64,000 bases of DNA from a virus, in IMG/VR virus record IMGVR_UViG_3300007539_000009, positions 1 through 64,000 of that record. The stretch is one strand, 5' to 3'. Positions 1 to 64,000 of this stretch are shown one piece after another. How positions within the stretch are numbered: position 1 is the stretch's first letter; each line of letters begins with the position of its first letter. The notes under the pieces were generated by a model. It was not told the DNA's origin, ran no database searches, and saw only the letters and a list, made by a program, of their open reading frames with translations. The translations under genes were made by a program, and so were the position numbers.

Positions 1-2
1 AA

Positions 3-305
3 GGTATTGAGCTCCCGCCTAGGCCGTTCGACGGCCTGCCGAGATCACACAGCACCGCAGAGAAGGAAGCCTACTCTCGAATCCCGCTCATGAAGTCGGG
101 AGTTCCTGACATGGCTAACTACCCTGTCGACGGAGATCTGGATGCTGAGGCGTACCTGGATGCGCGCATCTGGCAGCCGTGGGTAAATGTCCTCAAACCC
201 GGCCCGTTCCACCGCGTCACCCTTTTCCGCTGGCGCTCCAGTACTGTGTGGGCGATCCGCGACCCGTACCACCTCGTTGTACATACCATCCCTGATGAAG
301 AGTGA
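3..305 (+). CDS. Hypothetical protein, 5'-truncated by window edge
   Basis: Frame 3 is open from position 3 to TGA 303-305 and includes the listed 90..305 ORF. Confidence 0.5.
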   Translation, partial: GIELPPRPFDGLPRSHSTAEKEAYSRIPLMKSGVPDMANYPVDGDLDAEAYLDARIWQPWVNVLKPGPFHRVTLFRWRSSTVWAIRDPYHLVVHTIPDEE

Positions 306-500
306 TACCATCACTGTCGACGTCAATGACGTCGTCGTTGTCTATCACGCTCGCTGCGCTGATGGCGCTACTGTTGCTTGCGCTCGCGTGAGGGCCTTCC
401 CGACGTGAGCAAGGTCGCCAAGGCCATAGGCGGCGGCGGTCACAGAAACGCGGCCGGATTCGCACAACCCACTCACATCCTTCCTGATTCCAATGCCTGA
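295..500 (+). pseudogene. Internally deleted, frameshifted DHH/DHHA1 phosphoesterase remnant
   Basis: Frame 1 from ATG 295 gives VVVYHARCADG (DHH N-terminal YHxxCxDG motif). Frame 3 from about 399 gives PDVSKVAKAIGGGGHRNAAGF (DHHA1 C-terminal GGGH..AAGF) to TGA 498-500. The central DHH motif region is absent. Confidence 0.6.
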
Positions 501-867
501 CGTCAGCGGTTGGTACCTAATTTCGAATCTCACCGAAGAACAGAAGCGTGCTCGCACAGCTGGAGAGGAGGTGGAACCGGCCAAGCAAGACCGCCTGGAG
601 GCGTACCCGAAAAGCGGAGTTGTCTGGCACTGCATGGTCTACCACCCATGCGAAGCGCGCAACTCCTGGGTTGCTATTGCACACTGGGCAGGAGCAGTGC
701 GCCGAAGCGAGATCCCTGTAGAGAGCCAGACTGGACAAACAGGTGCTCGCGCTGAGGCGGTTCGCCTGCTGCTAGAAGAACTGAAACGAACCGAGGACGA
801 CGCTACGTCGCCCGACTACTTGCTAGAGCAGGTTCCCGTGATTCGGGAGCAGCTAGCAGATTACTGA
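493..867 (+). CDS. Hypothetical protein
   Basis: 124-aa ORF packed with neighbours on the coding strand. Confidence 0.65.
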   Translation: MPDVSGWYLISNLTEEQKRARTAGEEVEPAKQDRLEAYPKSGVVWHCMVYHPCEARNSWVAIAHWAGAVRRSEIPVESQTGQTGARAEAVRLLLEELKRTEDDATSPDYLLEQVPVIREQLADY

Positions 868-870
868 ACC

Positions 871-1680
871 ATGCACCCTAGTGACTTTGAGGCCCTGAAG
901 AGCGGGAGCTACAGCGTTGAAGCGTTGCATCGCTTCGCGTACGTACCTCCCGCCAAGATGCAGATGCTTGCCGATCTGCTACCTGATGAAGAGTGGGGCG
1001 AGGGTCACCCGGTGTTGACCAAGTACTTGGCAGTGCACTTACCAAGGTGCATAGAAGCCGGTGCATTCGTGATCAACGAGAAAGACCAACTCGTTGTGCC
1101 TACAGGCTTCCGCGATGCGGAAGAGAACCAGCCCATCTTTCTCGCGTTCGGCGAGAACCAGAAGAAGGGCAGCACACAAGACAGTCCTGCCTGGCTCGCG
1201 TACGTCGGCATGTCTCCGCAAACCAACGGGGCCGTGCTGACGTTTCCCAGGGTCGACCCGGACTTGTGGCCTCTACTTCGCCGGACCAACCGGCCGTTCA
1301 TAGAAGCTCATGTAGAGTCGCGTGTGCCGCAAGATGCTCCGGACTGGGTCAAAGCAATGCCGATCCTGTCCTTCCAGGAGATGCTTGTCGGTCACGCGAT
1401 GAGTGCGTTCCGTGATGGAACCGCAGCACCGATGTGGATGCGCAACCAGCCGTCATACCTGATCCCTGTGTGGGCGAGCAGCAGGCAAACGCTAGATAGC
1501 GAGCCTGACTTCGTTGCCTGCGCAGAGGCGGCTAGTCCTGGAAGTCTAATCATCCGCACGCTGGGCGAAGCTGCTGAGTTCTACCCCAGAGCTCGAGCAG
1601 CCGTCGCTCGGTGGGAGCAACTCCCTGTGTGGCTTGTCAGCACATGGGAAGAAGCAGAGATGGAGGACGACAATGACTGA
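871..1680 (+). CDS. DUF3825-like domain protein
   Basis: HRFAY..LADL..DEEW...VLTKYL, TGF...PIFLAFGEN and APMW..YLIPV..RTL..YPRARA..W resemble the DUF3825 consensus as recalled. Confidence 0.6.
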   Translation: MHPSDFEALKSGSYSVEALHRFAYVPPAKMQMLADLLPDEEWGEGHPVLTKYLAVHLPRCIEAGAFVINEKDQLVVPTGFRDAEENQPIFLAFGENQKKGSTQDSPAWLAYVGMSPQTNGAVLTFPRVDPDLWPLLRRTNRPFIEAHVESRVPQDAPDWVKAMPILSFQEMLVGHAMSAFRDGTAAPMWMRNQPSYLIPVWASSRQTLDSEPDFVACAEAASPGSLIIRTLGEAAEFYPRARAAVARWEQLPVWLVSTWEEAEMEDDND

Positions 1681-1695
1681 ACCCGGAGTAGTCAC

Positions 1696-2043
1696 GTGCC
1701 TGAAGCGAAGCGTCCGAAAAGTCTGTTTGAGCAAGAGATTAAGTCACGCCTCAGTGGGCTGAGTTCCACGAATAAGCGGCTCGAGATCATGCTCGAGTAC
1801 GCGCCTGTTAGCCGCAACGCCGCTATTCAGCTCGACCCAGAGCTGATCAATCATCCAATGATTCGCACGCTGCTGGCTGCGCAAGAGCTAGCACGCAGAG
1901 CTTTGGATGAAGACATGGCGCCGCTAGATGCTCTGTCTCGCATTCAGCAGATGGTTACGGCGCTGATCCCTACGGCTGACAGTGCGTGCCTATCACGCGC
2001 AGCTAAGAAGGCTGCGGCTGCGCAGCTAGACCGGTTTACATGA
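1696..2043 (+). CDS. Hypothetical protein
   Basis: 115-aa helical-looking ORF in operon context. Confidence 0.6.
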   Translation: MPEAKRPKSLFEQEIKSRLSGLSSTNKRLEIMLEYAPVSRNAAIQLDPELINHPMIRTLLAAQELARRALDEDMAPLDALSRIQQMVTALIPTADSACLSRAAKKAAAAQLDRFT

Positions 2044-2053
2044 CATGAGTTAG

Positions 2054-2197
2054 ATGACCGAGGATCTACTGATCCGAAACCCTCTACAGACCACGGAAGA
2101 CAACACCGAGACGATGTACCAGCGTGGGTGCTACCAATGCACCTACTGGACGCTGGCGCTCTTGTCAGCGCTAGTCGTCATCGCCCACACCGTGTGA
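2054..2197 (+). CDS. Small putative membrane peptide (47 aa)
   Basis: Hand translation MTEDLLIRNP...YWTLALLSALVVIAHTV; ends just before a terminator. Confidence 0.4.
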   Translation: MTEDLLIRNPLQTTEDNTETMYQRGCYQCTYWTLALLSALVVIAHTV

Positions 2198-2200
2198 ACC

Positions 2201-2229
2201 AAGGCCACCTTCCCGGGTGGCCTTCTTTT
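2201..2229 (+). terminator. Intrinsic terminator
   Basis: aaggccacc/ggtggcctt 9-bp stem followed by ctttt. Confidence 0.6.
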
Positions 2230-2245
2230 ATGCACCAGAGAGTCC

Positions 2246-2640
2246 ATGAACACAGACCGAATCATCGAGCGGATGCTGAACCTGAGCCGGAAGCAAGGCA
2301 ACAAGCCAGCACCTGCGCTGCTCGAGGCAGCTACTGAGCCCTCCAAGATCGCAGGAGTCGACGCGATGCTGCCTGAACTGCTGATCGCGTTTACTGGCTC
2401 GTGCGCGGTTTCGAGCAGGAGTTCCCGCTGCAGGCAGTGACTACTACCCAGGTCCACGACGAGACAACCTTCACCATGAACAATCCTGCCACCAATGGGC
2501 CTACCACCTTCACGTGGGCAGGTCGCATGCCGGCCCGAGATGTTGCGGCTGCGGTGGTAGCCGACGCCATCGCCGAGGTGAACGAGCAGGCTGAGGAGAT
2601 CGGCGAGGGGCAAGAAGAGCTCGAAGATGGCGAGCCCTAA
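2246..2640 (+). pseudogene. Probable single gene split by a 1-nt frameshift near 2375-2385
   Basis: ORFs 2246..2440 and 2401..2640 join smoothly as ...MLPEL/ADRVYWLVRGFEQEF...; coding-like codon usage switches frame at this point. Confidence 0.4.
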
Positions 2641-2642
2641 CG

Positions 2643-2677
2643 AAAAGAGCCCCAAGGCTTTATGGGCCTTGGGGCTC
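2643..2677 (-). terminator. Perfect 12-bp hairpin with T-tract on the minus strand
   Basis: gagccccaaggc (2647-2658) / gccttggggctc (2666-2677), preceded by aaaa on the + strand. Confidence 0.5.
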
Positions 2678-2966
2678 CCGGAGGTTGGACTCAGGCTGTC
2701 AGGGGTCTTGACTCGCCAAAGATCCGGAGTAGGGTCACTCGTCTGTGGGGCCCCGCCCCCCTGCCGTAGTTGGTGTGTGTCGCACCAGCAGAGAACGGTG
2801 TTGACTTGGCCCCGTGCCGTACGACTCCCATGAGAAAAAAGCCGCACGACCTGTGCAGTGTAGAGCAACACGCATCGAATCGCCAACCCCATACAACGGG
2901 TTTCTCACGAGATCACGGATGCGTAACTGTTGAAACGATCACCACTTACGGCGCTGAGGTGCAGCT

Positions 2967-4433
2967 GTGAGTGGATTCATGACGCTCTACAAGTGTGTTG
3001 GATCCTCCAACGTCCTCACGAAATCCGACCGGCTGGTGTTTCATACGGTCGCTGAGCTCAGTGAGGCGGGGCGGACACAACTGTGCTTCGCCAGCCAGCG
3101 GACCATGGCTGAGGAGAGCGGGGTCAGCCTGACGGCACTGAAGCGTAGTCTCCAGCGTCTGACTGATGTCGGCGCGATCATCAAGCACGACCGCAGAGGG
3201 AAGCGGCCGAGCTACTTTCTGCCTGAGCGGGTGACGCTGGCGATGATCTACGCCATGGAGCCAATGGCTCACCTGAGCAAAACGGTCATCGACCACCTAG
3301 TCAAGCTGTTCGAGATGAACGACTGGCTAGCAGAGAAGGTGGAGCTGCTGCGGAAGAAGATGACGAAGGCGAAGCGCTGGGCGAAGCGCGCCGAGGCCAA
3401 GGCGGAGCCTGCCACCGCCACCCCCCTGCACCCCCCAGTCGGCCCCTGCGGGGCCTCCTGTGACGGGTCCAAAAATGGACCCGCCACTGAAAGAGTAACC
3501 CTAGAAAGGGCCAGTGGCCTGGCAAGTGACCTCCTCCACATGGTCAGAAGGAGACGAACCGATAGGTCCATCGGCGATGCTCTGTCCTCTGACGAAGTGT
3601 TGGAGACTCAGCGCAAGCGGGCTGAAAGCCGTAGGAGGAAGCGGCTGGGGAACATCGTTCCCGAACCTCCCAAGGAGGAGCAGAAGTACGTAGCAGGGTC
3701 GATCACAGCCGATGTCGATCAGTGGTCCAACAGCCGGCTTCTACACTACGTGATGCACCGAGCTCACATCCACGGAGTGATGATGTGGAGCAACAGCCGG
3801 GGTCAGCACAGCTTCGAGAAGCCGCTGAAGATCCAGCCGAAGTTCATCTCCCAGTTCACGAAGCTAGTGGATGTGCTGATTGCCAACGGGTACCGAACTC
3901 GGTACGACCAAGCCCAGATGTTCGATGCCTGGTTTGCCAATTGGACTCGATTCCTGGGGGATCTACCCAAGACTCGTTGTGACCACTTCAATCCGATCTA
4001 CTGGATGAAAGCGTGGGATCAGGCCGGGGAGGTCGTCCGCCTGTTCTATCGGCCGAAGTCCAAGGACGAGATGATCGCTCGAGCCAAGGAGCTGGAGACC
4101 ACGGTGGACCACGAGGGGATCATGCAGGCTCCGCTCCCCGCAGATCTCGAACAAGCTGCTAACCGCATCAAGCGCGCTGAGCAGACTGGTGAGTACGACT
4201 ACCAGCACCTGGCAGAACTGCTGCACAGCGTTGATAGCTCGTGGTACTCTCCGGATCAGATCTCGAAAGAAGATCTGAAGGGTATCGTTACCCAGTGCCG
4301 CCTGTTCCCTGAGCAGACGGATAGGCAGACTCTGGAGAACGTAGCGCTCTATCTCGGAAAGTCAAAGCACCACGGTCTGACGAGTTTTGAGACATACAGG
4401 CTCTCTCAGAGACTTCAACAACACCTCAAGTGA
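2967..4433 (+). CDS. Replication initiator-like protein with N-terminal winged HTH (HTH_36-like)
   Basis: LTKSDRLVF..L...CFASQRTMAEESGVSLTALKRSLQRLTDVGAI matches the phage initiator HTH pattern; lies upstream of loader and DnaB. Confidence 0.6.
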   Translation: MSGFMTLYKCVGSSNVLTKSDRLVFHTVAELSEAGRTQLCFASQRTMAEESGVSLTALKRSLQRLTDVGAIIKHDRRGKRPSYFLPERVTLAMIYAMEPMAHLSKTVIDHLVKLFEMNDWLAEKVELLRKKMTKAKRWAKRAEAKAEPATATPLHPPVGPCGASCDGSKNGPATERVTLERASGLASDLLHMVRRRRTDRSIGDALSSDEVLETQRKRAESRRRKRLGNIVPEPPKEEQKYVAGSITADVDQWSNSRLLHYVMHRAHIHGVMMWSNSRGQHSFEKPLKIQPKFISQFTKLVDVLIANGYRTRYDQAQMFDAWFANWTRFLGDLPKTRCDHFNPIYWMKAWDQAGEVVRLFYRPKSKDEMIARAKELETTVDHEGIMQAPLPADLEQAANRIKRAEQTGEYDYQHLAELLHSVDSSWYSPDQISKEDLKGIVTQCRLFPEQTDRQTLENVALYLGKSKHHGLTSFETYRLSQRLQQHLK

Positions 4434-5641
4434 CCATGCTTACAACCACAATCAACGACCGCACATTCGTCCTCAACGGCAAGACCTACAAAGCGGGAGA
4501 GCGTCTACAGCTCACAGGCGCTGAAGACGAACTACTCGCCGAAGCCGTTGAGCTCGAGCGCAAGATTCGCAACAGCCGTTCAGCGCTGTGGACTGCGTGC
4601 CTCAGCTCCACAGACGACTACTTGCCGGACACCGCTCGCGAGTACTACGACTACGACGGCTACAGCAACGACCACGCTTCGGTCACAGCACGGCTGATTC
4701 GGGAGATCTGTGGTCGTCTGGGCGGGATCATCCCGCTCACCATCGTGACCAAGGTGGAGGACGGAGACGTTCCGCACATCCTGGTCAACCAGATGGCGCC
4801 GAACACCAACCTGCAGCTGGACATGTCTCGTATCCGGCAGCAGACCGCGTTCAACTCCATCGTCGGAGACGTGCGTCTGTTCGCTCTGCGCATGCTCGGC
4901 CGTAACGGCGACATCAACCAAGAGACGCACGACCTCATGGCCGAAGGCCGTGTGGAAGCCAACGTCGACGAGTGGATCACCACAGGCGTGCCGTACCTCG
5001 CACTGGACTCGGGTCTTCTTGGTGATGACTACCAGTTCACGGAAGCCGACGAGGACGAGCGCTTCGACGTCGTCCGTCAGGAAGACCCGGAAGCGTCGTC
5101 GTTCGTTCCGACCATACTCAAGGGTCTGACCGGCCTGCTGTCTCAGGGTGCGCGTGTGCAGGAGATCGTCTCCCGCCGCGTACCCATGGCTCAGCTATTC
5201 GTCGCCATCGGTCCGGATCGAACCATCGTCGCCAACCTGACCCCGATCGTCGGCACCACGAACGAGGAGCGTGAGAACGAGAAGATCAAGATCATCCACA
5301 AGATCCTCGAGCGCTGCCAGGCGACCGCGTTCTCCATCCTCCAGTACGGCATGCTCGACCCGGACGGATCCGGGGTGGACATGCAGCCGGCCAACCGTTC
5401 ACAGCTTCCGAACGGCGTACGCGTTGCCCTGTCTCTCCGAAGCAACGCTGCGGAGCGTGGCTTCATCACCGGGTCGTATCAGTACACGATCGACACGCCT
5501 CCCGGCGAACCGGTGCAAGTGAAGGTCTTCGCATACCACGAAGACAACCCGGCCCTCCCGACTCGGGACGGCGTTGGGAAGATCGCAGAACTCTGGGGCT
5601 CTCTCATCGGTAGCGAGGCAGCTACTGCAGCCGCAGAGTGA
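4430..5641 (+). CDS. Hypothetical protein
   Basis: 403-aa ORF with strong codon bias; overlaps the upstream stop. Confidence 0.8.
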   Translation: MTMLTTTINDRTFVLNGKTYKAGERLQLTGAEDELLAEAVELERKIRNSRSALWTACLSSTDDYLPDTAREYYDYDGYSNDHASVTARLIREICGRLGGIIPLTIVTKVEDGDVPHILVNQMAPNTNLQLDMSRIRQQTAFNSIVGDVRLFALRMLGRNGDINQETHDLMAEGRVEANVDEWITTGVPYLALDSGLLGDDYQFTEADEDERFDVVRQEDPEASSFVPTILKGLTGLLSQGARVQEIVSRRVPMAQLFVAIGPDRTIVANLTPIVGTTNEERENEKIKIIHKILERCQATAFSILQYGMLDPDGSGVDMQPANRSQLPNGVRVALSLRSNAAERGFITGSYQYTIDTPPGEPVQVKVFAYHEDNPALPTRDGVGKIAELWGSLIGSEAATAAAE

Positions 5642-5678
5642 TGCGACTTTGACACACGTCGGTTGATGTGTTGTTGTG

Positions 5679-5710
5679 GGGCCGGGTACCTGCGGGTAGC
5701 CGGTCCTTTT
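5679..5710 (+). terminator. Putative intrinsic terminator
   Basis: gggccgg-g-tacc tgcg ggta-g-ccggtcc followed by tttt. Confidence 0.4.
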
Positions 5711-5728
5711 CCATGTAGAGGTCACACG

Positions 5729-6457
5729 ATGATTCTTATTAACGCGCGCGAGAACCCTCCGATCAAGGCGACGCAGGTGCCTGGAGAGGCGAGCTACTAC
5801 TACGATCCCAGGCCGAAACTTGGCGGCGACTTCCTCGCCTGGACCAAGGCGTCGAAGTACGACGACCGCTGGATCAAAGCGCTTCGCCGGCACTACCAAG
5901 GTGATTCGAAGTTCGAGCGGCCAAGCCTGTTCTTCTTCGAGAAAGCTCCGTACGCCAAGGATCACGCGATGGAGCTGTTCACTACGCACCGAGACGAGGT
6001 CGCTAAAGACGTCTACCGGTGGCAAGCGCTCATGGGCTCGATGATCCGGTGCATGGCGCACTGGACGTTGGACTTCGCTGTTCGAGACTTCCTGTGGCAA
6101 GAACACCACCTGATGCAGAACGTTGAGTGGGAGCCCGACACGGGCCAGACGTTCCGGGCGCACTTGGTCCAGGGTGATGTCATCGGGCTGTACGGCATGC
6201 CTGAGTACGACGAGAGCAACGAGATGACGATGCTGCTGAACAACCTGATAGCGGCACGGTACCGCGACACAGGTAAGCCCAAAATCACGCTGATGATCGG
6301 TCCGCACCAGACCTACCCAGCGTGCTTGGACATTCAAGGAATCAAGCTCCCGGCTCCGATCACGCAAACAGAACAGGACAAGCACGCAGACGCGCCTAAC
6401 GTCGTAGACAGCGAGCTCATCAAAGACGACCTAGACAGGATACTTGGCAGTGAGTGA
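5729..6457 (+). CDS. Degenerate DnaC/IstB-like helicase loader
   Basis: C-terminal LVQGDVIGLYGMPEY..LLNNLIAARYRDTGKPKITLM resembles the DnaC LLILDDLG..LIxxRY..KPTIIT pattern. No GKT Walker A. Directly upstream of dnaB. GAGG lies 5' of ATG 5729. Confidence 0.45.
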   Translation: MILINARENPPIKATQVPGEASYYYDPRPKLGGDFLAWTKASKYDDRWIKALRRHYQGDSKFERPSLFFFEKAPYAKDHAMELFTTHRDEVAKDVYRWQALMGSMIRCMAHWTLDFAVRDFLWQEHHLMQNVEWEPDTGQTFRAHLVQGDVIGLYGMPEYDESNEMTMLLNNLIAARYRDTGKPKITLMIGPHQTYPACLDIQGIKLPAPITQTEQDKHADAPNVVDSELIKDDLDRILGSE

Positions 6458-7949
6458 TGACGAGTACGAAGGCTCTGCTGAGGAGCTAGATGACCTGATG
6501 GAGCTCGGAGACGACTTCGAGGGTCTTGATGACCTGCTTGACGTCCAGGACGACTCAAGCATCAAGGGTCAAGTGGAGCAGGCGCTGCTGGTCAAGATCC
6601 TGAGAGAGAAAGACACCAAGGGGTTCAACTGGTTGGTTCGTGAAGGCTGTAAGGCCGACATGTTCAACAAGCAGGTCCAGCCGATCTACGAACACATCGC
6701 TGACTATCGGCGAGACTATGGCGTCGTTCCTGACATCGAGATGCTCAGGGTCCAGCGACCGTCCATGTACGAGATGCTGGCTGGCGTGCCGACTTTCGAG
6801 GCACCGCTTGAAGCGCTGTATGACGAGGTGCTGCAAGACAAGGTGCTGCAGGAGATCACTCAGCTCGGCGCTGGTATCGCAAAGCGCATGGAAGCGGAGG
6901 AAAGCGGCTTCACCGTACTCGACTTCGTGTCTCAGCACGTTCAGACCATCGCACGCAGGTACACACGCTCACGCTTCAGCACCTCGAGTGTGGGCGGTGT
7001 GGGTGACGCGCTAATCCAGGACTACATGGACGGGATGAACAACGTGACGCGCGGCATTCCGTGCCCGTTCCCGTTCATCCAAGAAGCGCTCGGTGGTTGG
7101 GAGCTGTCACAGCTCGTAGCGATCGTTGCAAAGCCAGGTACCGGCAAGACGTTCTTCGAGCTCCTGTGTGTCGACGCAGCTGTGCACGGTGACCCGTACC
7201 GCTGGTCCAAAGGAGAAGGTCTACCTGAGTACACAGATGAGCAAAAGGAGGCAGCTCGAGCCAAAGCACTGCTGGTCAGTATGGAGATGAGCGACCTCGA
7301 CATCTCTCGTCGACTGATTGCGCTCTACATGCAGCTCAGCTTTGCTCGTATCCGTGCGCACAAGCTCACTGACGAAGAGCGCGAGACCTACTTCAAGTTC
7401 ATTCGTGAACTGAAGACTGGCGGCATCAATGAGATGATCGAAGACCGAGTACGTCTGGTAGGTCCAGGTGCTGCGACAACCATCGATCAAATCGCAGCGC
7501 AGGCAGAAGACTTCGGTGCCGACATCGTCTTCATTGACGGCTTCTATCTGCTGGAGGGAGAAGGCGAAGAAGCGTGGCAGCGCGTAGGCCACAACACGCG
7601 TGCAGCGCGACTGCAATCACTCAAGACACCCACTCACTGGCAGCTCGCCAGTCAGCTCAACAGATCTGCAAGGAGCCGAGACTCCACCAGCCTCGACACG
7701 CTGGCGTTCTCTTCTAGCATCGGGTTCGACTGCACAAACGTGTTCGCGTTGTCGCAGACAGCTGATCAGAAGAAGAACCGATTCGTCGACATGTTCGCAC
7801 TGAAGATGCGCGATGGCGACGTCAACAAACCGTTCCTCTACAACTGGAACCCTGTTCAGATGAGCTTCTCCGAGATCGGCGAAGCTGTGTCGAACGACGA
7901 CATCGCAACAGGCTCAACGGGCGGAGGCCCTAAACAACTCAGCTACTGA
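6450..7949 (+). CDS. dnaB: Replicative DNA helicase, DnaB family
   Basis: Walker A AKPGTGKT, VSMEMS, Walker B IVFIDGFYLL, ASQLNR, LKMRDG. Confidence 0.92.
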   Translation: MSDDEYEGSAEELDDLMELGDDFEGLDDLLDVQDDSSIKGQVEQALLVKILREKDTKGFNWLVREGCKADMFNKQVQPIYEHIADYRRDYGVVPDIEMLRVQRPSMYEMLAGVPTFEAPLEALYDEVLQDKVLQEITQLGAGIAKRMEAEESGFTVLDFVSQHVQTIARRYTRSRFSTSSVGGVGDALIQDYMDGMNNVTRGIPCPFPFIQEALGGWELSQLVAIVAKPGTGKTFFELLCVDAAVHGDPYRWSKGEGLPEYTDEQKEAARAKALLVSMEMSDLDISRRLIALYMQLSFARIRAHKLTDEERETYFKFIRELKTGGINEMIEDRVRLVGPGAATTIDQIAAQAEDFGADIVFIDGFYLLEGEGEEAWQRVGHNTRAARLQSLKTPTHWQLASQLNRSARSRDSTSLDTLAFSSSIGFDCTNVFALSQTADQKKNRFVDMFALKMRDGDVNKPFLYNWNPVQMSFSEIGEAVSNDDIATGSTGGGPKQLSY

Positions 7950-8254
7950 TGCACGAGCACATTGAGAAAGCACTGTATGACCTTCGCGACGAGTTCGAGA
8001 CCAAGAGCATGTCCACACTTGCTCAGTACCTACGCGCCCGGATCATCGACTGGCAACGAAGGCATCCGGGTGTAGGCGTAACGCTTTGGTGGTACGACGA
8101 CTGCATCGTGTCGATCTACCCGGATGACGAAGAAGATCTAGGTGATGAGCTCCACGACCTGCAGAACTGGGTGAATGAGTTCTTGGACGATTACTTCAGC
8201 GAAGACGTAAGTGCTTTTCCTAACGACGAAACCCAGTGCTATCCGTCCCAGTAA
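7949..8254 (+). CDS. Hypothetical acidic protein
   Basis: 101-aa ORF coupled to dnaB by TGATG overlap. Confidence 0.65.
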   Translation: MHEHIEKALYDLRDEFETKSMSTLAQYLRARIIDWQRRHPGVGVTLWWYDDCIVSIYPDDEEDLGDELHDLQNWVNEFLDDYFSEDVSAFPNDETQCYPSQ

Positions 8255-8263
8255 GTAGTGCCC

Positions 8264-8315
8264 AAAATGTAAGAAAACATGACATGAGTCTATTGAGGGA
8301 AACTGTACTCCCTCA
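8264..8315 (+). promoter_or_regulatory. Putative phage promoter AAAATG-N17-AGTCTATT with downstream GAGGGA/TCCCTC hairpin
   Basis: AAAATG 8264-8269 and AGTCTATTGAGGGAA from 8287; same elements and same 17-nt spacing at 34366/34389. Intergenic, with GGAG and ATG 8334 downstream. Confidence 0.6.
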
Positions 8316-8333
8316 CAACCACGGAGAACTCAG

Positions 8334-8552
8334 ATGATCTTGTACGAGATCCAGCTGGTCGACGAGGATGTCACGATCGTGGACACCATCGAAGGTGTTC
8401 GTTCGTGGCTAGAGTGCTACGGCGCACTCGGCGTGCGCCTGAACGCCTCGACCAAAGAGTGGGTTCGTGTGGATGTGCCGGCCATCTCAGGGCCTGTGTA
8501 CGTTCGCCGAGCTCTTTCTCCTACACACGTCGCGGATAACCTCCGCGCATGA
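8334..8552 (+). CDS. Hypothetical protein
   Basis: 72 aa, SD GGAG, first gene after the putative promoter. Confidence 0.6.
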   Translation: MILYEIQLVDEDVTIVDTIEGVRSWLECYGALGVRLNASTKEWVRVDVPAISGPVYVRRALSPTHVADNLRA

Positions 8553-8565
8553 CTCCAGCAGACTC

Positions 8566-9222
8566 ATGGTCATGACCTTTCTTCTGATCGTCATCGTCGG
8601 CCTTCTGGCCGTTCTCACTGCCTCCGCCGTCCTTGGCGTGAGCGCGAGCCTCCTCATCAACGAGGAGGACATCCGGGCCAAACTGTCGGACATCGACGCT
8701 CCGTACTTCGAGAGCGTCGAAGAGCAGGACTCATCCCAACGTCCCTTCACCGGGCTGTCGTGGGGAGAGCAAGGCGTGGATCCTCACGCCGCGTTCTTGC
8801 TTGCCCTCGGGCAGGCGGAATCATCGTGGCGTTTCGACGCCCCGATGGGGGACGGCGACAACGTCGCACCCGTGTACCAGCTGCGACCCATCTACATCGA
8901 AGACGCCGACAAGGACGGCATCTTCGATCCGCAGATGGTGAGGCCATCCGACGAGATGGAACTCGTCGGCAACTACATGCGGCGCTACGCCCCCAAGGCG
9001 TGGCACCAGCTCTACCAACCGGATGACTACGAGTCTCTGGTTGAGTCCGTACGCACCCTGGCGCGCGTGCACAACGGAGGCCCTCGCGGGGCCTCCAAGG
9101 CTTCAACCGAAGCCTACGGCGACAAGGTCGTCAACTACTTCAAATCCCTCCCGCTCTCGTGGGATGGCGCGGGCTACTTCGACCTCACCCTTGCGGCTGA
9201 TGCCGCCTGGGCGCAGCAGTAG
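8566..9222 (+). CDS. Membrane-anchored destabilase / i-type lysozyme-like muramidase
   Basis: N-terminal hydrophobic helix, then QAES..GDG..YQL..YIEDA..MRRY..LARVHNGGPRG..TEAYGDKV. Confidence 0.75.
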   Translation: MVMTFLLIVIVGLLAVLTASAVLGVSASLLINEEDIRAKLSDIDAPYFESVEEQDSSQRPFTGLSWGEQGVDPHAAFLLALGQAESSWRFDAPMGDGDNVAPVYQLRPIYIEDADKDGIFDPQMVRPSDEMELVGNYMRRYAPKAWHQLYQPDDYESLVESVRTLARVHNGGPRGASKASTEAYGDKVVNYFKSLPLSWDGAGYFDLTLAADAAWAQQ

Positions 9223-9225
9223 TTC

Positions 9226-9281
9226 GTCGGTCAGAACTGGCCCCTTGCGGCGCTTACGCGCGATTAGGGGTCAGTTCCGAC
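9226..9281 (+). other. Long intergenic hairpin
   Basis: gaactggcccct (9234-9245) pairs with aggggtcagttc (9266-9277); outer gtcg/cgac. Confidence 0.45.
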
Positions 9282-9288
9282 ACCTTGA

Positions 9289-9316
9289 GAAGGCCGCTCG
9301 CGCGGTCTTCTTTTTT
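9289..9316 (+). terminator. Intrinsic terminator
   Basis: gaaggccgc tcgc gcggtcttc followed by tttttt. Confidence 0.65.
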
Positions 9317-9349
9317 GCACACACCACAACTCAGCAACAACTCACTGCA

Positions 9350-10018
9350 ATGGCAACCAAGTCCCGTATCTCCAGCATCCCCCGTAAGAAGGTCAGCGTC
9401 GACGCACACGAGCGCAGCATGATCGAGCACCGTGTCCCCAGCGAGAAGGACATCGATCAGCTCATGTGGCAGGTGTACGACTACATCGAGAACACCGGAG
9501 AGTCGTACGCACAGTTTGCGAAGCGCACCGGGCTCAGCGTCGCTACGGTGTACCGACTCGTCGCGGAGGAGATCCCGACGGTCGGGTTTGCGGCCAAGAC
9601 ACTGCGTGCGCTACTCCACGCTGGAGTCGACATTCACTGGTACACCGACAAGTACTTCCCCAACCTCTTCTCCGATCTCCAGACGTCCGACTTCGTGGCT
9701 CAGATGCTCGAGCTCGGTATTGCGTTCGCCGGCTACGACGCGGAGCCGCAGGATCAGCTCTGGTCTCAGCAGCGGACCATGCTCGTGCTGGGTATCGGCG
9801 CTCGCCTTGCCCGGCTCGAGGGCACCAATCTCGAAGAGGGGGTCAACTACATGTACACTCTCATGCAGCAGTCCGGCCCGGGCCAGCCGGTCCGGATGGA
9901 TCAGGTGCTCGACGCGAAGTCGATGCAGGCGGTAGTCGACGCGGCTAGCGGCGAGCTGCGGCTGCTGAGCAACCACCGTCCGCGCAAGACGCGCAAGCGC
10001 GCAACCAAGAAGAAGTAG
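9350..10018 (+). CDS. HTH (XRE-like) DNA-binding protein with basic termini
   Basis: SYAQFAKRTGLSVATVYRLV HTH; C-terminal RPRKTRKRATKKK. Confidence 0.7.
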   Translation: MATKSRISSIPRKKVSVDAHERSMIEHRVPSEKDIDQLMWQVYDYIENTGESYAQFAKRTGLSVATVYRLVAEEIPTVGFAAKTLRALLHAGVDIHWYTDKYFPNLFSDLQTSDFVAQMLELGIAFAGYDAEPQDQLWSQQRTMLVLGIGARLARLEGTNLEEGVNYMYTLMQQSGPGQPVRMDQVLDAKSMQAVVDAASGELRLLSNHRPRKTRKRATKKK

Positions 10019-10029
10019 TCATGCAATAT

Positions 10030-10072
10030 GGCCCCTCGTCCCTGGCATAGGGCGGGGGGCCGCTCTTCTTTT
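10030..10072 (+). terminator. Intrinsic terminator
   Basis: ggcccctcgtccct / agggcggggggcc stem followed by tcttctttt. Confidence 0.55.
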
Positions 10073-10089
10073 AGCAGCACAATGTGTGC

Positions 10090-11118
10090 ATGCAGCAGAA
10101 CACCAGACTTGTCACGGGTGCGCTCGTGGCGGCAGTCACAGTCGCAGCGGTTTTAGGGCCGCAGCGCACACCTCAAGGGTCGGTTCAGATCTCCAAGCCC
10201 ATCGTACAAGCGCAGATGTTGCCAGGAGGCGTGACCACCGGAGTCTACGCTCCTGACGGCGTCGGCAACGGATACCAGGACTACAAGCTGTGGCTTCCTG
10301 ACCATGGACAGCCTGCGCCGCTCCTGATGTTCAACCTCGGCGGCGGCTGGACTGAGCCATCACCTCTGCCGGAGAACTTGCCGGCATCGTTCGAGCCGTG
10401 GGTTGAAGCTGGCTTCGCCTTCGCGCTCTGCCGGTACACATGGACGGACGACCAGTTCTTACTGAACGGCGAGTTCCCTGCGGCTGAACAAGATGCGCAG
10501 CGCGCCATCCAACACTTCCGACACAACGCTTCGCGGTTACGCCTCAACCCTGACGCCATCTGCGCGATGGGCCGATCGGCTGGAGCGCACAACATGCTGT
10601 GGGCAATGCTGCGGCAAGACGCAGCAGATAGCCGCCTGGAAGGCCAGGGGTCAGCGAGCTCCAAGCCGGATGTAGTACTGCTCCGTGCGCTCGCGCTAGT
10701 GCACCTGCCGGCGAGCCTGCAACATCAGTTCTCGACAGGCGTCAAGCACTACGTCCCCACCGGCAAGCTGAAGGACCTCGGCATCGGAGCGCAGCTCAAC
10801 GCGTCAGCTACCACGTGGCTTGACGAAGCAGCTCCCGGAACAATCGAGGACATCCCTGTGTGCCTGACGTCTGGTTCTCAGAAATTGATCTATGGCACGG
10901 ACTTCCCGTACCCCTCGAACGCTATCGGGTTCAACCACGACCCGTGGAACGGAGCGGTGCTTTGGGCGCGGCTGCAGGAACGTGGGGGCGTCCACCTGAC
11001 GCATAGCCGTTACGTGTCCCTCTATGACACTCCGCTCACTGAGCAAGAACTCACCAAGCAGCAGATCCGCTGGACCAGAGCGATGCTTGACCACTTAGGG
11101 CAACCGCTTCCGAACTGA
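10090..11118 (+). CDS. Secreted alpha/beta-hydrolase (BD-FAE-like carboxylesterase)
   Basis: Signal-like N-terminus, KLWLP..PLLMFNLGGGW, DAQRAIQHFRHNA, nucleophile elbow GRSAG, C-terminal His (FNHDP). Confidence 0.8.
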   Translation: MQQNTRLVTGALVAAVTVAAVLGPQRTPQGSVQISKPIVQAQMLPGGVTTGVYAPDGVGNGYQDYKLWLPDHGQPAPLLMFNLGGGWTEPSPLPENLPASFEPWVEAGFAFALCRYTWTDDQFLLNGEFPAAEQDAQRAIQHFRHNASRLRLNPDAICAMGRSAGAHNMLWAMLRQDAADSRLEGQGSASSKPDVVLLRALALVHLPASLQHQFSTGVKHYVPTGKLKDLGIGAQLNASATTWLDEAAPGTIEDIPVCLTSGSQKLIYGTDFPYPSNAIGFNHDPWNGAVLWARLQERGGVHLTHSRYVSLYDTPLTEQELTKQQIRWTRAMLDHLGQPLPN

Positions 11119-11693
11119 TGGGCGTACAAGACGACAATCTAAGGATCGTCACCCTCGACGGCGATGCGTTCATTCGCACCTCGTTCGAAAATGGCGTTCA
11201 CTACCCTCACCACTACGTACGGCTCTTCGCATCGGACGGGGCAGAGTACAGCCCGGATCGTCCGCTGCCTGTGGCGCTGTACAGCGTCGGTGGGGTGGAG
11301 GTTGTCGTCGAGTCCGGCAACATCAACATCAACCTAGACCACGAGAACGACAGCGTGGTTGCGTACGGCACGCAAGCAGGCGGATCTCCGACTGCGTTGC
11401 GTGTCGATGCAGATGGTCACCTTCAAGTAGACATCGTTTCAGGAGACTGGCAGCAGTATGAAGTAGACACAGTACCCGACGCGCAGTACAGCGGCACGAT
11501 TGCCGTGGGTCTGCAAACAGGATCACCAGGGCCTGTAGTGGGCAACGGCACGTACGCACCACTGCAGTTCTCAGACAACGGAGCGCTGCTCGTTAGCCTC
11601 GGCACTGCGGGCGCTTCCGGCTCATTCACGACAGCCGATTCTCCCCCTAGAACGGTAACCGTGACAAACGGCTACATCACCTCTATTACATGA
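11118..11693 (+). CDS. Short fibre-like protein, paralog of the N-terminus of the 11945..14746 fibre
   Basis: DNL..DA.IRTS..G.H.P.H..RL..G.EY..RP.PVALY is shared with the long fibre; ends TVTVTNGYITSIT. Confidence 0.65.
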   Translation: MGVQDDNLRIVTLDGDAFIRTSFENGVHYPHHYVRLFASDGAEYSPDRPLPVALYSVGGVEVVVESGNININLDHENDSVVAYGTQAGGSPTALRVDADGHLQVDIVSGDWQQYEVDTVPDAQYSGTIAVGLQTGSPGPVVGNGTYAPLQFSDNGALLVSLGTAGASGSFTTADSPPRTVTVTNGYITSIT

Positions 11694-11890
11694 CCAACTA
11701 CGTTTACGAAGAGTGCTCTCATTGCCAAGGGACTGGAAACTGCAACGAATGCGACGGATCAGGGGACGAGTACAACGAAAACGGAGATAGGACCGGAGAC
11801 TCCTGCTCTATGTGCGGAGGTCACGGTGAGTGCAGCGAGTGCGACGGTACGGGCGAAGAAGAGGTCGAGGTAGACGACGATGACGACTGA
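11690..11890 (+). CDS. Stand-alone DnaJ-type zinc-finger protein with acidic tail
   Basis: Four CxxCxGxG repeats (CSHCQGTG, CNECDGSG, CSMCGGHG, CSECDGTG). Confidence 0.7.
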   Translation: MTNYVYEECSHCQGTGNCNECDGSGDEYNENGDRTGDSCSMCGGHGECSECDGTGEEEVEVDDDDD

Positions 11891-11915
11891 GCAGAAGCTC
11901 AAGTAGATAACGAGC

Positions 11916-11946
11916 AGGCCGGTCGACCACCCGGCCTCTCTTCTTT
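11916..11946. terminator. Hairpin at convergent gene junction
   Basis: aggccgg/ccggcct stem followed by ctcttcttt. Confidence 0.45.
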
Positions 11947-14746
11947 ACAGCACAGTCCGGAACCAAGCAGTGACTACGTTTGGTGTGCCAGTACCCGAAG
12001 AGGTGTTTGTGGTGAATCCGACCACATCCCCGGCTGCAAACTGAACTGGCGACGACAGCTCGGTGTACGTGTTGTTAGGCGTAGCAGCACCGCCTGATAT
12101 CATCGAGTATGCGTTCGTTCCGTTTTTCTCGATATCGACAGTTGCTGTACCAGACGCAAGACTGAGTGCCGCTGCAAATAGCTCACACTTAGGTACAAGC
12201 ACCCCTTGGCCTGATGGCATGTTGGCGCCGTTACCGAACGCCCATTCGGTCGCACCCCCAGTACCTAGCGCTGCGTTCTCCTCGGCCCAGATAGCGAAGA
12301 CACCTACAGCGCCCAGCCGATTATCGATACCAGACAAATGTGACGACAGGTGGTCGACATTGTTGTGAGTAGGCGACTCAGTACTGGGGGAGTAATGCGT
12401 AGGGGTGAAATCTATGCCTAGCTTGTCAGCATCGATTGCGTCACTGCCGCCCAAGATGTGTGTCTCAATCACTGACCCGTGAGCAGTCGTTGCGTACAGC
12501 GTATCCAGGCTAAAGTTTGTCCACGTAGCTCCGCTGTATAGCAGCACATGAGCGACGGCAGGTGTGGTGAGGGTCACATCGCTCAGGTCATTGATGCTTA
12601 GTGAGATGCCACCGACTTCTGCGTCAACGTAACCCTTGTTGGCTGCAGAGCCTGCAACCGTAGGACTTGGTACGGCTACTTCACCGCTAAACGCACGTGT
12701 GCCGTCAACCAGCGAGTATTGGGTATGGTCATCATCCGCCAACCCACCGAGTGCGCCGTGATCAGTGATGACGTTAGCGGTGAGTTGGCCGTCGACGTAG
12801 CCCTTATTAGCAGCAGACCCAGCGGCCGTAGGGCTGGGTACCACAACTTCGCCCGTGAAATCGCGCGATCCGTCTGCCAACGAGTATTGCGTGTGGTCAT
12901 CATCACCCAAGCCTCCTAGAGCACCGTGATCGGTGATGACGGGAGGTAGGGCGCTTATCTGTGCGTCGACGTATCCTTTGTTACTAGCGTCAGCGCTTGT
13001 GGTCGGGGAAGACAGGCTGGTGAGCTTGTTGGACCCCATCGACTGATCGCCTGTAAACGCACGGGTGCCGTCAGCTCGTGTGTATTGGGTGTGATCGTCA
13101 TCAGTTAAGCCAGACAGGCCACCATGCTCTGTGATGACGGTGATCCCGGCTACTTGCGTATCGACGTAGCCCTTGTTAGCCGCTGACCCGCCGGCCGTGG
13201 GACTGGGAACTACGACCTCCCCACTGAAGGCCCGAGTTCCGTCGGCCAGTGAGTACTGGGTGTGATCGTCATCGCCAAGACCACCTAGTGCTCCGTGATC
13301 GGTGACGATATTGGTGGCGATCTCAGTGTCAACGTAGCCCTTGTTTGCTGCCGACCCACTGGCAGTAGGACTAGGGACAACGACTTCACCGCTGAAGTCT
13401 CTCGAGCCATCCGCCAGTGAGTATTGCGTATGATCGTCGTCACCGAGACCCGACAGCCCACCGTGGTCTGTGATCACAGTGATGCCGCCTACCTGATCGT
13501 CGACGTAGCCTTTGTTTGCTACTGAGTCTCCTGCCGTAGGGCTGGGCGCAGTGACCTGACCGCTGAAGCCTCGAGTGCCGTCAACAAGGACGTACTGCGT
13601 GTGGTCATCATCAACAAGTCCAGTCAGTGCTCCGTGGTCCGTGACCAGCGTGGGCTTGTTGAGAATCTCTGCGTCGCCACCGACTGCGTTCCAATCCGCG
13701 TTGACATTGACCTCTGCACCGGCAGCGATGCCCGACAGCTTTGTCTGTTCGGCGTCAGTGAACGCATTGGTATCTGCTTCACCTTCGTAGGCAGCCTTGA
13801 TCTCCGCGCCTGTTTGATCAGCGGTGGCCCCGGACTCGATACCGTCGAGCTTCGCACCATCTGCTGATACGTCGCGACCGTCGACGTTACCAACGTTGGT
13901 GATGGCGTTGGCCCCCATGTTGAGGCCGCCTGACATGCTGCGAGTACCATTGGTGAGCAGGTATTGCGTGTGGTCATCATCACCCAGGCCAGTAAGAGCC
14001 CCGTGGTCACTCGTGCCACCACCTGTGCCCAGAGGCACCGCCCACACCAAGTCGCCTCGCAGGAACTTGGCAGGGCTGCTGGCGTCCGGAGACAGCCACT
14101 TCAGACCGCCCGTGACGCTCGAGTCCGCTACGAGAATCGAGTTGTCGGATCCGACCTCCAAAACGAAGTCCGTAGATCCGTCATAAGTAAGTAGATCACC
14201 CTTTTGCGTGAACGGGATCATCGCCACGCTGTTGGCGAAGCTGACATAGACGCGACCTTCGTCGTCCATGATCAATGGTGCCAGCCTGCCGTTGCCGGTG
14301 GTCTGGCTGGCCGGGGTAGCCCCTACCTGCACACCCAGCACCACCTGCCCTGCGTTGCTAGCGGGCGACGCGTAGGCCGACCCGATGCGCGGGTGGCTGG
14401 CCAAGGTGATCGCGTCAACCTCGAGCTCGCGCGCATAGTTGACGCGAAGCTGCTGCGCCTCGTCCCCGGGACCCACCCCGTAGATCGAGATCGAGTCACT
14501 TGACGCGTCCGTGTCGACATCGATAGCGTCAGCCACGAGCACGATGGGCGATCCGGAGGTCGCGTAGAGCGCAACAGGGACAGGGCGGTTCGCCCCATAC
14601 TCGTTACCGCTTCCGTCGAGCAGTCGAGACTTGTGATACGGCGTGTGAATGCCGCCGGACTCAGAAGTCCGAATCACTGCGTCGTCTAGGAAGCCGTCTT
14701 TTACAGAGAGATTGTCTGACATGGTTACAGCCGTGGCCACGCCCAT
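11945..14746 (-). CDS. Long tail-fibre / receptor-binding protein (start may be ATG 14722)
   Basis: Mosaic of fibre motifs: KGDLLTYDG..VGSDNSILVADS..GLKW, GAKLDGIESGATADQ, DHGALxGLxDDDHTQY repeats, ANKGYVD, LSDV..VLLY.G.TW.N. Confidence 0.85.
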   Translation of the reverse strand: MGVATAVTMSDNLSVKDGFLDDAVIRTSESGGIHTPYHKSRLLDGSGNEYGANRPVPVALYATSGSPIVLVADAIDVDTDASSDSISIYGVGPGDEAQQLRVNYARELEVDAITLASHPRIGSAYASPASNAGQVVLGVQVGATPASQTTGNGRLAPLIMDDEGRVYVSFANSVAMIPFTQKGDLLTYDGSTDFVLEVGSDNSILVADSSVTGGLKWLSPDASSPAKFLRGDLVWAVPLGTGGGTSDHGALTGLGDDDHTQYLLTNGTRSMSGGLNMGANAITNVGNVDGRDVSADGAKLDGIESGATADQTGAEIKAAYEGEADTNAFTDAEQTKLSGIAAGAEVNVNADWNAVGGDAEILNKPTLVTDHGALTGLVDDDHTQYVLVDGTRGFSGQVTAPSPTAGDSVANKGYVDDQVGGITVITDHGGLSGLGDDDHTQYSLADGSRDFSGEVVVPSPTASGSAANKGYVDTEIATNIVTDHGALGGLGDDDHTQYSLADGTRAFSGEVVVPSPTAGGSAANKGYVDTQVAGITVITEHGGLSGLTDDDHTQYTRADGTRAFTGDQSMGSNKLTSLSSPTTSADASNKGYVDAQISALPPVITDHGALGGLGDDDHTQYSLADGSRDFTGEVVVPSPTAAGSAANKGYVDGQLTANVITDHGALGGLADDDHTQYSLVDGTRAFSGEVAVPSPTVAGSAANKGYVDAEVGGISLSINDLSDVTLTTPAVAHVLLYSGATWTNFSLDTLYATTAHGSVIETHILGGSDAIDADKLGIDFTPTHYSPSTESPTHNNVDHLSSHLSGIDNRLGAVGVFAIWAEENAALGTGGATEWAFGNGANMPSGQGVLVPKCELFAAALSLASGTATVDIEKNGTNAYSMISGGAATPNNTYTELSSPVQFAAGDVVGFTTNTSSGTGTPNVVTAWFRTVL
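12610..14010 (-). repeat. Seven DHGxLxGLxDDDHTQY modules, six of them in near-tandem 56-66 aa units
   Basis: Counted in the translation; DNA copies are diverged. Confidence 0.9.
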
Positions 14747-14772
14747 TGTGGTGTTAGCGGAGTAGGGGTCCC

Positions 14773-15810
14773 ATGCGAGAAGATCACCTGCGGGGGCTGC
14801 TAGCGCAGCTTCCTCACGTTCTCGACGTCAAGTATGCCGGAGACCGCCTCGTCACCAACTGCGTAGTTGCTCCGATCAAGCACGAAGGCGGAGTAGACAG
14901 ACACCCGTCGATGACAATCACGTACGACGAAGGTGCGAGCTTCTGCTTCTGCCACGCCTGCGGCTGGATGGGAACAATCGAGGACGCCTTTGGGTTCCTC
15001 AGTCAGCGGCTAAGCAGGTCTGACCACCTGAGGAGTACAGTAGGTGCGCTGCACCTGCGGGTCGCGGATTTGGAGAAGCTGGACTTCCCCAACCTTGAGC
15101 GGTCGATGGCTAAGCGAAAGCAGCCGCCGGTACGGGAGCACACCAAGCTCTGGTCAAAGCTCGTGCAGCACAGATGGTCGCAAGCGGCTATTGATCTGTG
15201 CGCAGCAAAGAATGTTGATCCCGAATATGCGCGAACAAAGTTCGGTGTGGCATTCATTCCTGAAGGGACTGAAGACTTCGCCTTTGGACGTGATGAGTTC
15301 GGCGATCCAAAGGAACTGCATCAAGATGTTCTCGCGTTCCCTTCGCTGATCAGACGCGAAGGACGCTTGACCTGCATCGGAGCACAAGCGAGGGCTACTG
15401 AGCCCACCAGCTCCGGCAGCAAGTACTGGTCACTACTGGAAGGCTTCAAAGCTCACCAACACTTCTTTGGGTACCATCTAGCGGCGTCTTGGCGACGACG
15501 CGTCATCGCCCTGGTCGAGGGTCCGTTTGACGCCATGCACTTGGCACAGATCGGAGTGCCTGCCCTCGGTCTCCACGGCCTCTACATGAGCGACCAAAAG
15601 GCTGCCAAGCTGCGGCTGCTTGACCCGCCGCTGGTCGTCGTGCTCTTAGACCCTGATACTGCGGGAGTTACGGCCGCCGAAAGAGTCAACTACATCTTGT
15701 CCCAGAACGGCTTCAACGCTACCATTACTCACCTAGGGCTTGATCCCAAGCACTACGATGTGGACTCCCTGCGCCACGAGGCGCCGGAGCTCTTCCCTGA
15801 CCTCAACTAG
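14773..15810 (+). CDS. dnaG: DNA primase (zinc-binding plus TOPRIM domains)
   Basis: DRHPSM..FCFCHACG zinc-binding domain; ALVEGPFDA and LLDPDTAG TOPRIM motifs. Confidence 0.88.
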   Translation: MREDHLRGLLAQLPHVLDVKYAGDRLVTNCVVAPIKHEGGVDRHPSMTITYDEGASFCFCHACGWMGTIEDAFGFLSQRLSRSDHLRSTVGALHLRVADLEKLDFPNLERSMAKRKQPPVREHTKLWSKLVQHRWSQAAIDLCAAKNVDPEYARTKFGVAFIPEGTEDFAFGRDEFGDPKELHQDVLAFPSLIRREGRLTCIGAQARATEPTSSGSKYWSLLEGFKAHQHFFGYHLAASWRRRVIALVEGPFDAMHLAQIGVPALGLHGLYMSDQKAAKLRLLDPPLVVVLLDPDTAGVTAAERVNYILSQNGFNATITHLGLDPKHYDVDSLRHEAPELFPDLN

Positions 15811-15833
15811 CAACTCGAAAAGCAATTCGACCA

Positions 15834-16850
15834 ATGTCTAACAACGATCTCTTCGACGACTCTGAGCCCACTGGTTCCGGCATTGCCGGCCTGAACGTCG
15901 TCCGCCAGCAAGGGCTGGGCGGCATGGCAGGTGAACTGCCGTTCACTGCACTGTGGAAGTCCGCGCCTGGGTTCCCCTTCTACATGAAGGCGGACACCAG
16001 CAAGAAGCTCATCTTCTTGACGGAGCCCGTGGTGAAGCTCGGCTACCCAATCATCGTCAAGTACAACAGCGGCAAGAACGGCCAGTTCGCTGACACCATC
16101 GAAGTCGTGAGCGGTGCTTACGACAACGCGGAAGCGGTGAAGAAAGGCAACGACCCGTTCACCGTGGCTTTCTGTGACCGCGACCCGTCGGCGTACATGT
16201 TCGCTGTCGTGTTCGACCGCACCCCGTGGGAGCACAAGGACAAGCCGGGGGTCCTAATCCCTGGTTCGGTCCGCCTCTGGGTGACCAACAACGCGAAGGT
16301 GCAGAACCAGCTGGACCAGATCGCCAAGTACCAGCTGGGTGGCAAGTTCACCGGGGCCGCGTTCAACGTCTCGCGCAGTGCGGAGCGGAACTCGGCACGC
16401 GTCGGTGACAGTTACACGTTCCTCGGCAAGCACTTCCCCATGGATCAAGTGCGGAAGAGCATGGGCGGCCAGATGTGCAGCATCTTCGACAAGTTCGACA
16501 TGGGGACGCGCCTTGCGTACCCCGGCGACGAGCTGGCTACCAAGATGGTGCTGCACCACAAGCGCATGAAGGACAAGCAGCCGAACATCGAGGCGTACTC
16601 GTACAACGCCGATGGGGTGCAAGCAGTCCAGAATGGGACGTGGAAGTCCATGGCAAGCTCCGACGACATGTCTGAGCTGGATGACGTGCTCAGCGGTGGG
16701 GGTGTCACCACGACCACGACGACTGATGGGGGCGGCCTCGATTTCCTCGATGATCTCGACGAAGGCACGCCCGAGCCGGAGGCTGATGACAAGCCGACGG
16801 TTGAGCCGGAGGAGGACAACCCCTTCGGTGATGACGAAGACGCCAAGTGA
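15834..16850 (+). CDS. Single-stranded DNA-binding protein-like (gp32-type)
   Basis: Between primase and polymerase; aromatic-rich core, long acidic tail ending DNPFGDDEDAK, highly biased codons. Confidence 0.6.
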   Translation: MSNNDLFDDSEPTGSGIAGLNVVRQQGLGGMAGELPFTALWKSAPGFPFYMKADTSKKLIFLTEPVVKLGYPIIVKYNSGKNGQFADTIEVVSGAYDNAEAVKKGNDPFTVAFCDRDPSAYMFAVVFDRTPWEHKDKPGVLIPGSVRLWVTNNAKVQNQLDQIAKYQLGGKFTGAAFNVSRSAERNSARVGDSYTFLGKHFPMDQVRKSMGGQMCSIFDKFDMGTRLAYPGDELATKMVLHHKRMKDKQPNIEAYSYNADGVQAVQNGTWKSMASSDDMSELDDVLSGGGVTTTTTTDGGGLDFLDDLDEGTPEPEADDKPTVEPEEDNPFGDDEDAK

Positions 16851-16920
16851 CGTCTAGACGTTGATTCAGGCCCGCAGTCTCTCCGGAGGGGACTGCGGGC
16901 TGCTGACATTCGGAGTAGGT

Positions 16921-19527
16921 ATGGTCGCGATCAAGTACGCGTCGATCCCGGAGCTTCGTGCCCTCATAGCGAAGCACAAGCTGTTCGGGTACGACTTTGA
17001 AGCCGAGTCGACAACAGGACGACCGCAGGACGCCAAAGACGCGTGGACAGCACGCGCAACGCTGATATCGATCTCATGTGACGACAAGGTCGGGGTGTTC
17101 ACGCTCACCGACGAAGTCATCGCATTCATCCGCGAGATCTGCGGCAACCCCGACTACTCCGTAGTCATCCAGAACGCGCGGTACGACTGCATTCTGGGCC
17201 ACTCAAACGGCATCCTTCCGTTCGACCAGTTCCGGGCAAAGATCATCGACACGATGGTCTTGTTCTGGCTGATCAACGAGGAGCAGCCGCTTGGTCAAAA
17301 GGATCTCGAGGTTCGCTACCTGCGGGTGCGGGACAAGCGCTCCTACGAAGACGTCACGCGTGATAGCCCGACCCATCGGCGCATCCGCTACCTGAACAAT
17401 CTCATCCGCACGCACCAGACCAACCTGGAACGCTGGCGTGAGCCGATGAGTAAGCGATGGCGACCTTGGCCTACGTTCAATGACCCTGCGATGCCGTGGA
17501 CGCGTGTACGCCGGCAGCTGATACAGGATCAAGGCTGGACCAAGGAAGAGGCCAAAAAGGGTGAGCCGTCTAAGTGGCTCAAAGCCCAGCGCGAAGAGAT
17601 CTTCGCAGACAAGCACTGCGACCGGTACGAGAAGTTTGTTCAGCGCGGTGTTCGCAAGGCTGAGGCTGAGCTGATCAAGCTGCACGTTAAAGCGGAGAAA
17701 GAGTTCCGCGAGTACGCAGCACTTGATGCCAAGCGACTGCTGCCGCTGTACCGCATTGCGCATCGCAAGCTGACGCGAGCCAACCTGTGGCACTGGGTGC
17801 AGGTTGAACTCGAAGTGCTGCGCATCTGCATCGAGATGGAAGTCACCGGCATGCCGGTGGATCTTGATCGACTGCAGAAGAAGAGCGATGTGATCAACCC
17901 TCTTGTTGAGGAGTTTCTCGGCGAGCTTCACAACATTGCTCGACGAGAGTTCAACCCCAACAGCCCGAAGCAGTTGTGCGAAGTCCTGTTCAGCGACATG
18001 GGGCTGACCCCTCCGCGCTACCGACGCGTGTTCGACGCGAACACGAAAGAGACGATGTGGCTGCCAAACCTCAACAAGTTCGGACAAGACTACATTAAGC
18101 GGCACGGTCCGTTCGATGTGACGAACGTACCTACCGCTGTTCGCAGAGAAGGCATATCCTGCAATTCGACAACGCTAGAGATGCTTGACCACCGGATTGG
18201 TCAGATGATTCTGAACTTCCGGTCGGTCGACAAGCTGCGCAGCACCTATGTCGACAAGATTCCTCCGGTGCTTGAACGGATGCCCGACGCGCGCATCCAC
18301 GCCACGTTCAAGCCGACAGGTACCAAGACCGGGCGCCTAAGCTCATCAGGACCGAACCTCCAAAACATCCCTGCTCGGGGCAAGAGCGCAGCCTACGACG
18401 ACCGCATCCGATTCATGGGTGTGCAGCTGCGCGAAGTGTTCCGAGCACCTGACCCTGACGAGGAGTACGAAGAAGGCTACGACCTGATCATCTGCGACCA
18501 GAGCCAGATCGAGCTGCGGATGATGTCGCACGTCACGGGCGACAAGTCACTGAGTGAGATCTACACCCGCAAGGTGGTGATCGACGATGTCGTTTACTAC
18601 ATCGGCGACGTTCACCAGAAGACGGCAACGTCTCTCGGCATCCCCCGCAAGAACGCCAAAGGCGTCAACTTCGGGTTCAACTACGGGATGGGTCCGGAGA
18701 AATTCGCGCGTCAGAACATGCTGCTGAAGCCGGACACTAACGAATACGACATTCCGCGAGCAGCTGAGTGGCGTGACGGCTTCTTCACCGAGTACGCCAG
18801 TATCCCTGCGTTCATGGACAAGCTCGAGCAGCAGTTCATGCACGGGATCACTGAGTACGAGATGATCTCCGGCCGTAGACGGCACTTCACCGACGACCGG
18901 GTGGCGAAGGGTAAGATCCTGAACGCCATCATTCAGGGCAGCTCGGCTGATCTGCTGAAGGTCAACATGATGATCATCCGCAAGTACGTGCAGCCGAAGT
19001 TCCCCGGAATGAAGCTACTGTTCCAGGTGCACGACGAGCTGGGATACGTCTGCCCCAAGCGGTACAGCCGCGAGGCTGCCAAGCTCGTTAAGTACGTGAT
19101 GGAATATCCGTACTTCCCGTTTCAGGTCCCGATCCTCGCAGGCGCCAAGCTGTGCGAGACATGGTCGGATAAAGACCGAGACGTTGTGCCGGAGATCGGG
19201 CTGTACTACGCCCAGATCGACGGCAAGGAGGACCGTGTCTTCACTGAGAAGACTTGGGGAGAGATGGTCGAGCTGGACGAAGCTAAGCGACTCACGCAGA
19301 AGAGTGCGTGCGCCATGCTTCCGCCTGACGACATCAAGTGGTGTGAGACCATCGTCCCTGACCGTGGTCCGATCACCCGTACTACAGGAGATACCCGCAC
19401 CATCATCACACGCCAGGAGCGTCTTGCTGCCCGTCGAGCTGCAGAAGCAGAACTCGATGAGCTCATGAAGCCCACTACTCCGGAATCCGACTTTGAGGAC
19501 TTCGACGAGATGTTAGGTGACCTATGA
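16921..19527 (+). CDS. polA: DNA polymerase, family A, with 3'-5' exonuclease
   Basis: Exo YDFEAE, QNARYD, YAALDA; polymerase TGRLSSSGPNLQNIP, DQSQIELR, KGVNFGFNYG, NAIIQGSSAD, QVHDEL. Confidence 0.95.
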   Translation: MVAIKYASIPELRALIAKHKLFGYDFEAESTTGRPQDAKDAWTARATLISISCDDKVGVFTLTDEVIAFIREICGNPDYSVVIQNARYDCILGHSNGILPFDQFRAKIIDTMVLFWLINEEQPLGQKDLEVRYLRVRDKRSYEDVTRDSPTHRRIRYLNNLIRTHQTNLERWREPMSKRWRPWPTFNDPAMPWTRVRRQLIQDQGWTKEEAKKGEPSKWLKAQREEIFADKHCDRYEKFVQRGVRKAEAELIKLHVKAEKEFREYAALDAKRLLPLYRIAHRKLTRANLWHWVQVELEVLRICIEMEVTGMPVDLDRLQKKSDVINPLVEEFLGELHNIARREFNPNSPKQLCEVLFSDMGLTPPRYRRVFDANTKETMWLPNLNKFGQDYIKRHGPFDVTNVPTAVRREGISCNSTTLEMLDHRIGQMILNFRSVDKLRSTYVDKIPPVLERMPDARIHATFKPTGTKTGRLSSSGPNLQNIPARGKSAAYDDRIRFMGVQLREVFRAPDPDEEYEEGYDLIICDQSQIELRMMSHVTGDKSLSEIYTRKVVIDDVVYYIGDVHQKTATSLGIPRKNAKGVNFGFNYGMGPEKFARQNMLLKPDTNEYDIPRAAEWRDGFFTEYASIPAFMDKLEQQFMHGITEYEMISGRRRHFTDDRVAKGKILNAIIQGSSADLLKVNMMIIRKYVQPKFPGMKLLFQVHDELGYVCPKRYSREAAKLVKYVMEYPYFPFQVPILAGAKLCETWSDKDRDVVPEIGLYYAQIDGKEDRVFTEKTWGEMVELDEAKRLTQKSACAMLPPDDIKWCETIVPDRGPITRTTGDTRTIITRQERLAARRAAEAELDELMKPTTPESDFEDFDEMLGDL

Positions 19528-20003
19528 ACGACAACCCTTTCTTTTCTTCTAGACCTCCTACCTGTCCCAACAACCCACATGTAATCAACGCGCTGCTGCT
19601 GAAGTTCACGATCCGCCGCGCACTGCAGGAACGCCTTGCAGTGTCGTACCAAGGCCGAGTGGTCGTGCAGTATGTGGCAGAAGAAACAGGTTCGTACCTT
19701 TCTGTGTACTTACCTGCTGAGCCGTCGCTGACTGCGACGTTCCCGGACACGTCGTACGGACAGGCCACAGACCGGTTCATCGACACGTTCATCAACTCGT
19801 TAGACCCGCATCTCGAAGATGTGGGTTTTCACGAAGACAACAGCGACTCGTCGCCCGCTGTTCGTTGGGGATTCCTGAGGCAGTCTCTGCCTATGGCAAT
19901 TCTGTTTAGCGACGACCAAACCTCACTAGCAAACCGAATCAAGCAAATCATCCAAGATGAAGAGACTCACCGAACAACAGACCGAGGCGGTCAACCACGA
20001 TGA
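19524..20003 (+). CDS. Hypothetical protein
   Basis: 159-aa ORF overlapping both neighbours. Confidence 0.55.
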   Translation: MNDNPFFSSRPPTCPNNPHVINALLLKFTIRRALQERLAVSYQGRVVVQYVAEETGSYLSVYLPAEPSLTATFPDTSYGQATDRFIDTFINSLDPHLEDVGFHEDNSDSSPAVRWGFLRQSLPMAILFSDDQTSLANRIKQIIQDEETHRTTDRGGQPR

Positions 20004-22899
20004 CGGGAACGTTGCCGTTGTTTCCGTACCCGGATCCGGCAAGACAACTGTACTAGTCGAGAGAGCTCGACGACTTGCACGCGAGAACAAAGGAGCCCTG
20101 CTGGTTCTGACGTTCTCTCGTGCAGCGGCCGATGAGATGAACAACCGTCTCGGAGGCCAGGCTATGCCGGCTGATTCGTTCATCGGCACCTTCCACAGCT
20201 GGTCGCTCCAGATGCTAAAGAAGCTGGACGTCTACCCGTACCTCGACCGGTCAGCGATTCTCGATGCTCGAGAAGACTGGCGCCGCATCATGTGGGCGGA
20301 CAAGGCTGTCAAGTATGTCAACGACGGTCTGGACGAGCGAGCCAAAGCCGATGTCGTAGCAGACGAAGTGCTCAGCACAGTCACTCGACTGAAGCTCAAC
20401 GGTGTGCATCCCACGAAGTGGGAGGAGCTGATCGAGCAGCAGCCGACTGACGGCCTCGCATCACTGATGATCGCGGCTGTTCAGTACGAGCAGATGAAGC
20501 GAGAGGCTGGCCGAGTCACGTTCGAGGACATGCTGGTCGACGTCTTGCATGAGCTAAGCTCGCGCCCGACTCTCGCCCGTAGACTCCAGGAGCACTACCG
20601 AGAGGTTTTGGTCGATGAGTTTCAGGACGTAGATCCGTGCCAAGCGCAGATCCTTCAGCTGATCACGGACAACAACCTGTTCGCGGTCGGTGACGAGGAC
20701 CAGTGCCACCTGGCCGGGGACATGATTGAGGTGCACGTTCAGGAGAACCGCGAGCTGGCTATGCCTGTGGAGAGCATCCGGCCCGGCATGCTGGTCACGA
20801 CGCTCAAGCCAACGCACGATCGCCATTCTGACCTGAGCACGGCCGAGGCCGTGATAAACTCAGGCAAGGTCATTGGTGGGCTGCGTAAGTCGGTCGGGGC
20901 CATCACGAACGCATCGGAGAACCTCTACTCCGGTCTGATCCTGACTTTGGTCAGTAAGGCAGTGCGCCCAAACACCAGATACCTACAGCTGACGCCTAAC
21001 CATAGGCTTCCGCTACAGCTTGGTGGTGCCAGCCGTGACTTCGTGTACGCAGTTGCGGTAGTCCGCACAGCAGGGCGTTATCAGGTTGAGCTGCTCAAGC
21101 TCGCCTTTGGTGACATAAACCGCAGACATGTTTCGTCTAACTGGATTCGTATCTGGAAGGATGTTCGCGACAACAAGTCCGTAGCGTGGCTAGTGTGTGG
21201 CGACCCCAGCCAAGCCACCGTATTAGGCTTTGCCAAGCACCTGCAGGAGAAGTACCCCGATGAACTTGATTTCCATCCGGAACTTGCTCGCACCCTGGCG
21301 GACCCAACGACACACAATGTCTTCGCAGCGCGACAAGATAAGGCAGCAGACATTCTGCTGTTCGAGGAGCGGTTGAAGAGTGCTCCGCTGATCAGCCGAC
21401 ATCAGCTGGGCGACACCATCGTAGATGAGGGCATCACCGAGGAGACGGTGCTCAAGAAACTCGTGCTGCCCGGTCGGGCAATCCAGATTGTGGATTGTCT
21501 AGTTCAGCCGGTAACGAGCTCGCAGCTGGTCTCTTACTACGGGATACGCAGCGGTCCGCTGTGGCTGAGCGTCAGTCGTGCTCGCGATGTGCCGGTGTAT
21601 AGCTTGGAGCTTGACGACAAGTACTACACCACCTGTAACGGTGTTGTTCTCCACAACTCGATCTACCAGTTCCGCCACTGTGATCCGAAGTTCTTGCTCG
21701 ACTTCGAGTCGCACTTCGGCCCGTATCGTCGCATCACAGTAGATCAGAACTTCCGTTCTGTGCCTGCTGTTATCGGCCGGGCTAACAGCCTGATCGAGCA
21801 GAACGATCAACGTCACGACAAGAGGATTCAAGCTACACGAGCTGAGGGTGGTGAGGTTCAGTGCGTGCAGACAGCAAAGCAGCGAGACGTGCTGCTTGCG
21901 TCCGTAAACTACGCAACCAAGAACCTCGGCTACCAATACCGCGACATCGCGGTGCTGTACCGGACGAATGCCGAGTCTGCGCTTGCAGAGGAGGCGTTCG
22001 CCGGTGGTGGGATTCCGTTCTACAACGCCGTCAACCGGGAGGGCTTCTTCGGCTTGCGGGCCGTATCGCCACTGATTGACTATCTGTCGCTCGCCGTCAA
22101 CCTCAAGGACCTTGGCGCGCTCACCCGAATCGTCAACCGCCCTACGCGGTTCATCAAAGGTGAGCATGTTCGCAGCGCGATTCGAGACCACGACAGTCTC
22201 GATCCTGATGCGCTTGAGGTACTCGACTCTGTGTTCGAGCTCACTCGAGGCAGCAACATCAGGAAGAACATCCGTGCTCTGCAGGATGTGCTTCATCGCC
22301 TTTCCAGGGAGAACACCACAGGTGCCTCACCGAGCCAGCTGCTTGCTCTAGTCTTGGCCGAGATGCCCTACGAAGCCTGGTTGATCGAGCAATACAAGAA
22401 GAAAGCGATCACTATCGCAGACGATGACGCGTTACGAGCAGTACGCGTCCTCGAAGAGAAGGTGCTCCCGGAATACACCGCAACGCGAGGATTCCTGGAT
22501 CACGTTGCACGCACCAAAGCTGAGCTGTTACGTCGCAACGAGTCGACGGACGCTGTGCAGCTCATGACGATCCACCGTTCCAAGGGTCGCGAATGGCCGA
22601 TGGTCATCGTGATGAACGCGAACGAGGGGATGCTGCCTCACGAGAACTCTGAGGTGGATGAAGAGCGACGGCTAATGTACGTGGCCATCACTCGTGCGCA
22701 GAACTACTTGATCGTAACAGCCGAAGGCGGCATTCCGCCCTCTCCGTTTCTGAAGGAGATGGGATACACCTTCAGCTCGAACGTTCGTCTAAACGAGATC
22801 ACTGAAAAACAAGAGACAACCGAAGATGAGACGACTGTACCGGATGACTTTTCACTTGGCGGCAACGTCCTCGTTCAAGGCCAGAAGGCTGGACAATAA
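19957..22899 (+). CDS. uvrD: UvrD/PcrA-type SF1 helicase containing an intein
   Basis: PGSGKTT, LTFSRAAA, TFHS, VDEFQD, GDEDQ/SIYQFR, QNFRS, LYRTN, MTIHRSKGREW, ERRLMYVAITRA. Confidence 0.93.
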   Translation: MKRLTEQQTEAVNHDDGNVAVVSVPGSGKTTVLVERARRLARENKGALLVLTFSRAAADEMNNRLGGQAMPADSFIGTFHSWSLQMLKKLDVYPYLDRSAILDAREDWRRIMWADKAVKYVNDGLDERAKADVVADEVLSTVTRLKLNGVHPTKWEELIEQQPTDGLASLMIAAVQYEQMKREAGRVTFEDMLVDVLHELSSRPTLARRLQEHYREVLVDEFQDVDPCQAQILQLITDNNLFAVGDEDQCHLAGDMIEVHVQENRELAMPVESIRPGMLVTTLKPTHDRHSDLSTAEAVINSGKVIGGLRKSVGAITNASENLYSGLILTLVSKAVRPNTRYLQLTPNHRLPLQLGGASRDFVYAVAVVRTAGRYQVELLKLAFGDINRRHVSSNWIRIWKDVRDNKSVAWLVCGDPSQATVLGFAKHLQEKYPDELDFHPELARTLADPTTHNVFAARQDKAADILLFEERLKSAPLISRHQLGDTIVDEGITEETVLKKLVLPGRAIQIVDCLVQPVTSSQLVSYYGIRSGPLWLSVSRARDVPVYSLELDDKYYTTCNGVVLHNSIYQFRHCDPKFLLDFESHFGPYRRITVDQNFRSVPAVIGRANSLIEQNDQRHDKRIQATRAEGGEVQCVQTAKQRDVLLASVNYATKNLGYQYRDIAVLYRTNAESALAEEAFAGGGIPFYNAVNREGFFGLRAVSPLIDYLSLAVNLKDLGALTRIVNRPTRFIKGEHVRSAIRDHDSLDPDALEVLDSVFELTRGSNIRKNIRALQDVLHRLSRENTTGASPSQLLALVLAEMPYEAWLIEQYKKKAITIADDDALRAVRVLEEKVLPEYTATRGFLDHVARTKAELLRRNESTDAVQLMTIHRSKGREWPMVIVMNANEGMLPHENSEVDEERRLMYVAITRAQNYLIVTAEGGIPPSPFLKEMGYTFSSNVRLNEITEKQETTEDETTVPDDFSLGGNVLVQGQKAGQ
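20704..21657 (+). mobile_element. Intein (318 aa) inserted in UvrD motif III
   Basis: Splits GDEDQ|SIY. Starts with Cys, block B LTPNH, block F VYSLEL, ends VLHN followed by Ser. Confidence 0.92.
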
Positions 22900-23821
22900 T
22901 ACGACCCGCTTACCGCTGACGTGGTTGGAGCACCAAACGAGGAAGAGGGGGATACGGATCCCGCTATCTCCGAACGTGACCGGAAGGGACGCGCTGAACT
23001 ACCGGAATGATGCGCGACCGACACGCCGGGTAGACGCTCTGCCCAACATGCTGCCGCTGTGGGTGGACCTGGTGACTACCTCAGCCACGGCCACCAACGA
23101 CGTGAAAGTGTGGCGGCTGCCGTTTGTGCAGAGCACTGTGCTGGCCGGCACGATGCGCGAGCTCCGAGATAACGCACACGCCAAAGGAGCGTTCGAGATG
23201 GCTCCGCGCTATTCAGTGAACCTGAACCGCATCGCAGGTGTCTACGGCGTGGTCACGGACTTCTCGTGGCGAACACAGAACGTGGGTCGTGCCTACGTTT
23301 ACAAGCGTCTGCAAGACACGACGCCTGTGGTGCTGGCTGAGACCTCTCGCGGTGTGATGCTGGACTGTACTAAGGTGGACGCCGACCAGCTTCGGTTTGT
23401 CGTGCACCGTCCGCAGAAGCATCGTGGTCGAGCCGCCCCGTTGCCCGACGAGCGCACTCCGTACGCAACCTCCGGCGTCGGACTCTTCATGGATGCGTAC
23501 TACGACATGATGATGCACAACGACTTAGGGATGCTGATTCAGCTCTGCGCAGAGAACGGCGACCACTACGAGTCGCTGGTTAGCGGGCAGGATGCGGAGC
23601 GGACGCCTCCTGGGCACATGGGCTGGTGCCACAAGACGCTGACGTACGATCAGATGCAGGCGCAGTACCTGACAGGCAGCTTCCGCATGCCGGCACCTGC
23701 GTCAATGATTGAGTACGTAAACCAACAAGTCCGTATGGCACCGCAACTGCACGTGGTGATTCGCGACAGGATGACGCCGTTGGTGCCGTTGCGGCGTGAG
23801 AAGGTGACGGCTGAGGCATGA
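22826..23821 (+). CDS. Hypothetical protein, possible degenerate LytTR-like segment; start uncertain
   Basis: 331-aa ORF; GTMRELRD..FEMAPRYSVNLNRIAGV. Confidence 0.65.
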   Translation: MRRLYRMTFHLAATSSFKARRLDNNTTRLPLTWLEHQTRKRGIRIPLSPNVTGRDALNYRNDARPTRRVDALPNMLPLWVDLVTTSATATNDVKVWRLPFVQSTVLAGTMRELRDNAHAKGAFEMAPRYSVNLNRIAGVYGVVTDFSWRTQNVGRAYVYKRLQDTTPVVLAETSRGVMLDCTKVDADQLRFVVHRPQKHRGRAAPLPDERTPYATSGVGLFMDAYYDMMMHNDLGMLIQLCAENGDHYESLVSGQDAERTPPGHMGWCHKTLTYDQMQAQYLTGSFRMPAPASMIEYVNQQVRMAPQLHVVIRDRMTPLVPLRREKVTAEA

Positions 23822-24135
23822 GCGAAGAGCACGAATCGCCCTATGACGGATTCGCATTCCCTTCGGAATGGATGAAGCAGGGGCGGCAGTGCTACCAGCT
23901 CGAGCTACAGACCGAGGGCTCCGAACCAAGAGTCCTCGGTCTGGTCGTGGCTGATAGCCTCGAAGAGGTTCAGGCGAAAGCCTTGGAACTCTGGGGTGAC
24001 GAAATCCAGGCAAGCGCCAGGCAAGGCGCAACAACGCTAGACATCCGACGTTACCCGCAAGACTGCGACGGGCCTCCGCCGCTCAATGACGATGACACCC
24101 CAAGCAAACCGCAACTCTTCGACTCCCTCTGGTGA
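23818..24135 (+). CDS. Hypothetical protein
   Basis: 105 aa, ATGA overlap with upstream gene. Confidence 0.6.
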   Translation: MSEEHESPYDGFAFPSEWMKQGRQCYQLELQTEGSEPRVLGLVVADSLEEVQAKALELWGDEIQASARQGATTLDIRRYPQDCDGPPPLNDDDTPSKPQLFDSLW

Positions 24136-25675
24136 GCTGACAGTGCGCGGAATGCTGCTAGCGCCAGTACCCCTGGCCAAGCGTTTGCGAGACGCCGGCC
24201 TGCTCCAGCAGGTCGGCCTCAAAGCTACGCCAGAGCAGTTCCGCCCCGAGGTCGATGCCGAAGGCAACCCCGTAGATACGTCGTTCAACTTGTGGCATAA
24301 GGTAGAGGGTGGACTTCTACTGCCTAAGTTTCACCACATCTGGACTGGGCGTGACACGCTCAACAGGTGGCTGAACGACGCTATGGCTGCTGGCGCCACA
24401 CTGCGCCAGCCGAACGAACACACCGAACACGACTGGGACTTCAAGTTCACACTGTACGAACCGCAAGAAAATGCGGTTCGTGAAGTCACGGCGCTGCTAC
24501 ACAAAGAGACCGGCGGCATCCTGAACGCCAAGTGCGGTAGCGGCAAGACCATCATGGCGATGGCTGTGGCTGAGCGCATGCGAGCTGGCCGCATCATCGT
24601 GCTAGTCGACCAGATCGACATCGCGAAGCAGTGGCAAGAGCGCATCGGCGACACGATCCCCGACATGCCTGTCAAGATTGTCAGGGGCAGCAAACTGGCG
24701 CGCGATATCGAGCTCAAGGAGCCGGGCGCGTTGATCATCGTTGCACAGACGCTGATGCGCACTCCGGAGCGGTTGAGTAAACCGCTGCAATGCGACCTGC
24801 TGATCGTAGACGAGGTGCACGTGTTCGCTGCACCTTCTTTCTACGCCAGCATGTGCCAGCTGGACTTCCGATGGAGCCTGGGCCTCAGCGCAACTATCGA
24901 CCGGCGTGACAGCATGGAGTGGGTGTTCAAAGCCCTACTCGGCACCACTGTTGTTGAGGCTAAAACTACTTCGATGCTGGCGCGGGTCAAGCAGGTCAAA
25001 GTGCCTGTGCCTATGCCGACAAAAGCGTCTTTCGGCACTGCGTGGTGCAAGCGCCATCACCGGATGACCTCGCACGCATCATGTGAGTTCACATGTGAGC
25101 ACTTCAAGGAGAGCTATCCCAACGAGTGCGGCGGCAAGCTGCCAATGAAGACTCAACGCTTCGTTGACTGGGGGCCGCCTGACACGCTTCACACTCTGCA
25201 GACCATCAGCAAGTACGACAAGTACAACCAGTGGTTAGCGACCGTAGTTGCAGGACTAGTCAAGAAGCGCCGTCAGGTGCTCGTACTGTCCAAGTACGTC
25301 AACCACCTTGTTGAGCTAGCTCTACGAACAGGCAAGATTGTCGGCGAAGACAAGTGCGGCCTCTATATCGGAAAAGCTCGAGCTGGTGTATCCCAAGCAG
25401 AGAGGCAAGAGGCTCTGCAGCGTCCGGTGACGTTTGCCACTTACGGCGTAGCGGAGAAGGCGCTGGACATACCGCACAAGGACGCGTTGGTGCTGGCGCT
25501 GCCTGTCAGCGACATACGCCAGGCTAAGGGCCGCGTCGAGCGGTACCTGCCTGGTAAGCCCGAACCCATAGTCATAGATCCTATTTTCCAACACCCCTCG
25601 AACCTGTACTACGGCTCGAAGAGCCGCAGGGACTTCTACAAGATGACCGGATCCCCCGTGGAGATTGTTGGATGA
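24086..25675 (+). CDS. SF2 DExH helicase (UvsW/XPB-like) with Cys/His-rich insert
   Basis: CGSGKT, VDEVH, LSAT, QAKGRVER; insert WCKRHH..CEFTCEHF..EC. Confidence 0.88.
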   Translation: MTMTPQANRNSSTPSGELTVRGMLLAPVPLAKRLRDAGLLQQVGLKATPEQFRPEVDAEGNPVDTSFNLWHKVEGGLLLPKFHHIWTGRDTLNRWLNDAMAAGATLRQPNEHTEHDWDFKFTLYEPQENAVREVTALLHKETGGILNAKCGSGKTIMAMAVAERMRAGRIIVLVDQIDIAKQWQERIGDTIPDMPVKIVRGSKLARDIELKEPGALIIVAQTLMRTPERLSKPLQCDLLIVDEVHVFAAPSFYASMCQLDFRWSLGLSATIDRRDSMEWVFKALLGTTVVEAKTTSMLARVKQVKVPVPMPTKASFGTAWCKRHHRMTSHASCEFTCEHFKESYPNECGGKLPMKTQRFVDWGPPDTLHTLQTISKYDKYNQWLATVVAGLVKKRRQVLVLSKYVNHLVELALRTGKIVGEDKCGLYIGKARAGVSQAERQEALQRPVTFATYGVAEKALDIPHKDALVLALPVSDIRQAKGRVERYLPGKPEPIVIDPIFQHPSNLYYGSKSRRDFYKMTGSPVEIVG

Positions 25676-26313
25676 TCCGACCTGTAACTCTACACGTCAT
25701 GGCGTTTGTCGGAGAAGGCACAGGCTTTCAGAAGACCGAGCGCCAAATTCTCGATGACACCTACCGACTGCAGCTCCGAAACAAGATGAATCCTGACGCC
25801 ACCGTTGTTGTCACTGACGCACTCACGTTCTCTGGTGACGTGTACGGCCCCTACAGCAGCCACACCATCCACACGGTCCTGACCATTCCGCTGGCAGCAG
25901 CGGAGGTTGCCAAGTTCGAGGAGCTGACCGACCGCTACTACGAGATGGCTGGCTGGTGGATGCGGTCGGCCGCTAACCGGGTGTTCCAGTGGATGGAGCG
26001 GGATCCGCTGTTCGAGCTTGGCGACAAGCCGGCGGCTCCCAAGGTCGTGGCCGAAGCTAACGACGACACCGGCAAGGGTCCCAGTATCAGCATCACCAAC
26101 AACATCAAGGTGGGCCAGCATGTCCACGGCCCGTTCAGCTCGCGAGCCTTAGGCATCACCTTGACGAGCCCGGTCGCGGCTGACAAGCTGGGAGCCTTCG
26201 ACAAGATCGCGGACAAGGTGTTCGATCGGACACAGCTCTACTTGATGAAGCGCATGAACCTCGTGTTCACCGAAGGCGGCAAGGAGCCTATCTTCTCCGT
26301 AAGCACCAACTGA
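25672..26313 (+). CDS. Hypothetical protein
   Basis: 213-aa ORF in operon. Confidence 0.7.
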   Translation: MIRPVTLHVMAFVGEGTGFQKTERQILDDTYRLQLRNKMNPDATVVVTDALTFSGDVYGPYSSHTIHTVLTIPLAAAEVAKFEELTDRYYEMAGWWMRSAANRVFQWMERDPLFELGDKPAAPKVVAEANDDTGKGPSISITNNIKVGQHVHGPFSSRALGITLTSPVAADKLGAFDKIADKVFDRTQLYLMKRMNLVFTEGGKEPIFSVSTN

Positions 26314-26314
26314 C

Positions 26315-27823
26315 ATGGCAAAGAAACGCGCCTCTAAGAAGGCATCCACACGTAAGTCCCTGAACCCTAAAGAAGCAAGCAAAGCTGCTGCTAGGACTCG
26401 ACGCCGCAGCGGCCGGGGAGCCCGTATCAGTGATGTGCTCGAGGGCAGCGTTAACACCAAGAGCGACAGCTTCCGTGCCACGGCCGTATTCTCTGAGTTC
26501 CGCAAGAACCTGATCTACACGGGTCAGATCGAGTGGGACCTGAACTTGCGGCCGGTGCACGGAACACGTCTTCAGCTGTCAGGTGACCAGCACAAGGGCA
26601 AGTCGCTGTTCGCGTACCGGATGATCGGCGCTGTTCAGCGCACATGCCGGCAGTGCTTCACGCCTATCATCCCGTTCCTCAACGAGGAGACAGGTGAGAT
26701 CGCTGAGACCTGTATGTGCGGCCAGTGCGACCGTGGCCGCGCTGTGCTGTTCGACATCGAGAAGGACTTCGACCCGGCTTGGGCAGCTGTATGGGGCGTG
26801 CTTCTGGGTGGTCGCTTGTCGATGGAAGACGAAGACGACGACTTTGAAGAGGTGGAAGACGGCCTGCGTGTCAGCCCGGACTCAACCTTTGCTATCTGCC
26901 GCGTCAAGACAGCAGAGCAGGCTGGCGAGATCTTGTCTTCGCTGATCCGTCAATCTGCGCTCGACATCGGTGTTATCGATTCAGTGGCCGCGATGCTGCC
27001 TAAGGAGATGCGCGACGGTAAAGCCCAGCCTGCCATGCTTGCTCGGGCCATGGGCCGCGTCATGTCGCAGCTCAACGCTGCTCAAACCGACAGCTGGATC
27101 GAAGAAGGCGTAGACCCGACGCTTCTGTACACCAATCAGCTTCGCACGGATATCAACACACCTAACCCTCGTGCGGACAATCGCGTCGAAGCTGGTGGCA
27201 GGGCAGTCGGGTACTCCAACATGCAAACGTACCGCATCAACACGCGGTACAACGAAGGCATCGACGGAGGCTTCAAGCGTGAGCACATCATCGCTGACAT
27301 GAACGTGACGCTGAAGAAGGACAAAACCGGCGGCGAGACTGGGCGCCAAGGTAGTGCGCGACTGTTCCTGCGCGATCACAAGCAGGGAAAGACGCAGTAC
27401 TACGCTGGCGACACAACAGAGAGCGCAAAGCTCTACGAGGTCATCAAGTACCTTGGTGAAGGCGATTCGACCACCGGCCGCAAGCCCGACCCTCGGTGGT
27501 TTGAAAAGGCGAAAGGCAAGTACTGCATGCTCGGTCGTAGCTTCTCGACTGTGGCAGACATCCACGGGTTCCTAGGCCGGGAGGATGTGCGGTTCATGCT
27601 ACGCCTTCCGATCCTGGCGCAGATGACAACGTCTGCTACTGCGCGTGCGCACTTGTCTGCACGCAACTACATGTACTCACCCTTTCTTCCGGAGACAGAC
27701 GTCATCTGGGAGCTCTTGCATGAAACGAAAGAACGCGTGGGAAAGGTTGACGCACGGGCACAAGTTGCCCGAAGAACAGCAGCCAAAGGCAAAGCCGGGG
27801 ACATCGACCTCGGAGACTTATAG
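26315..27823 (+). CDS. recA: RecA/UvsX-like recombinase with zinc-finger insert and basic N-tail
   Basis: Walker A GDQHKGKS, VLFDIE..FDPAWA, EQAGEI, IDSVAAM, TNQLR, GGRAVGY; insert CRQC..CMCGQC. Confidence 0.85.
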   Translation: MAKKRASKKASTRKSLNPKEASKAAARTRRRSGRGARISDVLEGSVNTKSDSFRATAVFSEFRKNLIYTGQIEWDLNLRPVHGTRLQLSGDQHKGKSLFAYRMIGAVQRTCRQCFTPIIPFLNEETGEIAETCMCGQCDRGRAVLFDIEKDFDPAWAAVWGVLLGGRLSMEDEDDDFEEVEDGLRVSPDSTFAICRVKTAEQAGEILSSLIRQSALDIGVIDSVAAMLPKEMRDGKAQPAMLARAMGRVMSQLNAAQTDSWIEEGVDPTLLYTNQLRTDINTPNPRADNRVEAGGRAVGYSNMQTYRINTRYNEGIDGGFKREHIIADMNVTLKKDKTGGETGRQGSARLFLRDHKQGKTQYYAGDTTESAKLYEVIKYLGEGDSTTGRKPDPRWFEKAKGKYCMLGRSFSTVADIHGFLGREDVRFMLRLPILAQMTTSATARAHLSARNYMYSPFLPETDVIWELLHETKERVGKVDARAQVARRTAAKGKAGDIDLGDL

Positions 27824-28316
27824 CCGCCGCGCGCACAAGAACCGCAAGACGGGTGAGGAGTACGAGAAGTTAGCCGAAGAATACTTCGGCTTGGTTCGTA
27901 CTCGTGGATCCGGCTCTGGGCGTCAGAAAGGTGACGCCTGGAGTCGGACCTGGTTCTTTGAGGCCAAGGCGACCTCCAAGGCGCACATGCGCGTGGAAGC
28001 TCAGTGGTGGCGCAAAGCGATCACACAAGCTGGCTGGATGCGTAAGCCACACGTAGCCCTGGGCATCCGCTTCGGGAAGCGGGAGATCGAAGGTCCTCTC
28101 GGCTTCGTGCTGATAGCAGCAGATATGCTGCCGCAGCTAGGGATCTCATCCATCAACTGGCGACCCGACGAGGTTGGAGTCACTGCTCGCGTGCGGCAGT
28201 TTGAGATAGCGACGTTCGCCGACGGTGTAGGCCACAACATCACGCTTGACCGAATGAAGCTCTCAGCGATCTCCGAACGCACCTTTCGACGAACTGTTTT
28301 GAACGAGATCCAATGA
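27720..28316 (+). CDS. PD-(D/E)xK Holliday junction resolvase-like nuclease (Hjc-type)
   Basis: GEEYEK..GSGSG..KGDA..FEAKAT. Confidence 0.7.
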   Translation: MKRKNAWERLTHGHKLPEEQQPKAKPGTSTSETYSRRAHKNRKTGEEYEKLAEEYFGLVRTRGSGSGRQKGDAWSRTWFFEAKATSKAHMRVEAQWWRKAITQAGWMRKPHVALGIRFGKREIEGPLGFVLIAADMLPQLGISSINWRPDEVGVTARVRQFEIATFADGVGHNITLDRMKLSAISERTFRRTVLNEIQ

Positions 28317-28987
28317 AGTATGTAGCTGTCGCTGACTGCGAAAACATGCTCCCGTCTTCGACGCGGATAGACATGATGTACGCCCAATGCCGGTCCATGG
28401 CGGAAGAGCATGAAACTGCGATCGTGCAGATACTCGACAAGAAGCGCGTGCTGACGCTGCACTTCGATGGGACCAGCTTTACAGAAGGACCCAACCTGTC
28501 GGGCGATACTTACCAGTCAGCTGTTCGCGCCATGAACGCAGCACTTGAGCAGCTGCGTAGTCAGGGGCTTAAGCAGACAGCGGTTGTTCGCGTGATGTAC
28601 GACAACATCATTCGCGATGCGCTGAATGCGGTAGCTTGGGGCCCTAACAACGCCGTGTCCGCACTGCGCGAGCTCGTACAGCAACCGGAGGCGTACTACC
28701 GCGTCATCGTGCTGTGGGCGGCAGATGACAAATCACGGCCTCACTTGGTGTACCGCGACTACCGGCTGTTCTTGGACCCTACGTTTCCGGTGCCGTCAGT
28801 GTCGGAGGCGGAGGTGGACGCCGCCGTTCCGAAGATGATCGCAAAGCTGATACCTAGCTCATTGAAGATCGATCTACACGATCGAGCTATGCACTGGGAC
28901 GGATACAGCGAGGACAAGCGTAAGGTGCGGCCTGCTACTTGGCCGTTCACTGATGCACACGACGCCTTGATACAGAGTGACCGATGA
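28313..28987 (+). CDS. Hypothetical protein
   Basis: 224 aa, ATGA overlaps at both ends. Confidence 0.7.
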   Translation: MKYVAVADCENMLPSSTRIDMMYAQCRSMAEEHETAIVQILDKKRVLTLHFDGTSFTEGPNLSGDTYQSAVRAMNAALEQLRSQGLKQTAVVRVMYDNIIRDALNAVAWGPNNAVSALRELVQQPEAYYRVIVLWAADDKSRPHLVYRDYRLFLDPTFPVPSVSEAEVDAAVPKMIAKLIPSSLKIDLHDRAMHWDGYSEDKRKVRPATWPFTDAHDALIQSDR

Positions 28988-30033
28988 GTTTCATCACAGA
29001 TCTAGCCACTGTTGCTGCCGAGCTCAGCGGTCAGCAATCAGGCATTACCGAGAACAACGAGGTTCTGAAGCGGATTCGCGAGGGCGAGCACAAGGCGGCA
29101 AAACGCCCTGGGCGCGTCTCGAAGCGCTTCAATCCTAGCAAGCTGTTCTTCATGTGCCAGACCAAGGAGGTCTACCGGCGCTTGGAGGGGGTATGGGAGG
29201 ATCTGCCCCGAAGGACCCCTAAGCAGGTCAACGACGAGGTCGCGCTGAGTCAGCTAGGGCTGGCCGGATCTGCGATCCACGACGCGTTCCAGGACCGGGT
29301 GCTGGCTCCTATCTCTGGCCTGCTATGGGGTCTCTGGGTACACCGAGACACCGGCGACGTGGTAGGGCCGTGCTTCAACACAGAGCTTCCAGGGATGCCC
29401 CCGGAGGGCTCAGAGGAGTGGCACCAGGCCCTGGCCGAGAACTGGCGCTACCGTGAGCTGGCTGTCCGCATCGAGTCGCCGCTAGGCGAGAGCTACGCCA
29501 TCAGCGGCCGAATCGACGGTGTCGTCGCTGTGGAGGACCAGTGGGAGGTTCTGGAGATTAAGACCGTCAGTGACGACTACTTGCGCGGCCTGCGCCGCAA
29601 ACCCGGGCCTGAGGCTGGACAACTCCTGCTCGAGCCTGATCCCTTCATGGAGTTGCCCCGAACCAGGGACATCTTTCAGGCCAGGTTGTACGCTTCGATG
29701 TTGACACGAGCCCTAGAAACTGAGTTAGTATCAGGACTTGACGCGACAGCGTGCCGAGGAGTGACGATTCTCTACCTGTCACGTGACAACCCCGATGAGC
29801 GGCGGGCCTTCCACTTTCCTGTGGATACGCACGCGCTCACTCATCAAGAGCAACAGATCCAACTCATTCACCACCTGGTCTCTGACGGGACCCCCGAGCT
29901 TGCCATGAAGCGCTGCAAGAATCGCAGTAGCAGCCCGGCGCTCTTTTGCCCGTTCAAAGATCACTGCTTCCCGAAGAAGACTCGCGGAAAGAAACAACCC
30001 GATATTCAAGATGGCCAAGAAACGCTCGAGTAA
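28984..30033 (+). CDS. Cas4-like / RecB-family PD-(D/E)xK exonuclease
   Basis: PSKL..C, GSAIHD, GRIDG, LEIKT, QARLYA, C-terminal C..CPFKDHC Fe-S-type cysteines. Confidence 0.8.
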   Translation: MSFITDLATVAAELSGQQSGITENNEVLKRIREGEHKAAKRPGRVSKRFNPSKLFFMCQTKEVYRRLEGVWEDLPRRTPKQVNDEVALSQLGLAGSAIHDAFQDRVLAPISGLLWGLWVHRDTGDVVGPCFNTELPGMPPEGSEEWHQALAENWRYRELAVRIESPLGESYAISGRIDGVVAVEDQWEVLEIKTVSDDYLRGLRRKPGPEAGQLLLEPDPFMELPRTRDIFQARLYASMLTRALETELVSGLDATACRGVTILYLSRDNPDERRAFHFPVDTHALTHQEQQIQLIHHLVSDGTPELAMKRCKNRSSSPALFCPFKDHCFPKKTRGKKQPDIQDGQETLE

Positions 30034-31537
30034 GAAGACCGCCTCCCGCACCACTAAGAAGCGTGCATCCAAGAAGGCAACTACCCGCAAGGCCCAGCCC
30101 GGCAGCCTGGACGATGTGAAGTCCGAGGTAGCCCTCCTCAAGGAGGTCGAGTCTGCCGGCCGCGATCTGATCAACACCGATCACGGATCCAAAGGTCTGT
30201 TCGACCCCTCGGTTCGAGACGCCGTCACCCTCGAGAAGCGCGCTCGCGCGGTGAACGAGGAGCAGATGCGTCGAGCTCCCGAGATGGCGTTCATGCTCTA
30301 CGCACTGAACGCCTCGGGACGGGCGGCTGACAAGGGCTACCGGACCTTCGAGGAGTACTGTGAGCTGGAGCTGGAGATCAGCCCGGACAAGGCGAAGGCA
30401 CTCGCCCGATCGTGGGAGATCTTCGAGTTCCTGGGGCTGGATGCGAACATCACCATCCTCAACCGGATCAACTGGAACAAGCTCACAATGCTGCGGCCGC
30501 TCCTGCGGCACGAACTGCTGACAGCGGATAACGTGCACAAATGGCTGCCGTATCTTGAGAAGGGTGGTCAGCACTCGCTGCTGGGTAAGGACCTGAAGAA
30601 CCGGGTCAACCGCGCGCTCGACGACGCCGGCATCACGAAGGCGGATATCAAAGAAGCGCAGGAGATGCACCCGAAGAACATCAAGCTGCAGATACCTACT
30701 GCCCGGCTTGATGAGTTCGAGAAGTACATGCATGTCCTGGGCAAGCTCGATCCCAAGGGCTCAGCCGCGATCGGTACGACGCTGCTTAACTCGCTGGCAA
30801 CCACGATCATGACGATGCAGACAGACGACATTGACGGCGTCTCTCAGCAGACCCTGAGCGTGCTGCAGGCGAAGAACCTGATCGAGCAGGTAGTACCGGG
30901 AGCCCATATGGTGCTGGTAGCTCCGCAGGACGACGAGGGCGAGTACGACTACTCGAACCTGGGCGTGGTGCCTGCGCACCGCGCATTCCTTACCACGGAG
31001 AAGAAGCCGCGCCTGGTCATTGCTGTGGACGCGGAGGAGGCGTGTGAGGAGCTCGGCGTCGAAGAGGTCGTCGAAATCCCCTTGTCCCTCTCCAGCACGT
31101 ACACCGCGCAGCTGCGCGCAGCCACCCCGGCTGACGTGGAGGATGAAGACGAGGCCGAGGAGGCCGAGGAAGAAGTGACCGACATCGACGAGCTTCTGGA
31201 CTCAGTCGATGACGATGACGAGGAGGAGCCCGAAGAAGAGGAGGAGAGTGAGTCGGATGACGAAGAGGAAGGGATCGTCAACGACCGCGTCGAGGCAGGG
31301 CGGATCTCAGGAGATGATCGCCAAGCGGTGGTGAAAGGTATCATCGCGAAGTTCGTGGAGGCTGGATTCGACAAGAGCGAGTTCCAGCACCAAGTCGTCC
31401 AACGAAAGCAAGAATTGGTCGCCCAATACGCTGGAGAAGATGACGAGCGGTTCCTGATCTTCCAGGACCTGCTGAACTACCTGTACGACGAAGCTGATGC
31501 CGCAGGCATCGAACTGAACGAAGTGGTGCCCGCCTAA
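30011..31537 (+). CDS. Probably abundant protein with basic N-tail, DUF3102-like helical core and long acidic region
   Basis: MAKKRSSKKTASRTTKKRASKK; GYRTFEEYCELELEIS..A; Glu/Asp runs; strong codon bias. Confidence 0.8.
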   Translation: MAKKRSSKKTASRTTKKRASKKATTRKAQPGSLDDVKSEVALLKEVESAGRDLINTDHGSKGLFDPSVRDAVTLEKRARAVNEEQMRRAPEMAFMLYALNASGRAADKGYRTFEEYCELELEISPDKAKALARSWEIFEFLGLDANITILNRINWNKLTMLRPLLRHELLTADNVHKWLPYLEKGGQHSLLGKDLKNRVNRALDDAGITKADIKEAQEMHPKNIKLQIPTARLDEFEKYMHVLGKLDPKGSAAIGTTLLNSLATTIMTMQTDDIDGVSQQTLSVLQAKNLIEQVVPGAHMVLVAPQDDEGEYDYSNLGVVPAHRAFLTTEKKPRLVIAVDAEEACEELGVEEVVEIPLSLSSTYTAQLRAATPADVEDEDEAEEAEEEVTDIDELLDSVDDDDEEEPEEEEESESDDEEEGIVNDRVEAGRISGDDRQAVVKGIIAKFVEAGFDKSEFQHQVVQRKQELVAQYAGEDDERFLIFQDLLNYLYDEADAAGIELNEVVPA

Positions 31538-31556
31538 TCGGGCTTCTGTTGCTGTT

Positions 31557-31592
31557 GAGGGGGCCCCGGCTTCGGCCGGGGTCTCCTCTTTT
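31557..31592 (+). terminator. Intrinsic terminator with UUCG loop
   Basis: gagggggccccggc ttcg gccggggtctcctc followed by tttt. Confidence 0.8.
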
Positions 31593-31598
31593 ACAACC

Positions 31599-32003
31599 AT
31601 GAGCGACGAGATTACCAAGTTCTGGACCTTCGCGCCTGAGACCATCACGATCAGCGCGACCAACCCTATTGGGGCCGCCACAGTCACCGGCAGTTTCTAC
31701 TACATCGAGATCACGCCTCCAGGTCCCAGAGGGGGAGACCCGGACATGACGGTGCAGAATCCCCTAGGGACCAACCTAAACCTGACGATCCCTGCATCCT
31801 TCTTCGGTAGCAAGCTGGTCAAGGATATAAGTGGGCAGGACGTGATGAACAGGTTGCAGCAACTGTTCGGGGCAACTCCCTACCAGCACGTGCCGCCGGC
31901 ACCCAAGGATGTCGACCGTGTGCTCCACCACGTGCCCCCGAGCAAGCGTAGCGCGCTTTTGGACAAGCTCTATCCGAACCGGAGCAAGCCATCGAGCGAA
32001 TAG
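31599..32003 (+). CDS. Hypothetical protein
   Basis: 134-aa ORF after the terminator. Confidence 0.65.
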   Translation: MSDEITKFWTFAPETITISATNPIGAATVTGSFYYIEITPPGPRGGDPDMTVQNPLGTNLNLTIPASFFGSKLVKDISGQDVMNRLQQLFGATPYQHVPPAPKDVDRVLHHVPPSKRSALLDKLYPNRSKPSSE

Positions 32004-32521
32004 TCGGCATCGACTGTGGCTCCGTGAAAGCCGGCGTTGGGGTCCTAGCTCCGGACCCTGACGTCGGATTTTGGCTGTCTTACGCAGAGCGGTTCGACAT
32101 GAAAGCCGGGCTTGTGTTCGAGGATCGTTTGGTATCGTTCGCTAAGCAGCTCGAGAGCTTCCTAGAAGAAGCGAACCCGACTCATGCGTTCATTGAGGAC
32201 GTCTGGTTCAATCCAGGAGTCCCTAACCTGCGGTCTATGACTCAGGTCGCAAAGGTGGTAGGCGTGGCCTCAGCCATCACCCGAAGACGGGACATCCCGG
32301 TTGTTCTGCTGAATGTCAAATCAGTTCGCCATATTCTAGGGGTGAAGGCTAATCGTGGCGATGTAGCCAAAAAGATAGTACGGAAGCAGATCAATAGGCG
32401 CTTTGAGGAGGACCTGGCGTTGCTGGGCTACCCCAAGGGGCTGCTGACTGCGCATCAGGACGTGGCCGATGCAATAGCCGTTGCGTGGGCCGGTACTAAA
32501 TGGAAAAGTACGGAGCAGTGA
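31991..32521 (+). CDS. ruvC: RuvC-like Holliday junction resolvase with apparent non-canonical ATC start
   Basis: IVGIDCG (upstream of listed GTG 32024), AFIEDVWF, DVADAIAVA; GGAG 6 nt before ATC 31991. Confidence 0.8.
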   Translation: MERIVGIDCGSVKAGVGVLAPDPDVGFWLSYAERFDMKAGLVFEDRLVSFAKQLESFLEEANPTHAFIEDVWFNPGVPNLRSMTQVAKVVGVASAITRRRDIPVVLLNVKSVRHILGVKANRGDVAKKIVRKQINRRFEEDLALLGYPKGLLTAHQDVADAIAVAWAGTKWKSTEQ

Positions 32522-32563
32522 TCTGTCCCCAGCACGGGGATATCGGTCACGACCTTGGATACG

Positions 32564-33067
32564 ATGGCTTCTCCCAGGACACCGAAACGTCAGTCTCACG
32601 GTGCCCCCGATGTGGCCGAGTTCTGCTCGCTGCTGGGGGTGGGGATGGATCGGTACACGCACAAGGGGACGCGGACCTGGATCGTCTTAACCGCGCACCT
32701 CAAAGCTCAGCTGGATGAGCTCTGCGACCTGTCTCAGCGCAGCCCTTCTCGGCCGCTGATGTATATGGTCGGTTGGAGCATCCAGAACGGCCTGCTGGAC
32801 GGGCTGCTGCCGGACGAAGGTATCTTCGACCCAGAGAACAAGCCCTACCTGATCCGAGACATCTGGGTCCCTGCTCGCTGGCTAGGCCGCGTTGCGGATA
32901 TTGCGTTTGAGGCTGAGGTGTACCGAGACAGCCCAAACCACCTGATGGGCTTGTGCTTCCACTACGCGATCGCCCGGAAGCCGCTGGAAGAGTGGGGGAA
33001 GTTCTTCCGGGACGAGGAGGATCTAATCGAGCGGCTACATACCGCAATGCTGGCGCGCATCAAATGA
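32564..33067 (+). CDS. Putative tandem ribbon-helix-helix DNA-binding protein
   Basis: TWIVLTAHLKAQLDELC.. and RDIWVPARWLGRVADIA.. show beta-helix-helix patterns. Confidence 0.5.
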   Translation: MASPRTPKRQSHGAPDVAEFCSLLGVGMDRYTHKGTRTWIVLTAHLKAQLDELCDLSQRSPSRPLMYMVGWSIQNGLLDGLLPDEGIFDPENKPYLIRDIWVPARWLGRVADIAFEAEVYRDSPNHLMGLCFHYAIARKPLEEWGKFFRDEEDLIERLHTAMLARIK

Positions 33068-33489
33068 CTGATACAGACTTCACTACCGGCGACGTCGACA
33101 AGCTCAAGGCAGCTATCGACTCCGCAAACAAGCTCGAGAACCTCGGCGACCTCGCAGGGCAGAGCGCCTTCGAGATCGATTGGGAAGAGCTCAACCTCAA
33201 TAGGGGCCGGTACGTGATGACTGGTCGCTCGGCGGTAGTCCCTACGTACGGCGGTCTGACTAAGATCGTGTTTCATATCACTCGGGGCTCGATCAACGAC
33301 CTTGAGAAGATTGCAGAGGCCCTGGCGTTAGCAACCCAGGGCCTTGACATTACCGGCACGTTTGCGGAAGCCGGGCAATCACCAGTGATACGAGGTCAGT
33401 GGGACTTCGTTCTCTTCCAGGTTCCTGCCGTGAACGCTCACAACGTTCACTCTTACTTGCGAGACGCTGCACTGCGTGCCCTGACGTGA
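33064..33489 (+). CDS. Hypothetical protein
   Basis: ATGA overlap, MTDTDF...; 141 aa. Confidence 0.65.
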   Translation: MTDTDFTTGDVDKLKAAIDSANKLENLGDLAGQSAFEIDWEELNLNRGRYVMTGRSAVVPTYGGLTKIVFHITRGSINDLEKIAEALALATQGLDITGTFAEAGQSPVIRGQWDFVLFQVPAVNAHNVHSYLRDAALRALT

Positions 33490-34337
33490 ACGAATACCAC
33501 GAACGCTATCTACAAGGTCTAACCGCTAAGTATCCCGTACTTGATCGTGAATACGAGCGGCAGCTGCTGCTTCGTGTCGATCTGCACGGAGACCCTGTGG
33601 CTCGAGAGCTGCTGTTCAAGCACAACGTGCGGCTCATCATCAACTGCGTTCAGAAGTTCTGCCACGTCAACGACCCACGCTTCCAGGACTTGTTCCAAGC
33701 TGGGTCAATGAGCATCTTCACCGCCATCGACCGCTTCGATACGTCACGAATGCGAGACGACGGCAAGCCGATCAAGTTCTCCACCTTCGCCGTGTGGTGG
33801 ATCATGGCTGGTGTTCGATCGGAGCTACAGAAGCTGCAGATCAAGACGCCGCCTAGTTTCCAGAAGCTGCGTGCCGACTTCCAGAAAGCAGCGAGAGAGC
33901 TTCGCAAAGAGCTCAAGTACACACCGAACGAAGACGAGGTGTTCGCCCGGCTGGAGTGGAGTGAGATCGACAGGGCACTGTACGAGATCAGCTGTGATCG
34001 ACAGATCGTTTCCCTATCCAACATCACCGCATCTGGTAGCTCTGACTCTGTAGGATCAGACGACCTAGTAGATGGCAAAGACACTGAATCGCTAGCTATC
34101 GAAGCGCTTCAGCAAGAGGACCTCGCGGCTGCAATAGCGCAAGCACTTGAAGGTCTCGAACCGATAGAGGCTGATATCGTTCGCCGGCACAACGGCCTTG
34201 GCGGTGAGGAGCCGCAGAGCTGCGAGCAGATATCACACGTGTACCTGATGACGCGTGAGCAAGTCCGTGACATACACGCAGGCGCCCTTGCGCAGCTTTG
34301 GGTGCTCCTAGAAGAGCTCAAAACGCAGGTCGAATAG
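33486..34337 (+). CDS. Sigma70-family RNA polymerase sigma factor
   Basis: Region 1.2 PVLDREYE, region 2 HNVRLI..DLFQAG..AIDRFD..KFSTFAVWWI, region 4 IVRRHNGL..EQIS..TREQVRDI..AL. Confidence 0.88.
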   Translation: MNEYHERYLQGLTAKYPVLDREYERQLLLRVDLHGDPVARELLFKHNVRLIINCVQKFCHVNDPRFQDLFQAGSMSIFTAIDRFDTSRMRDDGKPIKFSTFAVWWIMAGVRSELQKLQIKTPPSFQKLRADFQKAARELRKELKYTPNEDEVFARLEWSEIDRALYEISCDRQIVSLSNITASGSSDSVGSDDLVDGKDTESLAIEALQQEDLAAAIAQALEGLEPIEADIVRRHNGLGGEEPQSCEQISHVYLMTREQVRDIHAGALAQLWVLLEELKTQVE

Positions 34338-34365
34338 GGCCGCAAAACAGGCCCAAACACTGCCA

Positions 34366-34452
34366 AAAATGACGTGTTTTCTGCCAGAAGTCTATTGAGG
34401 GAACGTGTACCAACGTGGTGCACGCCCTCTTTCGTAGACCTCCAGCAGAGGA
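34366..34452 (+). promoter_or_regulatory. Putative promoter plus structured leader (copy 1 of the 57-bp repeat, 34396-34452)
   Basis: AAAATG-N17-AGTCTATTGAGGGAA as at 8264; hairpin gaggg..cgtgtacca/tggtgcacg..ccctc; SD gagga. Confidence 0.65.
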
Positions 34453-34459
34453 CAAAGCA

Positions 34460-34927
34460 GTGAACAACTTCAGCGACGACTTCAGCGGCTCCTTCAGCGA
34501 CAAGCCCAACGCCTCGACCAACGAGGCGAATCGCCGTCGGCGCCAGGAGAAGCGCGAGGCCGAGAAGGCCGCGCGCGCGGAGGCCAGGGACGAGGAGGCG
34601 CAGGACATTCTGCGCAAGATCGGGAGCGCAGCCGAGGGGAGCACAGATCCGCTCATGAAGCGCCTGCCGACGCTCGTCGAACAGGGCATCGCCCTGGTCA
34701 AGCACGAGTACAAGCGCTACACGCGCCTGTCTGTGCTGATGTGGGCGGGCGTCGCCATGGCCTTCGCCGGCCTGCTGGCGAACGGCGTGGGGACGTTCTT
34801 CGTCGCCAACCTGGAAAGCGGATCGGACATGTACCGGTCCGCGTTCCTCCTCACGTGGCTCTCCGGAGCCGTGGCCTTCGCCGGTCTGATGACCGGCGCC
34901 ATCTGCGGAATCATCCGCCGGCGGTGA
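34460..34927 (+). CDS. Membrane protein with charged N-terminus and two C-terminal TM helices
   Basis: GTG after SD; LSVLMWAGVAMAFAGLL.. and FLLTWLSGAVAFAGLMTGAICGII. Confidence 0.75.
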   Translation: MNNFSDDFSGSFSDKPNASTNEANRRRRQEKREAEKAARAEARDEEAQDILRKIGSAAEGSTDPLMKRLPTLVEQGIALVKHEYKRYTRLSVLMWAGVAMAFAGLLANGVGTFFVANLESGSDMYRSAFLLTWLSGAVAFAGLMTGAICGIIRRR

Positions 34928-34934
34928 CAAGTAT

Positions 34935-35039
34935 TCCTGACATCAGTTGCCCCTAGTAGGGTGTCAGGATCGATCGGTACTACTGGGGGCGGATCAGCTT
35001 CCTGCACGACTCGGGTACACCGAGCTCAAGTCGTGTAGG
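34935..35039 (+). other. Two long intergenic hairpins (possible structured RNA)
   Basis: tcctgacatc/ggtgtcagga 10 bp (34935-34969); cctgcacgact/agtcgtgtagg 11 bp (35001-35039). Confidence 0.45.
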
Positions 35040-35122
35040 CGTACGGGTTCCACGAACGGGCCTGCGAGCCAGCCGCGAATTGTCCTGCGGGCCGAGCATC
35101 TCGAGGACGGCATCTGTCTTGC

Positions 35123-35179
35123 TGAGGGAATGTGTACCAATGTGGTGCACGCCCTCTTTCGTAGACTTCCAGCAGAGGA
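35123..35179 (+). repeat. Copy 2 of the 57-bp direct repeat (structured leader plus SD)
   Basis: 54/57 identical to 34396-34452. Confidence 0.9.
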
Positions 35180-35187
35180 AAACCAAC

Positions 35188-35712
35188 ATGCAGTTCATCA
35201 ACCTGACGTCCCACGACGTCGTTCTGAACAGCGGCGTCACCATCCCCGCCTCGGGGACCGTGGCGCGCGTCGCCGCCAACTACGGCGACTTCGACGCTGA
35301 CGGCATCGCCGTCCAGTCCTTCGGGCAGGTTCAGGATCTGCCCGACCCCGCTCCGGGAGTTACCTACGTCGTGAGCGCGCTGGTGCTCTCGGCGTCCGAC
35401 CGGACCGATCTGGTGGCCCCGGCCACCGGTCACCCGGACTGCGTCCGGGACGACTCGGGACGCATCAGCAGCGTCCCGGGGTTTGTGCAGTCGGCTAAGG
35501 CCGCTGCGCAAGCGGACCGCCGCGCGGCGGCGGACCAAGTGGTGGCGGCGTTGAACGCCGGCACCTTCACTGCGGCCGACGCGCGTCGGCTGCCCTGGGA
35601 CGTCGCGAACTCCGTGTTCGCACGCGACGACTGGGACCCTGACGCCGTCACTGACGGCGTGTTCGACGCGCTCCAGGACCTCGCCGACGCCTACGTCGGA
35701 GGTGTCCAGTGA
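35188..35712 (+). CDS. Conserved phage hypothetical protein (INLTxH..IPxSG..RV..LP..YVVS..RxDL family)
   Basis: FINLTSHDV..IPASGTVARV..DLPDPAPGVTYVVS..RTDLVAP..RDDSGRI. Confidence 0.75.
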   Translation: MQFINLTSHDVVLNSGVTIPASGTVARVAANYGDFDADGIAVQSFGQVQDLPDPAPGVTYVVSALVLSASDRTDLVAPATGHPDCVRDDSGRISSVPGFVQSAKAAAQADRRAAADQVVAALNAGTFTAADARRLPWDVANSVFARDDWDPDAVTDGVFDALQDLADAYVGGVQ

Positions 35713-36161
35713 TCGCCGTCACCCCGGCGGGCGTGCCGATCGGGCACGCGGACCACTCATTGACGGAGGCCCACTGGGCCTTCATCGATGAGGTCATGAG
35801 GGAGGAGCCGCAGGACGGCTTCTTCCGACTCGCTGTGCGGCTCCCCGACGAGCTGCCGAGCCTGCCGTCGGCCCTGTACGGGCCGGCGTGCGATGACGAT
35901 CCCATCAAAGACGATGAGGTCGAGTACGTGGTTCGAGGCAACCGCCCCGGGCCGTCGCGACTCATCGACCGTCCTCACCGCGAGGGCCGATGGGTCGTGG
36001 TCATCGGCCTCGGAGTGCTCTCCGAGAGGCCGATGATCTTCACGGCCTACGGGTCGTTGAACGCGGTCATCTCACCGCGTGAATGGTGGGATGCTTCCAT
36101 GCGCCCTGCCGAGGCCATCGAGTCCGCCCAGTTCTGGGCGGAGCACGCACTGGCCAAGTAG
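35709..36161 (+). CDS. Hypothetical phage protein
   Basis: GTGA overlap; LPSALYGP..RGNRPGPSRL..FTAYG..PREWWD. Confidence 0.75.
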   Translation: MIAVTPAGVPIGHADHSLTEAHWAFIDEVMREEPQDGFFRLAVRLPDELPSLPSALYGPACDDDPIKDDEVEYVVRGNRPGPSRLIDRPHREGRWVVVIGLGVLSERPMIFTAYGSLNAVISPREWWDASMRPAEAIESAQFWAEHALAK

Positions 36162-36182
36162 CACGGCCCTTGGGCCGCGTCC

Positions 36183-36207
36183 AGAGACCCTTCGGGGTCT
36201 CTTTTTT
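36183..36207 (+). terminator. Terminator of the + arm
   Basis: agagaccc ttcg gggtctct followed by T-tract. Confidence 0.85.
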
Positions 36208-36230
36208 ACTCGCTGCTCTTGTTTTACATG

Positions 36231-36269
36231 AAAGAAGGAGCCATCAGCTGGCCGGCTGGTGGCTCCTTC
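36231..36269 (-). terminator. Terminator of the - (structural) arm
   Basis: 15-bp stem gaaggagccatcagc/gctggtggctccttc followed by tttc on the minus strand. Confidence 0.7.
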
Positions 36270-36291
36270 ACTTCAGGAGGGGGGTCTGGGA

Positions 36292-36675
36292 TCAATACAG
36301 ATGGGAGTCTGACTTTGCGGCTGTATAGCCTTCTGCTACGCGCTGCTTGCCGTAGCGCTTAGCCCGACTGCGATCCTTGACTTCGTCGTGAACGTACTCT
36401 GCCTTGTGCGACGGCAGGAAGCCTTTGGCTCGCTTCTTTCTGTATCGATCGTGCTTCACCTGCACCTCACCCGGGCTGACTATACCTCTAGGGTCGTAGC
36501 CGTGCGCCACCAGCTCGCGCTCAAAGCCACGAGCCATTGTGCGGTCCTGCACCCGCTCAGAGTACGTGGTCGACTTCTTCCTACCTAAGCCAGGGAAGAT
36601 CGATCGACGCTCGGTCGTAAGCTCAGCGGCGATCTTGTAAAGCTCGTCGCAGTAAGCAGCACCGAGGTCCATCAC
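36292..36675 (-). CDS. Small basic protein with DELxKxA leader
   Basis: YCDELYKIAA, then Arg/Lys-rich. Confidence 0.75.
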   Translation of the reverse strand: MMDLGAAYCDELYKIAAELTTERRSIFPGLGRKKSTTYSERVQDRTMARGFERELVAHGYDPRGIVSPGEVQVKHDRYRKKRAKGFLPSHKAEYVHDEVKDRSRAKRYGKQRVAEGYTAAKSDSHLY

Positions 36676-37421
36676 GCGCCAGCTGAGTTGGTCGACAGCT
36701 GAATCGGGGCAATGCGGTCGAACTGCCCTGAGACGTTTTCAGTCATCACAACAGTCGAAGCATCGACCATCATGTTGTGTGTCTCAATATAGCAGTCCTC
36801 AAGGTACATAGCGCCGTACGGCCGGTCACGCGTGTCCTTGAACACTAGTGCCATACCGAACGGAACATTGAACAGCTCCGAGGTCAGGTTGGTGAAGAAG
36901 TCACGGTTCTGAACCTCAGTCGTTGATCCGCCCCAACCCGGTGCCACATCAAGCACTTTGTCTGGGAAGAGCTCGTTGTACGTCTCCAAGTAGGAGATCG
37001 GCTGCCCCTGCTCGTCAGGATCGATGAGCAACTCAGTACCGAACTCACCCAGTTTCTGGCCAGGGCCGATCGGAGCGAGCGCGTAGAGCAGACGCATCAA
37101 GCTCGGGCCGTAGAACAGGAAGCGCGAGACCGTGAAGTTCGCGAACATCCGTCCGGGCACCAAGTAGCTGCGCTTAGAGCCAATCTCGAACAGACGGCTG
37201 AGCTGCCTGTTCTGCGCGACCTGAATGCCTTGCAGCAGCCCAATCGGGATCAGCGAGTTGGTAGCGGTGAACCCCACTGCCGTGGGGTCGCCGGGTGTGA
37301 GCATGTCCAGACGAGCCGGACCGGCAAGCACCAGCGTCGACTCAGACGACACATACTCGCCGTTCTTGATCTCTGTCTGGACGTGCTCGTTAGTCCAGTT
37401 CCAGTTGAGGTAGCTCGTCAT
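36672..37421 (-). CDS. Tail tube protein (contractile tail)
   Basis: IGLLQGIQVAQNRQLSRLFEIGSKRSY.VPG tube-like motif; downstream of sheath. Confidence 0.65.
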   Translation of the reverse strand: MTSYLNWNWTNEHVQTEIKNGEYVSSESTLVLAGPARLDMLTPGDPTAVGFTATNSLIPIGLLQGIQVAQNRQLSRLFEIGSKRSYLVPGRMFANFTVSRFLFYGPSLMRLLYALAPIGPGQKLGEFGTELLIDPDEQGQPISYLETYNELFPDKVLDVAPGWGGSTTEVQNRDFFTNLTSELFNVPFGMALVFKDTRDRPYGAMYLEDCYIETHNMMVDASTVVMTENVSGQFDRIAPIQLSTNSAGA

Positions 37422-37439
37422 TGGATGATGTTGTTTCTT

Positions 37440-37721
37440 TTAGGACTTGCGCCGGCCACGAGCCGAGCGCTGCTTGTCTCGCTCTCTTTTGTGCGCAGCA
37501 GCCGCTCCGACGCCTGAGCCAGCCACAACACCTACTGGTCCTGCGAGCGCGCCGCCAGCGAGGGAGCCGGCGAGGGAGCCGGCAGCAGACCGCCAACGAC
37601 TACCGTGCTCTGCACCGATAGCAGCGCCGATCGGCCCAAGCAGCGCTCCACCAGCACCAGCTGCTCCTGCGCCTGCAATCTTGGCCAGTTCGTCAACAAA
37701 TCCGAGAACGGTTGAGGTCAT
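37440..37721 (-). CDS. Small DELxKxA-leader protein with glycine zipper and basic tail
   Basis: FVDELAKIAG; GAGAAGAGGALLG..GSLAGSLAGGALAG; ARGRRKS. Confidence 0.75.
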   Translation of the reverse strand: MTSTVLGFVDELAKIAGAGAAGAGGALLGPIGAAIGAEHGSRWRSAAGSLAGSLAGGALAGPVGVVAGSGVGAAAAHKRERDKQRSARGRRKS

Positions 37722-40700
37722 CAGATGAAGATGAAGATGGTGCCTTGCGAGGCGGAGAAGAAAGGTTCGACCTGGTACTCCATGATGAAGCCGTCCGGCT
37801 GATCCGGGTCGTCTTCGATCTTGTTGAGTTTGATCGACTTGATGTGCTTCTGCTCGAGGATCGAGTTTCGCACGCCTTGCTGGATGCCTGAGAGAACGTC
37901 GTAGAAGCCCTCGTCTCGGATGTAGGTACCGAGGATCGGGCGAATCGCCGCGCGCAGCAGTCGAGCGAAGTTGTCGATCTGCGTGGTTACTGCGTCCTCG
38001 TAGAACTCCACAGCCGTGGTGTCCGTAGTCAGAGCGCGGATGGCGCTGACCGTAGCTCCTTCGCCGCCAGGCTGCTGCATGTAGTAGTTGCCGGCGTTGA
38101 TGATGACGTCCTGGTCGTCAGCGCTGCCCGAGAACGGGTCGATGATCGACTGGATACCAGAGCCGGCAACCTTCGTCAGCGGCCGTGCAGGGCCGTACTC
38201 AGCGCGCTTGGCTGCTTCGATCGCGCAGGCGTACTGCATGCCCGCCTGGTAGTCCACGACGTCCTCATTCACCGTTCCGTAGAACCCGGTGGTGTCTGTG
38301 AACGTCAGCAGGCAGCGAGACGGGAAGATGTTGCGGACACGCCGCTCACTGATCGCATCGGTGTAGGCTGCGATCGAATCACGGAACTCCGTGGTCGATA
38401 GCAGCTTTGACTTGATCGTGTAGGCCGTCACAGTCAGGTCTGTCACGCCCTTGGCAATATTCCCGTCGGGAATCATTGTCAGAGTCGTAGTAGAGCCAAC
38501 TACGTTGACGACTGTGATTCGACCGGAGAAGTCGATCAGTGTCGTGCCATCGAAGGCTGTGCCTGAGAACTCATCACCGACGATGATGTCGTCTACGGCG
38601 GTAAGGTCACGCTGGACTGTGACTGTCTGGACGCCGCCCGGATCAGTGCGGCTGATCATCGGAGCGTCACCCGACTGCAGCGAGGACTTGTCCTCCTGCG
38701 TGACGTGCCACTTCGACTGGTACAGGATCCGCTCCCGCTTGTTGACGGGCAGCGACTGTGTCAGTACATGCGTCTGAGCTGCAGACAGCACCAGGTCGTC
38801 TTGGGTCAGCGGGACGATCGAGTAGACCGCATCGCTGGCCGCTGCCGCAAAGGCCGTGTTCCAGGCTGTGACGTTGTTGTCGCCGACCTGCAGGCAGTAC
38901 ACCTCTGTGTTGGTGTTCTGCGTGGCAAGCTGCGCGGCTAGCGCCAGCGGGTTGTCCGGAACCGGATCCCCCAGAAGCGACTGGTAGGTGCTGGCCGTGA
39001 CCCGGATGAACGTGTCTGTCGACGTGTTCAAGATCTCGGCGTAGCTCAGCTTGACCGTGCCTTCGAGGCTGGCACCAGACAGTGTCTTCTCAACTGTGTA
39101 GTTGAGGGAGCTCGCTGCATCGGCGCTACCCACAAGGAGGATGTCGTCACCAAGCACATCCGGGCTTGCGGCGATGTCTACTGCCGTCTGGAAGTAGATT
39201 GCACCCTTGACCGTCTGAGTGTCCGGCACGTTGTTCGGGCTGGTCGAGAGCTGCGTAATCTCGAGCGTCGAGTCGTTAACTACGCGCTTGACCGTGAAGT
39301 CAGCCCGCAGCGGGCGACGAACGCTGAACCCGATGTCTTCGATCGTCTCGTTCGACTGGAGAACGATGCCCTTGTTCGGGTGATCTTTGACCGTAAGCTG
39401 CGTAGCGCTGTCTTGCGTGATGACCACGAACAGCAAAACACCCGCGTCGCTAAACACGAGGTCACCCGCTGCGACGCCGTCGGCGCCGAAATCAGTGGAG
39501 CCGTTAGCGGTAAGTACGCGCTCCCCGCTGACGTTCTCCGCGCCGATGTCCGCTGTGTCCCCAGTCAGGGGCGAACCCGGGTTGCAGATTACGTAGTCGA
39601 CGTTAGATGCCGACAGCGTGTCCGAGTACATCTCGCCGAACTCGCGGACGACCAGCGTGTTGTCTGTGCCCGGCGAATGCCCGGACGGGCTCGGGCTAGT
39701 CAGGTTGCCGGCATTTGTGATCTCGAACACCGGGCGATAGATACCGTCAGTGTCCTTGATGAGGATGTGGTCGCCGACCTCTACTGTGCCGGGGAAGCCG
39801 GTGATAGCGGTGTCGATGAAGTTTCGAAGACCAGCTGCGTCAGCTGCCGAGAACGAACCTGTGGTGCCGCTCGCGCCTGCGCGCGGCGCGTAGGTGTACG
39901 CGCGGAAGGCTACGCCTTCGTTCGGGTCCGCATCTACGTAGTCAGGCAGGTCGCCACTGGCAAAGTCCTGAACTATGTGCTGGTCAGTAGCCGCAGTCTC
40001 GTCAGAGACTGTGTAGAACACCGGGCGATACTCAGCGTTCTCGTTCTGCGTGAAGAAGATCGTGCCAGTGAACGCAGCGTTGTCCCAGACTGTGACGGTG
40101 GTGCCGGCAGAGGGCAACGTCACAACACGCTGGTTACTGGCAACAGCGATTGCAGGGCTGCTGAGCAGTGACCCCTCGCTCTGCCCGACCTGGTCGAACT
40201 CAAGGCCGATGCCCTGGCTTCGGATGCTCCAGTGGTCGAGGAACAGGACGTCACCTTGCTTGACGCCCGTACCCGTCGAACCGAAGCCGCCGGCTGTGTT
40301 GAATGCTGTACTGGTGCTGCGAAGCGTGCGGATGCCGTTCGCATCCTCAGGCTCGACCAGGATCTTGGCTGCCTCGACTGCGCCGATAGTGCTCGGCCCT
40401 TTGTCTAGGCGGGTGACCAACAGCTGGTCGTCACTGATCAGGCCGCCGCTGGCAACCTTGTACGTAGACACGCCGTTGACCTTGATGATGTCTCCATCAC
40501 CTACTTGGTCAATGACGAAGTCAGCCGACGAATCAGTAAAGCTGCTCTCTGTCGGCGTATCGGTATCAACGGCGAACACACCGGCGGTACCTGATGCGAT
40601 CTCGAAGGTCGCGCTGGCGCCAGCAGCAATGGAGAAGTTCGGTGTGGTTGCCGACTCATCCAGGTTGGCGAAAGACACACCAGTCGTGATCTCCGCTGTG

Positions 40701-40975
40701 CCTAGGGTCGGGTGCGTGACGAAGATCGCGGGCTGCAGCAGAGCAGGTGACGCGGTCTCGTTCTCTACAACACCACCCTGCCAGTTGGCGAAGTCAACTG
40801 CAGTCAGCGGCGTGCCGGCGTTGTAGTCGCCTGCTCCCGCGTCGATCTGGTAGTTGAGGCTGCGGTTCAGACCAATCAGCAGAACCGGCAGGTTGGTTGC
40901 CGGCGGGGTACCACTGATCGTGGTGAACTGCTGAAAGATCTTCAGTCCAGGACGAAGATTAGATGAGCTGGCCAT
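37721..40975 (-). CDS. Tail sheath protein with large beta-rich insertions
   Basis: 1084 aa; PVLLIGLN N-terminus, YSIVPLTQD, C-terminal QIDNFARLLR..IEDDPDQPDGFIMEYQVEP. Confidence 0.8.
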   Translation of the reverse strand: MASSSNLRPGLKIFQQFTTISGTPPATNLPVLLIGLNRSLNYQIDAGAGDYNAGTPLTAVDFANWQGGVVENETASPALLQPAIFVTHPTLGTAEITTGVSFANLDESATTPNFSIAAGASATFEIASGTAGVFAVDTDTPTESSFTDSSADFVIDQVGDGDIIKVNGVSTYKVASGGLISDDQLLVTRLDKGPSTIGAVEAAKILVEPEDANGIRTLRSTSTAFNTAGGFGSTGTGVKQGDVLFLDHWSIRSQGIGLEFDQVGQSEGSLLSSPAIAVASNQRVVTLPSAGTTVTVWDNAAFTGTIFFTQNENAEYRPVFYTVSDETAATDQHIVQDFASGDLPDYVDADPNEGVAFRAYTYAPRAGASGTTGSFSAADAAGLRNFIDTAITGFPGTVEVGDHILIKDTDGIYRPVFEITNAGNLTSPSPSGHSPGTDNTLVVREFGEMYSDTLSASNVDYVICNPGSPLTGDTADIGAENVSGERVLTANGSTDFGADGVAAGDLVFSDAGVLLFVVITQDSATQLTVKDHPNKGIVLQSNETIEDIGFSVRRPLRADFTVKRVVNDSTLEITQLSTSPNNVPDTQTVKGAIYFQTAVDIAASPDVLGDDILLVGSADAASSLNYTVEKTLSGASLEGTVKLSYAEILNTSTDTFIRVTASTYQSLLGDPVPDNPLALAAQLATQNTNTEVYCLQVGDNNVTAWNTAFAAAASDAVYSIVPLTQDDLVLSAAQTHVLTQSLPVNKRERILYQSKWHVTQEDKSSLQSGDAPMISRTDPGGVQTVTVQRDLTAVDDIIVGDEFSGTAFDGTTLIDFSGRITVVNVVGSTTTLTMIPDGNIAKGVTDLTVTAYTIKSKLLSTTEFRDSIAAYTDAISERRVRNIFPSRCLLTFTDTTGFYGTVNEDVVDYQAGMQYACAIEAAKRAEYGPARPLTKVAGSGIQSIIDPFSGSADDQDVIINAGNYYMQQPGGEGATVSAIRALTTDTTAVEFYEDAVTTQIDNFARLLRAAIRPILGTYIRDEGFYDVLSGIQQGVRNSILEQKHIKSIKLNKIEDDPDQPDGFIMEYQVEPFFSASQGTIFIFI

Positions 40976-40981
40976 GTCAGA

Positions 40982-41788
40982 TCAGGGTGAGGTGCCGTAC
41001 CACTGGTCGAGGAGGTCTTCCGGAGACCCGTTGATGATGCTTGTAGGTGCTGCTTTCACGCACCCAAGGCCGTCTCCGGCCGGTTCCGGGTAGCCACTTC
41101 CCGACAAGTTGCTGATGCCTGCTGCTGTGGCGTACGTGGCAGTGGTTGACTTGACCCAGTTAAGGGTTTGGTGCACCACTAGCGTAATCGGCGCCACAAA
41201 CAGATCGTGCTGAGAGTCCGCACGCACAGACCGTGCTTCGCCGATGATCGGGCTGTCGATCTTGTGGATCCGAGACCCGTCTCGAATCTCCTTTTCATGG
41301 AAGCGGATGAAAGACCCCGCAAGCCACGCCAGGAGCTCGGCGTTCAGATCGTTGCGTGCGTAGCAGTTGATGCTGATGGGAACAGTCGTGTTGTCCTGGA
41401 ACTCAGCCTTTGACCGACCGGTCGTTCCGAAGACCCGCTGACCGGTAGAACCAACGGTGGTTCGGGGAACAGCGCCCCCGAACCCTTTGCCGTTGATCGC
41501 CAAGTCATTGAACGAGAACGTGCCCCGACTGAGGATGATCGCCGGGCGGCCATCTGTCTTGAACACTTCACTGCTGAACGAGTCAGCGATGACGAGCTTG
41601 CTGTCATCGCTGATCTCGTTGCTAGGTGTCAGAACAAGACGGAAGGGGTTCGGCCGCGCGGCGAACTCAGGGAACGTCTCTTGCTGAAAAACGTCTCGGA
41701 ACACCTCGAGCAGAATCCGCCGAGGGTAAGTCAGCGGATTGTGTACAGCGGGATCTGCCGTCCCGAAGCTCGGGGTTCCGTCAGCCAT
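40982..41788 (-). CDS. Tail terminator / tail completion protein (putative)
   Basis: RPAIILSRG, ISINCYARNDLNAELLA; lies upstream of sheath. Confidence 0.55.
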   Translation of the reverse strand: MADGTPSFGTADPAVHNPLTYPRRILLEVFRDVFQQETFPEFAARPNPFRLVLTPSNEISDDSKLVIADSFSSEVFKTDGRPAIILSRGTFSFNDLAINGKGFGGAVPRTTVGSTGQRVFGTTGRSKAEFQDNTTVPISINCYARNDLNAELLAWLAGSFIRFHEKEIRDGSRIHKIDSPIIGEARSVRADSQHDLFVAPITLVVHQTLNWVKSTTATYATAAGISNLSGSGYPEPAGDGLGCVKAAPTSIINGSPEDLLDQWYGTSP

Positions 41789-42326
41789 TCTGTCGGCGAG
41801 ACGCCAAGTACCCGATGCCGCCTGCTACGCCAAGGCCAGCAAGAACCGGATTCCGCCGGACTGCGCTCATGAGCTTGCTGCTGCCCACACCGGACCCGCC
41901 GGACCCGCCGCCGCGACCAGCGCGGACCTTATCTAGACGTGCTTGACGAGTAGCAGCGGCTGCGTCGCCTGCGGCGCGAGCAGACCCGGCGGTGCCCGGG
42001 TTTTTCATCGCGCGCTGCATGACTTCGTTGCCCCATATCGTCGGATTCTTGGCAGCGACTTTCTCAACGTACGCCTGCATGGCGTTGTCGAGCTCGGCAG
42101 CACGCTTCTCAAAGACCTCTTCGACACCTGCGAGGAATGCCGGGTGCTCGATCAGCTGGTTCAGCTGGAAATCCGTGATTGCGGCGATCTTCTCGACCTC
42201 CGGCTCGGGCTGCGGCTCCTCAACTACAGGGGCAGCCGGCTCCATCTCCGCGAAGAGCGCGGCTGTCTTCGTGTTGTGGCCCAGGATGTCACTGAGCTCA
42301 GTGATTAGCGTGTGTTCAGCGTTCAT
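41781..42326 (-). CDS. K-x-A motif protein with basic, Gly-rich C-terminus
   Basis: TKTAA, EKIAA, EKRAA, EKVAA; ends VLAGLGVAGGIGYLASRRQNG. Confidence 0.75.
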   Translation of the reverse strand: MNAEHTLITELSDILGHNTKTAALFAEMEPAAPVVEEPQPEPEVEKIAAITDFQLNQLIEHPAFLAGVEEVFEKRAAELDNAMQAYVEKVAAKNPTIWGNEVMQRAMKNPGTAGSARAAGDAAAATRQARLDKVRAGRGGGSGGSGVGSSKLMSAVRRNPVLAGLGVAGGIGYLASRRQNG

Positions 42327-42895
42327 GATTTGCGACGAAGTCTGTTGTTCAGCCGGGACTCTTCCCAGCGACTTGCCCCTCTGTGAACAGCGTAGAGTCC
42401 TGCTCCTGACGCTGCACCTTTAGAGACGCCCCGTAAGGCAGCCTGGCCGACGGCTTTACGGCCGGCACCAGACGCGGACATAGCGCCTATAGCCGCCCCA
42501 GCCAGGGCACCGGCAGAGGCAGCATTAATTCCGGGCCGGGGATTTCCGGCTTTTCGAGCTCGGTATTGAGCGTAGCCCAGCCCAGCTCCAACACCCACAG
42601 CAGCTGACGCAGGCAAGGTCCGAGCTACTGCTTGAATCTGCTTGGCGGTCCTCAGGTTTGCAGGCGTCGTGCGGGCTACCTGCTTGGCAGTGCGGGCAGC
42701 CAAAGCCGCGTGGGCAGCACCGCTAGCAACCAAGCCCACCATGCCTGCACGCCCTCTTGGCTTAGCTGACGCTTTTGCCGCCTGAAACTCTTTGACGGCC
42801 TCCCACTCAGGGTCTAGCCGTCTGGGTTTCGTGCCTGCGGCGTCTGCGAGCTTGTCTAGCTCGTCTAGGAGATCACTGACTGACTTGCTTGTCAT
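42323..42895 (-). CDS. Basic Ala/Gly-rich protein with DELxKxA leader
   Basis: LLDELDKLADA; glycine-zipper-like segments. Confidence 0.75.
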   Translation of the reverse strand: MTSKSVSDLLDELDKLADAAGTKPRRLDPEWEAVKEFQAAKASAKPRGRAGMVGLVASGAAHAALAARTAKQVARTTPANLRTAKQIQAVARTLPASAAVGVGAGLGYAQYRARKAGNPRPGINAASAGALAGAAIGAMSASGAGRKAVGQAALRGVSKGAASGAGLYAVHRGASRWEESRLNNRLRRKS

Positions 42896-45800
42896 CAGAA
42901 GTCCACACTCAGGATGCCCAGGTTAGGTGACCCCGCGCTGGGTGCGTTAGCGAAGGTAGTCTTCCCTGGCACCGCTCGGATCAGAATAGGGTTGAGTGTG
43001 CTCAGGTCCGGCACTTCAAGAGTCGTCTCGATGTCTGACGGATTGATCCGAGTCAACGAGAATGATTGGTTTACCAGCACTCTCTTGTACTCAGCTGGAG
43101 TGATACCACCAACTCGATACCAACCACCTTGGTTAGTCTCGTGGATCAAGTCGCGAGGACGCAGCAACGGATAGTTAGCCATCATTGCGCGTGTCACCGT
43201 ATCCTGCCGAGTGATGTCTCCAGGCGTGTTCTGCTTGGACTCCGGATCAATGACAGCAAGTGTGGCAATGGGCTCGTAATACCCTTCGGTGTATCCGGTG
43301 CCAAAGCACATCGGACAATCCGGGTCGCTGCTCTTTTGCATGACTGCATCCCAGCAGCTGCAGCGGTCTTCTGCGAACCGACGCTGGAACACCAGCACAG
43401 GCGATCCGCCTTGGCGGACAAGAACCTGGCTAGCGCGCATGGCGTTGATGGCAGGTCCCGTGATGTCCCCATCAAGCCGCACCGGGTCGTACGCCGGTAA
43501 CGCTGAGTTGTTGACTACCAGCTGCAGTCGGTAGAATGGCCGGCGCCACAGGTCACTGACGTTGACCGTGCTATCGAGATAGAACTGATTCAGCGCGGGT
43601 ACGAGGTCGATCTGCTCGTACGTCCCGTTTTCGGAGTACGCACGATCAATCCGGACCTGAGCAGTGTTCGGGTTCTCGTTGCCTACAGTCCACAGGTTCC
43701 ACCCAATCAACTGGGACTGGGCGTCCTGCTGGTAGACACAGATGTTGTCGAGGCGCATGCGAGTAGGGGGTGCTCCCGTAATAGATTGTACGACGGTCAG
43801 CTCGGCGGCCTGACCAGTCACGCTGTACGCCCGGTCTCCGATGAAGAAGTAGTAGAAGATGCCCCCAGATGCAGGGCGCAGCTGGAAGTTGACTGCCTGA
43901 GGGAAAGAGGGGGTGTCGGGGAACTGATTGCCCAGGCTGTCCACGCCTGTGGCATTGAAGACCACTGTGCCCGCTCCCAGGTATGCCTCTCGAGCTAGTT
44001 CGGCGCTTTGACCGGCCACCAACAAGGCCGAGGACTCTGCTATGAGGAACAAGGCTCGGGCGTAACGAAGATCGGCCACTTGTCCGTCTACGTAGTAGTT
44101 GGCTGTTTCAGCAGTCAGGCGCAGCTGCCTGCTAAGCGCCGCGTCTTGCCCGGCAGCAGTAAACAGCCCTTCGTCTGCAACCAAGATCTCGCCGACAGGG
44201 AACAGGGCGTCTTGGCCAGCCACAACGTAGGTGCCTAGCTCAGCCTCGAGCGACACCGCCTTGGCCACCGTCGCGTCCTGACCCGTCACAACAAATGTTC
44301 CGGTGTCGTTAACTACTGTCAGACGAAAAAGACCGGGCTGTCCCGTGACAACAAAGGTTGCAGTGTCAGCGACAAACACTTCTCCCAGCAAGAACAGAGC
44401 GTCCTGGCCCGAGACAGCGAAGCTAGCGGGGCTGGCTCCCAACTGGGCTGCGCGGCGGAGATCAGCACCTTGTCCTGTAAGCGTGAATGTCGCGACCTCA
44501 GCCGCAAGCGATTCGTCATTGAGGAACGCCGCCTCAAATCCAGTCAGCGTGAATGTTGCTTGCTCGGCCAGCAGCCCAAAGCCGAACAGTATCGGTTGCC
44601 CTGCTACTGTGTACGTTGACTGATCAGCAGCAAGCAGCAGCCCTCGTGACAGCGCCGCGTCTTGACCAGTGAGCGCAAACGTCGTTTGCTCTGCGGTGAA
44701 GAGCAGTGCTCGTAGGAAGCCTGCGTCTTGCCCAGTAAGGGCAAAGGACCCGACCTCGGCTATGAGCGATACACCAACAGCCAGCGCTGCGTCCTGGCCC
44801 GTGACGACGTAGGTGCCTAGGTCAGCTGTCAGCCTGCGGACCACCGACAACGTGGCGTCTTGGCCTGATAGCGCAAAGACACCTACTTCGGCAATGAACA
44901 AGTCGTCGAACAGCAGGCCGGCGTCCTGGCCGGTGAACGTGTAGCTGGCCTGATCGGCCGTAAGCAGCGCTGCGCGCGTAAGTACAGCAGCCTGACCTTC
45001 AACCGCAAAGGCCGCCTGCTCCGCAACTATGCGCAGTGCGAGGTCAAAAGCTGTGTCTTGACCAGTAAGCGTGTAGCTCTGCTGCTCAGCTACAAGTTCA
45101 AAACTAGCAGCAAGCCCAGCGTCTTGGCCGCTGAGTGTGAACGTAGCCTGCTCTGCAGTCAGCGACAGGCCGAGGATGAAGTCTGTGTCTTGGCCGGCCA
45201 GGCTGTAAGACGCCTGAGCTGCGTCTATGACCCGTGCTGCTGCTAAGTCGGCTTGTTGCCCGCTAACAGTGAACGACGCGTCATTGCTGACAAGAACTGC
45301 GTCACGTGTCAGCGCAGCGTCTTGTCCAGCGAGCACAAACGTTGCTTGATCAGCAGCAAGCGTCACTCCCCGGTTGAGCGCCGCATCTTGCCCGGTCAGC
45401 GCGTAGCTCTGCTGCTGGGCGAGCAGCGCACGTTCCGCAGTCAGCGCTGCATCCTGGCCGGACAGCGTGAAACTTCCACTGTCAGCGACAACGGAAAGTC
45501 CTCTAGCAAAGGCAAGGTCTTGGCCGACTAGGGAGAACGTTCCCTCGTCCGCTAGCAGGGTCAGCCCACGATTGAGCGCAGCGTCTTGGCCAGTAAGTGT
45601 GTACGTCTGCTGATCAGCAGTAAGTGTCAGTCCTCTAGCAAACGCTGTGTCCTGGCCAGTAAGTGTGTACGTCTGCTGATCAGCAGTAAGCGTAAAAGCG
45701 CCTACACCGGGAGGCGAGTACGTGAACCCGCTGAAGTCAATGACTTGGTAGCGGATCTCCGAGTCTTGTCCGGACCGGATGCGCCGAAATTGCACTGCCG

Positions 45801-46752
45801 TTGGCGACAGTGTTTCGTAGAGCCACAGTGGGCGCGTAAACGCAGTGCCTGTGCCGTTACAGGAGTTCCACCCGGTAACTACCGACTGGTTGGTGTCGTA
45901 GCTACTGACGGTGTCGGTTACTGTGAAGTCACCAGAGGCGGCCGTGACAGTATCGCCGTGTTGTACCACGAGTCCCGTAGGCGACGGGAACTCGATGATC
46001 TGCCACGCAATGTTGCTCGAGTAGCTGGTTGTCTGGTCGTACCGCTCAACGAAAATATCACTGGCGTTGAGAGTCGTTGCCAACGAGCACTGCTCGAGAC
46101 CGTTGCTATCGTGGTCAAACGTAGCGATCAAGAACGACCGAGATGTGTCGACCGTCACACCGGTACTGATCGTGGTGCCGGCGGCCAGGTTACCGCTGAC
46201 GTTGTCATACCCGTGAGTGACCGTGACGCCAGTAGGAGAAGCCCAGGTGACGGCTTCCCACTGAATGAAGTTTCGGTACGTACCGGACGCAGTGGCTCTA
46301 ACCGTAGTCGCGCGACTAGGGCTATCTAGGTGGACTGATACGAAGCCGTCAAACGCTACCGAGCTGTTAGCGGTGTTGTTGACCCACGTAGTCGCGGTCA
46401 AGAACGTGCGGTCAACATCCAGAGGGCTGGAGAAGTTGATTGCGCCTGTTGATGATCCTGTAGCGATAAGCGACAGACCCCTCCGAACAAAGAACTCCTC
46501 TGCATCGCAGGTTACGGCGTAGACACCTACATTGCCCAGAGCAGTGGTCGCAGGTCTTCGAGAGCACTCGATCCCGCTAGGGCTAATCAGCTCAGTACCA
46601 AACGCCCAAGTGTCTGGCCCCTCGTTAGCCGTAGAGGAGTTGCCAGAAGCTCGAGTGATCAAGAACGTTCTCTCTACATCGACAGGACTGATGTGCAGGA
46701 TCGTGCCATCAGTTACCGACGCAGAGCTAACGTACTGAACTGTAATAGACAT
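42895..46752 (-). CDS. Neck/head-closure protein fused to N-terminal fibre-like repeats
   Basis: C-terminal CSCWD..DCPMCFGTGYTEGYYEP..NYPLLRPRDLI head-closure-like domain; N-terminal four ~85-aa units plus about 26 GQD repeats. Confidence 0.75.
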   Translation of the reverse strand: MSITVQYVSSASVTDGTILHISPVDVERTFLITRASGNSSTANEGPDTWAFGTELISPSGIECSRRPATTALGNVGVYAVTCDAEEFFVRRGLSLIATGSSTGAINFSSPLDVDRTFLTATTWVNNTANSSVAFDGFVSVHLDSPSRATTVRATASGTYRNFIQWEAVTWASPTGVTVTHGYDNVSGNLAAGTTISTGVTVDTSRSFLIATFDHDSNGLEQCSLATTLNASDIFVERYDQTTSYSSNIAWQIIEFPSPTGLVVQHGDTVTAASGDFTVTDTVSSYDTNQSVVTGWNSCNGTGTAFTRPLWLYETLSPTAVQFRRIRSGQDSEIRYQVIDFSGFTYSPPGVGAFTLTADQQTYTLTGQDTAFARGLTLTADQQTYTLTGQDAALNRGLTLLADEGTFSLVGQDLAFARGLSVVADSGSFTLSGQDAALTAERALLAQQQSYALTGQDAALNRGVTLAADQATFVLAGQDAALTRDAVLVSNDASFTVSGQQADLAAARVIDAAQASYSLAGQDTDFILGLSLTAEQATFTLSGQDAGLAASFELVAEQQSYTLTGQDTAFDLALRIVAEQAAFAVEGQAAVLTRAALLTADQASYTFTGQDAGLLFDDLFIAEVGVFALSGQDATLSVVRRLTADLGTYVVTGQDAALAVGVSLIAEVGSFALTGQDAGFLRALLFTAEQTTFALTGQDAALSRGLLLAADQSTYTVAGQPILFGFGLLAEQATFTLTGFEAAFLNDESLAAEVATFTLTGQGADLRRAAQLGASPASFAVSGQDALFLLGEVFVADTATFVVTGQPGLFRLTVVNDTGTFVVTGQDATVAKAVSLEAELGTYVVAGQDALFPVGEILVADEGLFTAAGQDAALSRQLRLTAETANYYVDGQVADLRYARALFLIAESSALLVAGQSAELAREAYLGAGTVVFNATGVDSLGNQFPDTPSFPQAVNFQLRPASGGIFYYFFIGDRAYSVTGQAAELTVVQSITGAPPTRMRLDNICVYQQDAQSQLIGWNLWTVGNENPNTAQVRIDRAYSENGTYEQIDLVPALNQFYLDSTVNVSDLWRRPFYRLQLVVNNSALPAYDPVRLDGDITGPAINAMRASQVLVRQGGSPVLVFQRRFAEDRCSCWDAVMQKSSDPDCPMCFGTGYTEGYYEPIATLAVIDPESKQNTPGDITRQDTVTRAMMANYPLLRPRDLIHETNQGGWYRVGGITPAEYKRVLVNQSFSLTRINPSDIETTLEVPDLSTLNPILIRAVPGKTTFANAPSAGSPNLGILSVDF
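43990..45700 (-). repeat. About 26 tandem ~22-aa LxAxxxx(F/Y)xLxGQDAxL repeats
   Basis: Counted in translation; exact 38-nt duplication at 45587-45624 and 45653-45690 (66-nt period). Confidence 0.9.
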
Positions 46753-46759
46753 GGGCTCT

Positions 46760-46807
46760 AAACGAACGTGGGCGCGGCACCACCGTTAGGTAGCAGCCAC
46801 GCCCACG
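46760..46807 (-). terminator. Possible partial terminator or processing hairpin
   Basis: Minus strand cgtgggcgtggc/gccgcgcccacg followed by ttcgttt. Confidence 0.4.
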
Positions 46808-46825
46808 ACTTTGCAGCAGCAGCGA

Positions 46826-47242
46826 TCAGGCGATCTGCAGTAGACCGTTGGCGTCGCTGAAGTCGATCGTCAGACTCTCGCCGTCACCAAGCGTGAGTGC
46901 TGAGCCGTAGTCGTACCAACCAATCAGCGGGTCCGCCGGCGACGTAGGACCGTCGTTGTAGATGACTACGTACTGGAACGGACCAGTAGACCCCCCAGAC
47001 GATGTCATCGTCAGGTCCGCCAGCGTCAGCTGATAGGTACCTGATGTCTGGGTGCTATCACTGGTGGTGATGTTGCGCGAGCTCAGGTTCGTGTATGCGA
47101 TCTGAGTGATGTTCGCCAGCACCGTGTTGGTAGCAACAGGGGCGGAGTTTGTCAGCGCAACAACTAGCTGATCAGTTGCTAGATCGTGAACACCGTGGGC
47201 GATGTCCTCAACGAACTGGTTGAACTTGTTGAACGTTGCCAT
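46826..47242 (-). CDS. Conserved phage virion protein (MATFNKFN..VHDL..LIGWYDYG family)
   Basis: Recognisable phage family that, as recalled, neighbours GQD-repeat genes. Confidence 0.75.
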   Translation of the reverse strand: MATFNKFNQFVEDIAHGVHDLATDQLVVALTNSAPVATNTVLANITQIAYTNLSSRNITTSDSTQTSGTYQLTLADLTMTSSGGSTGPFQYVVIYNDGPTSPADPLIGWYDYGSALTLGDGESLTIDFSDANGLLQIA

Positions 47243-47778
47243 CAGTTGCTCTTCTTAGAGAATGCGCGATGCGCCATGTTCGTGGCCGCCATGCCAGCCA
47301 GACCGGCGACCACGCCGCGTGCGCCGCCTCCGATCCTACTACCTTTCCGCACCTTAGGCGTGTGCGGGTCTATGTAGCCGATCTGCTTAGTCTTAGCCAG
47401 TCGGTCCGCCACCGGGGTGTGTGTAATGGTGGCTGATGTAGGCTTACTTACCGGTGCTCCTGCCGCATGCGCATCGCTCAGGTTCATGTGGCGCCGAATG
47501 TCGGTTAGCCTGGTCTTCTGCTGGTGACTCCTTGCTGCAGATGCGACGCCAGCACGGACTTTGTTCTCTCCGTACCTGAGCGTATTGCGCGCAGCCACGA
47601 GTGCGCGGCCCGGCTTGTTGGTCCAAGCGCTCACGTTGGGGTTTGCTCGGTGGGCTGTGTAAGCAGTCCCAGCAGCAGCAGCACCGCCTAACGCAGTTGC
47701 CGCTGCTCTGCCCTTACTGCTATCGTCATCAGCAGCTAACTTGGTCAGCTCGTCGATGAATGCGTCTAGGTAGTTCAT
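47242..47778 (-). CDS. Basic protein with DELxKxA leader
   Basis: FIDELTKLAA; Arg/Lys/Ala-rich with hydrophobic Gly/Ala segments. Confidence 0.75.
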   Translation of the reverse strand: MNYLDAFIDELTKLAADDDSSKGRAAATALGGAAAAGTAYTAHRANPNVSAWTNKPGRALVAARNTLRYGENKVRAGVASAARSHQQKTRLTDIRRHMNLSDAHAAGAPVSKPTSATITHTPVADRLAKTKQIGYIDPHTPKVRKGSRIGGGARGVVAGLAGMAATNMAHRAFSKKSN

Positions 47779-47801
47779 TGGTTTGGCGATATTGCTTGAG
47801 G

Positions 47802-48353
47802 TCAGATGATGAAGTACAGGTTGTCGCCGTCGTACCCGTCGTAGTACTCGGTCTGACCCGCACGGTAGCCTCCATCACCGTAGGCAACTGAAATGTTCTG
47901 GCCTACTTTGAACTGGGTCTTCTTGTTTTCGTACTCAGCGCTCCACTCAGACACGATGGCCTGCAGGTTGCGCCAAACGGCGTTAGGCTGCGCGTTGACG
48001 TTACCAGCTGTATACGGCATGTCATTCCGCGCGAGCTTGAGGATCGTGGAGCGCAGCAAGCGCACAGCAGAGCCGAGCTGAATGATCGGTCGAGCCCCGT
48101 GGAACCGGTTGTTGGTCACCAGATCCAGGGGCTCAAGCCGATCGGACAGGAGCGGGGGAGTGCCGTTCCAGTCCTCAATAGTGTCGAGGATGTACCGCGC
48201 GATCTTCTCGTTCGAGTTCTCCTCGCCGTCGAACAGCTCGTTGGTCTGCGCGTAGTCCTGCACCATCGACCGGACCATGCGAATCATGATCGTCGGGATG
48301 GGAATACCCTGCTCAGTTGCAGTGCGGTAGGAGCTGTACGACGGCTCAACCAT
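47802..48353 (-). CDS. Head-tail adaptor (putative)
   Basis: VQDYAQTNELFDGEE..YILDTIEDWNGTPP; helical; downstream of MCP. Confidence 0.55.
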   Translation of the reverse strand: MVEPSYSSYRTATEQGIPIPTIMIRMVRSMVQDYAQTNELFDGEENSNEKIARYILDTIEDWNGTPPLLSDRLEPLDLVTNNRFHGARPIIQLGSAVRLLRSTILKLARNDMPYTAGNVNAQPNAVWRNLQAIVSEWSAEYENKKTQFKVGQNISVAYGDGGYRAGQTEYYDGYDGDNLYFII

Positions 48354-48949
48354 TACAGCTCGAGGTCCAGCTCCTCTTCGTCGTCTTGGTCGTCAAGCAG
48401 GCTGACGTCAAGCTCGTCCAACTGAACGAGCTCTTCGATGATGTCACGCTTGTTGAGCGCTGTGCTCAGTCGCAGACCGTGCACTTCAGCGAGCGTCAAG
48501 AGCTCAGCTTTGGTGTGGGTCCGCAGCTCTGTCACCAGCTCCGCCTGTCGTTCGACCTCCGGGTCTACCTCGGGCTCGACTACCGGCTCAGGTGCGGGTG
48601 TCGGCTCCGGTTCAACTACCGGTTCCGGCTCGGTCACCGGCTCAGGCGCGGGTGCCGGTTTGGGTGCTGCTGCTGCGCGCTTGGGCCGCTCCGTCGGAGC
48701 TTGGATAGCCGTCTTGGCTACGCCCTTGGCGTGCATGACACGCACCGCTGTCTCCGGCAGCACGTCTACACCGATGTACTCGAGCACGCGAGTACGCGAA
48801 TCCATGATTGCGATCTGGGGACCAAATCGCTGCATGAACTTGTGAGTGAGGCGGTCCCGGCGGACCTTGCGGTAGCGCTGCGGTCCGATGTCAATGTCCG
48901 GCAGTTTGCCGGTGATGCCGAAGTTGCCGACTGTTACGACGCTACCCAT
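48353..48949 (-). CDS. Protein with Pro/Glu linker and C-terminal HeH/Rho-N-like domain
   Basis: PAPEPVTEPEP.. repeats; TKAELLTLAEVHGL..LNKRDIIEEL. Confidence 0.7.
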   Translation of the reverse strand: MGSVVTVGNFGITGKLPDIDIGPQRYRKVRRDRLTHKFMQRFGPQIAIMDSRTRVLEYIGVDVLPETAVRVMHAKGVAKTAIQAPTERPKRAAAAPKPAPAPEPVTEPEPVVEPEPTPAPEPVVEPEVDPEVERQAELVTELRTHTKAELLTLAEVHGLRLSTALNKRDIIEELVQLDELDVSLLDDQDDEEELDLEL

Positions 48950-48967
48950 TGTTCTGTGTAGTGGGGT

Positions 48968-49014
48968 AAAGGAAAGGGGCCCCGCAGACGGGGAACGTCC
49001 GTCTACGAGGCCCC
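48968..49014 (-). terminator. Terminator downstream of major capsid gene
   Basis: Minus strand ggggcctcgtagacgg..ccgtctgcggggcccc followed by tttccttt. Confidence 0.7.
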
Positions 49015-49040
49015 GTAGGTCACATCAGATCCGGATCAGA

Positions 49041-50321
49041 TCACTCGTTGAACGGGTTGCCCGGATCGTTGTAGAAGGTGAAGGTACCGGTCGTGTTGAG
49101 CGCGGTGCCTGCACTGTTCTGGAACAGGTTCGGCATGTCGATCGAAGCGCCCGACAGCAGGATGCTACCGATGCCCTTGATGTTGCCGAAGCCCATGCCG
49201 ACTTCTTCCCACGCCTCGAACTCGATGAAGCGACCGCGCTTGTCGATGAAGAAGCGCGTGCCCTCGAGCAGGAGGAAGCGACCGAGGAACTCGGGAGCCG
49301 GGAACGAGAACATCTGACCGGGCTGGACGATGTTCGGGTTGTCGCGGACCGTGGTGACGAAGGTGTACCCACCGACAGTGGTGTACTTGTAACCGTCACG
49401 CGTGATCTCGCTGGTGATCTCGAGGCCAGCCTCGGTATCAGACCATGCGATCGTGTCAGTCCAGTCGACCTCGTGCAGGAGGAAGACACGGCCCTTCATC
49501 TCGCGAGCGGGCTGGACCTTCATGAGGTCACGCAGCACGTTGCGGTCGAACTCCGTAGCCGTGGAGGTCAGGAAGTTCGAGAAGACCGCGTTCGCCGGGT
49601 TGTAGTTCGGGTGCGTGGCGTCGAAGTCCGCATCCCAACCGTGCGTGGCCGGAGCGCCGGCACTCGGGCTCAGGGCACCACCGTCACCGACAGCACCGGA
49701 GGTACCGGCGTTAGCGACGTTACGGGTGTAGATGTAGGAGGCGAAGGAGTACTTCGAGTTGAAGTTCTTGCCAGTCGCCTGGGCCATATCGTCACCCTCG
49801 TGGGTGACGGTCCCGCGATCGACCAGGGTGTTCATGCGACGGCGGGTCGCGAGGAACACAGCAGTCCGGACGTGATCCATGAAGATCTTGTCCTCTTGCT
49901 CCTGGATGTCCTTGACGGTGTTCTGCTCGAGAACCTTCGTCAGGGGCATGCGGTAGGAGCGAAGTTCGGACTCGCTCTTCTGGAACTTGTCGGAGCTGAT
50001 CGTGGTGAAGCGGATCTCGTACCGCTTCGCCTCGATGTAGGTCTTCGACGGCTCGCCACGCATGTTGATCTGCATGGCCAGCGAATCGGGCTCGATGTCG
50101 TCGATGTACGACAGGCCCTCATCGGTCGTGTTGCGGGTGAGCTCTGCGGTGGTGACTACCTGCGGGGGAAGCACACGACGAGCGAAGCTGTTTTCACGGA
50201 GCTTGTCCTGGATGTAGGAGCCCGTGACCTCAGCGGTCTTCTCGAGTGCGTCTCCGCCACGGTTGATCGCCTCACCGAAGAGAGAGTTGAACTCATCCGC
50301 GTTAAGCTGGAAATCGCTCAT
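49041..50321 (-). CDS. Major capsid protein
   Basis: 426 aa, extreme codon bias, strong terminator; KLRENSFARRVLPP..KDIQEQED; follows protease, scaffold and decoration genes. Confidence 0.8.
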   Translation of the reverse strand: MSDFQLNADEFNSLFGEAINRGGDALEKTAEVTGSYIQDKLRENSFARRVLPPQVVTTAELTRNTTDEGLSYIDDIEPDSLAMQINMRGEPSKTYIEAKRYEIRFTTISSDKFQKSESELRSYRMPLTKVLEQNTVKDIQEQEDKIFMDHVRTAVFLATRRRMNTLVDRGTVTHEGDDMAQATGKNFNSKYSFASYIYTRNVANAGTSGAVGDGGALSPSAGAPATHGWDADFDATHPNYNPANAVFSNFLTSTATEFDRNVLRDLMKVQPAREMKGRVFLLHEVDWTDTIAWSDTEAGLEITSEITRDGYKYTTVGGYTFVTTVRDNPNIVQPGQMFSFPAPEFLGRFLLLEGTRFFIDKRGRFIEFEAWEEVGMGFGNIKGIGSILLSGASIDMPNLFQNSAGTALNTTGTFTFYNDPGNPFNE

Positions 50322-50367
50322 CTGTCTTGAGTGGTGGTCAGTTGTGGAAGGAGGGTGTCAGTTCAGA

Positions 50368-50898
50368 TCAGGCGAGCGCCGGAGCCGTGAACGGACGTGA
50401 GTGGAAGTCGAAGAACGCGTAACCACCCTCGACACGCGTGATGGTGCCGTAGTAGTAGTCGCCTGCGTTGTACGCCTCGGCATCGAACTTGCCGCTGGTG
50501 GCGATGAACACGCCCTGACCAACGGTCGGAAGCACGGCGTCGTTCCAGGAGCCCGCCGGGAGGCCGATCTCGAAAGCACCCGAACCCTGGATGCCGGTCA
50601 GACCGCCACCTTGGATCGAACGCGTCGGAGCGCCGGCATCAGTCGGGTCCGTCTGGCTGAACTGGATGTCCGTGCGACCGGAGTCGACGAAGTTGACCAG
50701 AACGCGGATGTCCGGGGCGGTAGCACCAGAGGCGGTACCGGTGGGAGCAGCTGCGTAGCCAGTGGAGGCAACGACGAAGGGTTCACCTTCGGCGATGTCG
50801 AACGAGCCGTCGTACTTGACGGCCTGCAGGTTGACGCTGGTGAGCTTCGCGTTGAGCGCGACCGTGCTCTGCGTCTTGCGAATTTCGCTAGTAGCCAT
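50368..50898 (-). CDS. Capsid decoration/cement protein (putative)
   Basis: 176 aa, beta-rich, biased codons, immediately upstream of MCP. Confidence 0.55.
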   Translation of the reverse strand: MATSEIRKTQSTVALNAKLTSVNLQAVKYDGSFDIAEGEPFVVASTGYAAAPTGTASGATAPDIRVLVNFVDSGRTDIQFSQTDPTDAGAPTRSIQGGGLTGIQGSGAFEIGLPAGSWNDAVLPTVGQGVFIATSGKFDAEAYNAGDYYYGTITRVEGGYAFFDFHSRPFTAPALA

Positions 50899-50904
50899 GG
50901 TTTG

Positions 50905-51273
50905 TTACTCGGGGTTGAGTGCTGTCCGAAGTCCAGTGATCAGCCGGGCTTCGGCCGATGCACCAGACGCAGAGTCACCAGTACCAGTGTGGTCCAGTGC
51001 TCCGACGTCTGCTGAACCGAATCCGAGAGCAGCGGCCTGCTTGACGAGAGCGATGCTCTCGGGGTTGGTGCGGTATTCCGCAACCTTCTCTGTCATGTCC
51101 GCAGGATCAACCAATCCGTCCTCCACGAGCGCCATAACGCCGCGATAAACCTCCAGATCTTGCTGAAGGGCCGCAACCTCGGCTCGGGCGCTATCGCGCT
51201 CAGCAGCCTGCTTGCACAGAGCGTCACGAAGACTCTCCAGCAGGTCGATTCGGACTTGGACGGTCTTACCCAC
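50905..51273 (-). CDS. Scaffold-like coiled-coil protein with K-x-A motifs
   Basis: CKQAA, EKVAE, VKQAA. Confidence 0.65.
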   Translation of the reverse strand: MGKTVQVRIDLLESLRDALCKQAAERDSARAEVAALQQDLEVYRGVMALVEDGLVDPADMTEKVAEYRTNPESIALVKQAAALGFGSADVGALDHTGTGDSASGASAEARLITGLRTALNPE

Positions 51274-51275
51274 GT

Positions 51276-51488
51276 TCAGGTGGCTTTGGAGAGGAGGTCG
51301 ATTGCAAGCGCGAGCTTGGCTACGCCGGTACGGCTCGACTCGGTCGAAGCCGCCTGCTTTGCCAAAGTCTCGTCGATCTCGCGGGTGAGCTCCTCTTCTT
51401 GTTCCGCTGAGGAAGGCTCAGCCTCGATAGGGGCTTTGCCTGCCTCAACGGCAACCTTGAGAAGCTCGTCTAGGGAAGAGAACTGCAT
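51276..51488 (-). CDS. Small prohead protein with DELLKxA leader
   Basis: SLDELLKVAV, AKQAAS. Confidence 0.6.
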   Translation of the reverse strand: MQFSSLDELLKVAVEAGKAPIEAEPSSAEQEEELTREIDETLAKQAASTESSRTGVAKLALAIDLLSKAT

Positions 51489-51502
51489 CGCTCAGTAGAG
51501 CG

Positions 51503-52003
51503 TCAGCGGCTCTCTTCGTCTTCGCCCAGGATCTCAGCAGTCAGCTGCGCCAGGTGGCGACCGAAAGCCTCTTGCTCGTCCTCGGCAATCTTCTCGAGAT
51601 CGTCGACGGTGACACCAAGCTCAGCGAGGCGCTGACCGAGGACGCGACCCAGGCCGATGACCTGTTCCGCCGCCTCTTTGTTGAGCTCTTCGTCGCCGAA
51701 GTCGGGGCCTTCTTCTACGTCTTCGTAGTAGCCCTCTTCGCTGGCCTCTTTGACCTGCTCGTCGTCCTCGAAGGAGGCTTCGACAAGGTCAACGGCCAGA
51801 GAGAACTGCTCCGAGCGCGACAGGTCGGACGAAAGCGAGCCTTCCTCCATGGCCTGCTTGACGATATCGGTAGCCTCCGACAGGCGAGCAATGCGATTCT
51901 CATCGCCGGCCCAGGCTTCTTCGACTGCGGCGATCTTGGCCAGCAGCTCTTCTTCGACTTGAGCTTCGCGGCGCTCAGCCAGGTAGTTACTGAATGAGGT
52001 CAT
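51503..52003 (-). CDS. Acidic scaffold-like protein with K-x-A motifs
   Basis: AKIAA, VKEAS, NKEAA, EKIAE. Confidence 0.7.
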   Translation of the reverse strand: MTSFSNYLAERREAQVEEELLAKIAAVEEAWAGDENRIARLSEATDIVKQAMEEGSLSSDLSRSEQFSLAVDLVEASFEDDEQVKEASEEGYYEDVEEGPDFGDEELNKEAAEQVIGLGRVLGQRLAELGVTVDDLEKIAEDEQEAFGRHLAQLTAEILGEDEESR

Positions 52004-52039
52004 TGGTTCAGTGCGCTTGAGGTTGCGGCGGACAGTAGA

Positions 52040-52447
52040 TCAGGCGCCCGCTTTGGGGAGGTTCCGCTGCGGGTTGACGACCGGTGCCGGGTTGCCCGAG
52101 ATCGCGCCGTCTTCTTCAGCACGAACGCTGGTATCGTCGCCCGGTGCGTGGGCTTCGCCCTTGAGCAGACCGATCTTCTTCGCCGTAGCGTGGACCGGAC
52201 CCTCCGGGATGGCGATACCGCGACCGCCAGCCGGAACGCCAGCAGCGAGCTTCTCGATCATGTGCGAAACAGCAGCTTCGCCAAACTCACGACCTGCGGC
52301 CTGTAGGTCCTCCGCGAGTTTGTCCATGGTGTCTTCGTCAGCGGTGGTCGCTTCGGTAGCCGCGTCCGAACCTTCCGAGGCGGTCTTCTCGACCTCGTCA
52401 GCTTCAGCTGCGAACCGCTTGAACAGGTCTTCGATGTTCTGTGACAT
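52040..52447 (-). CDS. Scaffold-like protein with K-x-A motifs
   Basis: EKTAS, DKLAE, EKLAA. Confidence 0.7.
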   Translation of the reverse strand: MSQNIEDLFKRFAAEADEVEKTASEGSDAATEATTADEDTMDKLAEDLQAAGREFGEAAVSHMIEKLAAGVPAGGRGIAIPEGPVHATAKKIGLLKGEAHAPGDDTSVRAEEDGAISGNPAPVVNPQRNLPKAGA

Positions 52448-52454
52448 GGTTGGT

Positions 52455-53828
52455 TCAGATTGCGGTTGCCAGGAATGGCATCCAGTTGGGAACCGAGCTC
52501 GATGCTCGGGGTACAGTGAAAGCTGCGTCTACGCCGTTTCGCTGCAACGCGAAGCGGATGATCGGGTCTCTCTCCTGTAGCGCAGCAAACTTCTCCAAGT
52601 CTATCTGACGCAGCAGGTTACGGTACCGATCGTGCCCGTAGGCAGACGCAGTTTTTACTAGGGCGAAATGAGAGAGCTGGCTCGCGGTGCGCCTGGTGAA
52701 GTACGGATCGAACATCGACCGCTTCTCCAGATGCGGCTCCAAAGCCATTACCAGTGTGCGGTTAGGAGAAGCCAGCGGCAACGGATCTGAGATTTGAGTC
52801 TCTCCAGCCACTTTCTCGTACTCGTCATTCGTCAGATAGATCCCTAACGACACGCAAGCGCGCAGGGCTTCCTGTGCTCCAGCGTTGGCCAGTTTCTCGA
52901 GTACACCGGCCGGGAGCGGCTTAATGTATGTGAGGTCCTGGTGGGCTGACTTTTTCACGAAGTCGACCAGGCGGGGGTCGGTATCCGACTTCTTGGCAGG
53001 AACTGACTTAGCCACAGGCTCCATCGGCATGTCCTTCCGTATCTCGGACTTCTTGGACAGCGAAGCGCTGGCTACTTTGCGGATCGACCACGCGCTGCGA
53101 TCGGCCGGTGTGAGCACCCGGGAGATATCGAAGAAGCGCGGGAAATCGTTGTACGCGTAAACACGGCGACCATCAGGGAGCATCCTCCCCAGCCAGTTTT
53201 TTAGGTGGTCGCAGTAGTCGGCGCGCTGCTTAGCCGGGTTGCCGCAGATGCTGCAACGGTCGTAAGGCAGCTTAGCGCCCATTGACCACGGGACCGGTGT
53301 ACCGTCGTCAATCATCTTGACGACGTCAGGCGCGTGCTTTGTGCGGACGAACACAATCAGCTCGACCCGCTTCATCTTGTCGTTGTATGCGCTGGCGATC
53401 ACATCGCCGATCGACTTCGCAGGGTCTTTGTTCTCGTGGAACTTGTAGACGTGCGCGTAACGCGGGAACGTGTGCTCGCCGTACGCTTCTTTGGGCGGGA
53501 TGACGATGTTCGGGTACTTCTTCCGAACGCGATCATTGATGTAGCGTGCGATGTCGCTAGGCGGATCCATAGCCTTGAGGCTCCACTCCGGGAATGCGTC
53601 CCCGTTGCGGTTATGGCCCCAAGTCTCGCACGCACCTAACGCGTTCAACAGGACGTAGCGCCCGTCTTGGCGCGGCTTCAGCTGCTCAGCTACACGCAGT
53701 AGCGACTCAGGTGTTGAGTCAGCAGATGCGATCTTGTCGAACGTCGAGCCGTGCACAAGGCTGTAGTCAGGGCCCCAATCGTGGTAGCCGCCTACATCGA
53801 ACGTCTTGCCTGAGGTTGCGAAGCTCAC
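52455..53828 (-). CDS. Prohead maturation protease (HK97/assemblin-like fold) with zinc-finger insert
   Basis: FHENKD..IGDV (His), WSMG (Ser), CSICGN..CDH, FFDISRVLTPAD (EvSxVxxPA-like). Confidence 0.7.
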   Translation of the reverse strand: MSFATSGKTFDVGGYHDWGPDYSLVHGSTFDKIASADSTPESLLRVAEQLKPRQDGRYVLLNALGACETWGHNRNGDAFPEWSLKAMDPPSDIARYINDRVRKKYPNIVIPPKEAYGEHTFPRYAHVYKFHENKDPAKSIGDVIASAYNDKMKRVELIVFVRTKHAPDVVKMIDDGTPVPWSMGAKLPYDRCSICGNPAKQRADYCDHLKNWLGRMLPDGRRVYAYNDFPRFFDISRVLTPADRSAWSIRKVASASLSKKSEIRKDMPMEPVAKSVPAKKSDTDPRLVDFVKKSAHQDLTYIKPLPAGVLEKLANAGAQEALRACVSLGIYLTNDEYEKVAGETQISDPLPLASPNRTLVMALEPHLEKRSMFDPYFTRRTASQLSHFALVKTASAYGHDRYRNLLRQIDLEKFAALQERDPIIRFALQRNGVDAAFTVPRASSSVPNWMPFLATAI

Positions 53829-54160
53829 TTTTTGTTGCGCTCTTTCATCCTACGCCTGTGCGAACTGTAAGCGCGCACAATGTCCTCGTTAGCACGTAGT
53901 AGTGACCCAATAGCCTTCCCTCGGCTCGACCCGAGCTTGCTGAGCTCGTCAGCGAACCCGCAGAGCATTGCGTACTTAGCCGGCCCTTCTACGCCTCGAT
54001 AGTTGCGGTGCTTGCGAGAGTGCTTGCGCTGGTAGCTTTCTCGATTCTCGAGATGACCGGTTTGCGGGCCTGCTCGACGAGTATCTGATTCGTCTTGCTG
54101 ACGATAGACGGGAGGAGCACCGCCCGGGTCGGTGATGGCGGTGTACTGATACTCGGCCAT
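53825..54160 (-). CDS. Small basic protein with internal DELSKLG motif
   Basis: GFADELSKLGS; Arg/Lys-rich. Confidence 0.65.
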   Translation of the reverse strand: MAEYQYTAITDPGGAPPVYRQQDESDTRRAGPQTGHLENRESYQRKHSRKHRNYRGVEGPAKYAMLCGFADELSKLGSSRGKAIGSLLRANEDIVRAYSSHRRRMKERNKK

Positions 54161-54870
54161 CAGTTCTTCTTGCGGCCCGCGAAGCCCTCCATCGCCTTGC
54201 TCGACAGGCTGGCCACTGACTTACCGAGCTCAGGCAACCTCGCGGTGCTCTCATCACGGTAGGACCCGTAATCACGTTGCAGACTGAGCAGGTCCTTGAC
54301 GCGCGTAGTTGTCAGTGCGCGGGGACCGAAGGTCTGCATATCCCGCATCACGTTGCCCGCCAGCAGCGGATCCGCCGCTACATCAGGAGCGAAGTTCTTG
54401 ATGATTCGGAAGTAATGGTGGGCGTTGGGATCGTCGCGCAGCGTTGGGTTCTCGTGGACGATCTGCTTGACGGACTCGTTAATCTGCCGCCCACGCTGGC
54501 GCTTACGGATGCTGGCGCTGATAGCAGGCGTTGCTGCCAGAGCAAGGCCCGCACCCGCACCTACAAACTTGATCGCGTTCGCAATGTTCGTCGGGTTCCT
54601 GAGCGCCGGCAGCAGCGTGCTAGCTGCGCCAGTCTTCTCAAGCCGGTCGCAGTCGTCTGCCAACTCCTGGCAGAAGCCTAGGAAGCTCTCTGCGTAATCC
54701 GGATCCTCGATCTGCTGCGCAGCTTCTTTGACCAGGTCGACAACAGCCTCACTGTCATCTTCGCTGATCGCGCGCGCCAGCTTTACGCCGAAGTCTGACA
54801 CATCTGCCCGCTGATCGCGAGAGAGGTGCGTGCCGTAGAGGCAGGCAAACTCAGTGAATACTCCGCTCAT
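54160..54870 (-). CDS. Prohead/virion protein with central hydrophobic segment
   Basis: LEKTGAAS followed by FVGAGAGLALAA and a basic region. Confidence 0.7.
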   Translation of the reverse strand: MSGVFTEFACLYGTHLSRDQRADVSDFGVKLARAISEDDSEAVVDLVKEAAQQIEDPDYAESFLGFCQELADDCDRLEKTGAASTLLPALRNPTNIANAIKFVGAGAGLALAATPAISASIRKRQRGRQINESVKQIVHENPTLRDDPNAHHYFRIIKNFAPDVAADPLLAGNVMRDMQTFGPRALTTTRVKDLLSLQRDYGSYRDESTARLPELGKSVASLSSKAMEGFAGRKKN

Positions 54871-56033
54871 TTGCTCTTATGCGCCGCCGGCGTTGCTTTG
54901 CTTTGGTGGGTACCGGGGATGTAGTCACGCGTCAGCTGACCGAACCCCCGTGTGATTGCTTTGTCTGCACCGGAGCTCAGTACGTCTTTTAGTGACGTAG
55001 GCTTGTAGCCCTTCATCACAGAATCGACACCGCTTTGAGATGCAGCTGTCTTTGTTATTGCCGCGTCGATTACAGCTGCAAACCCATCGGTTGTGGCTGT
55101 GCGAGCATCTAGCGACTCTGCGAACTTCTGAACTTGCGGCTCAGCGGTTTCGTTGTCCATGATCACTTGCTGGATGTCACGAACAGTGCTGCTCAGGTTG
55201 TCGACCTCGGTTTTCCAATCGTTGAGGTTCTCCGAGAGGTCCATCTTGCGCTTGACCTCGGTCAGCGTGCCGTAGAGCGCCGCCCGACCGTTGATGACTG
55301 TCACGTCCGGCCCACCAAGACGACCGCCTGAGCGATCGAAGTCGTCGACGGCGGCAAGCTCAGTGGCGTCAGCCAGGGCGACGTTAGTGGGGTGCGCATG
55401 CTTACGCATCTCGTTCTGAACCGCCTGGAAGATCGGGGTCCAGCGGCCGGGGCTGTCCGGGGTCAAGCACTGAGCGTATTTGTGCATGTCGGCCAGCCGC
55501 CCACGCGCTGAGTAGACGTACTCAGTGGCGAGCTTCATCAGCTCAGTCATGTCCTCGCGGAAGTCCTGAGCTAGACCGATGGAGCGCGCATTGATCATAC
55601 GCCCGTAGTTGTCAGCGCGAGATGCGACCTTCTCCAGGTGGATCAGGGCTGCGCGCTTCTCGGCCTCGTACAGCTCCTTAGACTTCGGATCAATCCGGTC
55701 CAGGTCGCGGTCGAGGGTCGAGCCCCGCCCAGTGATGAACGAAGAGGCGACCTTACGGATCTCCTGTACGGACACCCCTTTGTCCTGCGGGCCGAGCAGC
55801 TCGAGGACGGCATCTGTAGATGCCAGGTCAAACTCCTGGCCGCCCTTGGCTGCCACCTTGCGGAGCCCGTCACTGGTGGCGTGATTGGCGGCTGTCACCA
55901 GCGAGCCGATCTCCAAGCGCGTCAGACCCTTGTCCTGGGCGATCTTGGCGATTGACTCATTGAGGCTAGCGCCGTCACGGACGTAGGTCCGCGCAGCGTC
56001 TTGAGCCAGCAACTGAATCTCGATGTTTTTCAT
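54867..56033 (-). CDS. Prohead core-like protein with K-x-A motifs
   Basis: AKIAQ, RKVAA, RKVAS, EKVAS, TKTAAS. Confidence 0.75.
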   Translation of the reverse strand: MKNIEIQLLAQDAARTYVRDGASLNESIAKIAQDKGLTRLEIGSLVTAANHATSDGLRKVAAKGGQEFDLASTDAVLELLGPQDKGVSVQEIRKVASSFITGRGSTLDRDLDRIDPKSKELYEAEKRAALIHLEKVASRADNYGRMINARSIGLAQDFREDMTELMKLATEYVYSARGRLADMHKYAQCLTPDSPGRWTPIFQAVQNEMRKHAHPTNVALADATELAAVDDFDRSGGRLGGPDVTVINGRAALYGTLTEVKRKMDLSENLNDWKTEVDNLSSTVRDIQQVIMDNETAEPQVQKFAESLDARTATTDGFAAVIDAAITKTAASQSGVDSVMKGYKPTSLKDVLSSGADKAITRGFGQLTRDYIPGTHQSKATPAAHKSK

Positions 56034-56094
56034 GGGTGAGCAGGGCCGCTAAAATCGCCCTCATACCAATCGTAGGCGCCCTGGCGGGCAAGAG

Positions 56095-57873
56095 TTAGGG
56101 CAGGTTGGGCAGCAGGGTGGTTGTGAGCTCGCCGTAGTACTGCATACAAGCCGCCTCAGCGTACGCCAGGCTGTGGAATGCGTCGTCCGGGACCTCGTGG
56201 TCGTATTTGTAGGTGTTCCGCCGCTCGTCGAACTCGATGTAGATACCGGTGAAATCAGACACAAACGGCTTCAGGTCCATGAAGTTGAAGAAGCGCGTCT
56301 TGCCAGTTCTGATCTTGTCGACAATCAGCTCGATCATCTGGTTGCGGTCGATCGAGTAGCGCTCAGCGTCAGGGCGCCACTTAGCCAGGAGGCCCTGCTG
56401 GACGTACTGCATCTGCATCAGCAGCCGCTCAGCGCCGTACCAGTTCCACCCCAACTCGTCGACCAGTCGGGCGTTCTGAGCCGCACCAAAGCCCCAGTCA
56501 GCTCCGCACCAGCGCACGTTGCACTGGGTCATGATCTCGTTGAGCGCTCCTACCTGCTTAGAGAGGTTCACTTCTGTACCAGTGAACTTCTTCATGTAGA
56601 GAACGTGGAACACGCCTTGTTTGTCACGGTGACCAATTGTGATCACGGTGTACGACGGGTTGTCTCCCTCTCCTGAGCCGTAGTCAATGCCGGCAAATAC
56701 CGGGACGCCGCGATTGGCTATTTCGCGGATAGCACGAAACTGGCTCATCTCCCGCTCTTCGCACGCATTCCGCATGACGCTTTCGGTCAGCACTAGCTGA
56801 CCCTCGTCATACGGCAAGCCCAGCACCTCATTGAAGTACCGACGCGCGCTGTACTCTTCGCGCTTGGCCTTGACCTTGGCGTGGCTTTGGAACGGTACGA
56901 TCAGCTGCGGGATGCGGAAGCCCCAGCGATGGTCTAAGTAGCTCGGCTGGCTGGGAACCCACTTGCCGTTTCGCGGTTCGATCTCTTTTCGACAGCGCGT
57001 GCAGCGGTAAGCATCGTCCGCAACGATCTCGTCATCTGGATAGTTCCAGTGATTACATGCGCTGCACTTGATCAGCCACTCGAACTGGCTGGTTCTAGTC
57101 CAAGTTCGGCTGATTAGGTTGGATGTTGTCTTCGGTGTTCCAGCGTACAGCCGGAACTTGCGATGGTCCTTGGCGTGGGATTGGCACTCCTCGAGAACCT
57201 CAATCGCGTCGGAGACAATGTCCTGAATCTCGTCTACCAACAGGTGCTCGCAGGTGATGCCTCGAGCGTTGTCAGCGGACAGGTAGCACGACCGGAAGTT
57301 GAAAAACGCACCGTTGGTGAACTCACGGGACGAGACTTGCCACAGCGTCTTGCTGGGCTGCACCCACAGGCCCATGTCCGGTGAGTCCTCACACATTGCG
57401 CGGAATCGCTGCGTAGAGAACACGGACACCTGATCCCATCGAGGCGCGATGTATAGCGTTTTGTACGCTTTGTACATCGCAGCCAACGAGATGGACTTCG
57501 CTGCCTGGGACGTGGACTTCTCAACCTGTCGTCCAGCCAGCATCAGCACGTTACGACACCCCATTGGGTACTGCTTGCGCAGGTCATAGACGCCGTACAG
57601 GTACTCTCTGCCTGTGAAGTCAAACGGCTCGCGGTCGACAGTCAAGAAGTTCTTGACGAAGCCAGAGACAGTAGAAACCGCCTTAGGTCCGCCCAGGTCT
57701 TTCTTGACTCGGTGAGCCGCGACGTGCTGGCTCTCCTGAGCAATCTGCTCTGCCTGCTGGTTGTACTTCGACCAATCGATCGCCTCGAGGTCGTTGTTGG
57801 CCAGCGTGACCGCCACGTCACGCAGCAGCTGTGCATGTGTAGTGGGCGGAGCAGTTCCTAGAAGTTCAGCCAA
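56095..57873 (-). CDS. terL: Terminase large subunit
   Basis: Walker A GRQVEKST, Walker B LLVDEIQD, YAGTPK, C..C zinc sites, nuclease AGIDYG and DDAFHS. Confidence 0.88.
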   Translation of the reverse strand: MAELLGTAPPTTHAQLLRDVAVTLANNDLEAIDWSKYNQQAEQIAQESQHVAAHRVKKDLGGPKAVSTVSGFVKNFLTVDREPFDFTGREYLYGVYDLRKQYPMGCRNVLMLAGRQVEKSTSQAAKSISLAAMYKAYKTLYIAPRWDQVSVFSTQRFRAMCEDSPDMGLWVQPSKTLWQVSSREFTNGAFFNFRSCYLSADNARGITCEHLLVDEIQDIVSDAIEVLEECQSHAKDHRKFRLYAGTPKTTSNLISRTWTRTSQFEWLIKCSACNHWNYPDDEIVADDAYRCTRCRKEIEPRNGKWVPSQPSYLDHRWGFRIPQLIVPFQSHAKVKAKREEYSARRYFNEVLGLPYDEGQLVLTESVMRNACEEREMSQFRAIREIANRGVPVFAGIDYGSGEGDNPSYTVITIGHRDKQGVFHVLYMKKFTGTEVNLSKQVGALNEIMTQCNVRWCGADWGFGAAQNARLVDELGWNWYGAERLLMQMQYVQQGLLAKWRPDAERYSIDRNQMIELIVDKIRTGKTRFFNFMDLKPFVSDFTGIYIEFDERRNTYKYDHEVPDDAFHSLAYAEAACMQYYGELTTTLLPNLP

Positions 57874-58942
57874 CGTCTTCAGCCCCCTTGTCTTTAGGGA
57901 TCTCGAAGAGGTTGTCGTCGACGTCGTCTTCTCGGATCTCGAAACGATCGAACACAGACTCTGCCTCAGCTTGGCCTACCGGCTTGCGCTTGGGATCCTC
58001 TGCGCGGTCAACCAAGAGCATGAGCGCCTTGAAGTCGCGGTCGAACATGGCGCGCGAGTCGGCGTCAGATGCATCGCGGTTTAGGTAGACCCGCCGCATG
58101 AGGCTGAGCTGCAGCGTGCTGAGCATTGCTTCGGTTCCTGCTTCGCCGTCATGGAGACCAAGCTGAGCCATGACCGAATCGACATCGCTACCGATACCGA
58201 TGGACAGCAGCTTGCGCACGGACGGCTTGAGACGCTTCAGGTGGGCTTTGAGCTCTTCGCCGTTCAGGAACGAGTAGTCCGAGAACAGCTGCTGATAGAA
58301 CAGCAACTGGTCGGGGTTAACGGACATACCCGTCATGCTCTCTGCCGCTGCCTGGATCTCCTCAAGTGATGAGGTCGTAGCCAGCAGTGTCTCGAGCGTC
58401 CACTTCTCCTCTGGGTGCGTCAACAACCAAAAGCCGTCTACACGCTCTGGGTTGTCGTAGAAGATGTCAATCTCGCAGGTCTCCAGCACTGTGCGCAGCT
58501 GCTGGGTCTCTACTTTGGTTGACGGTTCTTTGCCTGCGTTGACGCAAACTCTCAGCTTGTCCGGCAGGTTCCGCAGGAAGATGACGTAATGCCGCTCTAG
58601 CTGCGACTTAGGAAACCGCGACGATGCGAGGTTGTACTCAAGCAGTTCGTCGTAAACGTCGTCTAACGGGAGCTGTAAAAACCGCAGAAACAGAAAGCGT
58701 TGGAAAGGTACACGAGATACCCGAGTGCGCTGCGTAGCGGACCCAAATGAATGTATATGATTACCCGCGCCGTGTAGCAGACGCCGATTGGCGACTGTTA
58801 GCTTCGTCCTCAACAGACCGTGCTTTGCTTCCCAGCTCAGCTCTAGCTGTCCAGAGCCTTCTAGCTCTCGCAGCGTCCGGTCTGTGATGCCGAACTCTTT
58901 GCATAGTTGGACGCGGGAGTAAGCCTTATCGGCTTCTCCCAT
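57866..58942 (-). CDS. HTH protein upstream of TerL (terminase small subunit candidate)
   Basis: N-terminal MerR-like SRVQLCKEFGITDRTLRELE; overlaps the terL start. Confidence 0.5.
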   Translation of the reverse strand: MGEADKAYSRVQLCKEFGITDRTLRELEGSGQLELSWEAKHGLLRTKLTVANRRLLHGAGNHIHSFGSATQRTRVSRVPFQRFLFLRFLQLPLDDVYDELLEYNLASSRFPKSQLERHYVIFLRNLPDKLRVCVNAGKEPSTKVETQQLRTVLETCEIDIFYDNPERVDGFWLLTHPEEKWTLETLLATTSSLEEIQAAAESMTGMSVNPDQLLFYQQLFSDYSFLNGEELKAHLKRLKPSVRKLLSIGIGSDVDSVMAQLGLHDGEAGTEAMLSTLQLSLMRRVYLNRDASDADSRAMFDRDFKALMLLVDRAEDPKRKPVGQAEAESVFDRFEIREDDVDDNLFEIPKDKGAEDVG

Positions 58943-58945
58943 GGC

Positions 58946-60628
58946 TTACCCGCTGTAAGTAATGTTCTTCAGTTCCGTCAGGTCGCGGATAACAGCGTCT
59001 AGTGCAAACAGCGCTGTACGGATCGGAGACGAGTCAACCTCAAGGCCAACGCGTGCTGCAATCAGTAACTGAGCAACGGCGCGACGAGCGTCTCGCATCG
59101 TGTCCAGCGACTCCACGAACTTCAGGACGTTTTGCTCGTTCAAGAAGTTGAGGCTGAGCACTGCGTCTACTGTGCGTCGGCTCAGCTCTTCTGCGCTTTC
59201 AGCACACTTGATGAGCTGCTGGCGCTCAGCTTGGTAGATAGCCTGCTCAACCAGAGCTGCCGTTTTCCAGAGAGCTGCCTTCTCTTCGTTCGAGAGAACC
59301 GGCATGCCTTCGATCGGCTTAACCTCCGGAGCGGGCAGCTCTACGTAGCTGACTACGCCATCAGCCATCAGCCGGCTAGCGGCCTCTTTTGCGAAGGCAT
59401 CTTCATACGTCCGTCCGAGGTAGTCAGCCAACTCACGCAGTCTGACTGTCTCACCGTCAGGCATGCGGGCGTAGCCGCCTACCTTTGTGATCGTTTGGGC
59501 TGCCGGCACGTCGCTGGTTGTGGGCTGGTAGTCCACAGGCTGTGCCTTGTCTGCGAGCTTCAAGAAGATCCAGTCGTCGTTCAGCAGGATGGTGTCCACA
59601 TCCCCTTCAACACGCTGGAACGGTTGCTCGCTAGCAGTCTTGCGGAACTTGATTGACTTATCGCCACGCAGTTCAGCGATGTAGTCATTGCCGGCGGAAC
59701 CGCGAATGTTCACGGGCTCGGTGACGATGGTGTCCGCCGATTTGACGAACACAAAGACGCCGGTACCGCTCCAGTCGTCCTCCTCAAGCTCCGGCACGCC
59801 GTCGTACGCAGAGCCCCACAGGGGACGATCAGTAAACGCGGCAGTTTTGTCGAGGCCCACAAACGCCTGGACACCTTCACGCAGGTCGTCCAAGTCGAAG
59901 TAGTAGACGTTGTGCGCTACGAAGCCGGCTCGCTCACCATCAGCGGTAGCGACCTTGTATATGCCCGGTTCCTGGATCAGCTGAGCAGGGTTGACCTCTA
60001 CATCGACTACGGCTGCTGCTGCTCGCGTGTCTTCAACGACAGGCTCAGTGGCGTTTGCTGCGTACTTGCGCAGCACGTCCTCGAAAGCGCGGCTGGTCGT
60101 CAGACCCCACTCCAGCTGGTTCGGCTTGAGGTACGCCATAGCCTGCTTGACTTGATCGTCAGCGTAGCTAAGCGATGCGTAAGCGTACTTGCCGTCAAAC
60201 GGAGGCAACGTGAGATACGCAATCGATGCGTCGGACGACTCACCTGAACGGCCCGGCTTCACCGGCTCCCCGATCGGGTCGTCACGCTGCAGCGCTTCCT
60301 CCAGCGCAGGACGTGTGAGCGGCAGCACGTCCTCTTTGCTAATGAACACGTCTAGCGGTGCTAGGCGGCAATCAGAGATCACGACAGGGATGATTACCTT
60401 GTCGTCAATGTTGATCGCACCGACACCGTGCCCACTATCAGAGTCCGTCTTGTTCATGCGGACGTTGATGTGGTAGTCGGCCAAGTACGGCTGCGTTTGG
60501 TGCAGCACGTCCATGACCTCCTCAGGCCAGTTCTTTGAGTCACGTGACAGCCGTGAGGATGCCGACTTCTCGAAGTCGCCGAAGCTCGGGGCCTCAGCAA
60601 ACAGCGCTTGTCCCCGGAGCTTAGGCAT
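58946..60628 (-). CDS. Large prohead-associated protein with about 10 K-x-A sites
   Basis: EKSAS, YKVAT, DKTAA, VKSAD, RKTAS, AKEAAS, WKTAA, IKCAE. Confidence 0.8.
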   Translation of the reverse strand: MPKLRGQALFAEAPSFGDFEKSASSRLSRDSKNWPEEVMDVLHQTQPYLADYHINVRMNKTDSDSGHGVGAINIDDKVIIPVVISDCRLAPLDVFISKEDVLPLTRPALEEALQRDDPIGEPVKPGRSGESSDASIAYLTLPPFDGKYAYASLSYADDQVKQAMAYLKPNQLEWGLTTSRAFEDVLRKYAANATEPVVEDTRAAAAVVDVEVNPAQLIQEPGIYKVATADGERAGFVAHNVYYFDLDDLREGVQAFVGLDKTAAFTDRPLWGSAYDGVPELEEDDWSGTGVFVFVKSADTIVTEPVNIRGSAGNDYIAELRGDKSIKFRKTASEQPFQRVEGDVDTILLNDDWIFLKLADKAQPVDYQPTTSDVPAAQTITKVGGYARMPDGETVRLRELADYLGRTYEDAFAKEAASRLMADGVVSYVELPAPEVKPIEGMPVLSNEEKAALWKTAALVEQAIYQAERQQLIKCAESAEELSRRTVDAVLSLNFLNEQNVLKFVESLDTMRDARRAVAQLLIAARVGLEVDSSPIRTALFALDAVIRDLTELKNITYSG

Positions 60629-60980
60629 TGCGTGTCACCTGCAGTACACCAATGTGCTGCGGATCGGTTCCTGGTGAGAACTTGTCAGAATTGACAGAAA
60701 CGAAGATGGGCGCGTAGCGACGGTATGCATCCAACGTGATTGCTTGGGCGGACGTACCAGTGGCGTTGAAGCCTCCGGTCTCTCCGGGCATCAACGTAGC
60801 CCACGTACCGCCGGCGCCGGCTACCTGGATACGCAGGATCACAGGAATGCGACCTTTGTTGGTGATGCTGTAGCTAGCGTTGGTTGTAACGCCTATCACA
60901 CCAAGCTGCGTCGTCTTGACGCTTGAGGTGCTGTCGAACGCGGGTTCAACGCGGACCCAGTACTGTGTGAGATTGGTCAT
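60621..60980 (-). CDS. Small beta-rich virion protein (putative)
   Basis: 119 aa within the structural operon. Confidence 0.6.
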   Translation of the reverse strand: MTNLTQYWVRVEPAFDSTSSVKTTQLGVIGVTTNASYSITNKGRIPVILRIQVAGAGGTWATLMPGETGGFNATGTSAQAITLDAYRRYAPIFVSVNSDKFSPGTDPQHIGVLQVTRNA

Positions 60981-60998
60981 AGCTGCTTAGACCCATTA

Positions 60999-62435
60999 TC
61001 AGGTCATCGGGACACTTGTGGGACCGCTCGGACCTTCGGGCGTCGGGTGAATGTGTGCGTTGTAGCTGGTGCGGATCTCGACCAGGTCCCCCAAGGCGTC
61101 CGCCACCAAGCCGGCAGCTGTGACATTTCCTTGGGCGGTCACATTCCCTTGAATGTTCATGTTGCCCTGCAGCTCGACGTCGCCAGTCACGTCTACTCCA
61201 TTCTGGGAAACTACAACTGTCCTGTTGACAGTGACTTCCAGCCCTTCGTCAGTCAACCGGAAGAACTGAGACCCGCGCTCTACCCGTGTGCCTTGGGAGT
61301 CAATGACCAGCTGATGCGGGGTGCCTGACCCCGTCTCCTGGATCTTGAGCTCGCCGGAGTCCGAGTTGAACGTGATGTCGAACTTGTCACCAACCTTGAA
61401 GTGGACGCCGGCTGAAACAGGCCCGCCAACAGCATCCTGCACCCCTCCAGGGGTGTTGGGGTTCGAAAAGTCCGTGCTGGGGTGCGGCGCATTCTCTGCG
61501 GCCAACTCCCCCATTTCCAGGCTCAGCAGCTGCTCTCCAGCCTGCTGCTGCATCCGGTAGGTGTTGGTCTCGTTGTCGATCTCCTCGACGCGATGGCCAC
61601 CCCACAGCCGGCGGCGCCCTCGAGCAACGATCGGGAGGCTGCCCAGCCCCGCTACATCATCGACAATCACCAGAGGCACGAATCCGGTGAACTCCCGCAG
61701 GTCTACGTCTTGCGCAAGACTCTGAGCCCGAAGCAGGTTCAAGTGCGTCACCCGCCCCTGTGTCGCCCCGGAGGCAGTGACCGTGGTGTGGGTGTCCGTC
61801 CACCCTGCAGACTCAAACGACCAGTCCCGACACGACGCTTGGATGCGGTTTCCCTGGGAGTGCATCAGGAAGTAGGTGCGGCGGGACTTCGGTTGGAGCA
61901 AGATGTCTCCGAAGTCGTAGACCCGCACTAACGCACGCTCCTGGTTGAGCCGCGCACGGTTCTGCATGATCGCGTCACCGGGGAAGATCGCCGACTCAGC
62001 GATGCCGCGCTGGTCTATTCGTCGGAAGCTGATCTGCTGACCTGTGCGGTTGAGGAGGTCACCTTCGAGGTTGGTTGCAGAGTCAGCAAGCTGCTCTTCG
62101 ATGGTGTTGGCCTCTGTGCCTGTATTGGCAGAGATGACATCAAGCTCACCGATCACTACCCAATCAGCACCTACGAAGTGAGCAGTGATTACGCGCGTAC
62201 CTTGCGAGTACGGCCGTTCTGCGCCTTGCCGCATAGCGGAGCAGAGACGATCCCCGATACGGTCGATCGTGACGTTGTAAACCCGTGTCTTCGGGTTGTA
62301 GCCACGAATCACACCAGCAAACATCTGGTGCGACCGGTTCACCCCTCGCGTTTGGTAGGCGTACAGCTGCTGACCCGCTGTGCTCAACACAGCAGGCTTA
62401 TTGCCTCCAAGTCCTGAAGGGTAGCCCGCGTCCAT
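60999..62435 (-). CDS. Baseplate central spike (gp5/gpV-like)
   Basis: N-terminal OB-like domain, VTGDVELQGNMNIQGNVTAQG beta-helix repeats, C-terminal NAHIHP (HxH metal site). Confidence 0.75.
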   Translation of the reverse strand: MDAGYPSGLGGNKPAVLSTAGQQLYAYQTRGVNRSHQMFAGVIRGYNPKTRVYNVTIDRIGDRLCSAMRQGAERPYSQGTRVITAHFVGADWVVIGELDVISANTGTEANTIEEQLADSATNLEGDLLNRTGQQISFRRIDQRGIAESAIFPGDAIMQNRARLNQERALVRVYDFGDILLQPKSRRTYFLMHSQGNRIQASCRDWSFESAGWTDTHTTVTASGATQGRVTHLNLLRAQSLAQDVDLREFTGFVPLVIVDDVAGLGSLPIVARGRRRLWGGHRVEEIDNETNTYRMQQQAGEQLLSLEMGELAAENAPHPSTDFSNPNTPGGVQDAVGGPVSAGVHFKVGDKFDITFNSDSGELKIQETGSGTPHQLVIDSQGTRVERGSQFFRLTDEGLEVTVNRTVVVSQNGVDVTGDVELQGNMNIQGNVTAQGNVTAAGLVADALGDLVEIRTSYNAHIHPTPEGPSGPTSVPMT

Positions 62436-62887
62436 CAGATCTGCTTGACGCTCTCCTTCAGCGACTCAATGATCTTCTCGCGAATCTCAGGACGCCGCGT
62501 CTCGATGATGCGAATCAGGCGCTGCACCCAGTCTTTGAGTGAGATCCTCAAGCCCTTTTGTTGAGGCAGGGCAATCGTCTTCTGCGCAAAGCGGCGAACG
62601 ATTTCGCGCTCCTCACCAGTGGCCGGAGCACCTTTGTAGTCGCGGCGGAACTGCTGTGCTTCCAAGTCTTGCCGACGGCCTGCGCGGTCGATCTCAGTCG
62701 TTGTGTACTGATGCTCAGCAATCTTGGCGAGCTCAGACACGTAGCTCTCCATAGCTCCTCGTTTCACAAATCCTCCTGGTATAGTTCGGCTCCCGGGCAG
62801 CACCGCACGATTGAATCCAGTTCCGGCCGTCAACTTGACGTTTGCCAGCTTTTCAAGTTGAGCCAAGAGTGCTTCGTATGCGTTCAT
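62435..62887 (-). CDS. Small protein with two ELxKxA motifs
   Basis: AQLEKLANV, YVSELAKIAEH. Confidence 0.7.
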   Translation of the reverse strand: MNAYEALLAQLEKLANVKLTAGTGFNRAVLPGSRTIPGGFVKRGAMESYVSELAKIAEHQYTTTEIDRAGRRQDLEAQQFRRDYKGAPATGEEREIVRRFAQKTIALPQQKGLRISLKDWVQRLIRIIETRRPEIREKIIESLKESVKQI

Positions 62888-63999
62888 ATCTTGACAGGGC
62901 GCTTGACAGAGTCGATGGAGCGCAGATTAGTCAGCGCCAGTTGAGAGATGGGATGACCTTTTTGCAGATCAGTCTTCAACCCCATGGTGGGGGCTCGCTC
63001 GAGCGTCTTCTGGAGCTTTTCGTGGATTAGCGATCCGACAAAGTCGGTGCTGTAGCTAGGCGCGGCCTTGATGCCTGCGACCAGCGGCTCGTATTCGATC
63101 TCTTTGCCCCGCATCTTGCGAATCTTGGCGTTGTACTCTTCGATCTGATTAGTAAGCACAAAGTCGCCGGACACGACACCGAACTTGGACCCATCGTTGG
63201 CTTCAGTGACCTTCGCCCGGTTGGTCAAAGGCGTGATCGCAGTCTCATAGATCTTGCGGCGAATCTTACTGCCTGACGCGCTGTAGTTCTTATCCAGCTC
63301 ATCAATCAGGTAGTTCTGCACGCGCGGCAGATCTCCTGTGAGGTCCAGCAGCTCTTTCGGCTCGACGATGCCGTGGCGGCTGAGTTGATCGCCTGCTTTG
63401 ACCCGCTGGCCTCGCGTCACCTTGGTTGCGAGCTCTTGCGGGATGAAATGTCTAGTGCCCGACACGAAGACATAGTCGCCCCCGGTAGGACCGGGCTCGA
63501 TCTTGTTAACTACACCGTCGTTCTGAGCCAGAACTGCTTTACCTCTAATGGTTTGCGGCATTTCCAGGATCTGCTTGATCCGGTCAAAGCCAAGGTTCGA
63601 CTCTGAGCCAACCGCACCACCTGTGTGGAACGCGCGCAACGTCACCTGCGTAGCACGCTCGCCAATAGTCTGCCCAGCAAGCGCACCAATGTGGAAACCA
63701 ATGCGAGGTGACTTACCACTCTCGTCGAGGCCAAAGCATTTCTGGCAGATGCCGCCAACTGCCTTACACGTCATAGGCGAACGCACCTTGATGCGCTTCT
63801 CGCCCTTCTGCCGCAAGCGGCGTGCAAGCTCTTGCGTGATGATTTGATTGCGGTACGCACCCTCAGCACCGTAGCGGTCGGAGATCTCCTTGTCGTCAAG
63901 AGACATCTCGATACCCTGCATCGTTCCGCAGTCATCCGCTTTGATGGTCATCTCGACGTTCGAGTTGACCAGCAGGCGGCTTAAGTAGCCTGTATCAGC
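62884..63999 (-). CDS. rpoC: DNA-directed RNA polymerase beta-prime subunit, C-terminal part (open at window end)
   Basis: Bridge-helix end ADTGYLSRLL..DDCGT, VRSPMTC..ICQKCFG zinc site, trigger loop GALAGQTIGERATQVTLRAFHTGG, GFDRIKQILE. Confidence 0.92.
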   Translation of the reverse strand, partial: ADTGYLSRLLVNSNVEMTIKADDCGTMQGIEMSLDDKEISDRYGAEGAYRNQIITQELARRLRQKGEKRIKVRSPMTCKAVGGICQKCFGLDESGKSPRIGFHIGALAGQTIGERATQVTLRAFHTGGAVGSESNLGFDRIKQILEMPQTIRGKAVLAQNDGVVNKIEPGPTGGDYVFVSGTRHFIPQELATKVTRGQRVKAGDQLSRHGIVEPKELLDLTGDLPRVQNYLIDELDKNYSASGSKIRRKIYETAITPLTNRAKVTEANDGSKFGVVSGDFVLTNQIEEYNAKIRKMRGKEIEYEPLVAGIKAAPSYSTDFVGSLIHEKLQKTLERAPTMGLKTDLQKGHPISQLALTNLRSIDSVKRPVKI

Positions 64000-64000
64000 A

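Follow-up and report, generated by a model that had tools for sequence, protein, structure and literature searches.

In a 183-kb uncultivated phage, a short N-terminal tag is common to small proteins that are otherwise unrelated, which raises the question of what the tag does and what reads it. We addressed this question in a window made up of the first 64,000 nucleotides of the IMG/VR record IMGVR_UViG_3300007539_000009. A sequence-only reading of the window had described small basic proteins with a DELxKxA leader, slotted between structural genes, and had taken the leader for a candidate capsid-targeting signal. All of the leader strings that it quoted are present, in open reading frames of the minus strand (as are all window genes below) and at the gene starts given for them. 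Six window proteins bear the leader at the N terminus, with its Lys at residues 11 to 15. These are YCDELYKIAA (K14, nucleotides about 36628 to 36675, 12.7 bits) in a 127-aa basic protein (36292-36675, pI 9.7); FVDELAKIAG (K14, 15.2 bits) in a 93-aa protein (37440-37721, pI 11.6); LLDELDKLAD (K15, 14.6 bits) in a 190-aa basic ORFan (42323-42895, pI 11.5); FIDELTKLAA (K13, 15.7 bits) in a 178-aa basic protein (47242-47778, pI 10.8); SLDELLKVAV (K11) in a 70-aa acidic protein (51276-51488, pI 4.4); and AQLEKLAN (K13, 11.0 bits) in tandem with YVSELAKIAE (K55, 11.3 bits) in a 150-aa basic protein (62435-62887, pI 10.0). A 111-aa basic protein (53825-54160) contains the leader-like FADELSKLG internally (K75, 13.0 bits), followed by a 36-residue basic tail. 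Two further leader proteins lie outside the window (74051-74683 and 138263-138601). Leaders are 11 to 17 residues long, with the Lys at residues 10 to 18.

Beyond the leader, the proteins are indeed unrelated: when leaders were removed, BLASTP returned no matches at E < 0.001 except for one pair, which aligned over the motif itself. Because synonymous codons vary between copies, the leader is conserved at the level of protein rather than DNA. The annotated frame was the best of six in all 12 small open reading frames scored, including all seven motif-bearing genes listed above. The description of the family as small and basic holds for six of these seven (pI 9.7 to 11.6), but not for the acidic product of 51276-51488, which belongs to a conserved scaffold-like cluster rather than to the basic cargo.

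Underlying the DELxKxA leader is a core motif, hydrophobic-x-K-[ILVT]-[AG], of which the leader represents the strongest form. The strict form, [DES][EL]LxK[ILVT][AG], occurs 8 times in the proteins of the genome, compared with 0.19 ± 0.45 times (maximum, 2) in 300 per-protein shuffles, while the loose core occurs 58 times versus 20.7 ± 4.3 in shuffles. Using a site matrix trained solely on sites from seven related loci (L002 to L008) and a threshold of at least 12 bits, we checked whether the motif is equally common in nonstructural genes. It was enriched in the head module, with 27 hits among the 8,718 residues encoded between 36.3 and 62.9 kb and 8 among the 48,363 residues of the remaining proteome (odds ratio = 18.8, P = 5.9e-16; 0.5 and 2.5 hits, respectively, in shuffled sequences). 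Within the same operon, the terminases and the proteins of 1285, 478, 268, and 249 aa contain no site of 9 bits or more. The specificity of the motif is narrow. Whereas 12.7% of all Lys residues in the module fall inside the motif, only 2.2% do so elsewhere, and when the Lys position was swapped for Glu or Asp, the corresponding values were 3.3% and 2.6%; in this control, neither Glu, Asp, nor Arg was enriched. The +2 position is dominated by Ala, the sole residue enriched there. This demand for Lys and Ala excludes an artefact of helical periodicity.

Nor is the motif confined to small basic proteins. Its core recurs in the capsid protein, at the flanks of the protease, in the scaffold-like proteins, and in a 388-aa protein, and the sequences are best read as pointing to a general processing code of the head module. 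The major capsid protein (49041-50321; PHROG major head protein) has an N-terminal site, GDALEK-TAE, at K28 that is the third-best score in the module (16.9 bits). This site is kept in 7/7 relatives and in 90 of 140 representatives of a family with 659 detected homologues. Two acidic scaffold-like proteins of 166 and 135 aa (51503-52447) contain two and three high-scoring sites (13.3 to 17.3 bits), which are retained in the orthologues of relatives. In the conserved 388-aa protein (54867-56033), eight copies are spaced about 20 to 40 residues apart in the first half, and orthologues have four to nine copies. At 73% identity, all eight of these sites are kept, and the changes that fall inside them stay within the motif. 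This pattern makes the 388-aa protein a candidate for a core or scaffold protein that is cut into small pieces.

The motif is also found in other members of the module. A 236-aa protein (54160-54870), conserved in 7/7 loci, has a site at K79 (15.1 bits) followed by a hydrophobic Gly/Ala segment. A 181-aa protein (41781-42326) has internal sites at K46 and K89 (14.1 and 11.5 bits), with a Gly-rich segment toward the C terminus. Four related loci encode proteins that share its N-terminal half and begin with M-x-x-K-T-A. A conserved 560-aa protein of the virion module (58946-60628) has an invariant N-terminal site, FEK-SAS (K21, A23). The structural proteins listed for the cultured phage Arash include its orthologue, gp218, whereas the portal of that phage is a different protein, gp204. 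Several of the loose matches are internal to the 560-aa protein, and this protein may fold and stay uncut; AF2 gave a poor model of it. The tube, sheath, terminator, neck, adaptor, and spike genes among which the leader genes had been placed have no profile support; the large terminase, protease, and major capsid protein are the only structural-module genes identified.

Among these, the prohead protease (52455-53828; PHROG head maturation protease) is the most plausible reader of the motif. In this protein, the protease domain (about residues 40 to 257) is followed by a fused, helical domain at the C terminus. There is a motif copy on either side of the protease domain, at K32 and K251, and further copies occur in the C-terminal half. 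Both K32/A34 and K251/A253 are invariant in 22 homologues of 37 to 80% identity, and inserts that cannot be aligned between homologues still bear x-x-K-[VFIY]-A. As modeled with AF2 (pLDDT, 77), the product has an assemblin-type fold, matching the VZV protease (Z = 9.4, rmsd 2.7, 114 residues aligned) and T4 gp21 (Z = 9.0, rmsd 3.2, 130 residues aligned) over residues 47 to 254, with the next match at Z = 6.7. Foldseek alone returned no significant match for this model, and the protein has no Pfam Peptidase_S78 match. Residues H131 and S182, about 50 positions apart and invariant in the alignment of the 22 homologues, are the putative catalytic His and Ser. Matches by tblastn include annotated prohead proteases of Rhodococcus phage E3 and Gordonia phage Pupper, and there are more than 300 homologues, many of them on contigs of 100 to 196 kb. 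The gene order of terminase, 388-aa protein, 236-aa protein, 111-aa protein, protease, scaffold-like genes, and capsid protein is found in the window and in seven relatives.

Across relatives, the motif stays in place while the leader proteins turn over. Its positions are the same in two cultured phages, Arash and D69, and in the seven relatives from metagenomes, and sites are conserved by position across phages of 30 to 45% identity. The products of 42323-42895, 47242-47778, and 53825-54160 have no homologues in the seven syntenic loci, although the flanking genes are all conserved there, and a search of 5.8 billion proteins returned no homologue of the first. For the second, only the leader region (residues 1 to 33) matches a protein of a relative. 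Compared with a relative of 80% identity, the third is kept up to the motif and diverges past it. The C-terminal domain of the 62435-62887 protein is conserved in L002 and L005, and 51276-51488 has a weak orthologue in L005. The syntenic loci hold leader-bearing small proteins of their own in the same slots. Arash and D69 also have such proteins, one of which, Arash gp224, has been detected in particles. Of the 252 Arash proteins, 116 are listed in the particle proteome. The list, given at protein level, speaks to neither processing nor true virion location.

From the motif, its specificity, placement, and conservation, and the fold of the protease, we infer that the motif is cleaved. Specifically, the core motif is probably the recognition site of the prohead protease, and the leaders are probably cleavable propeptides of fast-evolving, head-internal proteins, like the capsid-targeting sequence (CTS) of T4. 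The protease would recognize hydrophobic-x-Lys-[Ile/Leu/Val/Thr]-[Ala/Gly]. During head assembly, it would trim about 28 residues off the major capsid protein, free itself at the two sites flanking its catalytic domain, and break the 388-aa core-like protein and the acidic scaffold-like proteins down to short fragments. Since the DELxKxA leaders are the best-fitting form of the protease site, the small proteins, mostly basic and in part with glycine zippers, would be built into the prohead and shed their leaders there. The scissile bond most likely lies directly after the Lys because the hydrophobic-x-charged spacing matches the rules of T4, phiKZ, and HK97. Mass spectrometry based on trypsin is blind to a cut after Lys, and published particle proteomes of these phages would therefore have missed such processing. 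If our reading holds, one short motif picks out the proteins that reside in the head, and are probably injected, in a large clade of uncharacterized phages, including ORFans beyond the reach of homology search. On this reading, the head protease is also predicted to be Lys specific, with strong preferences on the primed side.

There is precedent for a Lys rule in HK97, where gp5 loses its delta domain through cleavage by the gp4 protease after Lys103. In PDB sequences, full-length gp5 reads TFNK-SLGS and mature chains start with SLGS, so the HK97 capsid protein is cut after hydrophobic-x-Lys (F-N-K, then S-L-G), as we propose here. In contrast to our phage, HK97 does not have a family of leader-tagged internal proteins, and here the primed side is strongly constrained to [ILVT]-Ala. 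The layout of the protease gene is reminiscent of the herpesvirus assemblin precursor, in which the protease is fused to scaffold and cuts itself at release and maturation sites. Like that precursor, the phage protein combines an N-terminal assemblin-fold protease with a linker containing an invariant site and a helical C-terminal domain with a conserved tail. However, herpesvirus sites read Val/Leu-x-Ala and then Ser, whereas the motif here is x-Lys-x-Ala, with the cut predicted after the Lys or after the Ala two residues on.

The closest parallel to the leaders themselves is in T4, where a variety of internal proteins are targeted by propeptides of 10 to 20 residues that gp21 cleaves off (PMC3012670, PMC5694885). 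For IPI, IPII, IPIII, and Alt, as for the proteins described here, the only part in common is a short N-terminal propeptide; the proteins that bear it are small, varied, quick to evolve, and in many cases basic. The T4 CTS and the leaders are of similar length (10 to 20 versus 11 to 17 residues), and both end in the cutting motif, here predicted, of their own head protease. In T4, that motif also processes capsid protein, scaffold, and protease; the placement is the same here, with cutting suggested by sequence. Yet the T4 CTS has no sequence similarity to the leaders, the T4 rule is Leu/Ile-x-Glu rather than hydrophobic-x-Lys followed by [ILVT]-Ala (Glu is not enriched here), and the protease resembles gp21 in fold only. 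Furthermore, our phage comes from a clade of its own, most of it uncultivated, whose virion module includes a fused RNA polymerase. The T4 analogy drawn in the sequence-only reading is apt for the anatomy, namely, short leaders, unrelated lineage-specific small proteins, and a motif at the expected protease sites, but the sequence evidence speaks for cleavage and not for targeting. By this comparison, the leader system may work like a CTS without being a member of the T4 family. In the phiKZ-like phages phiKZ, 201phi2-1, and SPN3US, propeptides are cut at Ser/Ala/Gly-x-Glu (PMC5694885, PMC10052503). There, a single short motif serves for processing the portal, the capsid protein, the protease itself, and many proteins that are head-internal or ejected, which resembles the spread seen here, and SPN3US gp47 has a transmembrane segment right behind its propeptide, as some of our proteins may. 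The phiKZ-like propeptides differ in being mostly longer than 100 residues and following a Glu rule, compared with short leaders and a Lys rule. Because targeting propeptides and a protease code are well known from T4 and phiKZ-like phages, our finding extends a known mechanism rather than describing a new one.

Whether the leader is also an address is a separate matter. We suggest, tentatively, that it could be portable and enough by itself to load a protein into the capsid, acting in concert with a Lys-specific head protease. In this way, a widespread, almost wholly uncultivated clade of 180- to 195-kb phages (cultured members, Arash and Vibrio phage D69) might load the head with rapidly replaced ORFans to be delivered together with the DNA; many of these would be basic proteins or membrane inserters of the glycine-zipper kind. 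If so, the set of injected proteins could be read straight from sequence, and the leader could be a protein-packaging tag orthogonal to that of T4. A role for the leader as a cleavage site and nothing else, with entry directed by the mature parts (e.g., basic tails that bind core or DNA), seems rather unlikely to us. Under that account, the propeptide would mask a membrane-active or DNA-binding N terminus until the protein is inside, which fits the glycine-zipper segments directly behind the leader in 37440-37721. The four core positions are identical between N-terminal and internal sites, and in some proteins the motif directly follows the start Met, leaving few residues to remove. Likewise, the fused RNA polymerase adjoining the module has no conserved leader, and the tag is thus not a universal route into the head; should this polymerase be packaged, as seems to hold for its counterparts in Arash, a second route exists. 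However, leaders are under extra constraint that is superfluous for a bare cleavage site, with Asp at -4, Glu at -3, and an aromatic or aliphatic residue at -6/-5, within a narrow length range, and the equivalent T4 peptide is sufficient for targeting (PMC3012670, PMC5694885).

As a helix, the leader is moderately amphipathic (its helical moment has a median at about the 89th percentile and ranges from the 69th to the 99th), with the hydrophobic residues at -6/-5, -2, and +1/+2 on one face. Since proteases bind extended substrates, the leader could be a docking helix instead of, or besides, a cleavage site. Yet an uncleaved helix that binds the capsid protein interior, the scaffold, or the protease tail and stays on the mature proteins is improbable, for it leaves unexplained the invariant pair of copies bordering the protease domain, the copies retained inside otherwise unalignable inserts, the eight copies in one protein, and the strict need for Lys and Ala where any charged or small residue should serve. 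Lys is the sole fully required residue, as might be expected of an acceptor for covalent modification (e.g., an isopeptide cross-link), but we give this very little credence given the spread of the capsid N-terminal motif across its large family and its presence in scaffold-like proteins, which are normally discarded. Although a PDB profile search matched only designed coiled coils with L-K-K-I-A heptads, a design that can yield the pattern, we rejected a chance or compositional artefact of Ala-, Leu-, and Lys/Glu-rich helical proteins on the basis of the residue-swap control, the Ala-only enrichment at +2, and positional conservation between distant phages.

The sequence-only reading had also noted Gly/Ala zippers behind the leaders and had suggested DNA binding and ejection, which are guesses. 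Zippers are clear in 37440-37721 and 42323-42895 and less so in 47242-47778, but not clear in the other listed proteins. Past its leader, the 37440-37721 protein has two Gly/Ala-rich hydrophobic segments and a basic tail, with a weak Pfam match to Gly-zipper_Omp (16.1 bits versus a cut-off of 25) and another, below the cut-off, to DUF456. The C-terminal half of the 42323-42895 protein resembles a glycine-zipper 2TM domain, a structural lead from the Atlas only (TM, 0.41/0.65). Such a likeness to glycine zippers argues for membrane insertion no less than for DNA binding or ejection.

The genome is a single contig of 183,184 bp with a G+C content of ~59%, whose first 64 kb form the window, and a codon-model gene call placed all genes between 36.3 and 128 kb on the minus strand. 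Each of the leaders quoted in the sequence-only reading was found on that strand, at the start of the gene to which it had been assigned. The genome's proteins contained 8 copies of the strict pattern ([DES][EL]LxK[ILVT][AG]), where shuffles predict 0.19, and 58 copies of a looser core (hydrophobic-x-K-[ILVT]-[AG]), where they predict 20.7. As had been claimed, the leader proteins are otherwise unrelated, with no mutual similarity once the leader is removed. Because synonymous codons vary among the leader copies, conservation acts at the level of protein rather than as a DNA repeat. For each small open reading frame, the annotated frame was the best of six, with low scores for three that are rich in Gly, Ala, and Arg. 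The term amphipathic is a fair one, since helical hydrophobic moments of the leaders reach roughly the 89th percentile. The description of the proteins as basic applies to six of the seven listed (pI 9.7 to 11.6); the 70-amino-acid (aa) protein at 51276 is acidic. Profile searches named just three genes in the interval, all on the minus strand: the large terminase (56095-57873), the head-maturation protease (52455-53828), and the major capsid protein (49041-50321). The names originally given to the neighboring genes (tube, sheath, terminator, neck, adaptor, and spike) were unsupported by any Pfam or PHROGs match. Strong N-terminal leaders also occur far outside the head module, namely, YVDGLAKLAN (K16, 74051-74683) and YADELEKLGV (K13, 138263-138601); the product of the latter gene is basic and Gly-rich and adjoins a 1200-aa protein.

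The motif is more widespread than the leaders by which it was first noticed. Searching for the core in all frames and all called proteins, we found it throughout the head module (~36.3 to 62.9 kb). In the capsid protein it falls at residue 28 and in a conserved 560-aa protein (58946-60628) at residue 21; two acidic scaffold-like proteins carry two and three copies, the protease six, and a 388-aa protein (54867-56033) eight. N-terminal leaders differ from internal sites by an extra Asp at -4, Glu at -3, and an aromatic or aliphatic residue at -6/-5. To avoid circularity, we trained a position matrix on the sites of seven related loci alone. At a threshold of 12 bits, the module (8,718 residues) yielded 27 matches and the remaining 48,363 residues yielded 8 (odds ratio = 18.8, P = 5.9e-16), compared with 0.5 and 2.5, respectively, in shuffled controls. 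No match of at least 9 bits fell in the terminases or in the large tail-like proteins encoded by the same operon. Five of the eight outside matches fall in three proteins (73032-74051, 84769-85998, and 139277-139555) that look like further head-internal proteins. Within the module, 12.7% of Lys residues are part of the motif versus 2.2% elsewhere; there was no enrichment with Glu, Asp, or Arg in place of the motif Lys, and Ala was the sole residue enriched at position +2. When the protease alignment was searched as a profile against PDB sequences, the sole matches were designed coiled coils with L-K-K-I-A heptads. For this reason, we ran a helical-periodicity control, in which residue swaps ruled out a heptad or periodicity artifact as the source of the signal. 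The motif is a real and specific feature.

The nearest cultured relatives, Salmonella phage Arash and Vibrio phages D69, D181, and D148, are distant, aligning in parts of the capsid protein and of the protease at ~35 to 40% identity. Metagenomes hold more than 300 protease homologs, many on contigs of 100 to 196 kb; a search of viral contigs with the capsid protein as the query found no relative. In seven syntenic metagenomic loci (L002 to L008), the motif is kept at the N terminus of the capsid protein (Lys 24 to 28), at that of the 560-aa protein, where its Lys and Ala are invariant, in the scaffold-like proteins, and in four to nine copies in the 388-aa protein. Placement is the same in Arash and D69. 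Across the wider capsid protein family, 90 of 140 representatives have Lys in the motif column, and in 87 of these, position +2 is also Ala, Gly, or Ser. In a relative whose protease is 80% identical (L013), the 388-aa protein is 73% identical overall and retains eight of eight sites, with substitutions that stay inside the motif, and the 111-aa protein (53825-54160) is similar as far as its internal motif and divergent beyond it. Assignment of the 560-aa protein as the portal was unsupported: its Arash ortholog differs from the annotated Arash portal, and its AF2 model was poor (pLDDT = 56).

In T4, diverse internal proteins are addressed to the scaffolding core by N-terminal propeptides of 10 to 20 residues that gp21 then removes (PMC3012670, PMC5694885). 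In T4 and phiKZ-like phages, one short motif governs the trimming of propeptides on the capsid, the portal, the protease, and the internal proteins, as well as fragmentation of the scaffold. Motif placement in our phage matches placement in those phages, and on that basis we read the motif as the putative recognition site of the prohead protease and the leaders as cleavable propeptides that head-internal proteins would lose to it. The best explanation for the motif is a protease processing code, with an N-terminal form that would act like the T4 capsid-targeting sequence. Cleavage probably follows the motif Lys, since the hydrophobic-x-charged spacing mirrors the Glu rules and the cut of HK97 gp5 after F-N-K; the full-length gp5 chain reads TFNK-SLGS, and mature chains begin with SLGS. 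Alternatively, the cut could follow the motif Ala, as it does in herpesviruses. Cleavage after Lys would make this a Lys-rule form of the known leader and protease-code principle; a literature search on Lys-specific prohead proteases returned nothing for the clade of this phage.

The protease (457 aa) was modeled with 22 homologs (pLDDT = 77). In VIA-align comparisons of this predicted model, residues 47 to 254 aligned with varicella-zoster virus protease (Z = 9.4, root mean square deviation [RMSD] = 2.7, 114 residues) and T4 gp21 (Z = 9.0, RMSD = 3.2, 130 residues), with the next row at Z = 6.7. Unlike VIA-align, Foldseek of the model against the PDB gave no significant match. With tblastn we recovered annotated prohead proteases of Rhodococcus phage E3 and Gordonia phage Pupper, as well as phage G gp19. 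His131 and Ser182 are invariant among the 22 homologs. After the catalytic domain come a disordered linker and a helical C-terminal domain, as in protease-scaffold fusions. Copies of the motif sit at both edges of the catalytic domain, where Lys32/Ala34 and Lys251/Ala253 are invariant in a 22-sequence alignment (37 to 80% identity). Inserts that cannot be aligned between homologs each still carry x-x-K-[VFIY]-A, the pattern expected for candidate self-processing sites. Inside the protease domain, a Cys-x2-Cys ... Cys-x-His cluster (C192, C195, C206, and H208; residues 192 to 208), invariant in all 22 homologs, resembles a small zinc-binding insert, an uncommon feature of prohead proteases. The precursor's last 10 residues include a conserved W-[LM]-P-F tail, in which P451 and F452 do not vary; by comparison with herpesvirus scaffold proteins, this could be a capsid-binding tail bringing the enzyme into the prohead.

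The leader proteins themselves are variable. For the leader-bearing genes at 42323, 47242, and 53825, the seven loci contain no homologs, even though all seven retain the flanking core genes; for 47242, the leader part alone finds a match. With the 190-aa leader protein (42323-42895), a search of 5.8 billion proteins returned only the query, making it an ORFan. Relatives carry leader-bearing small proteins of their own in the corresponding slots, with the Lys at residues 10 to 18. One of these, a 135-aa protein of a related 194-kb phage (L004:17988-18395), has an N-terminal M-L-K-F-A leader fused to an inorganic-pyrophosphatase-like domain (25.6 bits versus a cutoff of 23.5), a candidate case of an enzyme as cargo. 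At 84769-85998 of the genome (L011:14727-15956 in the locus covering it), a very basic 409-aa protein (pI 10.7) has a leader-like GFEDELQKIA at residues 278 to 287, followed by DUF6321 (E = 8e-20), a domain found in PHROGs at the C terminus of many phage proteins, 99 to 928 aa in length. Cultured-phage equivalents of the leader proteins include the 51-aa Arash gp212 and, in D69, a highly basic 151-aa protein and a 59-aa glycine-zipper protein. The Arash particle proteome lists 116 of 252 proteins, without peptide positions; it includes the protease, scaffold-like proteins, and gp224, which has a leader-like N terminus and a Gly-rich segment. We infer the targeting role of the leaders, along with the fate and function of the mature proteins. 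Basic composition suggests that the leader proteins contact DNA. Resemblance to glycine zippers offers a lead suggesting membrane insertion after ejection, parallel to what has been proposed for SPN3US gp47. Basic C-terminal tails are present on the products of 37440-37721 (RRKS), 42323-42895 (RRKS), 53825-54160 (RNKK), and 54160-54870 (RKKN), but the enrichment of such short tails in the module was not significant (4 of 28 proteins versus 8 of 147 elsewhere in the genome, P = 0.10).

The virion operon also encodes a fused beta-beta' RNA polymerase as a single 2388-aa protein (62884-70050), which runs past the window edge and whose gene overlaps its neighbors by a few bases. Orthologs in relatives span 1,900 to 2,900 aa, some with intein or homing-endonuclease Pfam matches. 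We rejected ELLAKSE as an N-terminal leader of the polymerase because the motif is not kept in these orthologs. Elsewhere in the module, a 1285-aa protein (42895-46752) contains several dozen tandem units of ~22 residues (consensus approximately L-T-G-Q-D-A-A-L) and, after them, a C-terminal domain, which in all seven relatives is a separate protein of ~290 aa.

Follow-up and report, generated by a model that had tools for sequence, protein, structure and literature searches.

A single-chain, intein-containing beta-beta-prime RNA polymerase gene in the head module of an uncultured tailed phage

We analysed a window of 64,000 nucleotides, the beginning of an uncultured phage genome of 183 kb (95% complete). 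An earlier note on this DNA had placed a cellular-type RNA polymerase (RNAP) beta-prime gene at 60999-64000, within a virion operon. This stretch contains the end of the sole RNAP gene in the genome (one copy), which indeed lies in a string of head and packaging genes and whose product is confirmed, as far as its sequence goes, as a two-barrel multisubunit-type RNAP (beta/beta-prime) of bacterial lineage. The explanation that we consider somewhat better than evenly probable is that the phage makes one intein-containing, single-chain polymerase, directed by sigma and free of alpha and omega, which would be produced late, packaged and injected.

The polymerase gene and its intein

Within 60999-64000, the polymerase occupies only 62884-64000 (minus strand), the last 371 codons of the gene as recognised by translation, Pfam and PHROGs, while 60999-62883 holds two other genes. 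The translation of 62884-63999 on the minus strand matched Pfam RNA_pol_Rpb1_5 (E=5e-22) and phrog_25354 (E=2e-38). Alignment with RpoC located three features of beta-prime on this strand that had been described as conserved. The bridge helix motif is present, with only its C-terminal half (ADTGYLSR...) inside the window, at 63976-63999. The second zinc site (63736-63936) has its cysteines in the motifs DDCGT (63922-63936) and CKAVGGICQKC (63736-63768), and all four align, in Salmonella and Staphylococcus RpoC, with the Zn2 cysteines C814, C888, C895 and C898 of E. coli. The trigger loop (63562-63663; GERATQVTL..RAFHTGG..GFDRIKQILE) is of Thermus/Gram-positive length and carries no large insertion, again in agreement with the note: the same alignment shows that SI3 (E. 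coli residues 943-1131) is missing from this protein, as it is from Gram-positive enzymes.

The gene extends 6 kb beyond the window edge, up to contig position 70050 (L001:885-8051:-). It is one uninterrupted open reading frame of 2,388 aa in which beta is joined to beta-prime via a linker of about four residues (junction at about 65959-66012, minus strand, past the window edge). What had been read as a separate beta-prime gene is in fact the end of a fused beta-beta-prime chain with an intein. The catalytic half and the beta subunit, to be sought upstream according to the note, were both found directly past the window edge: beta is complete, and the Mg-binding motif of beta-prime, NMDFDGD (the equivalent of NADFDGD; contig 64822-64842, minus strand, residues 1737-1743), has kept all three of its Asp residues. 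Six Pfam domains were matched by the frame (Rpb2_3, Rpb2_6, Rpb1_1, _2, _3 and _5), among them the double-psi barrel region of beta (Rpb2 domain 6, PF00562, E=4.6e-58) and the fork/Rif region of beta (PF04565, E=8e-12). Both parts are slimmed. The beta part, of about 1,004 aa, is of bacterial type without the proteobacterial SI1 and SI2; the beta-prime part, of about 1,032 aa, lacks SI3, the zinc ribbon at its N-terminus and the tail at its C-terminus. Loss of the zinc ribbon (C70, C72, C85, C88) corresponds to a deletion of E. coli residues 64-95, and L034, L046 and L018, the other clade members in the alignment, show it as well. NCBIfam scores were far under the cut-offs, with 514 against 5,372 bits for the RpoBC model NF007172, 489 against 963 for rpoC and 328 against 801 for rpoB; the distance from the RpoBC cut-off indicates that the fusion arose independently of bacterial RpoB-RpoC. 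The alignment of the Rif region is gap-free and revealed the pocket substitutions Q513R, H526V, R529L and S531T (E. coli numbering), so the phage RNAP should be insensitive to rifampicin.

An intein of 348 aa of the LAGLIDADG type (66613-67656, minus strand, past the window edge) sits inside the catalytic loop of beta, the most conserved one of the subunit (GSKGIVT / C...SGN / CILPD), and intein-free orthologues show a clean gap of 348 aa at the insertion point. Across the intein family there is no variation at C1, at the histidine of TxxH, in the two LAGLIDADG motifs or at the terminal Asn; the +1 residue is Cys, and the penultimate residue is Gly instead of the usual His. A profile of the family matched PI-PkoII (E=1.8e-15) and V-ATPase inteins (1e-12); the intein by itself gave no match in a phmmer search against the PDB. 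The identity of the intein is shown at the sequence level. GC3 amounts to 0.56 in the intein and to 0.71-0.73 in the exteins. Removal at the protein level would be required, and the active enzyme, after the predicted splicing, would have about 2,040 aa. One contig from an RNA library spans an extein-intein junction, which is weak evidence as DNA carry-over is possible. No intein-free allele was present among the contigs carrying the sequence, a sample that cannot prove its absence. At least seven insertion sites, one of them in the trigger loop, were counted in the phage RNAP family, which is a striking intein hot spot.

Phylogenetic placement and sigma factor

Trees of beta together with beta-prime placed the RNAP within a large phage-only clade (SH-aLRT 100). 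Bacteria formed a separate group (100), as did mReC, the multisubunit-RNAP-encoding Caudovirales (Weinheimer and Aylward 2020, PMC7481178), represented by four loci (L060, L062-L064) that were assigned by the architecture they share with the identified mReC contig L061 and that make up a clade of their own (support 100). The trees are unrooted, with no archaeal or eukaryotic outgroup, and therefore do not tell how old the clade is or from which donor it came. The phylogeny, which the note had proposed as a check, gave no nesting inside Bacteria or a host rpoC clade. The phage-only clade comprises at least 120 sequence clusters and has cultured members, Salmonella phage Arash and Vibrio phages D69/D148/D181. 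Its Arash-type fused form is marked by the beta-beta-prime join, the upstream portal gene on the same strand and the placement in the trees, all of which this phage shows.

These results bear on the reading of the stretch as a piece of host rpoC, recently acquired or in decay, that has no function of its own. A general resemblance to bacterial beta-prime is all that speaks for it, and against it stand the intact frame of 2,388 codons with all catalytic motifs present, a codon bias like that of the neighbouring phage genes, the phage-only clade, and the closest bacterial matches at 25-29% identity (at most 29% to any bacterial rpoBC found). In addition, the identical sequence is present in contigs of three other samples, namely two aquatic metagenomes from 2017, each with its own study code, and an oyster metagenome from 2025. 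We regard such a fragment as extremely improbable, and a recent origin from host rpoC was ruled out by the trees and the intact frame. All loci recovered in a scan of genome contigs were ordinary bacterial rpoBC, most of them from Bacteroidota (an effect of the search patterns), and gave no clue to the host.

A sigma-70-family factor with regions 2 and 4 and a weak region 3 was identified by Pfam and NCBIfam at 33399-34337 (plus strand). In a six-frame search of the genome, PF04542 scored 31 bits (cut-off 24) and PF04545 25.2 bits (cut-off 24.1), while hmmscan of the called frame gave 22.5 for region 4, slightly below the cut-off. Of the NCBIfam models, the protein reaches the cut-off of TIGR02937 (superfamily level) alone, falling far short of those for RpoD and RpoS. 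It is likely the specificity subunit for the phage RNAP. A sigma was clear at the Pfam level in both of the related fully fused genomes tested and in none of the three split-form metagenomic genomes tested. Weak matches in related genomes may correspond to a second, divergent sigma. Prediction of a complex between the beta-prime clamp region and the phage sigma gave a score of 0.00, which is no verdict and was counted neither way. Neither alpha (PF01000) nor omega (PF01192) was matched in this 95%-complete genome, and alpha (PF01000) was likewise missing from five related large records, three of which are rated complete; the phage RNAP may use host alpha. K-mer enrichment over 58 upstream regions yielded no promoter motif, and the hairpins that we observed, with a T-rich run after each, resemble intrinsic terminators. 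Of the complete new transcription system suggested earlier, the sigma factor is present, but this kind of RNAP is not wholly new, the beta, beta-prime and sigma of Arash having already been published (PMC10585845).

Gene neighbourhood and possible packaging

The RNAP gene belongs to a gap-free string of genes running from 81023 to 56095, in which all intergenic gaps are 35 nt or less and whose final gene encodes the terminase large subunit (56095-57873, minus strand; PF05876 at 3e-11, phrog_675 at 8e-66). Upstream of the RNAP gene, and overlapping it by 8 nt, is a 143-aa frame (70043-70474, minus strand), preceded by a portal gene of 653 aa (70471-72432, minus strand) that matches Arash gp204 (E=1e-66). 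Downstream, the stop codon of the RNAP gene overlaps the next start codon in ATGA (62884-62887, minus strand), as the note had described. The following gene (62435-62887, minus strand) encodes a basic protein of 150 aa in which the ELxKxA element of the note is found as two similar motifs, LLAQLEKLAN and YVSELAKIAE; this protein has no family match, and tblastn did not detect it in the closest relatives (L011/L012), where a spike-like frame begins directly after the RNAP. The next gene (60999-62435, minus strand) had been called the baseplate spike. A 478-aa gene does follow, and its product is a putative central tail spike on the strength of leads only: beta strands predicted in its N-terminal part, GNxxxxG repeats in its C-terminal part, HIH close to the C-terminus, and Phage_base_V, Phage_spike and Apex clusters at 0.90-0.92 in the Atlas. 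Its best PDB match, the Mu gp45 spike (E=0.22), is not significant, and an AlphaFold2 model had a mean pLDDT of 33.8, too poor for fold comparison. Further along the minus strand are a prohead-protease-like head protein (52455-53828), common to Arash (region of gp222) and Vibrio phage D181, and a candidate major capsid protein (49041-50321; weak match to phrog_2522, homologue in D181). PHROGs and Pfam returned nothing for the 150-, 478-, 119-, 560- and 358-aa proteins downstream or for the 143-, 198-, 339-, 210-, 1,788- and 315-aa proteins upstream; the 560-aa protein had no phmmer match in the PDB either, and PF07068, the T4-type capsid protein, was not detected in this genome.

A portal homologue was found on the same strand within 10 kb upstream of the RNAP in 34 of 46 related loci, and the order portal - small ORF - RNAP in the head module is kept across the clade, down to about 27% identity. 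Since the position directly after the portal gene is conserved at such a distance, late synthesis and packaging appear most likely. Virion packaging of the RNAP in this phage is plausible from this conserved linkage together with the virion proteomics of the related Arash. There, mass spectrometry detected the beta-type gp206 with the most spectra (3,516), the beta-prime gp216 with 1,210 and the sigma gp10; the particle preparation contained 116 proteins, ribonucleotide reductases and ligases included, and the authors mention carry-over of abundant protein as an alternative explanation (PMC10585845). A tag of the DELxKxA type, proposed as a capsid-targeting signal, was not found on the RNAP of this phage, in which only 11 of 176 lysines are of the K-x-A type.

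According to the explanation that we favour, the single chain would fold into a whole catalytic core without alpha or omega, and the phage sigma-70-family factor would guide it to phage promoters. Its gene being translationally coupled into the 25-kb gap-free string with portal and large terminase, the enzyme would be synthesised late alongside the head proteins and packaged in the capsid. Delivered with the DNA, it would then start transcription in the next cell independently of the host polymerase.

The same polymerase could instead stay out of the virion: the host polymerase would read the early genes, the phage sigma included, phage RNAP and sigma would then run middle or late transcription, and the position in the head module would be historical. 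The location of the sigma gene in an opposite-strand, probably early, block is consistent with this scheme, as are the single RNAP set, where phiKZ-type phages have separate virion and non-virion enzymes, the unspecific Arash virion proteome and the missing targeting tag. However, an enzyme made alongside portal and terminase would come too late to be of much use in the same cycle, the gene order with its overlapping codons has been maintained to about 27% identity, and the Arash particles yielded more spectra for RNAP than for any other protein; we judge this scheme to be the less probable one, with perhaps one chance in three. A dual role, in which packaged copies start the infection and new copies continue it with one or more phage sigmas, would dispense with a second polymerase set. 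It would suit the single RNAP gene, the two sigma genes of Arash (gp10, gp196) and the weak signs of a second sigma in related genomes; this genome has one clear sigma only, and we hold a dual role to be rather unlikely.

Taken to its full extent, packaging of the RNAP would make for a minimal self-sufficient machine, in which a single chain, spliced to about 2,040 aa, works with one sigma and with no alpha, omega or zinc ribbon. The enzyme would be loaded into the capsid through head assembly and ejected, and would be insensitive to rifampicin and dependent on intein splicing as an obligatory maturation step. We propose this tentatively, at a little less than even probability.

Comparison with known systems

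Phage relatives of cellular RNAP known so far are either shattered and sigma-less (phiKZ, AR9) or single chains that are barely recognisable (crAss-like, P23-45). The Arash-type clade combines a readily alignable bacterial architecture with a true sigma, without alpha, omega or the beta-prime zinc ribbon, and in this phage the whole beta and beta-prime architecture is one polypeptide. The minimal self-sufficient machine, if real, would be smaller than any sigma-dependent cellular-type RNAP known so far and the first of this kind shown to be a virion component. The clade makes testable the real contribution of alpha and omega to assembly, the route by which a 2,000-residue enzyme is packaged and ejected, and the use of a compact, sigma-programmable and probably rifampicin-insensitive polymerase as an orthogonal expression tool. 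As cultured members infect Salmonella and Vibrio hosts, such experiments are feasible.

Arash and D69/D148/D181 resemble this phage in their clade, beta-beta-prime fusion, own sigma, genome of about 180 kb, order portal - small ORF - RNAP with the 8-nt overlap, and homologous portal and head protease. Identity between the RNAPs is only 27-32%, however, and in Arash and the Vibrio phages beta-prime is cut in two, its C-terminal half being encoded 2-5 kb downstream of the N-terminal one, whereas here the entire beta and beta-prime form one chain with an intein. GenBank labels Arash gp206 as 'beta' and the Vibrio phage genes as 'hypothetical'. The Arash paper reports gp206 and gp216 as RNAP and gp10 and gp196 as sigmas and does not mention the fusion (OQ632216, PMC10585845); our literature search found no paper describing the fused phage form.

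The mReC phages, to which the earlier note had likened this one, are also tailed and have deep-branching, easily alignable bacterial-like beta and beta-prime. These are separate proteins in entries of the supplementary table of the mReC study (PMC7481178), and the subunits are separate in L061 too, with only 26% identity to this RNAP. mReC phages carry the T4-type capsid protein PF07068 and a PF03237 terminase, in contrast to the PF05876 terminase found here. Membership was rejected on the fused gene, this terminase, the missing PF07068 and the separate clade.

RNAPs of phiKZ/AR9-type jumbo phages likewise derive from beta/beta-prime and work without alpha and omega; one of their sets travels in the virion and is injected (PMC7598289). 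Two sets are encoded per genome, the enzymes being divided among 4-5 polypeptides that are hard to align, and a sigma-70-family factor is missing, whereas in this phage there is a single set, made as one chain, and its sigma is recognisable. Single-chain virion RNAPs are known from crAss-like phi14:2 (gp66) and Thermus phage P23-45, where the enzyme is fused to the tape measure (PMC10770324). Both are two-barrel enzymes delivered with the virion as one long polypeptide, and the RNAP described here is a single chain too; but they retain little beyond the DFDxD-type catalytic core and no recognisable beta/beta-prime domains, whereas six Pfam Rpb1/Rpb2 domains were matched here. Bacterial RpoB-RpoC fusions (Helicobacter, Wolbachia; NF007172, NF011417) show the same order from beta to beta-prime and a very short linker. 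They are, however, cellular enzymes with NCBIfam models of about 2,890 positions that work with alpha2 and omega.

Inteins are known in archaeal RpoA. Eukaryotic and viral RNAP genes contain them in RPB2 and RPA2 (PMC1635734). Like the intein of this phage, these are of the LAGLIDADG type and interrupt a large RNAP subunit in its best conserved catalytic segment, and both the known RNAP inteins and those of the phages occupy several non-allelic sites per gene family; the difference is that here the host gene is the RNAP of a tailed phage.

A single-chain polymerase gene running past the window edge

Of the three minus-strand ORFs in the 60999-64000 stretch, just one belongs to the polymerase: 62884-63999+, whose frame continues through the window edge. 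The other two are 62435-62887 (150 aa) and 60999-62435 (478 aa). The polymerase ORF, when translated, matched the Pfam family RNA_pol_Rpb1_5 at E=5e-22 and, at E=2e-38, phrog_25354, to which PHROGs assigns no function. It contains the C-terminal half of the bridge helix and the second zinc site of beta-prime with all four of its cysteines. The trigger loop is of the Thermus/Gram-positive length, and alignment with Salmonella and Staphylococcus RpoC showed that SI3 (189 residues) is missing. The observation made in the earlier note, of a cellular-type beta-prime with a conserved bridge helix and zinc site and a trigger loop free of large insertions, is accurate according to translation, Pfam and the RpoC alignment. 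The ATGA overlap that it described between the RNAP gene and an ELxKxA gene was also confirmed, the 150-aa protein carrying two ELxKxA-like motifs. The gene that it called a baseplate spike does lie beside the 150-aa gene; its 478-aa product, which has an HIH motif close to the C-terminus, may be a central spike, as its Atlas neighbours are the Phage_base_V, Phage_spike and Apex families (0.90-0.92), but its top PDB match, the Mu gp45 spike, was non-significant.

The catalytic half and the beta subunit were both found past the window edge. The window makes up positions 1-64000 of a single 183,184-bp IMG/VR virus record (95% complete by CheckV). On this record the RNAP ORF, whose product has 2,388 aa, extends as far as 70050. 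Pfam domains follow each other in the order Rpb2 domains 3 and 6, then Rpb1 domains 1, 2, 3 and 5. The beta end, GINLEQ (residues 1347-1352), is separated by about four residues from the beta-prime start, IKATPMTD (1357-1364), and NMDFDGD (1737-1743) lies about 820 nt beyond the window. Aligned with Salmonella RpoB, beta shows no regions matching SI1 and SI2. In the comparison with Salmonella RpoC, three segments are absent from beta-prime: the N-terminal zinc ribbon (E. coli 64-95), SI3 and the C-terminal tail. The clamp helices, catalytic loop, bridge helix, trigger loop and Zn2 are kept. A weak Peptidase_M23 match at residues 2169-2227 probably corresponds to the sandwich-barrel hybrid domain of beta-prime, given known fold relationships. 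Four contact residues of the rifampicin pocket are changed (Q513R, H526V, R529L and S531T, E. coli numbering); from established knowledge of resistance mutations, these substitutions predict an enzyme insensitive to rifampicin.

No second RNAP was found in this genome, and neither alpha nor omega was detectable in the 95% complete record. The sigma factor announced in the earlier note is present as one sigma-70-family gene (33399-34337; regions 2 and 4, weak region 3). Clear sigma genes were likewise found in both related fully fused genomes tested, and only weak Pfam sigma matches in the three split-form metagenomic genomes tested. A search of these five genomes detected no alpha gene.

Relatives and phylogenetic position

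Full-length relatives were found in IMG/VR at 49 loci, in two forms. The fully fused form (28 loci) measures about 2,020-2,730 aa; an in-frame stop interrupts two of these loci and a contig end cuts one. The remaining 21 are not fully fused: the complete ones encode beta and the N-terminal beta-prime half in one protein, and the C-terminal half 2-5 kb downstream. In a collection of 5.8 billion proteins, we detected at least 120 further clusters of fused proteins, all metagenomic, of about 1,400-3,760 aa (mostly about 2,000-2,900 aa). Among the clusters listed, the best identity to the query was 61%, and the names, where given, were only "beta-prime", with one exception.

A beta plus beta-prime tree (54 rows, 1,262 columns; FastTree and IQ-TREE LG+G4) placed all fused forms in one clade (support 100), apart from Bacteria (100) and from four loci taken as mReC (100). 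L061, an identified mReC contig (3300005915_Ga0075122_10000014) that is not one of these four, is 26% identical to the query over a match covering beta only; the four tree loci have the same low identity, with beta and beta-prime in separate ORFs, and the entries consulted in the mReC paper's table list the two as separate proteins. In bacterial genomes, all matches were to ordinary rpoBC (25-29% identity), and the query scored far under all NCBIfam equivalog cut-offs. The tree, the identities and these scores thus rule out both a recent host rpoC fragment and membership of the mReC lineage, which the earlier note had named as an example of tailed phages with such polymerases.

In two loci (L025:12161-12163 and the same position of L044), an otherwise continuous fused frame is interrupted by a single in-frame stop, leaving parts of 747 aa and 1,276 aa; a genuine split, stop-codon recoding or misassembly may account for it. 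In Vibrio phage D181 (L003, OZ196140; 11932-19914), the RNAP is in three coding pieces, each annotated "hypothetical protein". The pieces are interspersed with several tiny ORFs and a gene annotated as a homing endonuclease, an arrangement that suggests introns or free-standing endonucleases; phage D69 has no such endonuclease.

Inteins in the polymerase family

Residues 799-1146 form an intein within the beta loop of highest conservation (GSKGIVT / CFDD...HWSGN / CILPD), and exactly these residues are missing from orthologues of 2,021-2,105 aa. Alignment of six inteins of the family showed that C1, the block-B histidine, both LAGLIDADG motifs and the terminal Asn are invariant. The family profile matched PI-PkoII (E=1.8e-15), V-ATPase inteins (1e-12) and I-DmoI. 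In the closest relative (L011/L012), a homologous intein is inserted at a point 11 residues further upstream; the L011 copy matched LAGLIDADG_3 in Pfam (3e-13). GC3 is 0.56 in the intein versus 0.71-0.73 in the exteins, which would fit a later invasion.

Five further sites occur in other members, including the trigger loop. The fused RNAP family as a whole is a hot spot for inteins, which occupy seven or more sites (at query residues of about 393, 637, 787, 798, 1310, 1745 and 2139, the last within the trigger loop). Intein-bearing RNAP ORFs were noted in L011, L014, L015, L016, L027 and L039, one protein of the family holds two inteins, and a related intein is found in the large terminase of L017 (22055-25054) and L030 (22028-25621).

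An identical intein-containing allele was present on contigs of three other samples, two of them 2017 aquatic metagenomes and the third a 2025 oyster metagenome. A contig from a metatranscriptomic library spans an extein-intein junction, a weak hint of transcription. For window positions 62884-64000, near-identical sequence was found in 2017 aquatic and freshwater metagenomes and the 2025 oyster metagenome, with partial word shares in 2024-2025 estuary runs; this phage population seems to be both widespread and stable.

Virion gene neighbourhood and comparison with known phages

The RNAP gene lies in a minus-strand string from 81023 to 56095 in which all intergenic gaps are at most 35 nt. The string starts with proteins of 315, 1,788, 210, 339 and 198 aa, followed by the portal (653 aa; Arash portal gp204, E=1e-66, whole length), a 143-aa ORF overlapping the RNAP start by 8 nt, the RNAP, proteins of 150, 478, 119, 560 and 358 aa, and the large terminase (phrog_675, 8e-66). 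Further downstream, genes for a protease-like head protein and a capsid protein candidate follow.

In most intergenic gaps, on both strands, a GC-rich hairpin precedes a C/T-rich run that closes with TTT(T)A(C/G) (window 46753-46825, 48950-49040, 10019-10083 and 31538-31598; contig 81024-81086 and 98648-98697); these hairpins look like intrinsic terminators. A 3,636-aa ORF (contig 115093-126003, minus strand; L005:1094-12004) had no Pfam match, and several other giant ORFs (1,788, 1,538, 1,411 and 1,200 aa) likewise had no significant match. Two paralogues of about 300 aa (contig 83830-84753 and 103042-103941, both minus strand) share 45% identity, and a 191-aa protein (window 11118-11693, plus strand) resembles, at 35% identity, the N-terminus of the adjoining 933-aa protein (11945-14746, minus strand).

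Of the 46 loci with enough upstream sequence, 34 have a portal homologue on the same strand no more than 10 kb upstream of their RNAP, and a terminase or head protease lies downstream in related loci. The particle preparation of Salmonella phage Arash contained the related RNAP proteins gp206, with the most spectra of all proteins (3,516), and gp216 (1,210), together with the sigma factor gp10 (467) (PMC10585845). Given portal linkage and these data, packaging of the RNAP in the virion is the likeliest interpretation, as the earlier note had suggested. We grade this no higher because 116 proteins were detected in that preparation, for which its authors also weigh carry-over (PMC10585845), and because the query RNAP sequence has no DELxKxA-type tag.

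Arash and D181 share with the query the order portal - small ORF - RNAP and the 8-nt overlap. However, Arash (gp206 + gp216) and Vibrio phages D69, D148 and D181 have the split layout, as opposed to full fusion in the query. Unlike the portal-linked fused clade, the cultured Cobetia phage Carin-5 (L173) encodes a bacterial-type RNAP in its replication module, in the order sigma - beta-prime - beta, and the likewise cultured Rhizobium phage RHph_Y65 (L172) a lone annotated beta-prime, also in the replication module. We did not find this architecture described in the literature on fused or single-chain phage RNAPs with sigma or on inteins in phage RNAP genes, and jumbo-phage reviews of 2020 and 2026 do not mention it. 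A phage-encoded bacterial-type RNAP with a sigma factor, detected in a virion preparation, is of a kind already published; the literature searched holds no description of the full fusion, of the intein load or of the portal linkage and its conservation.
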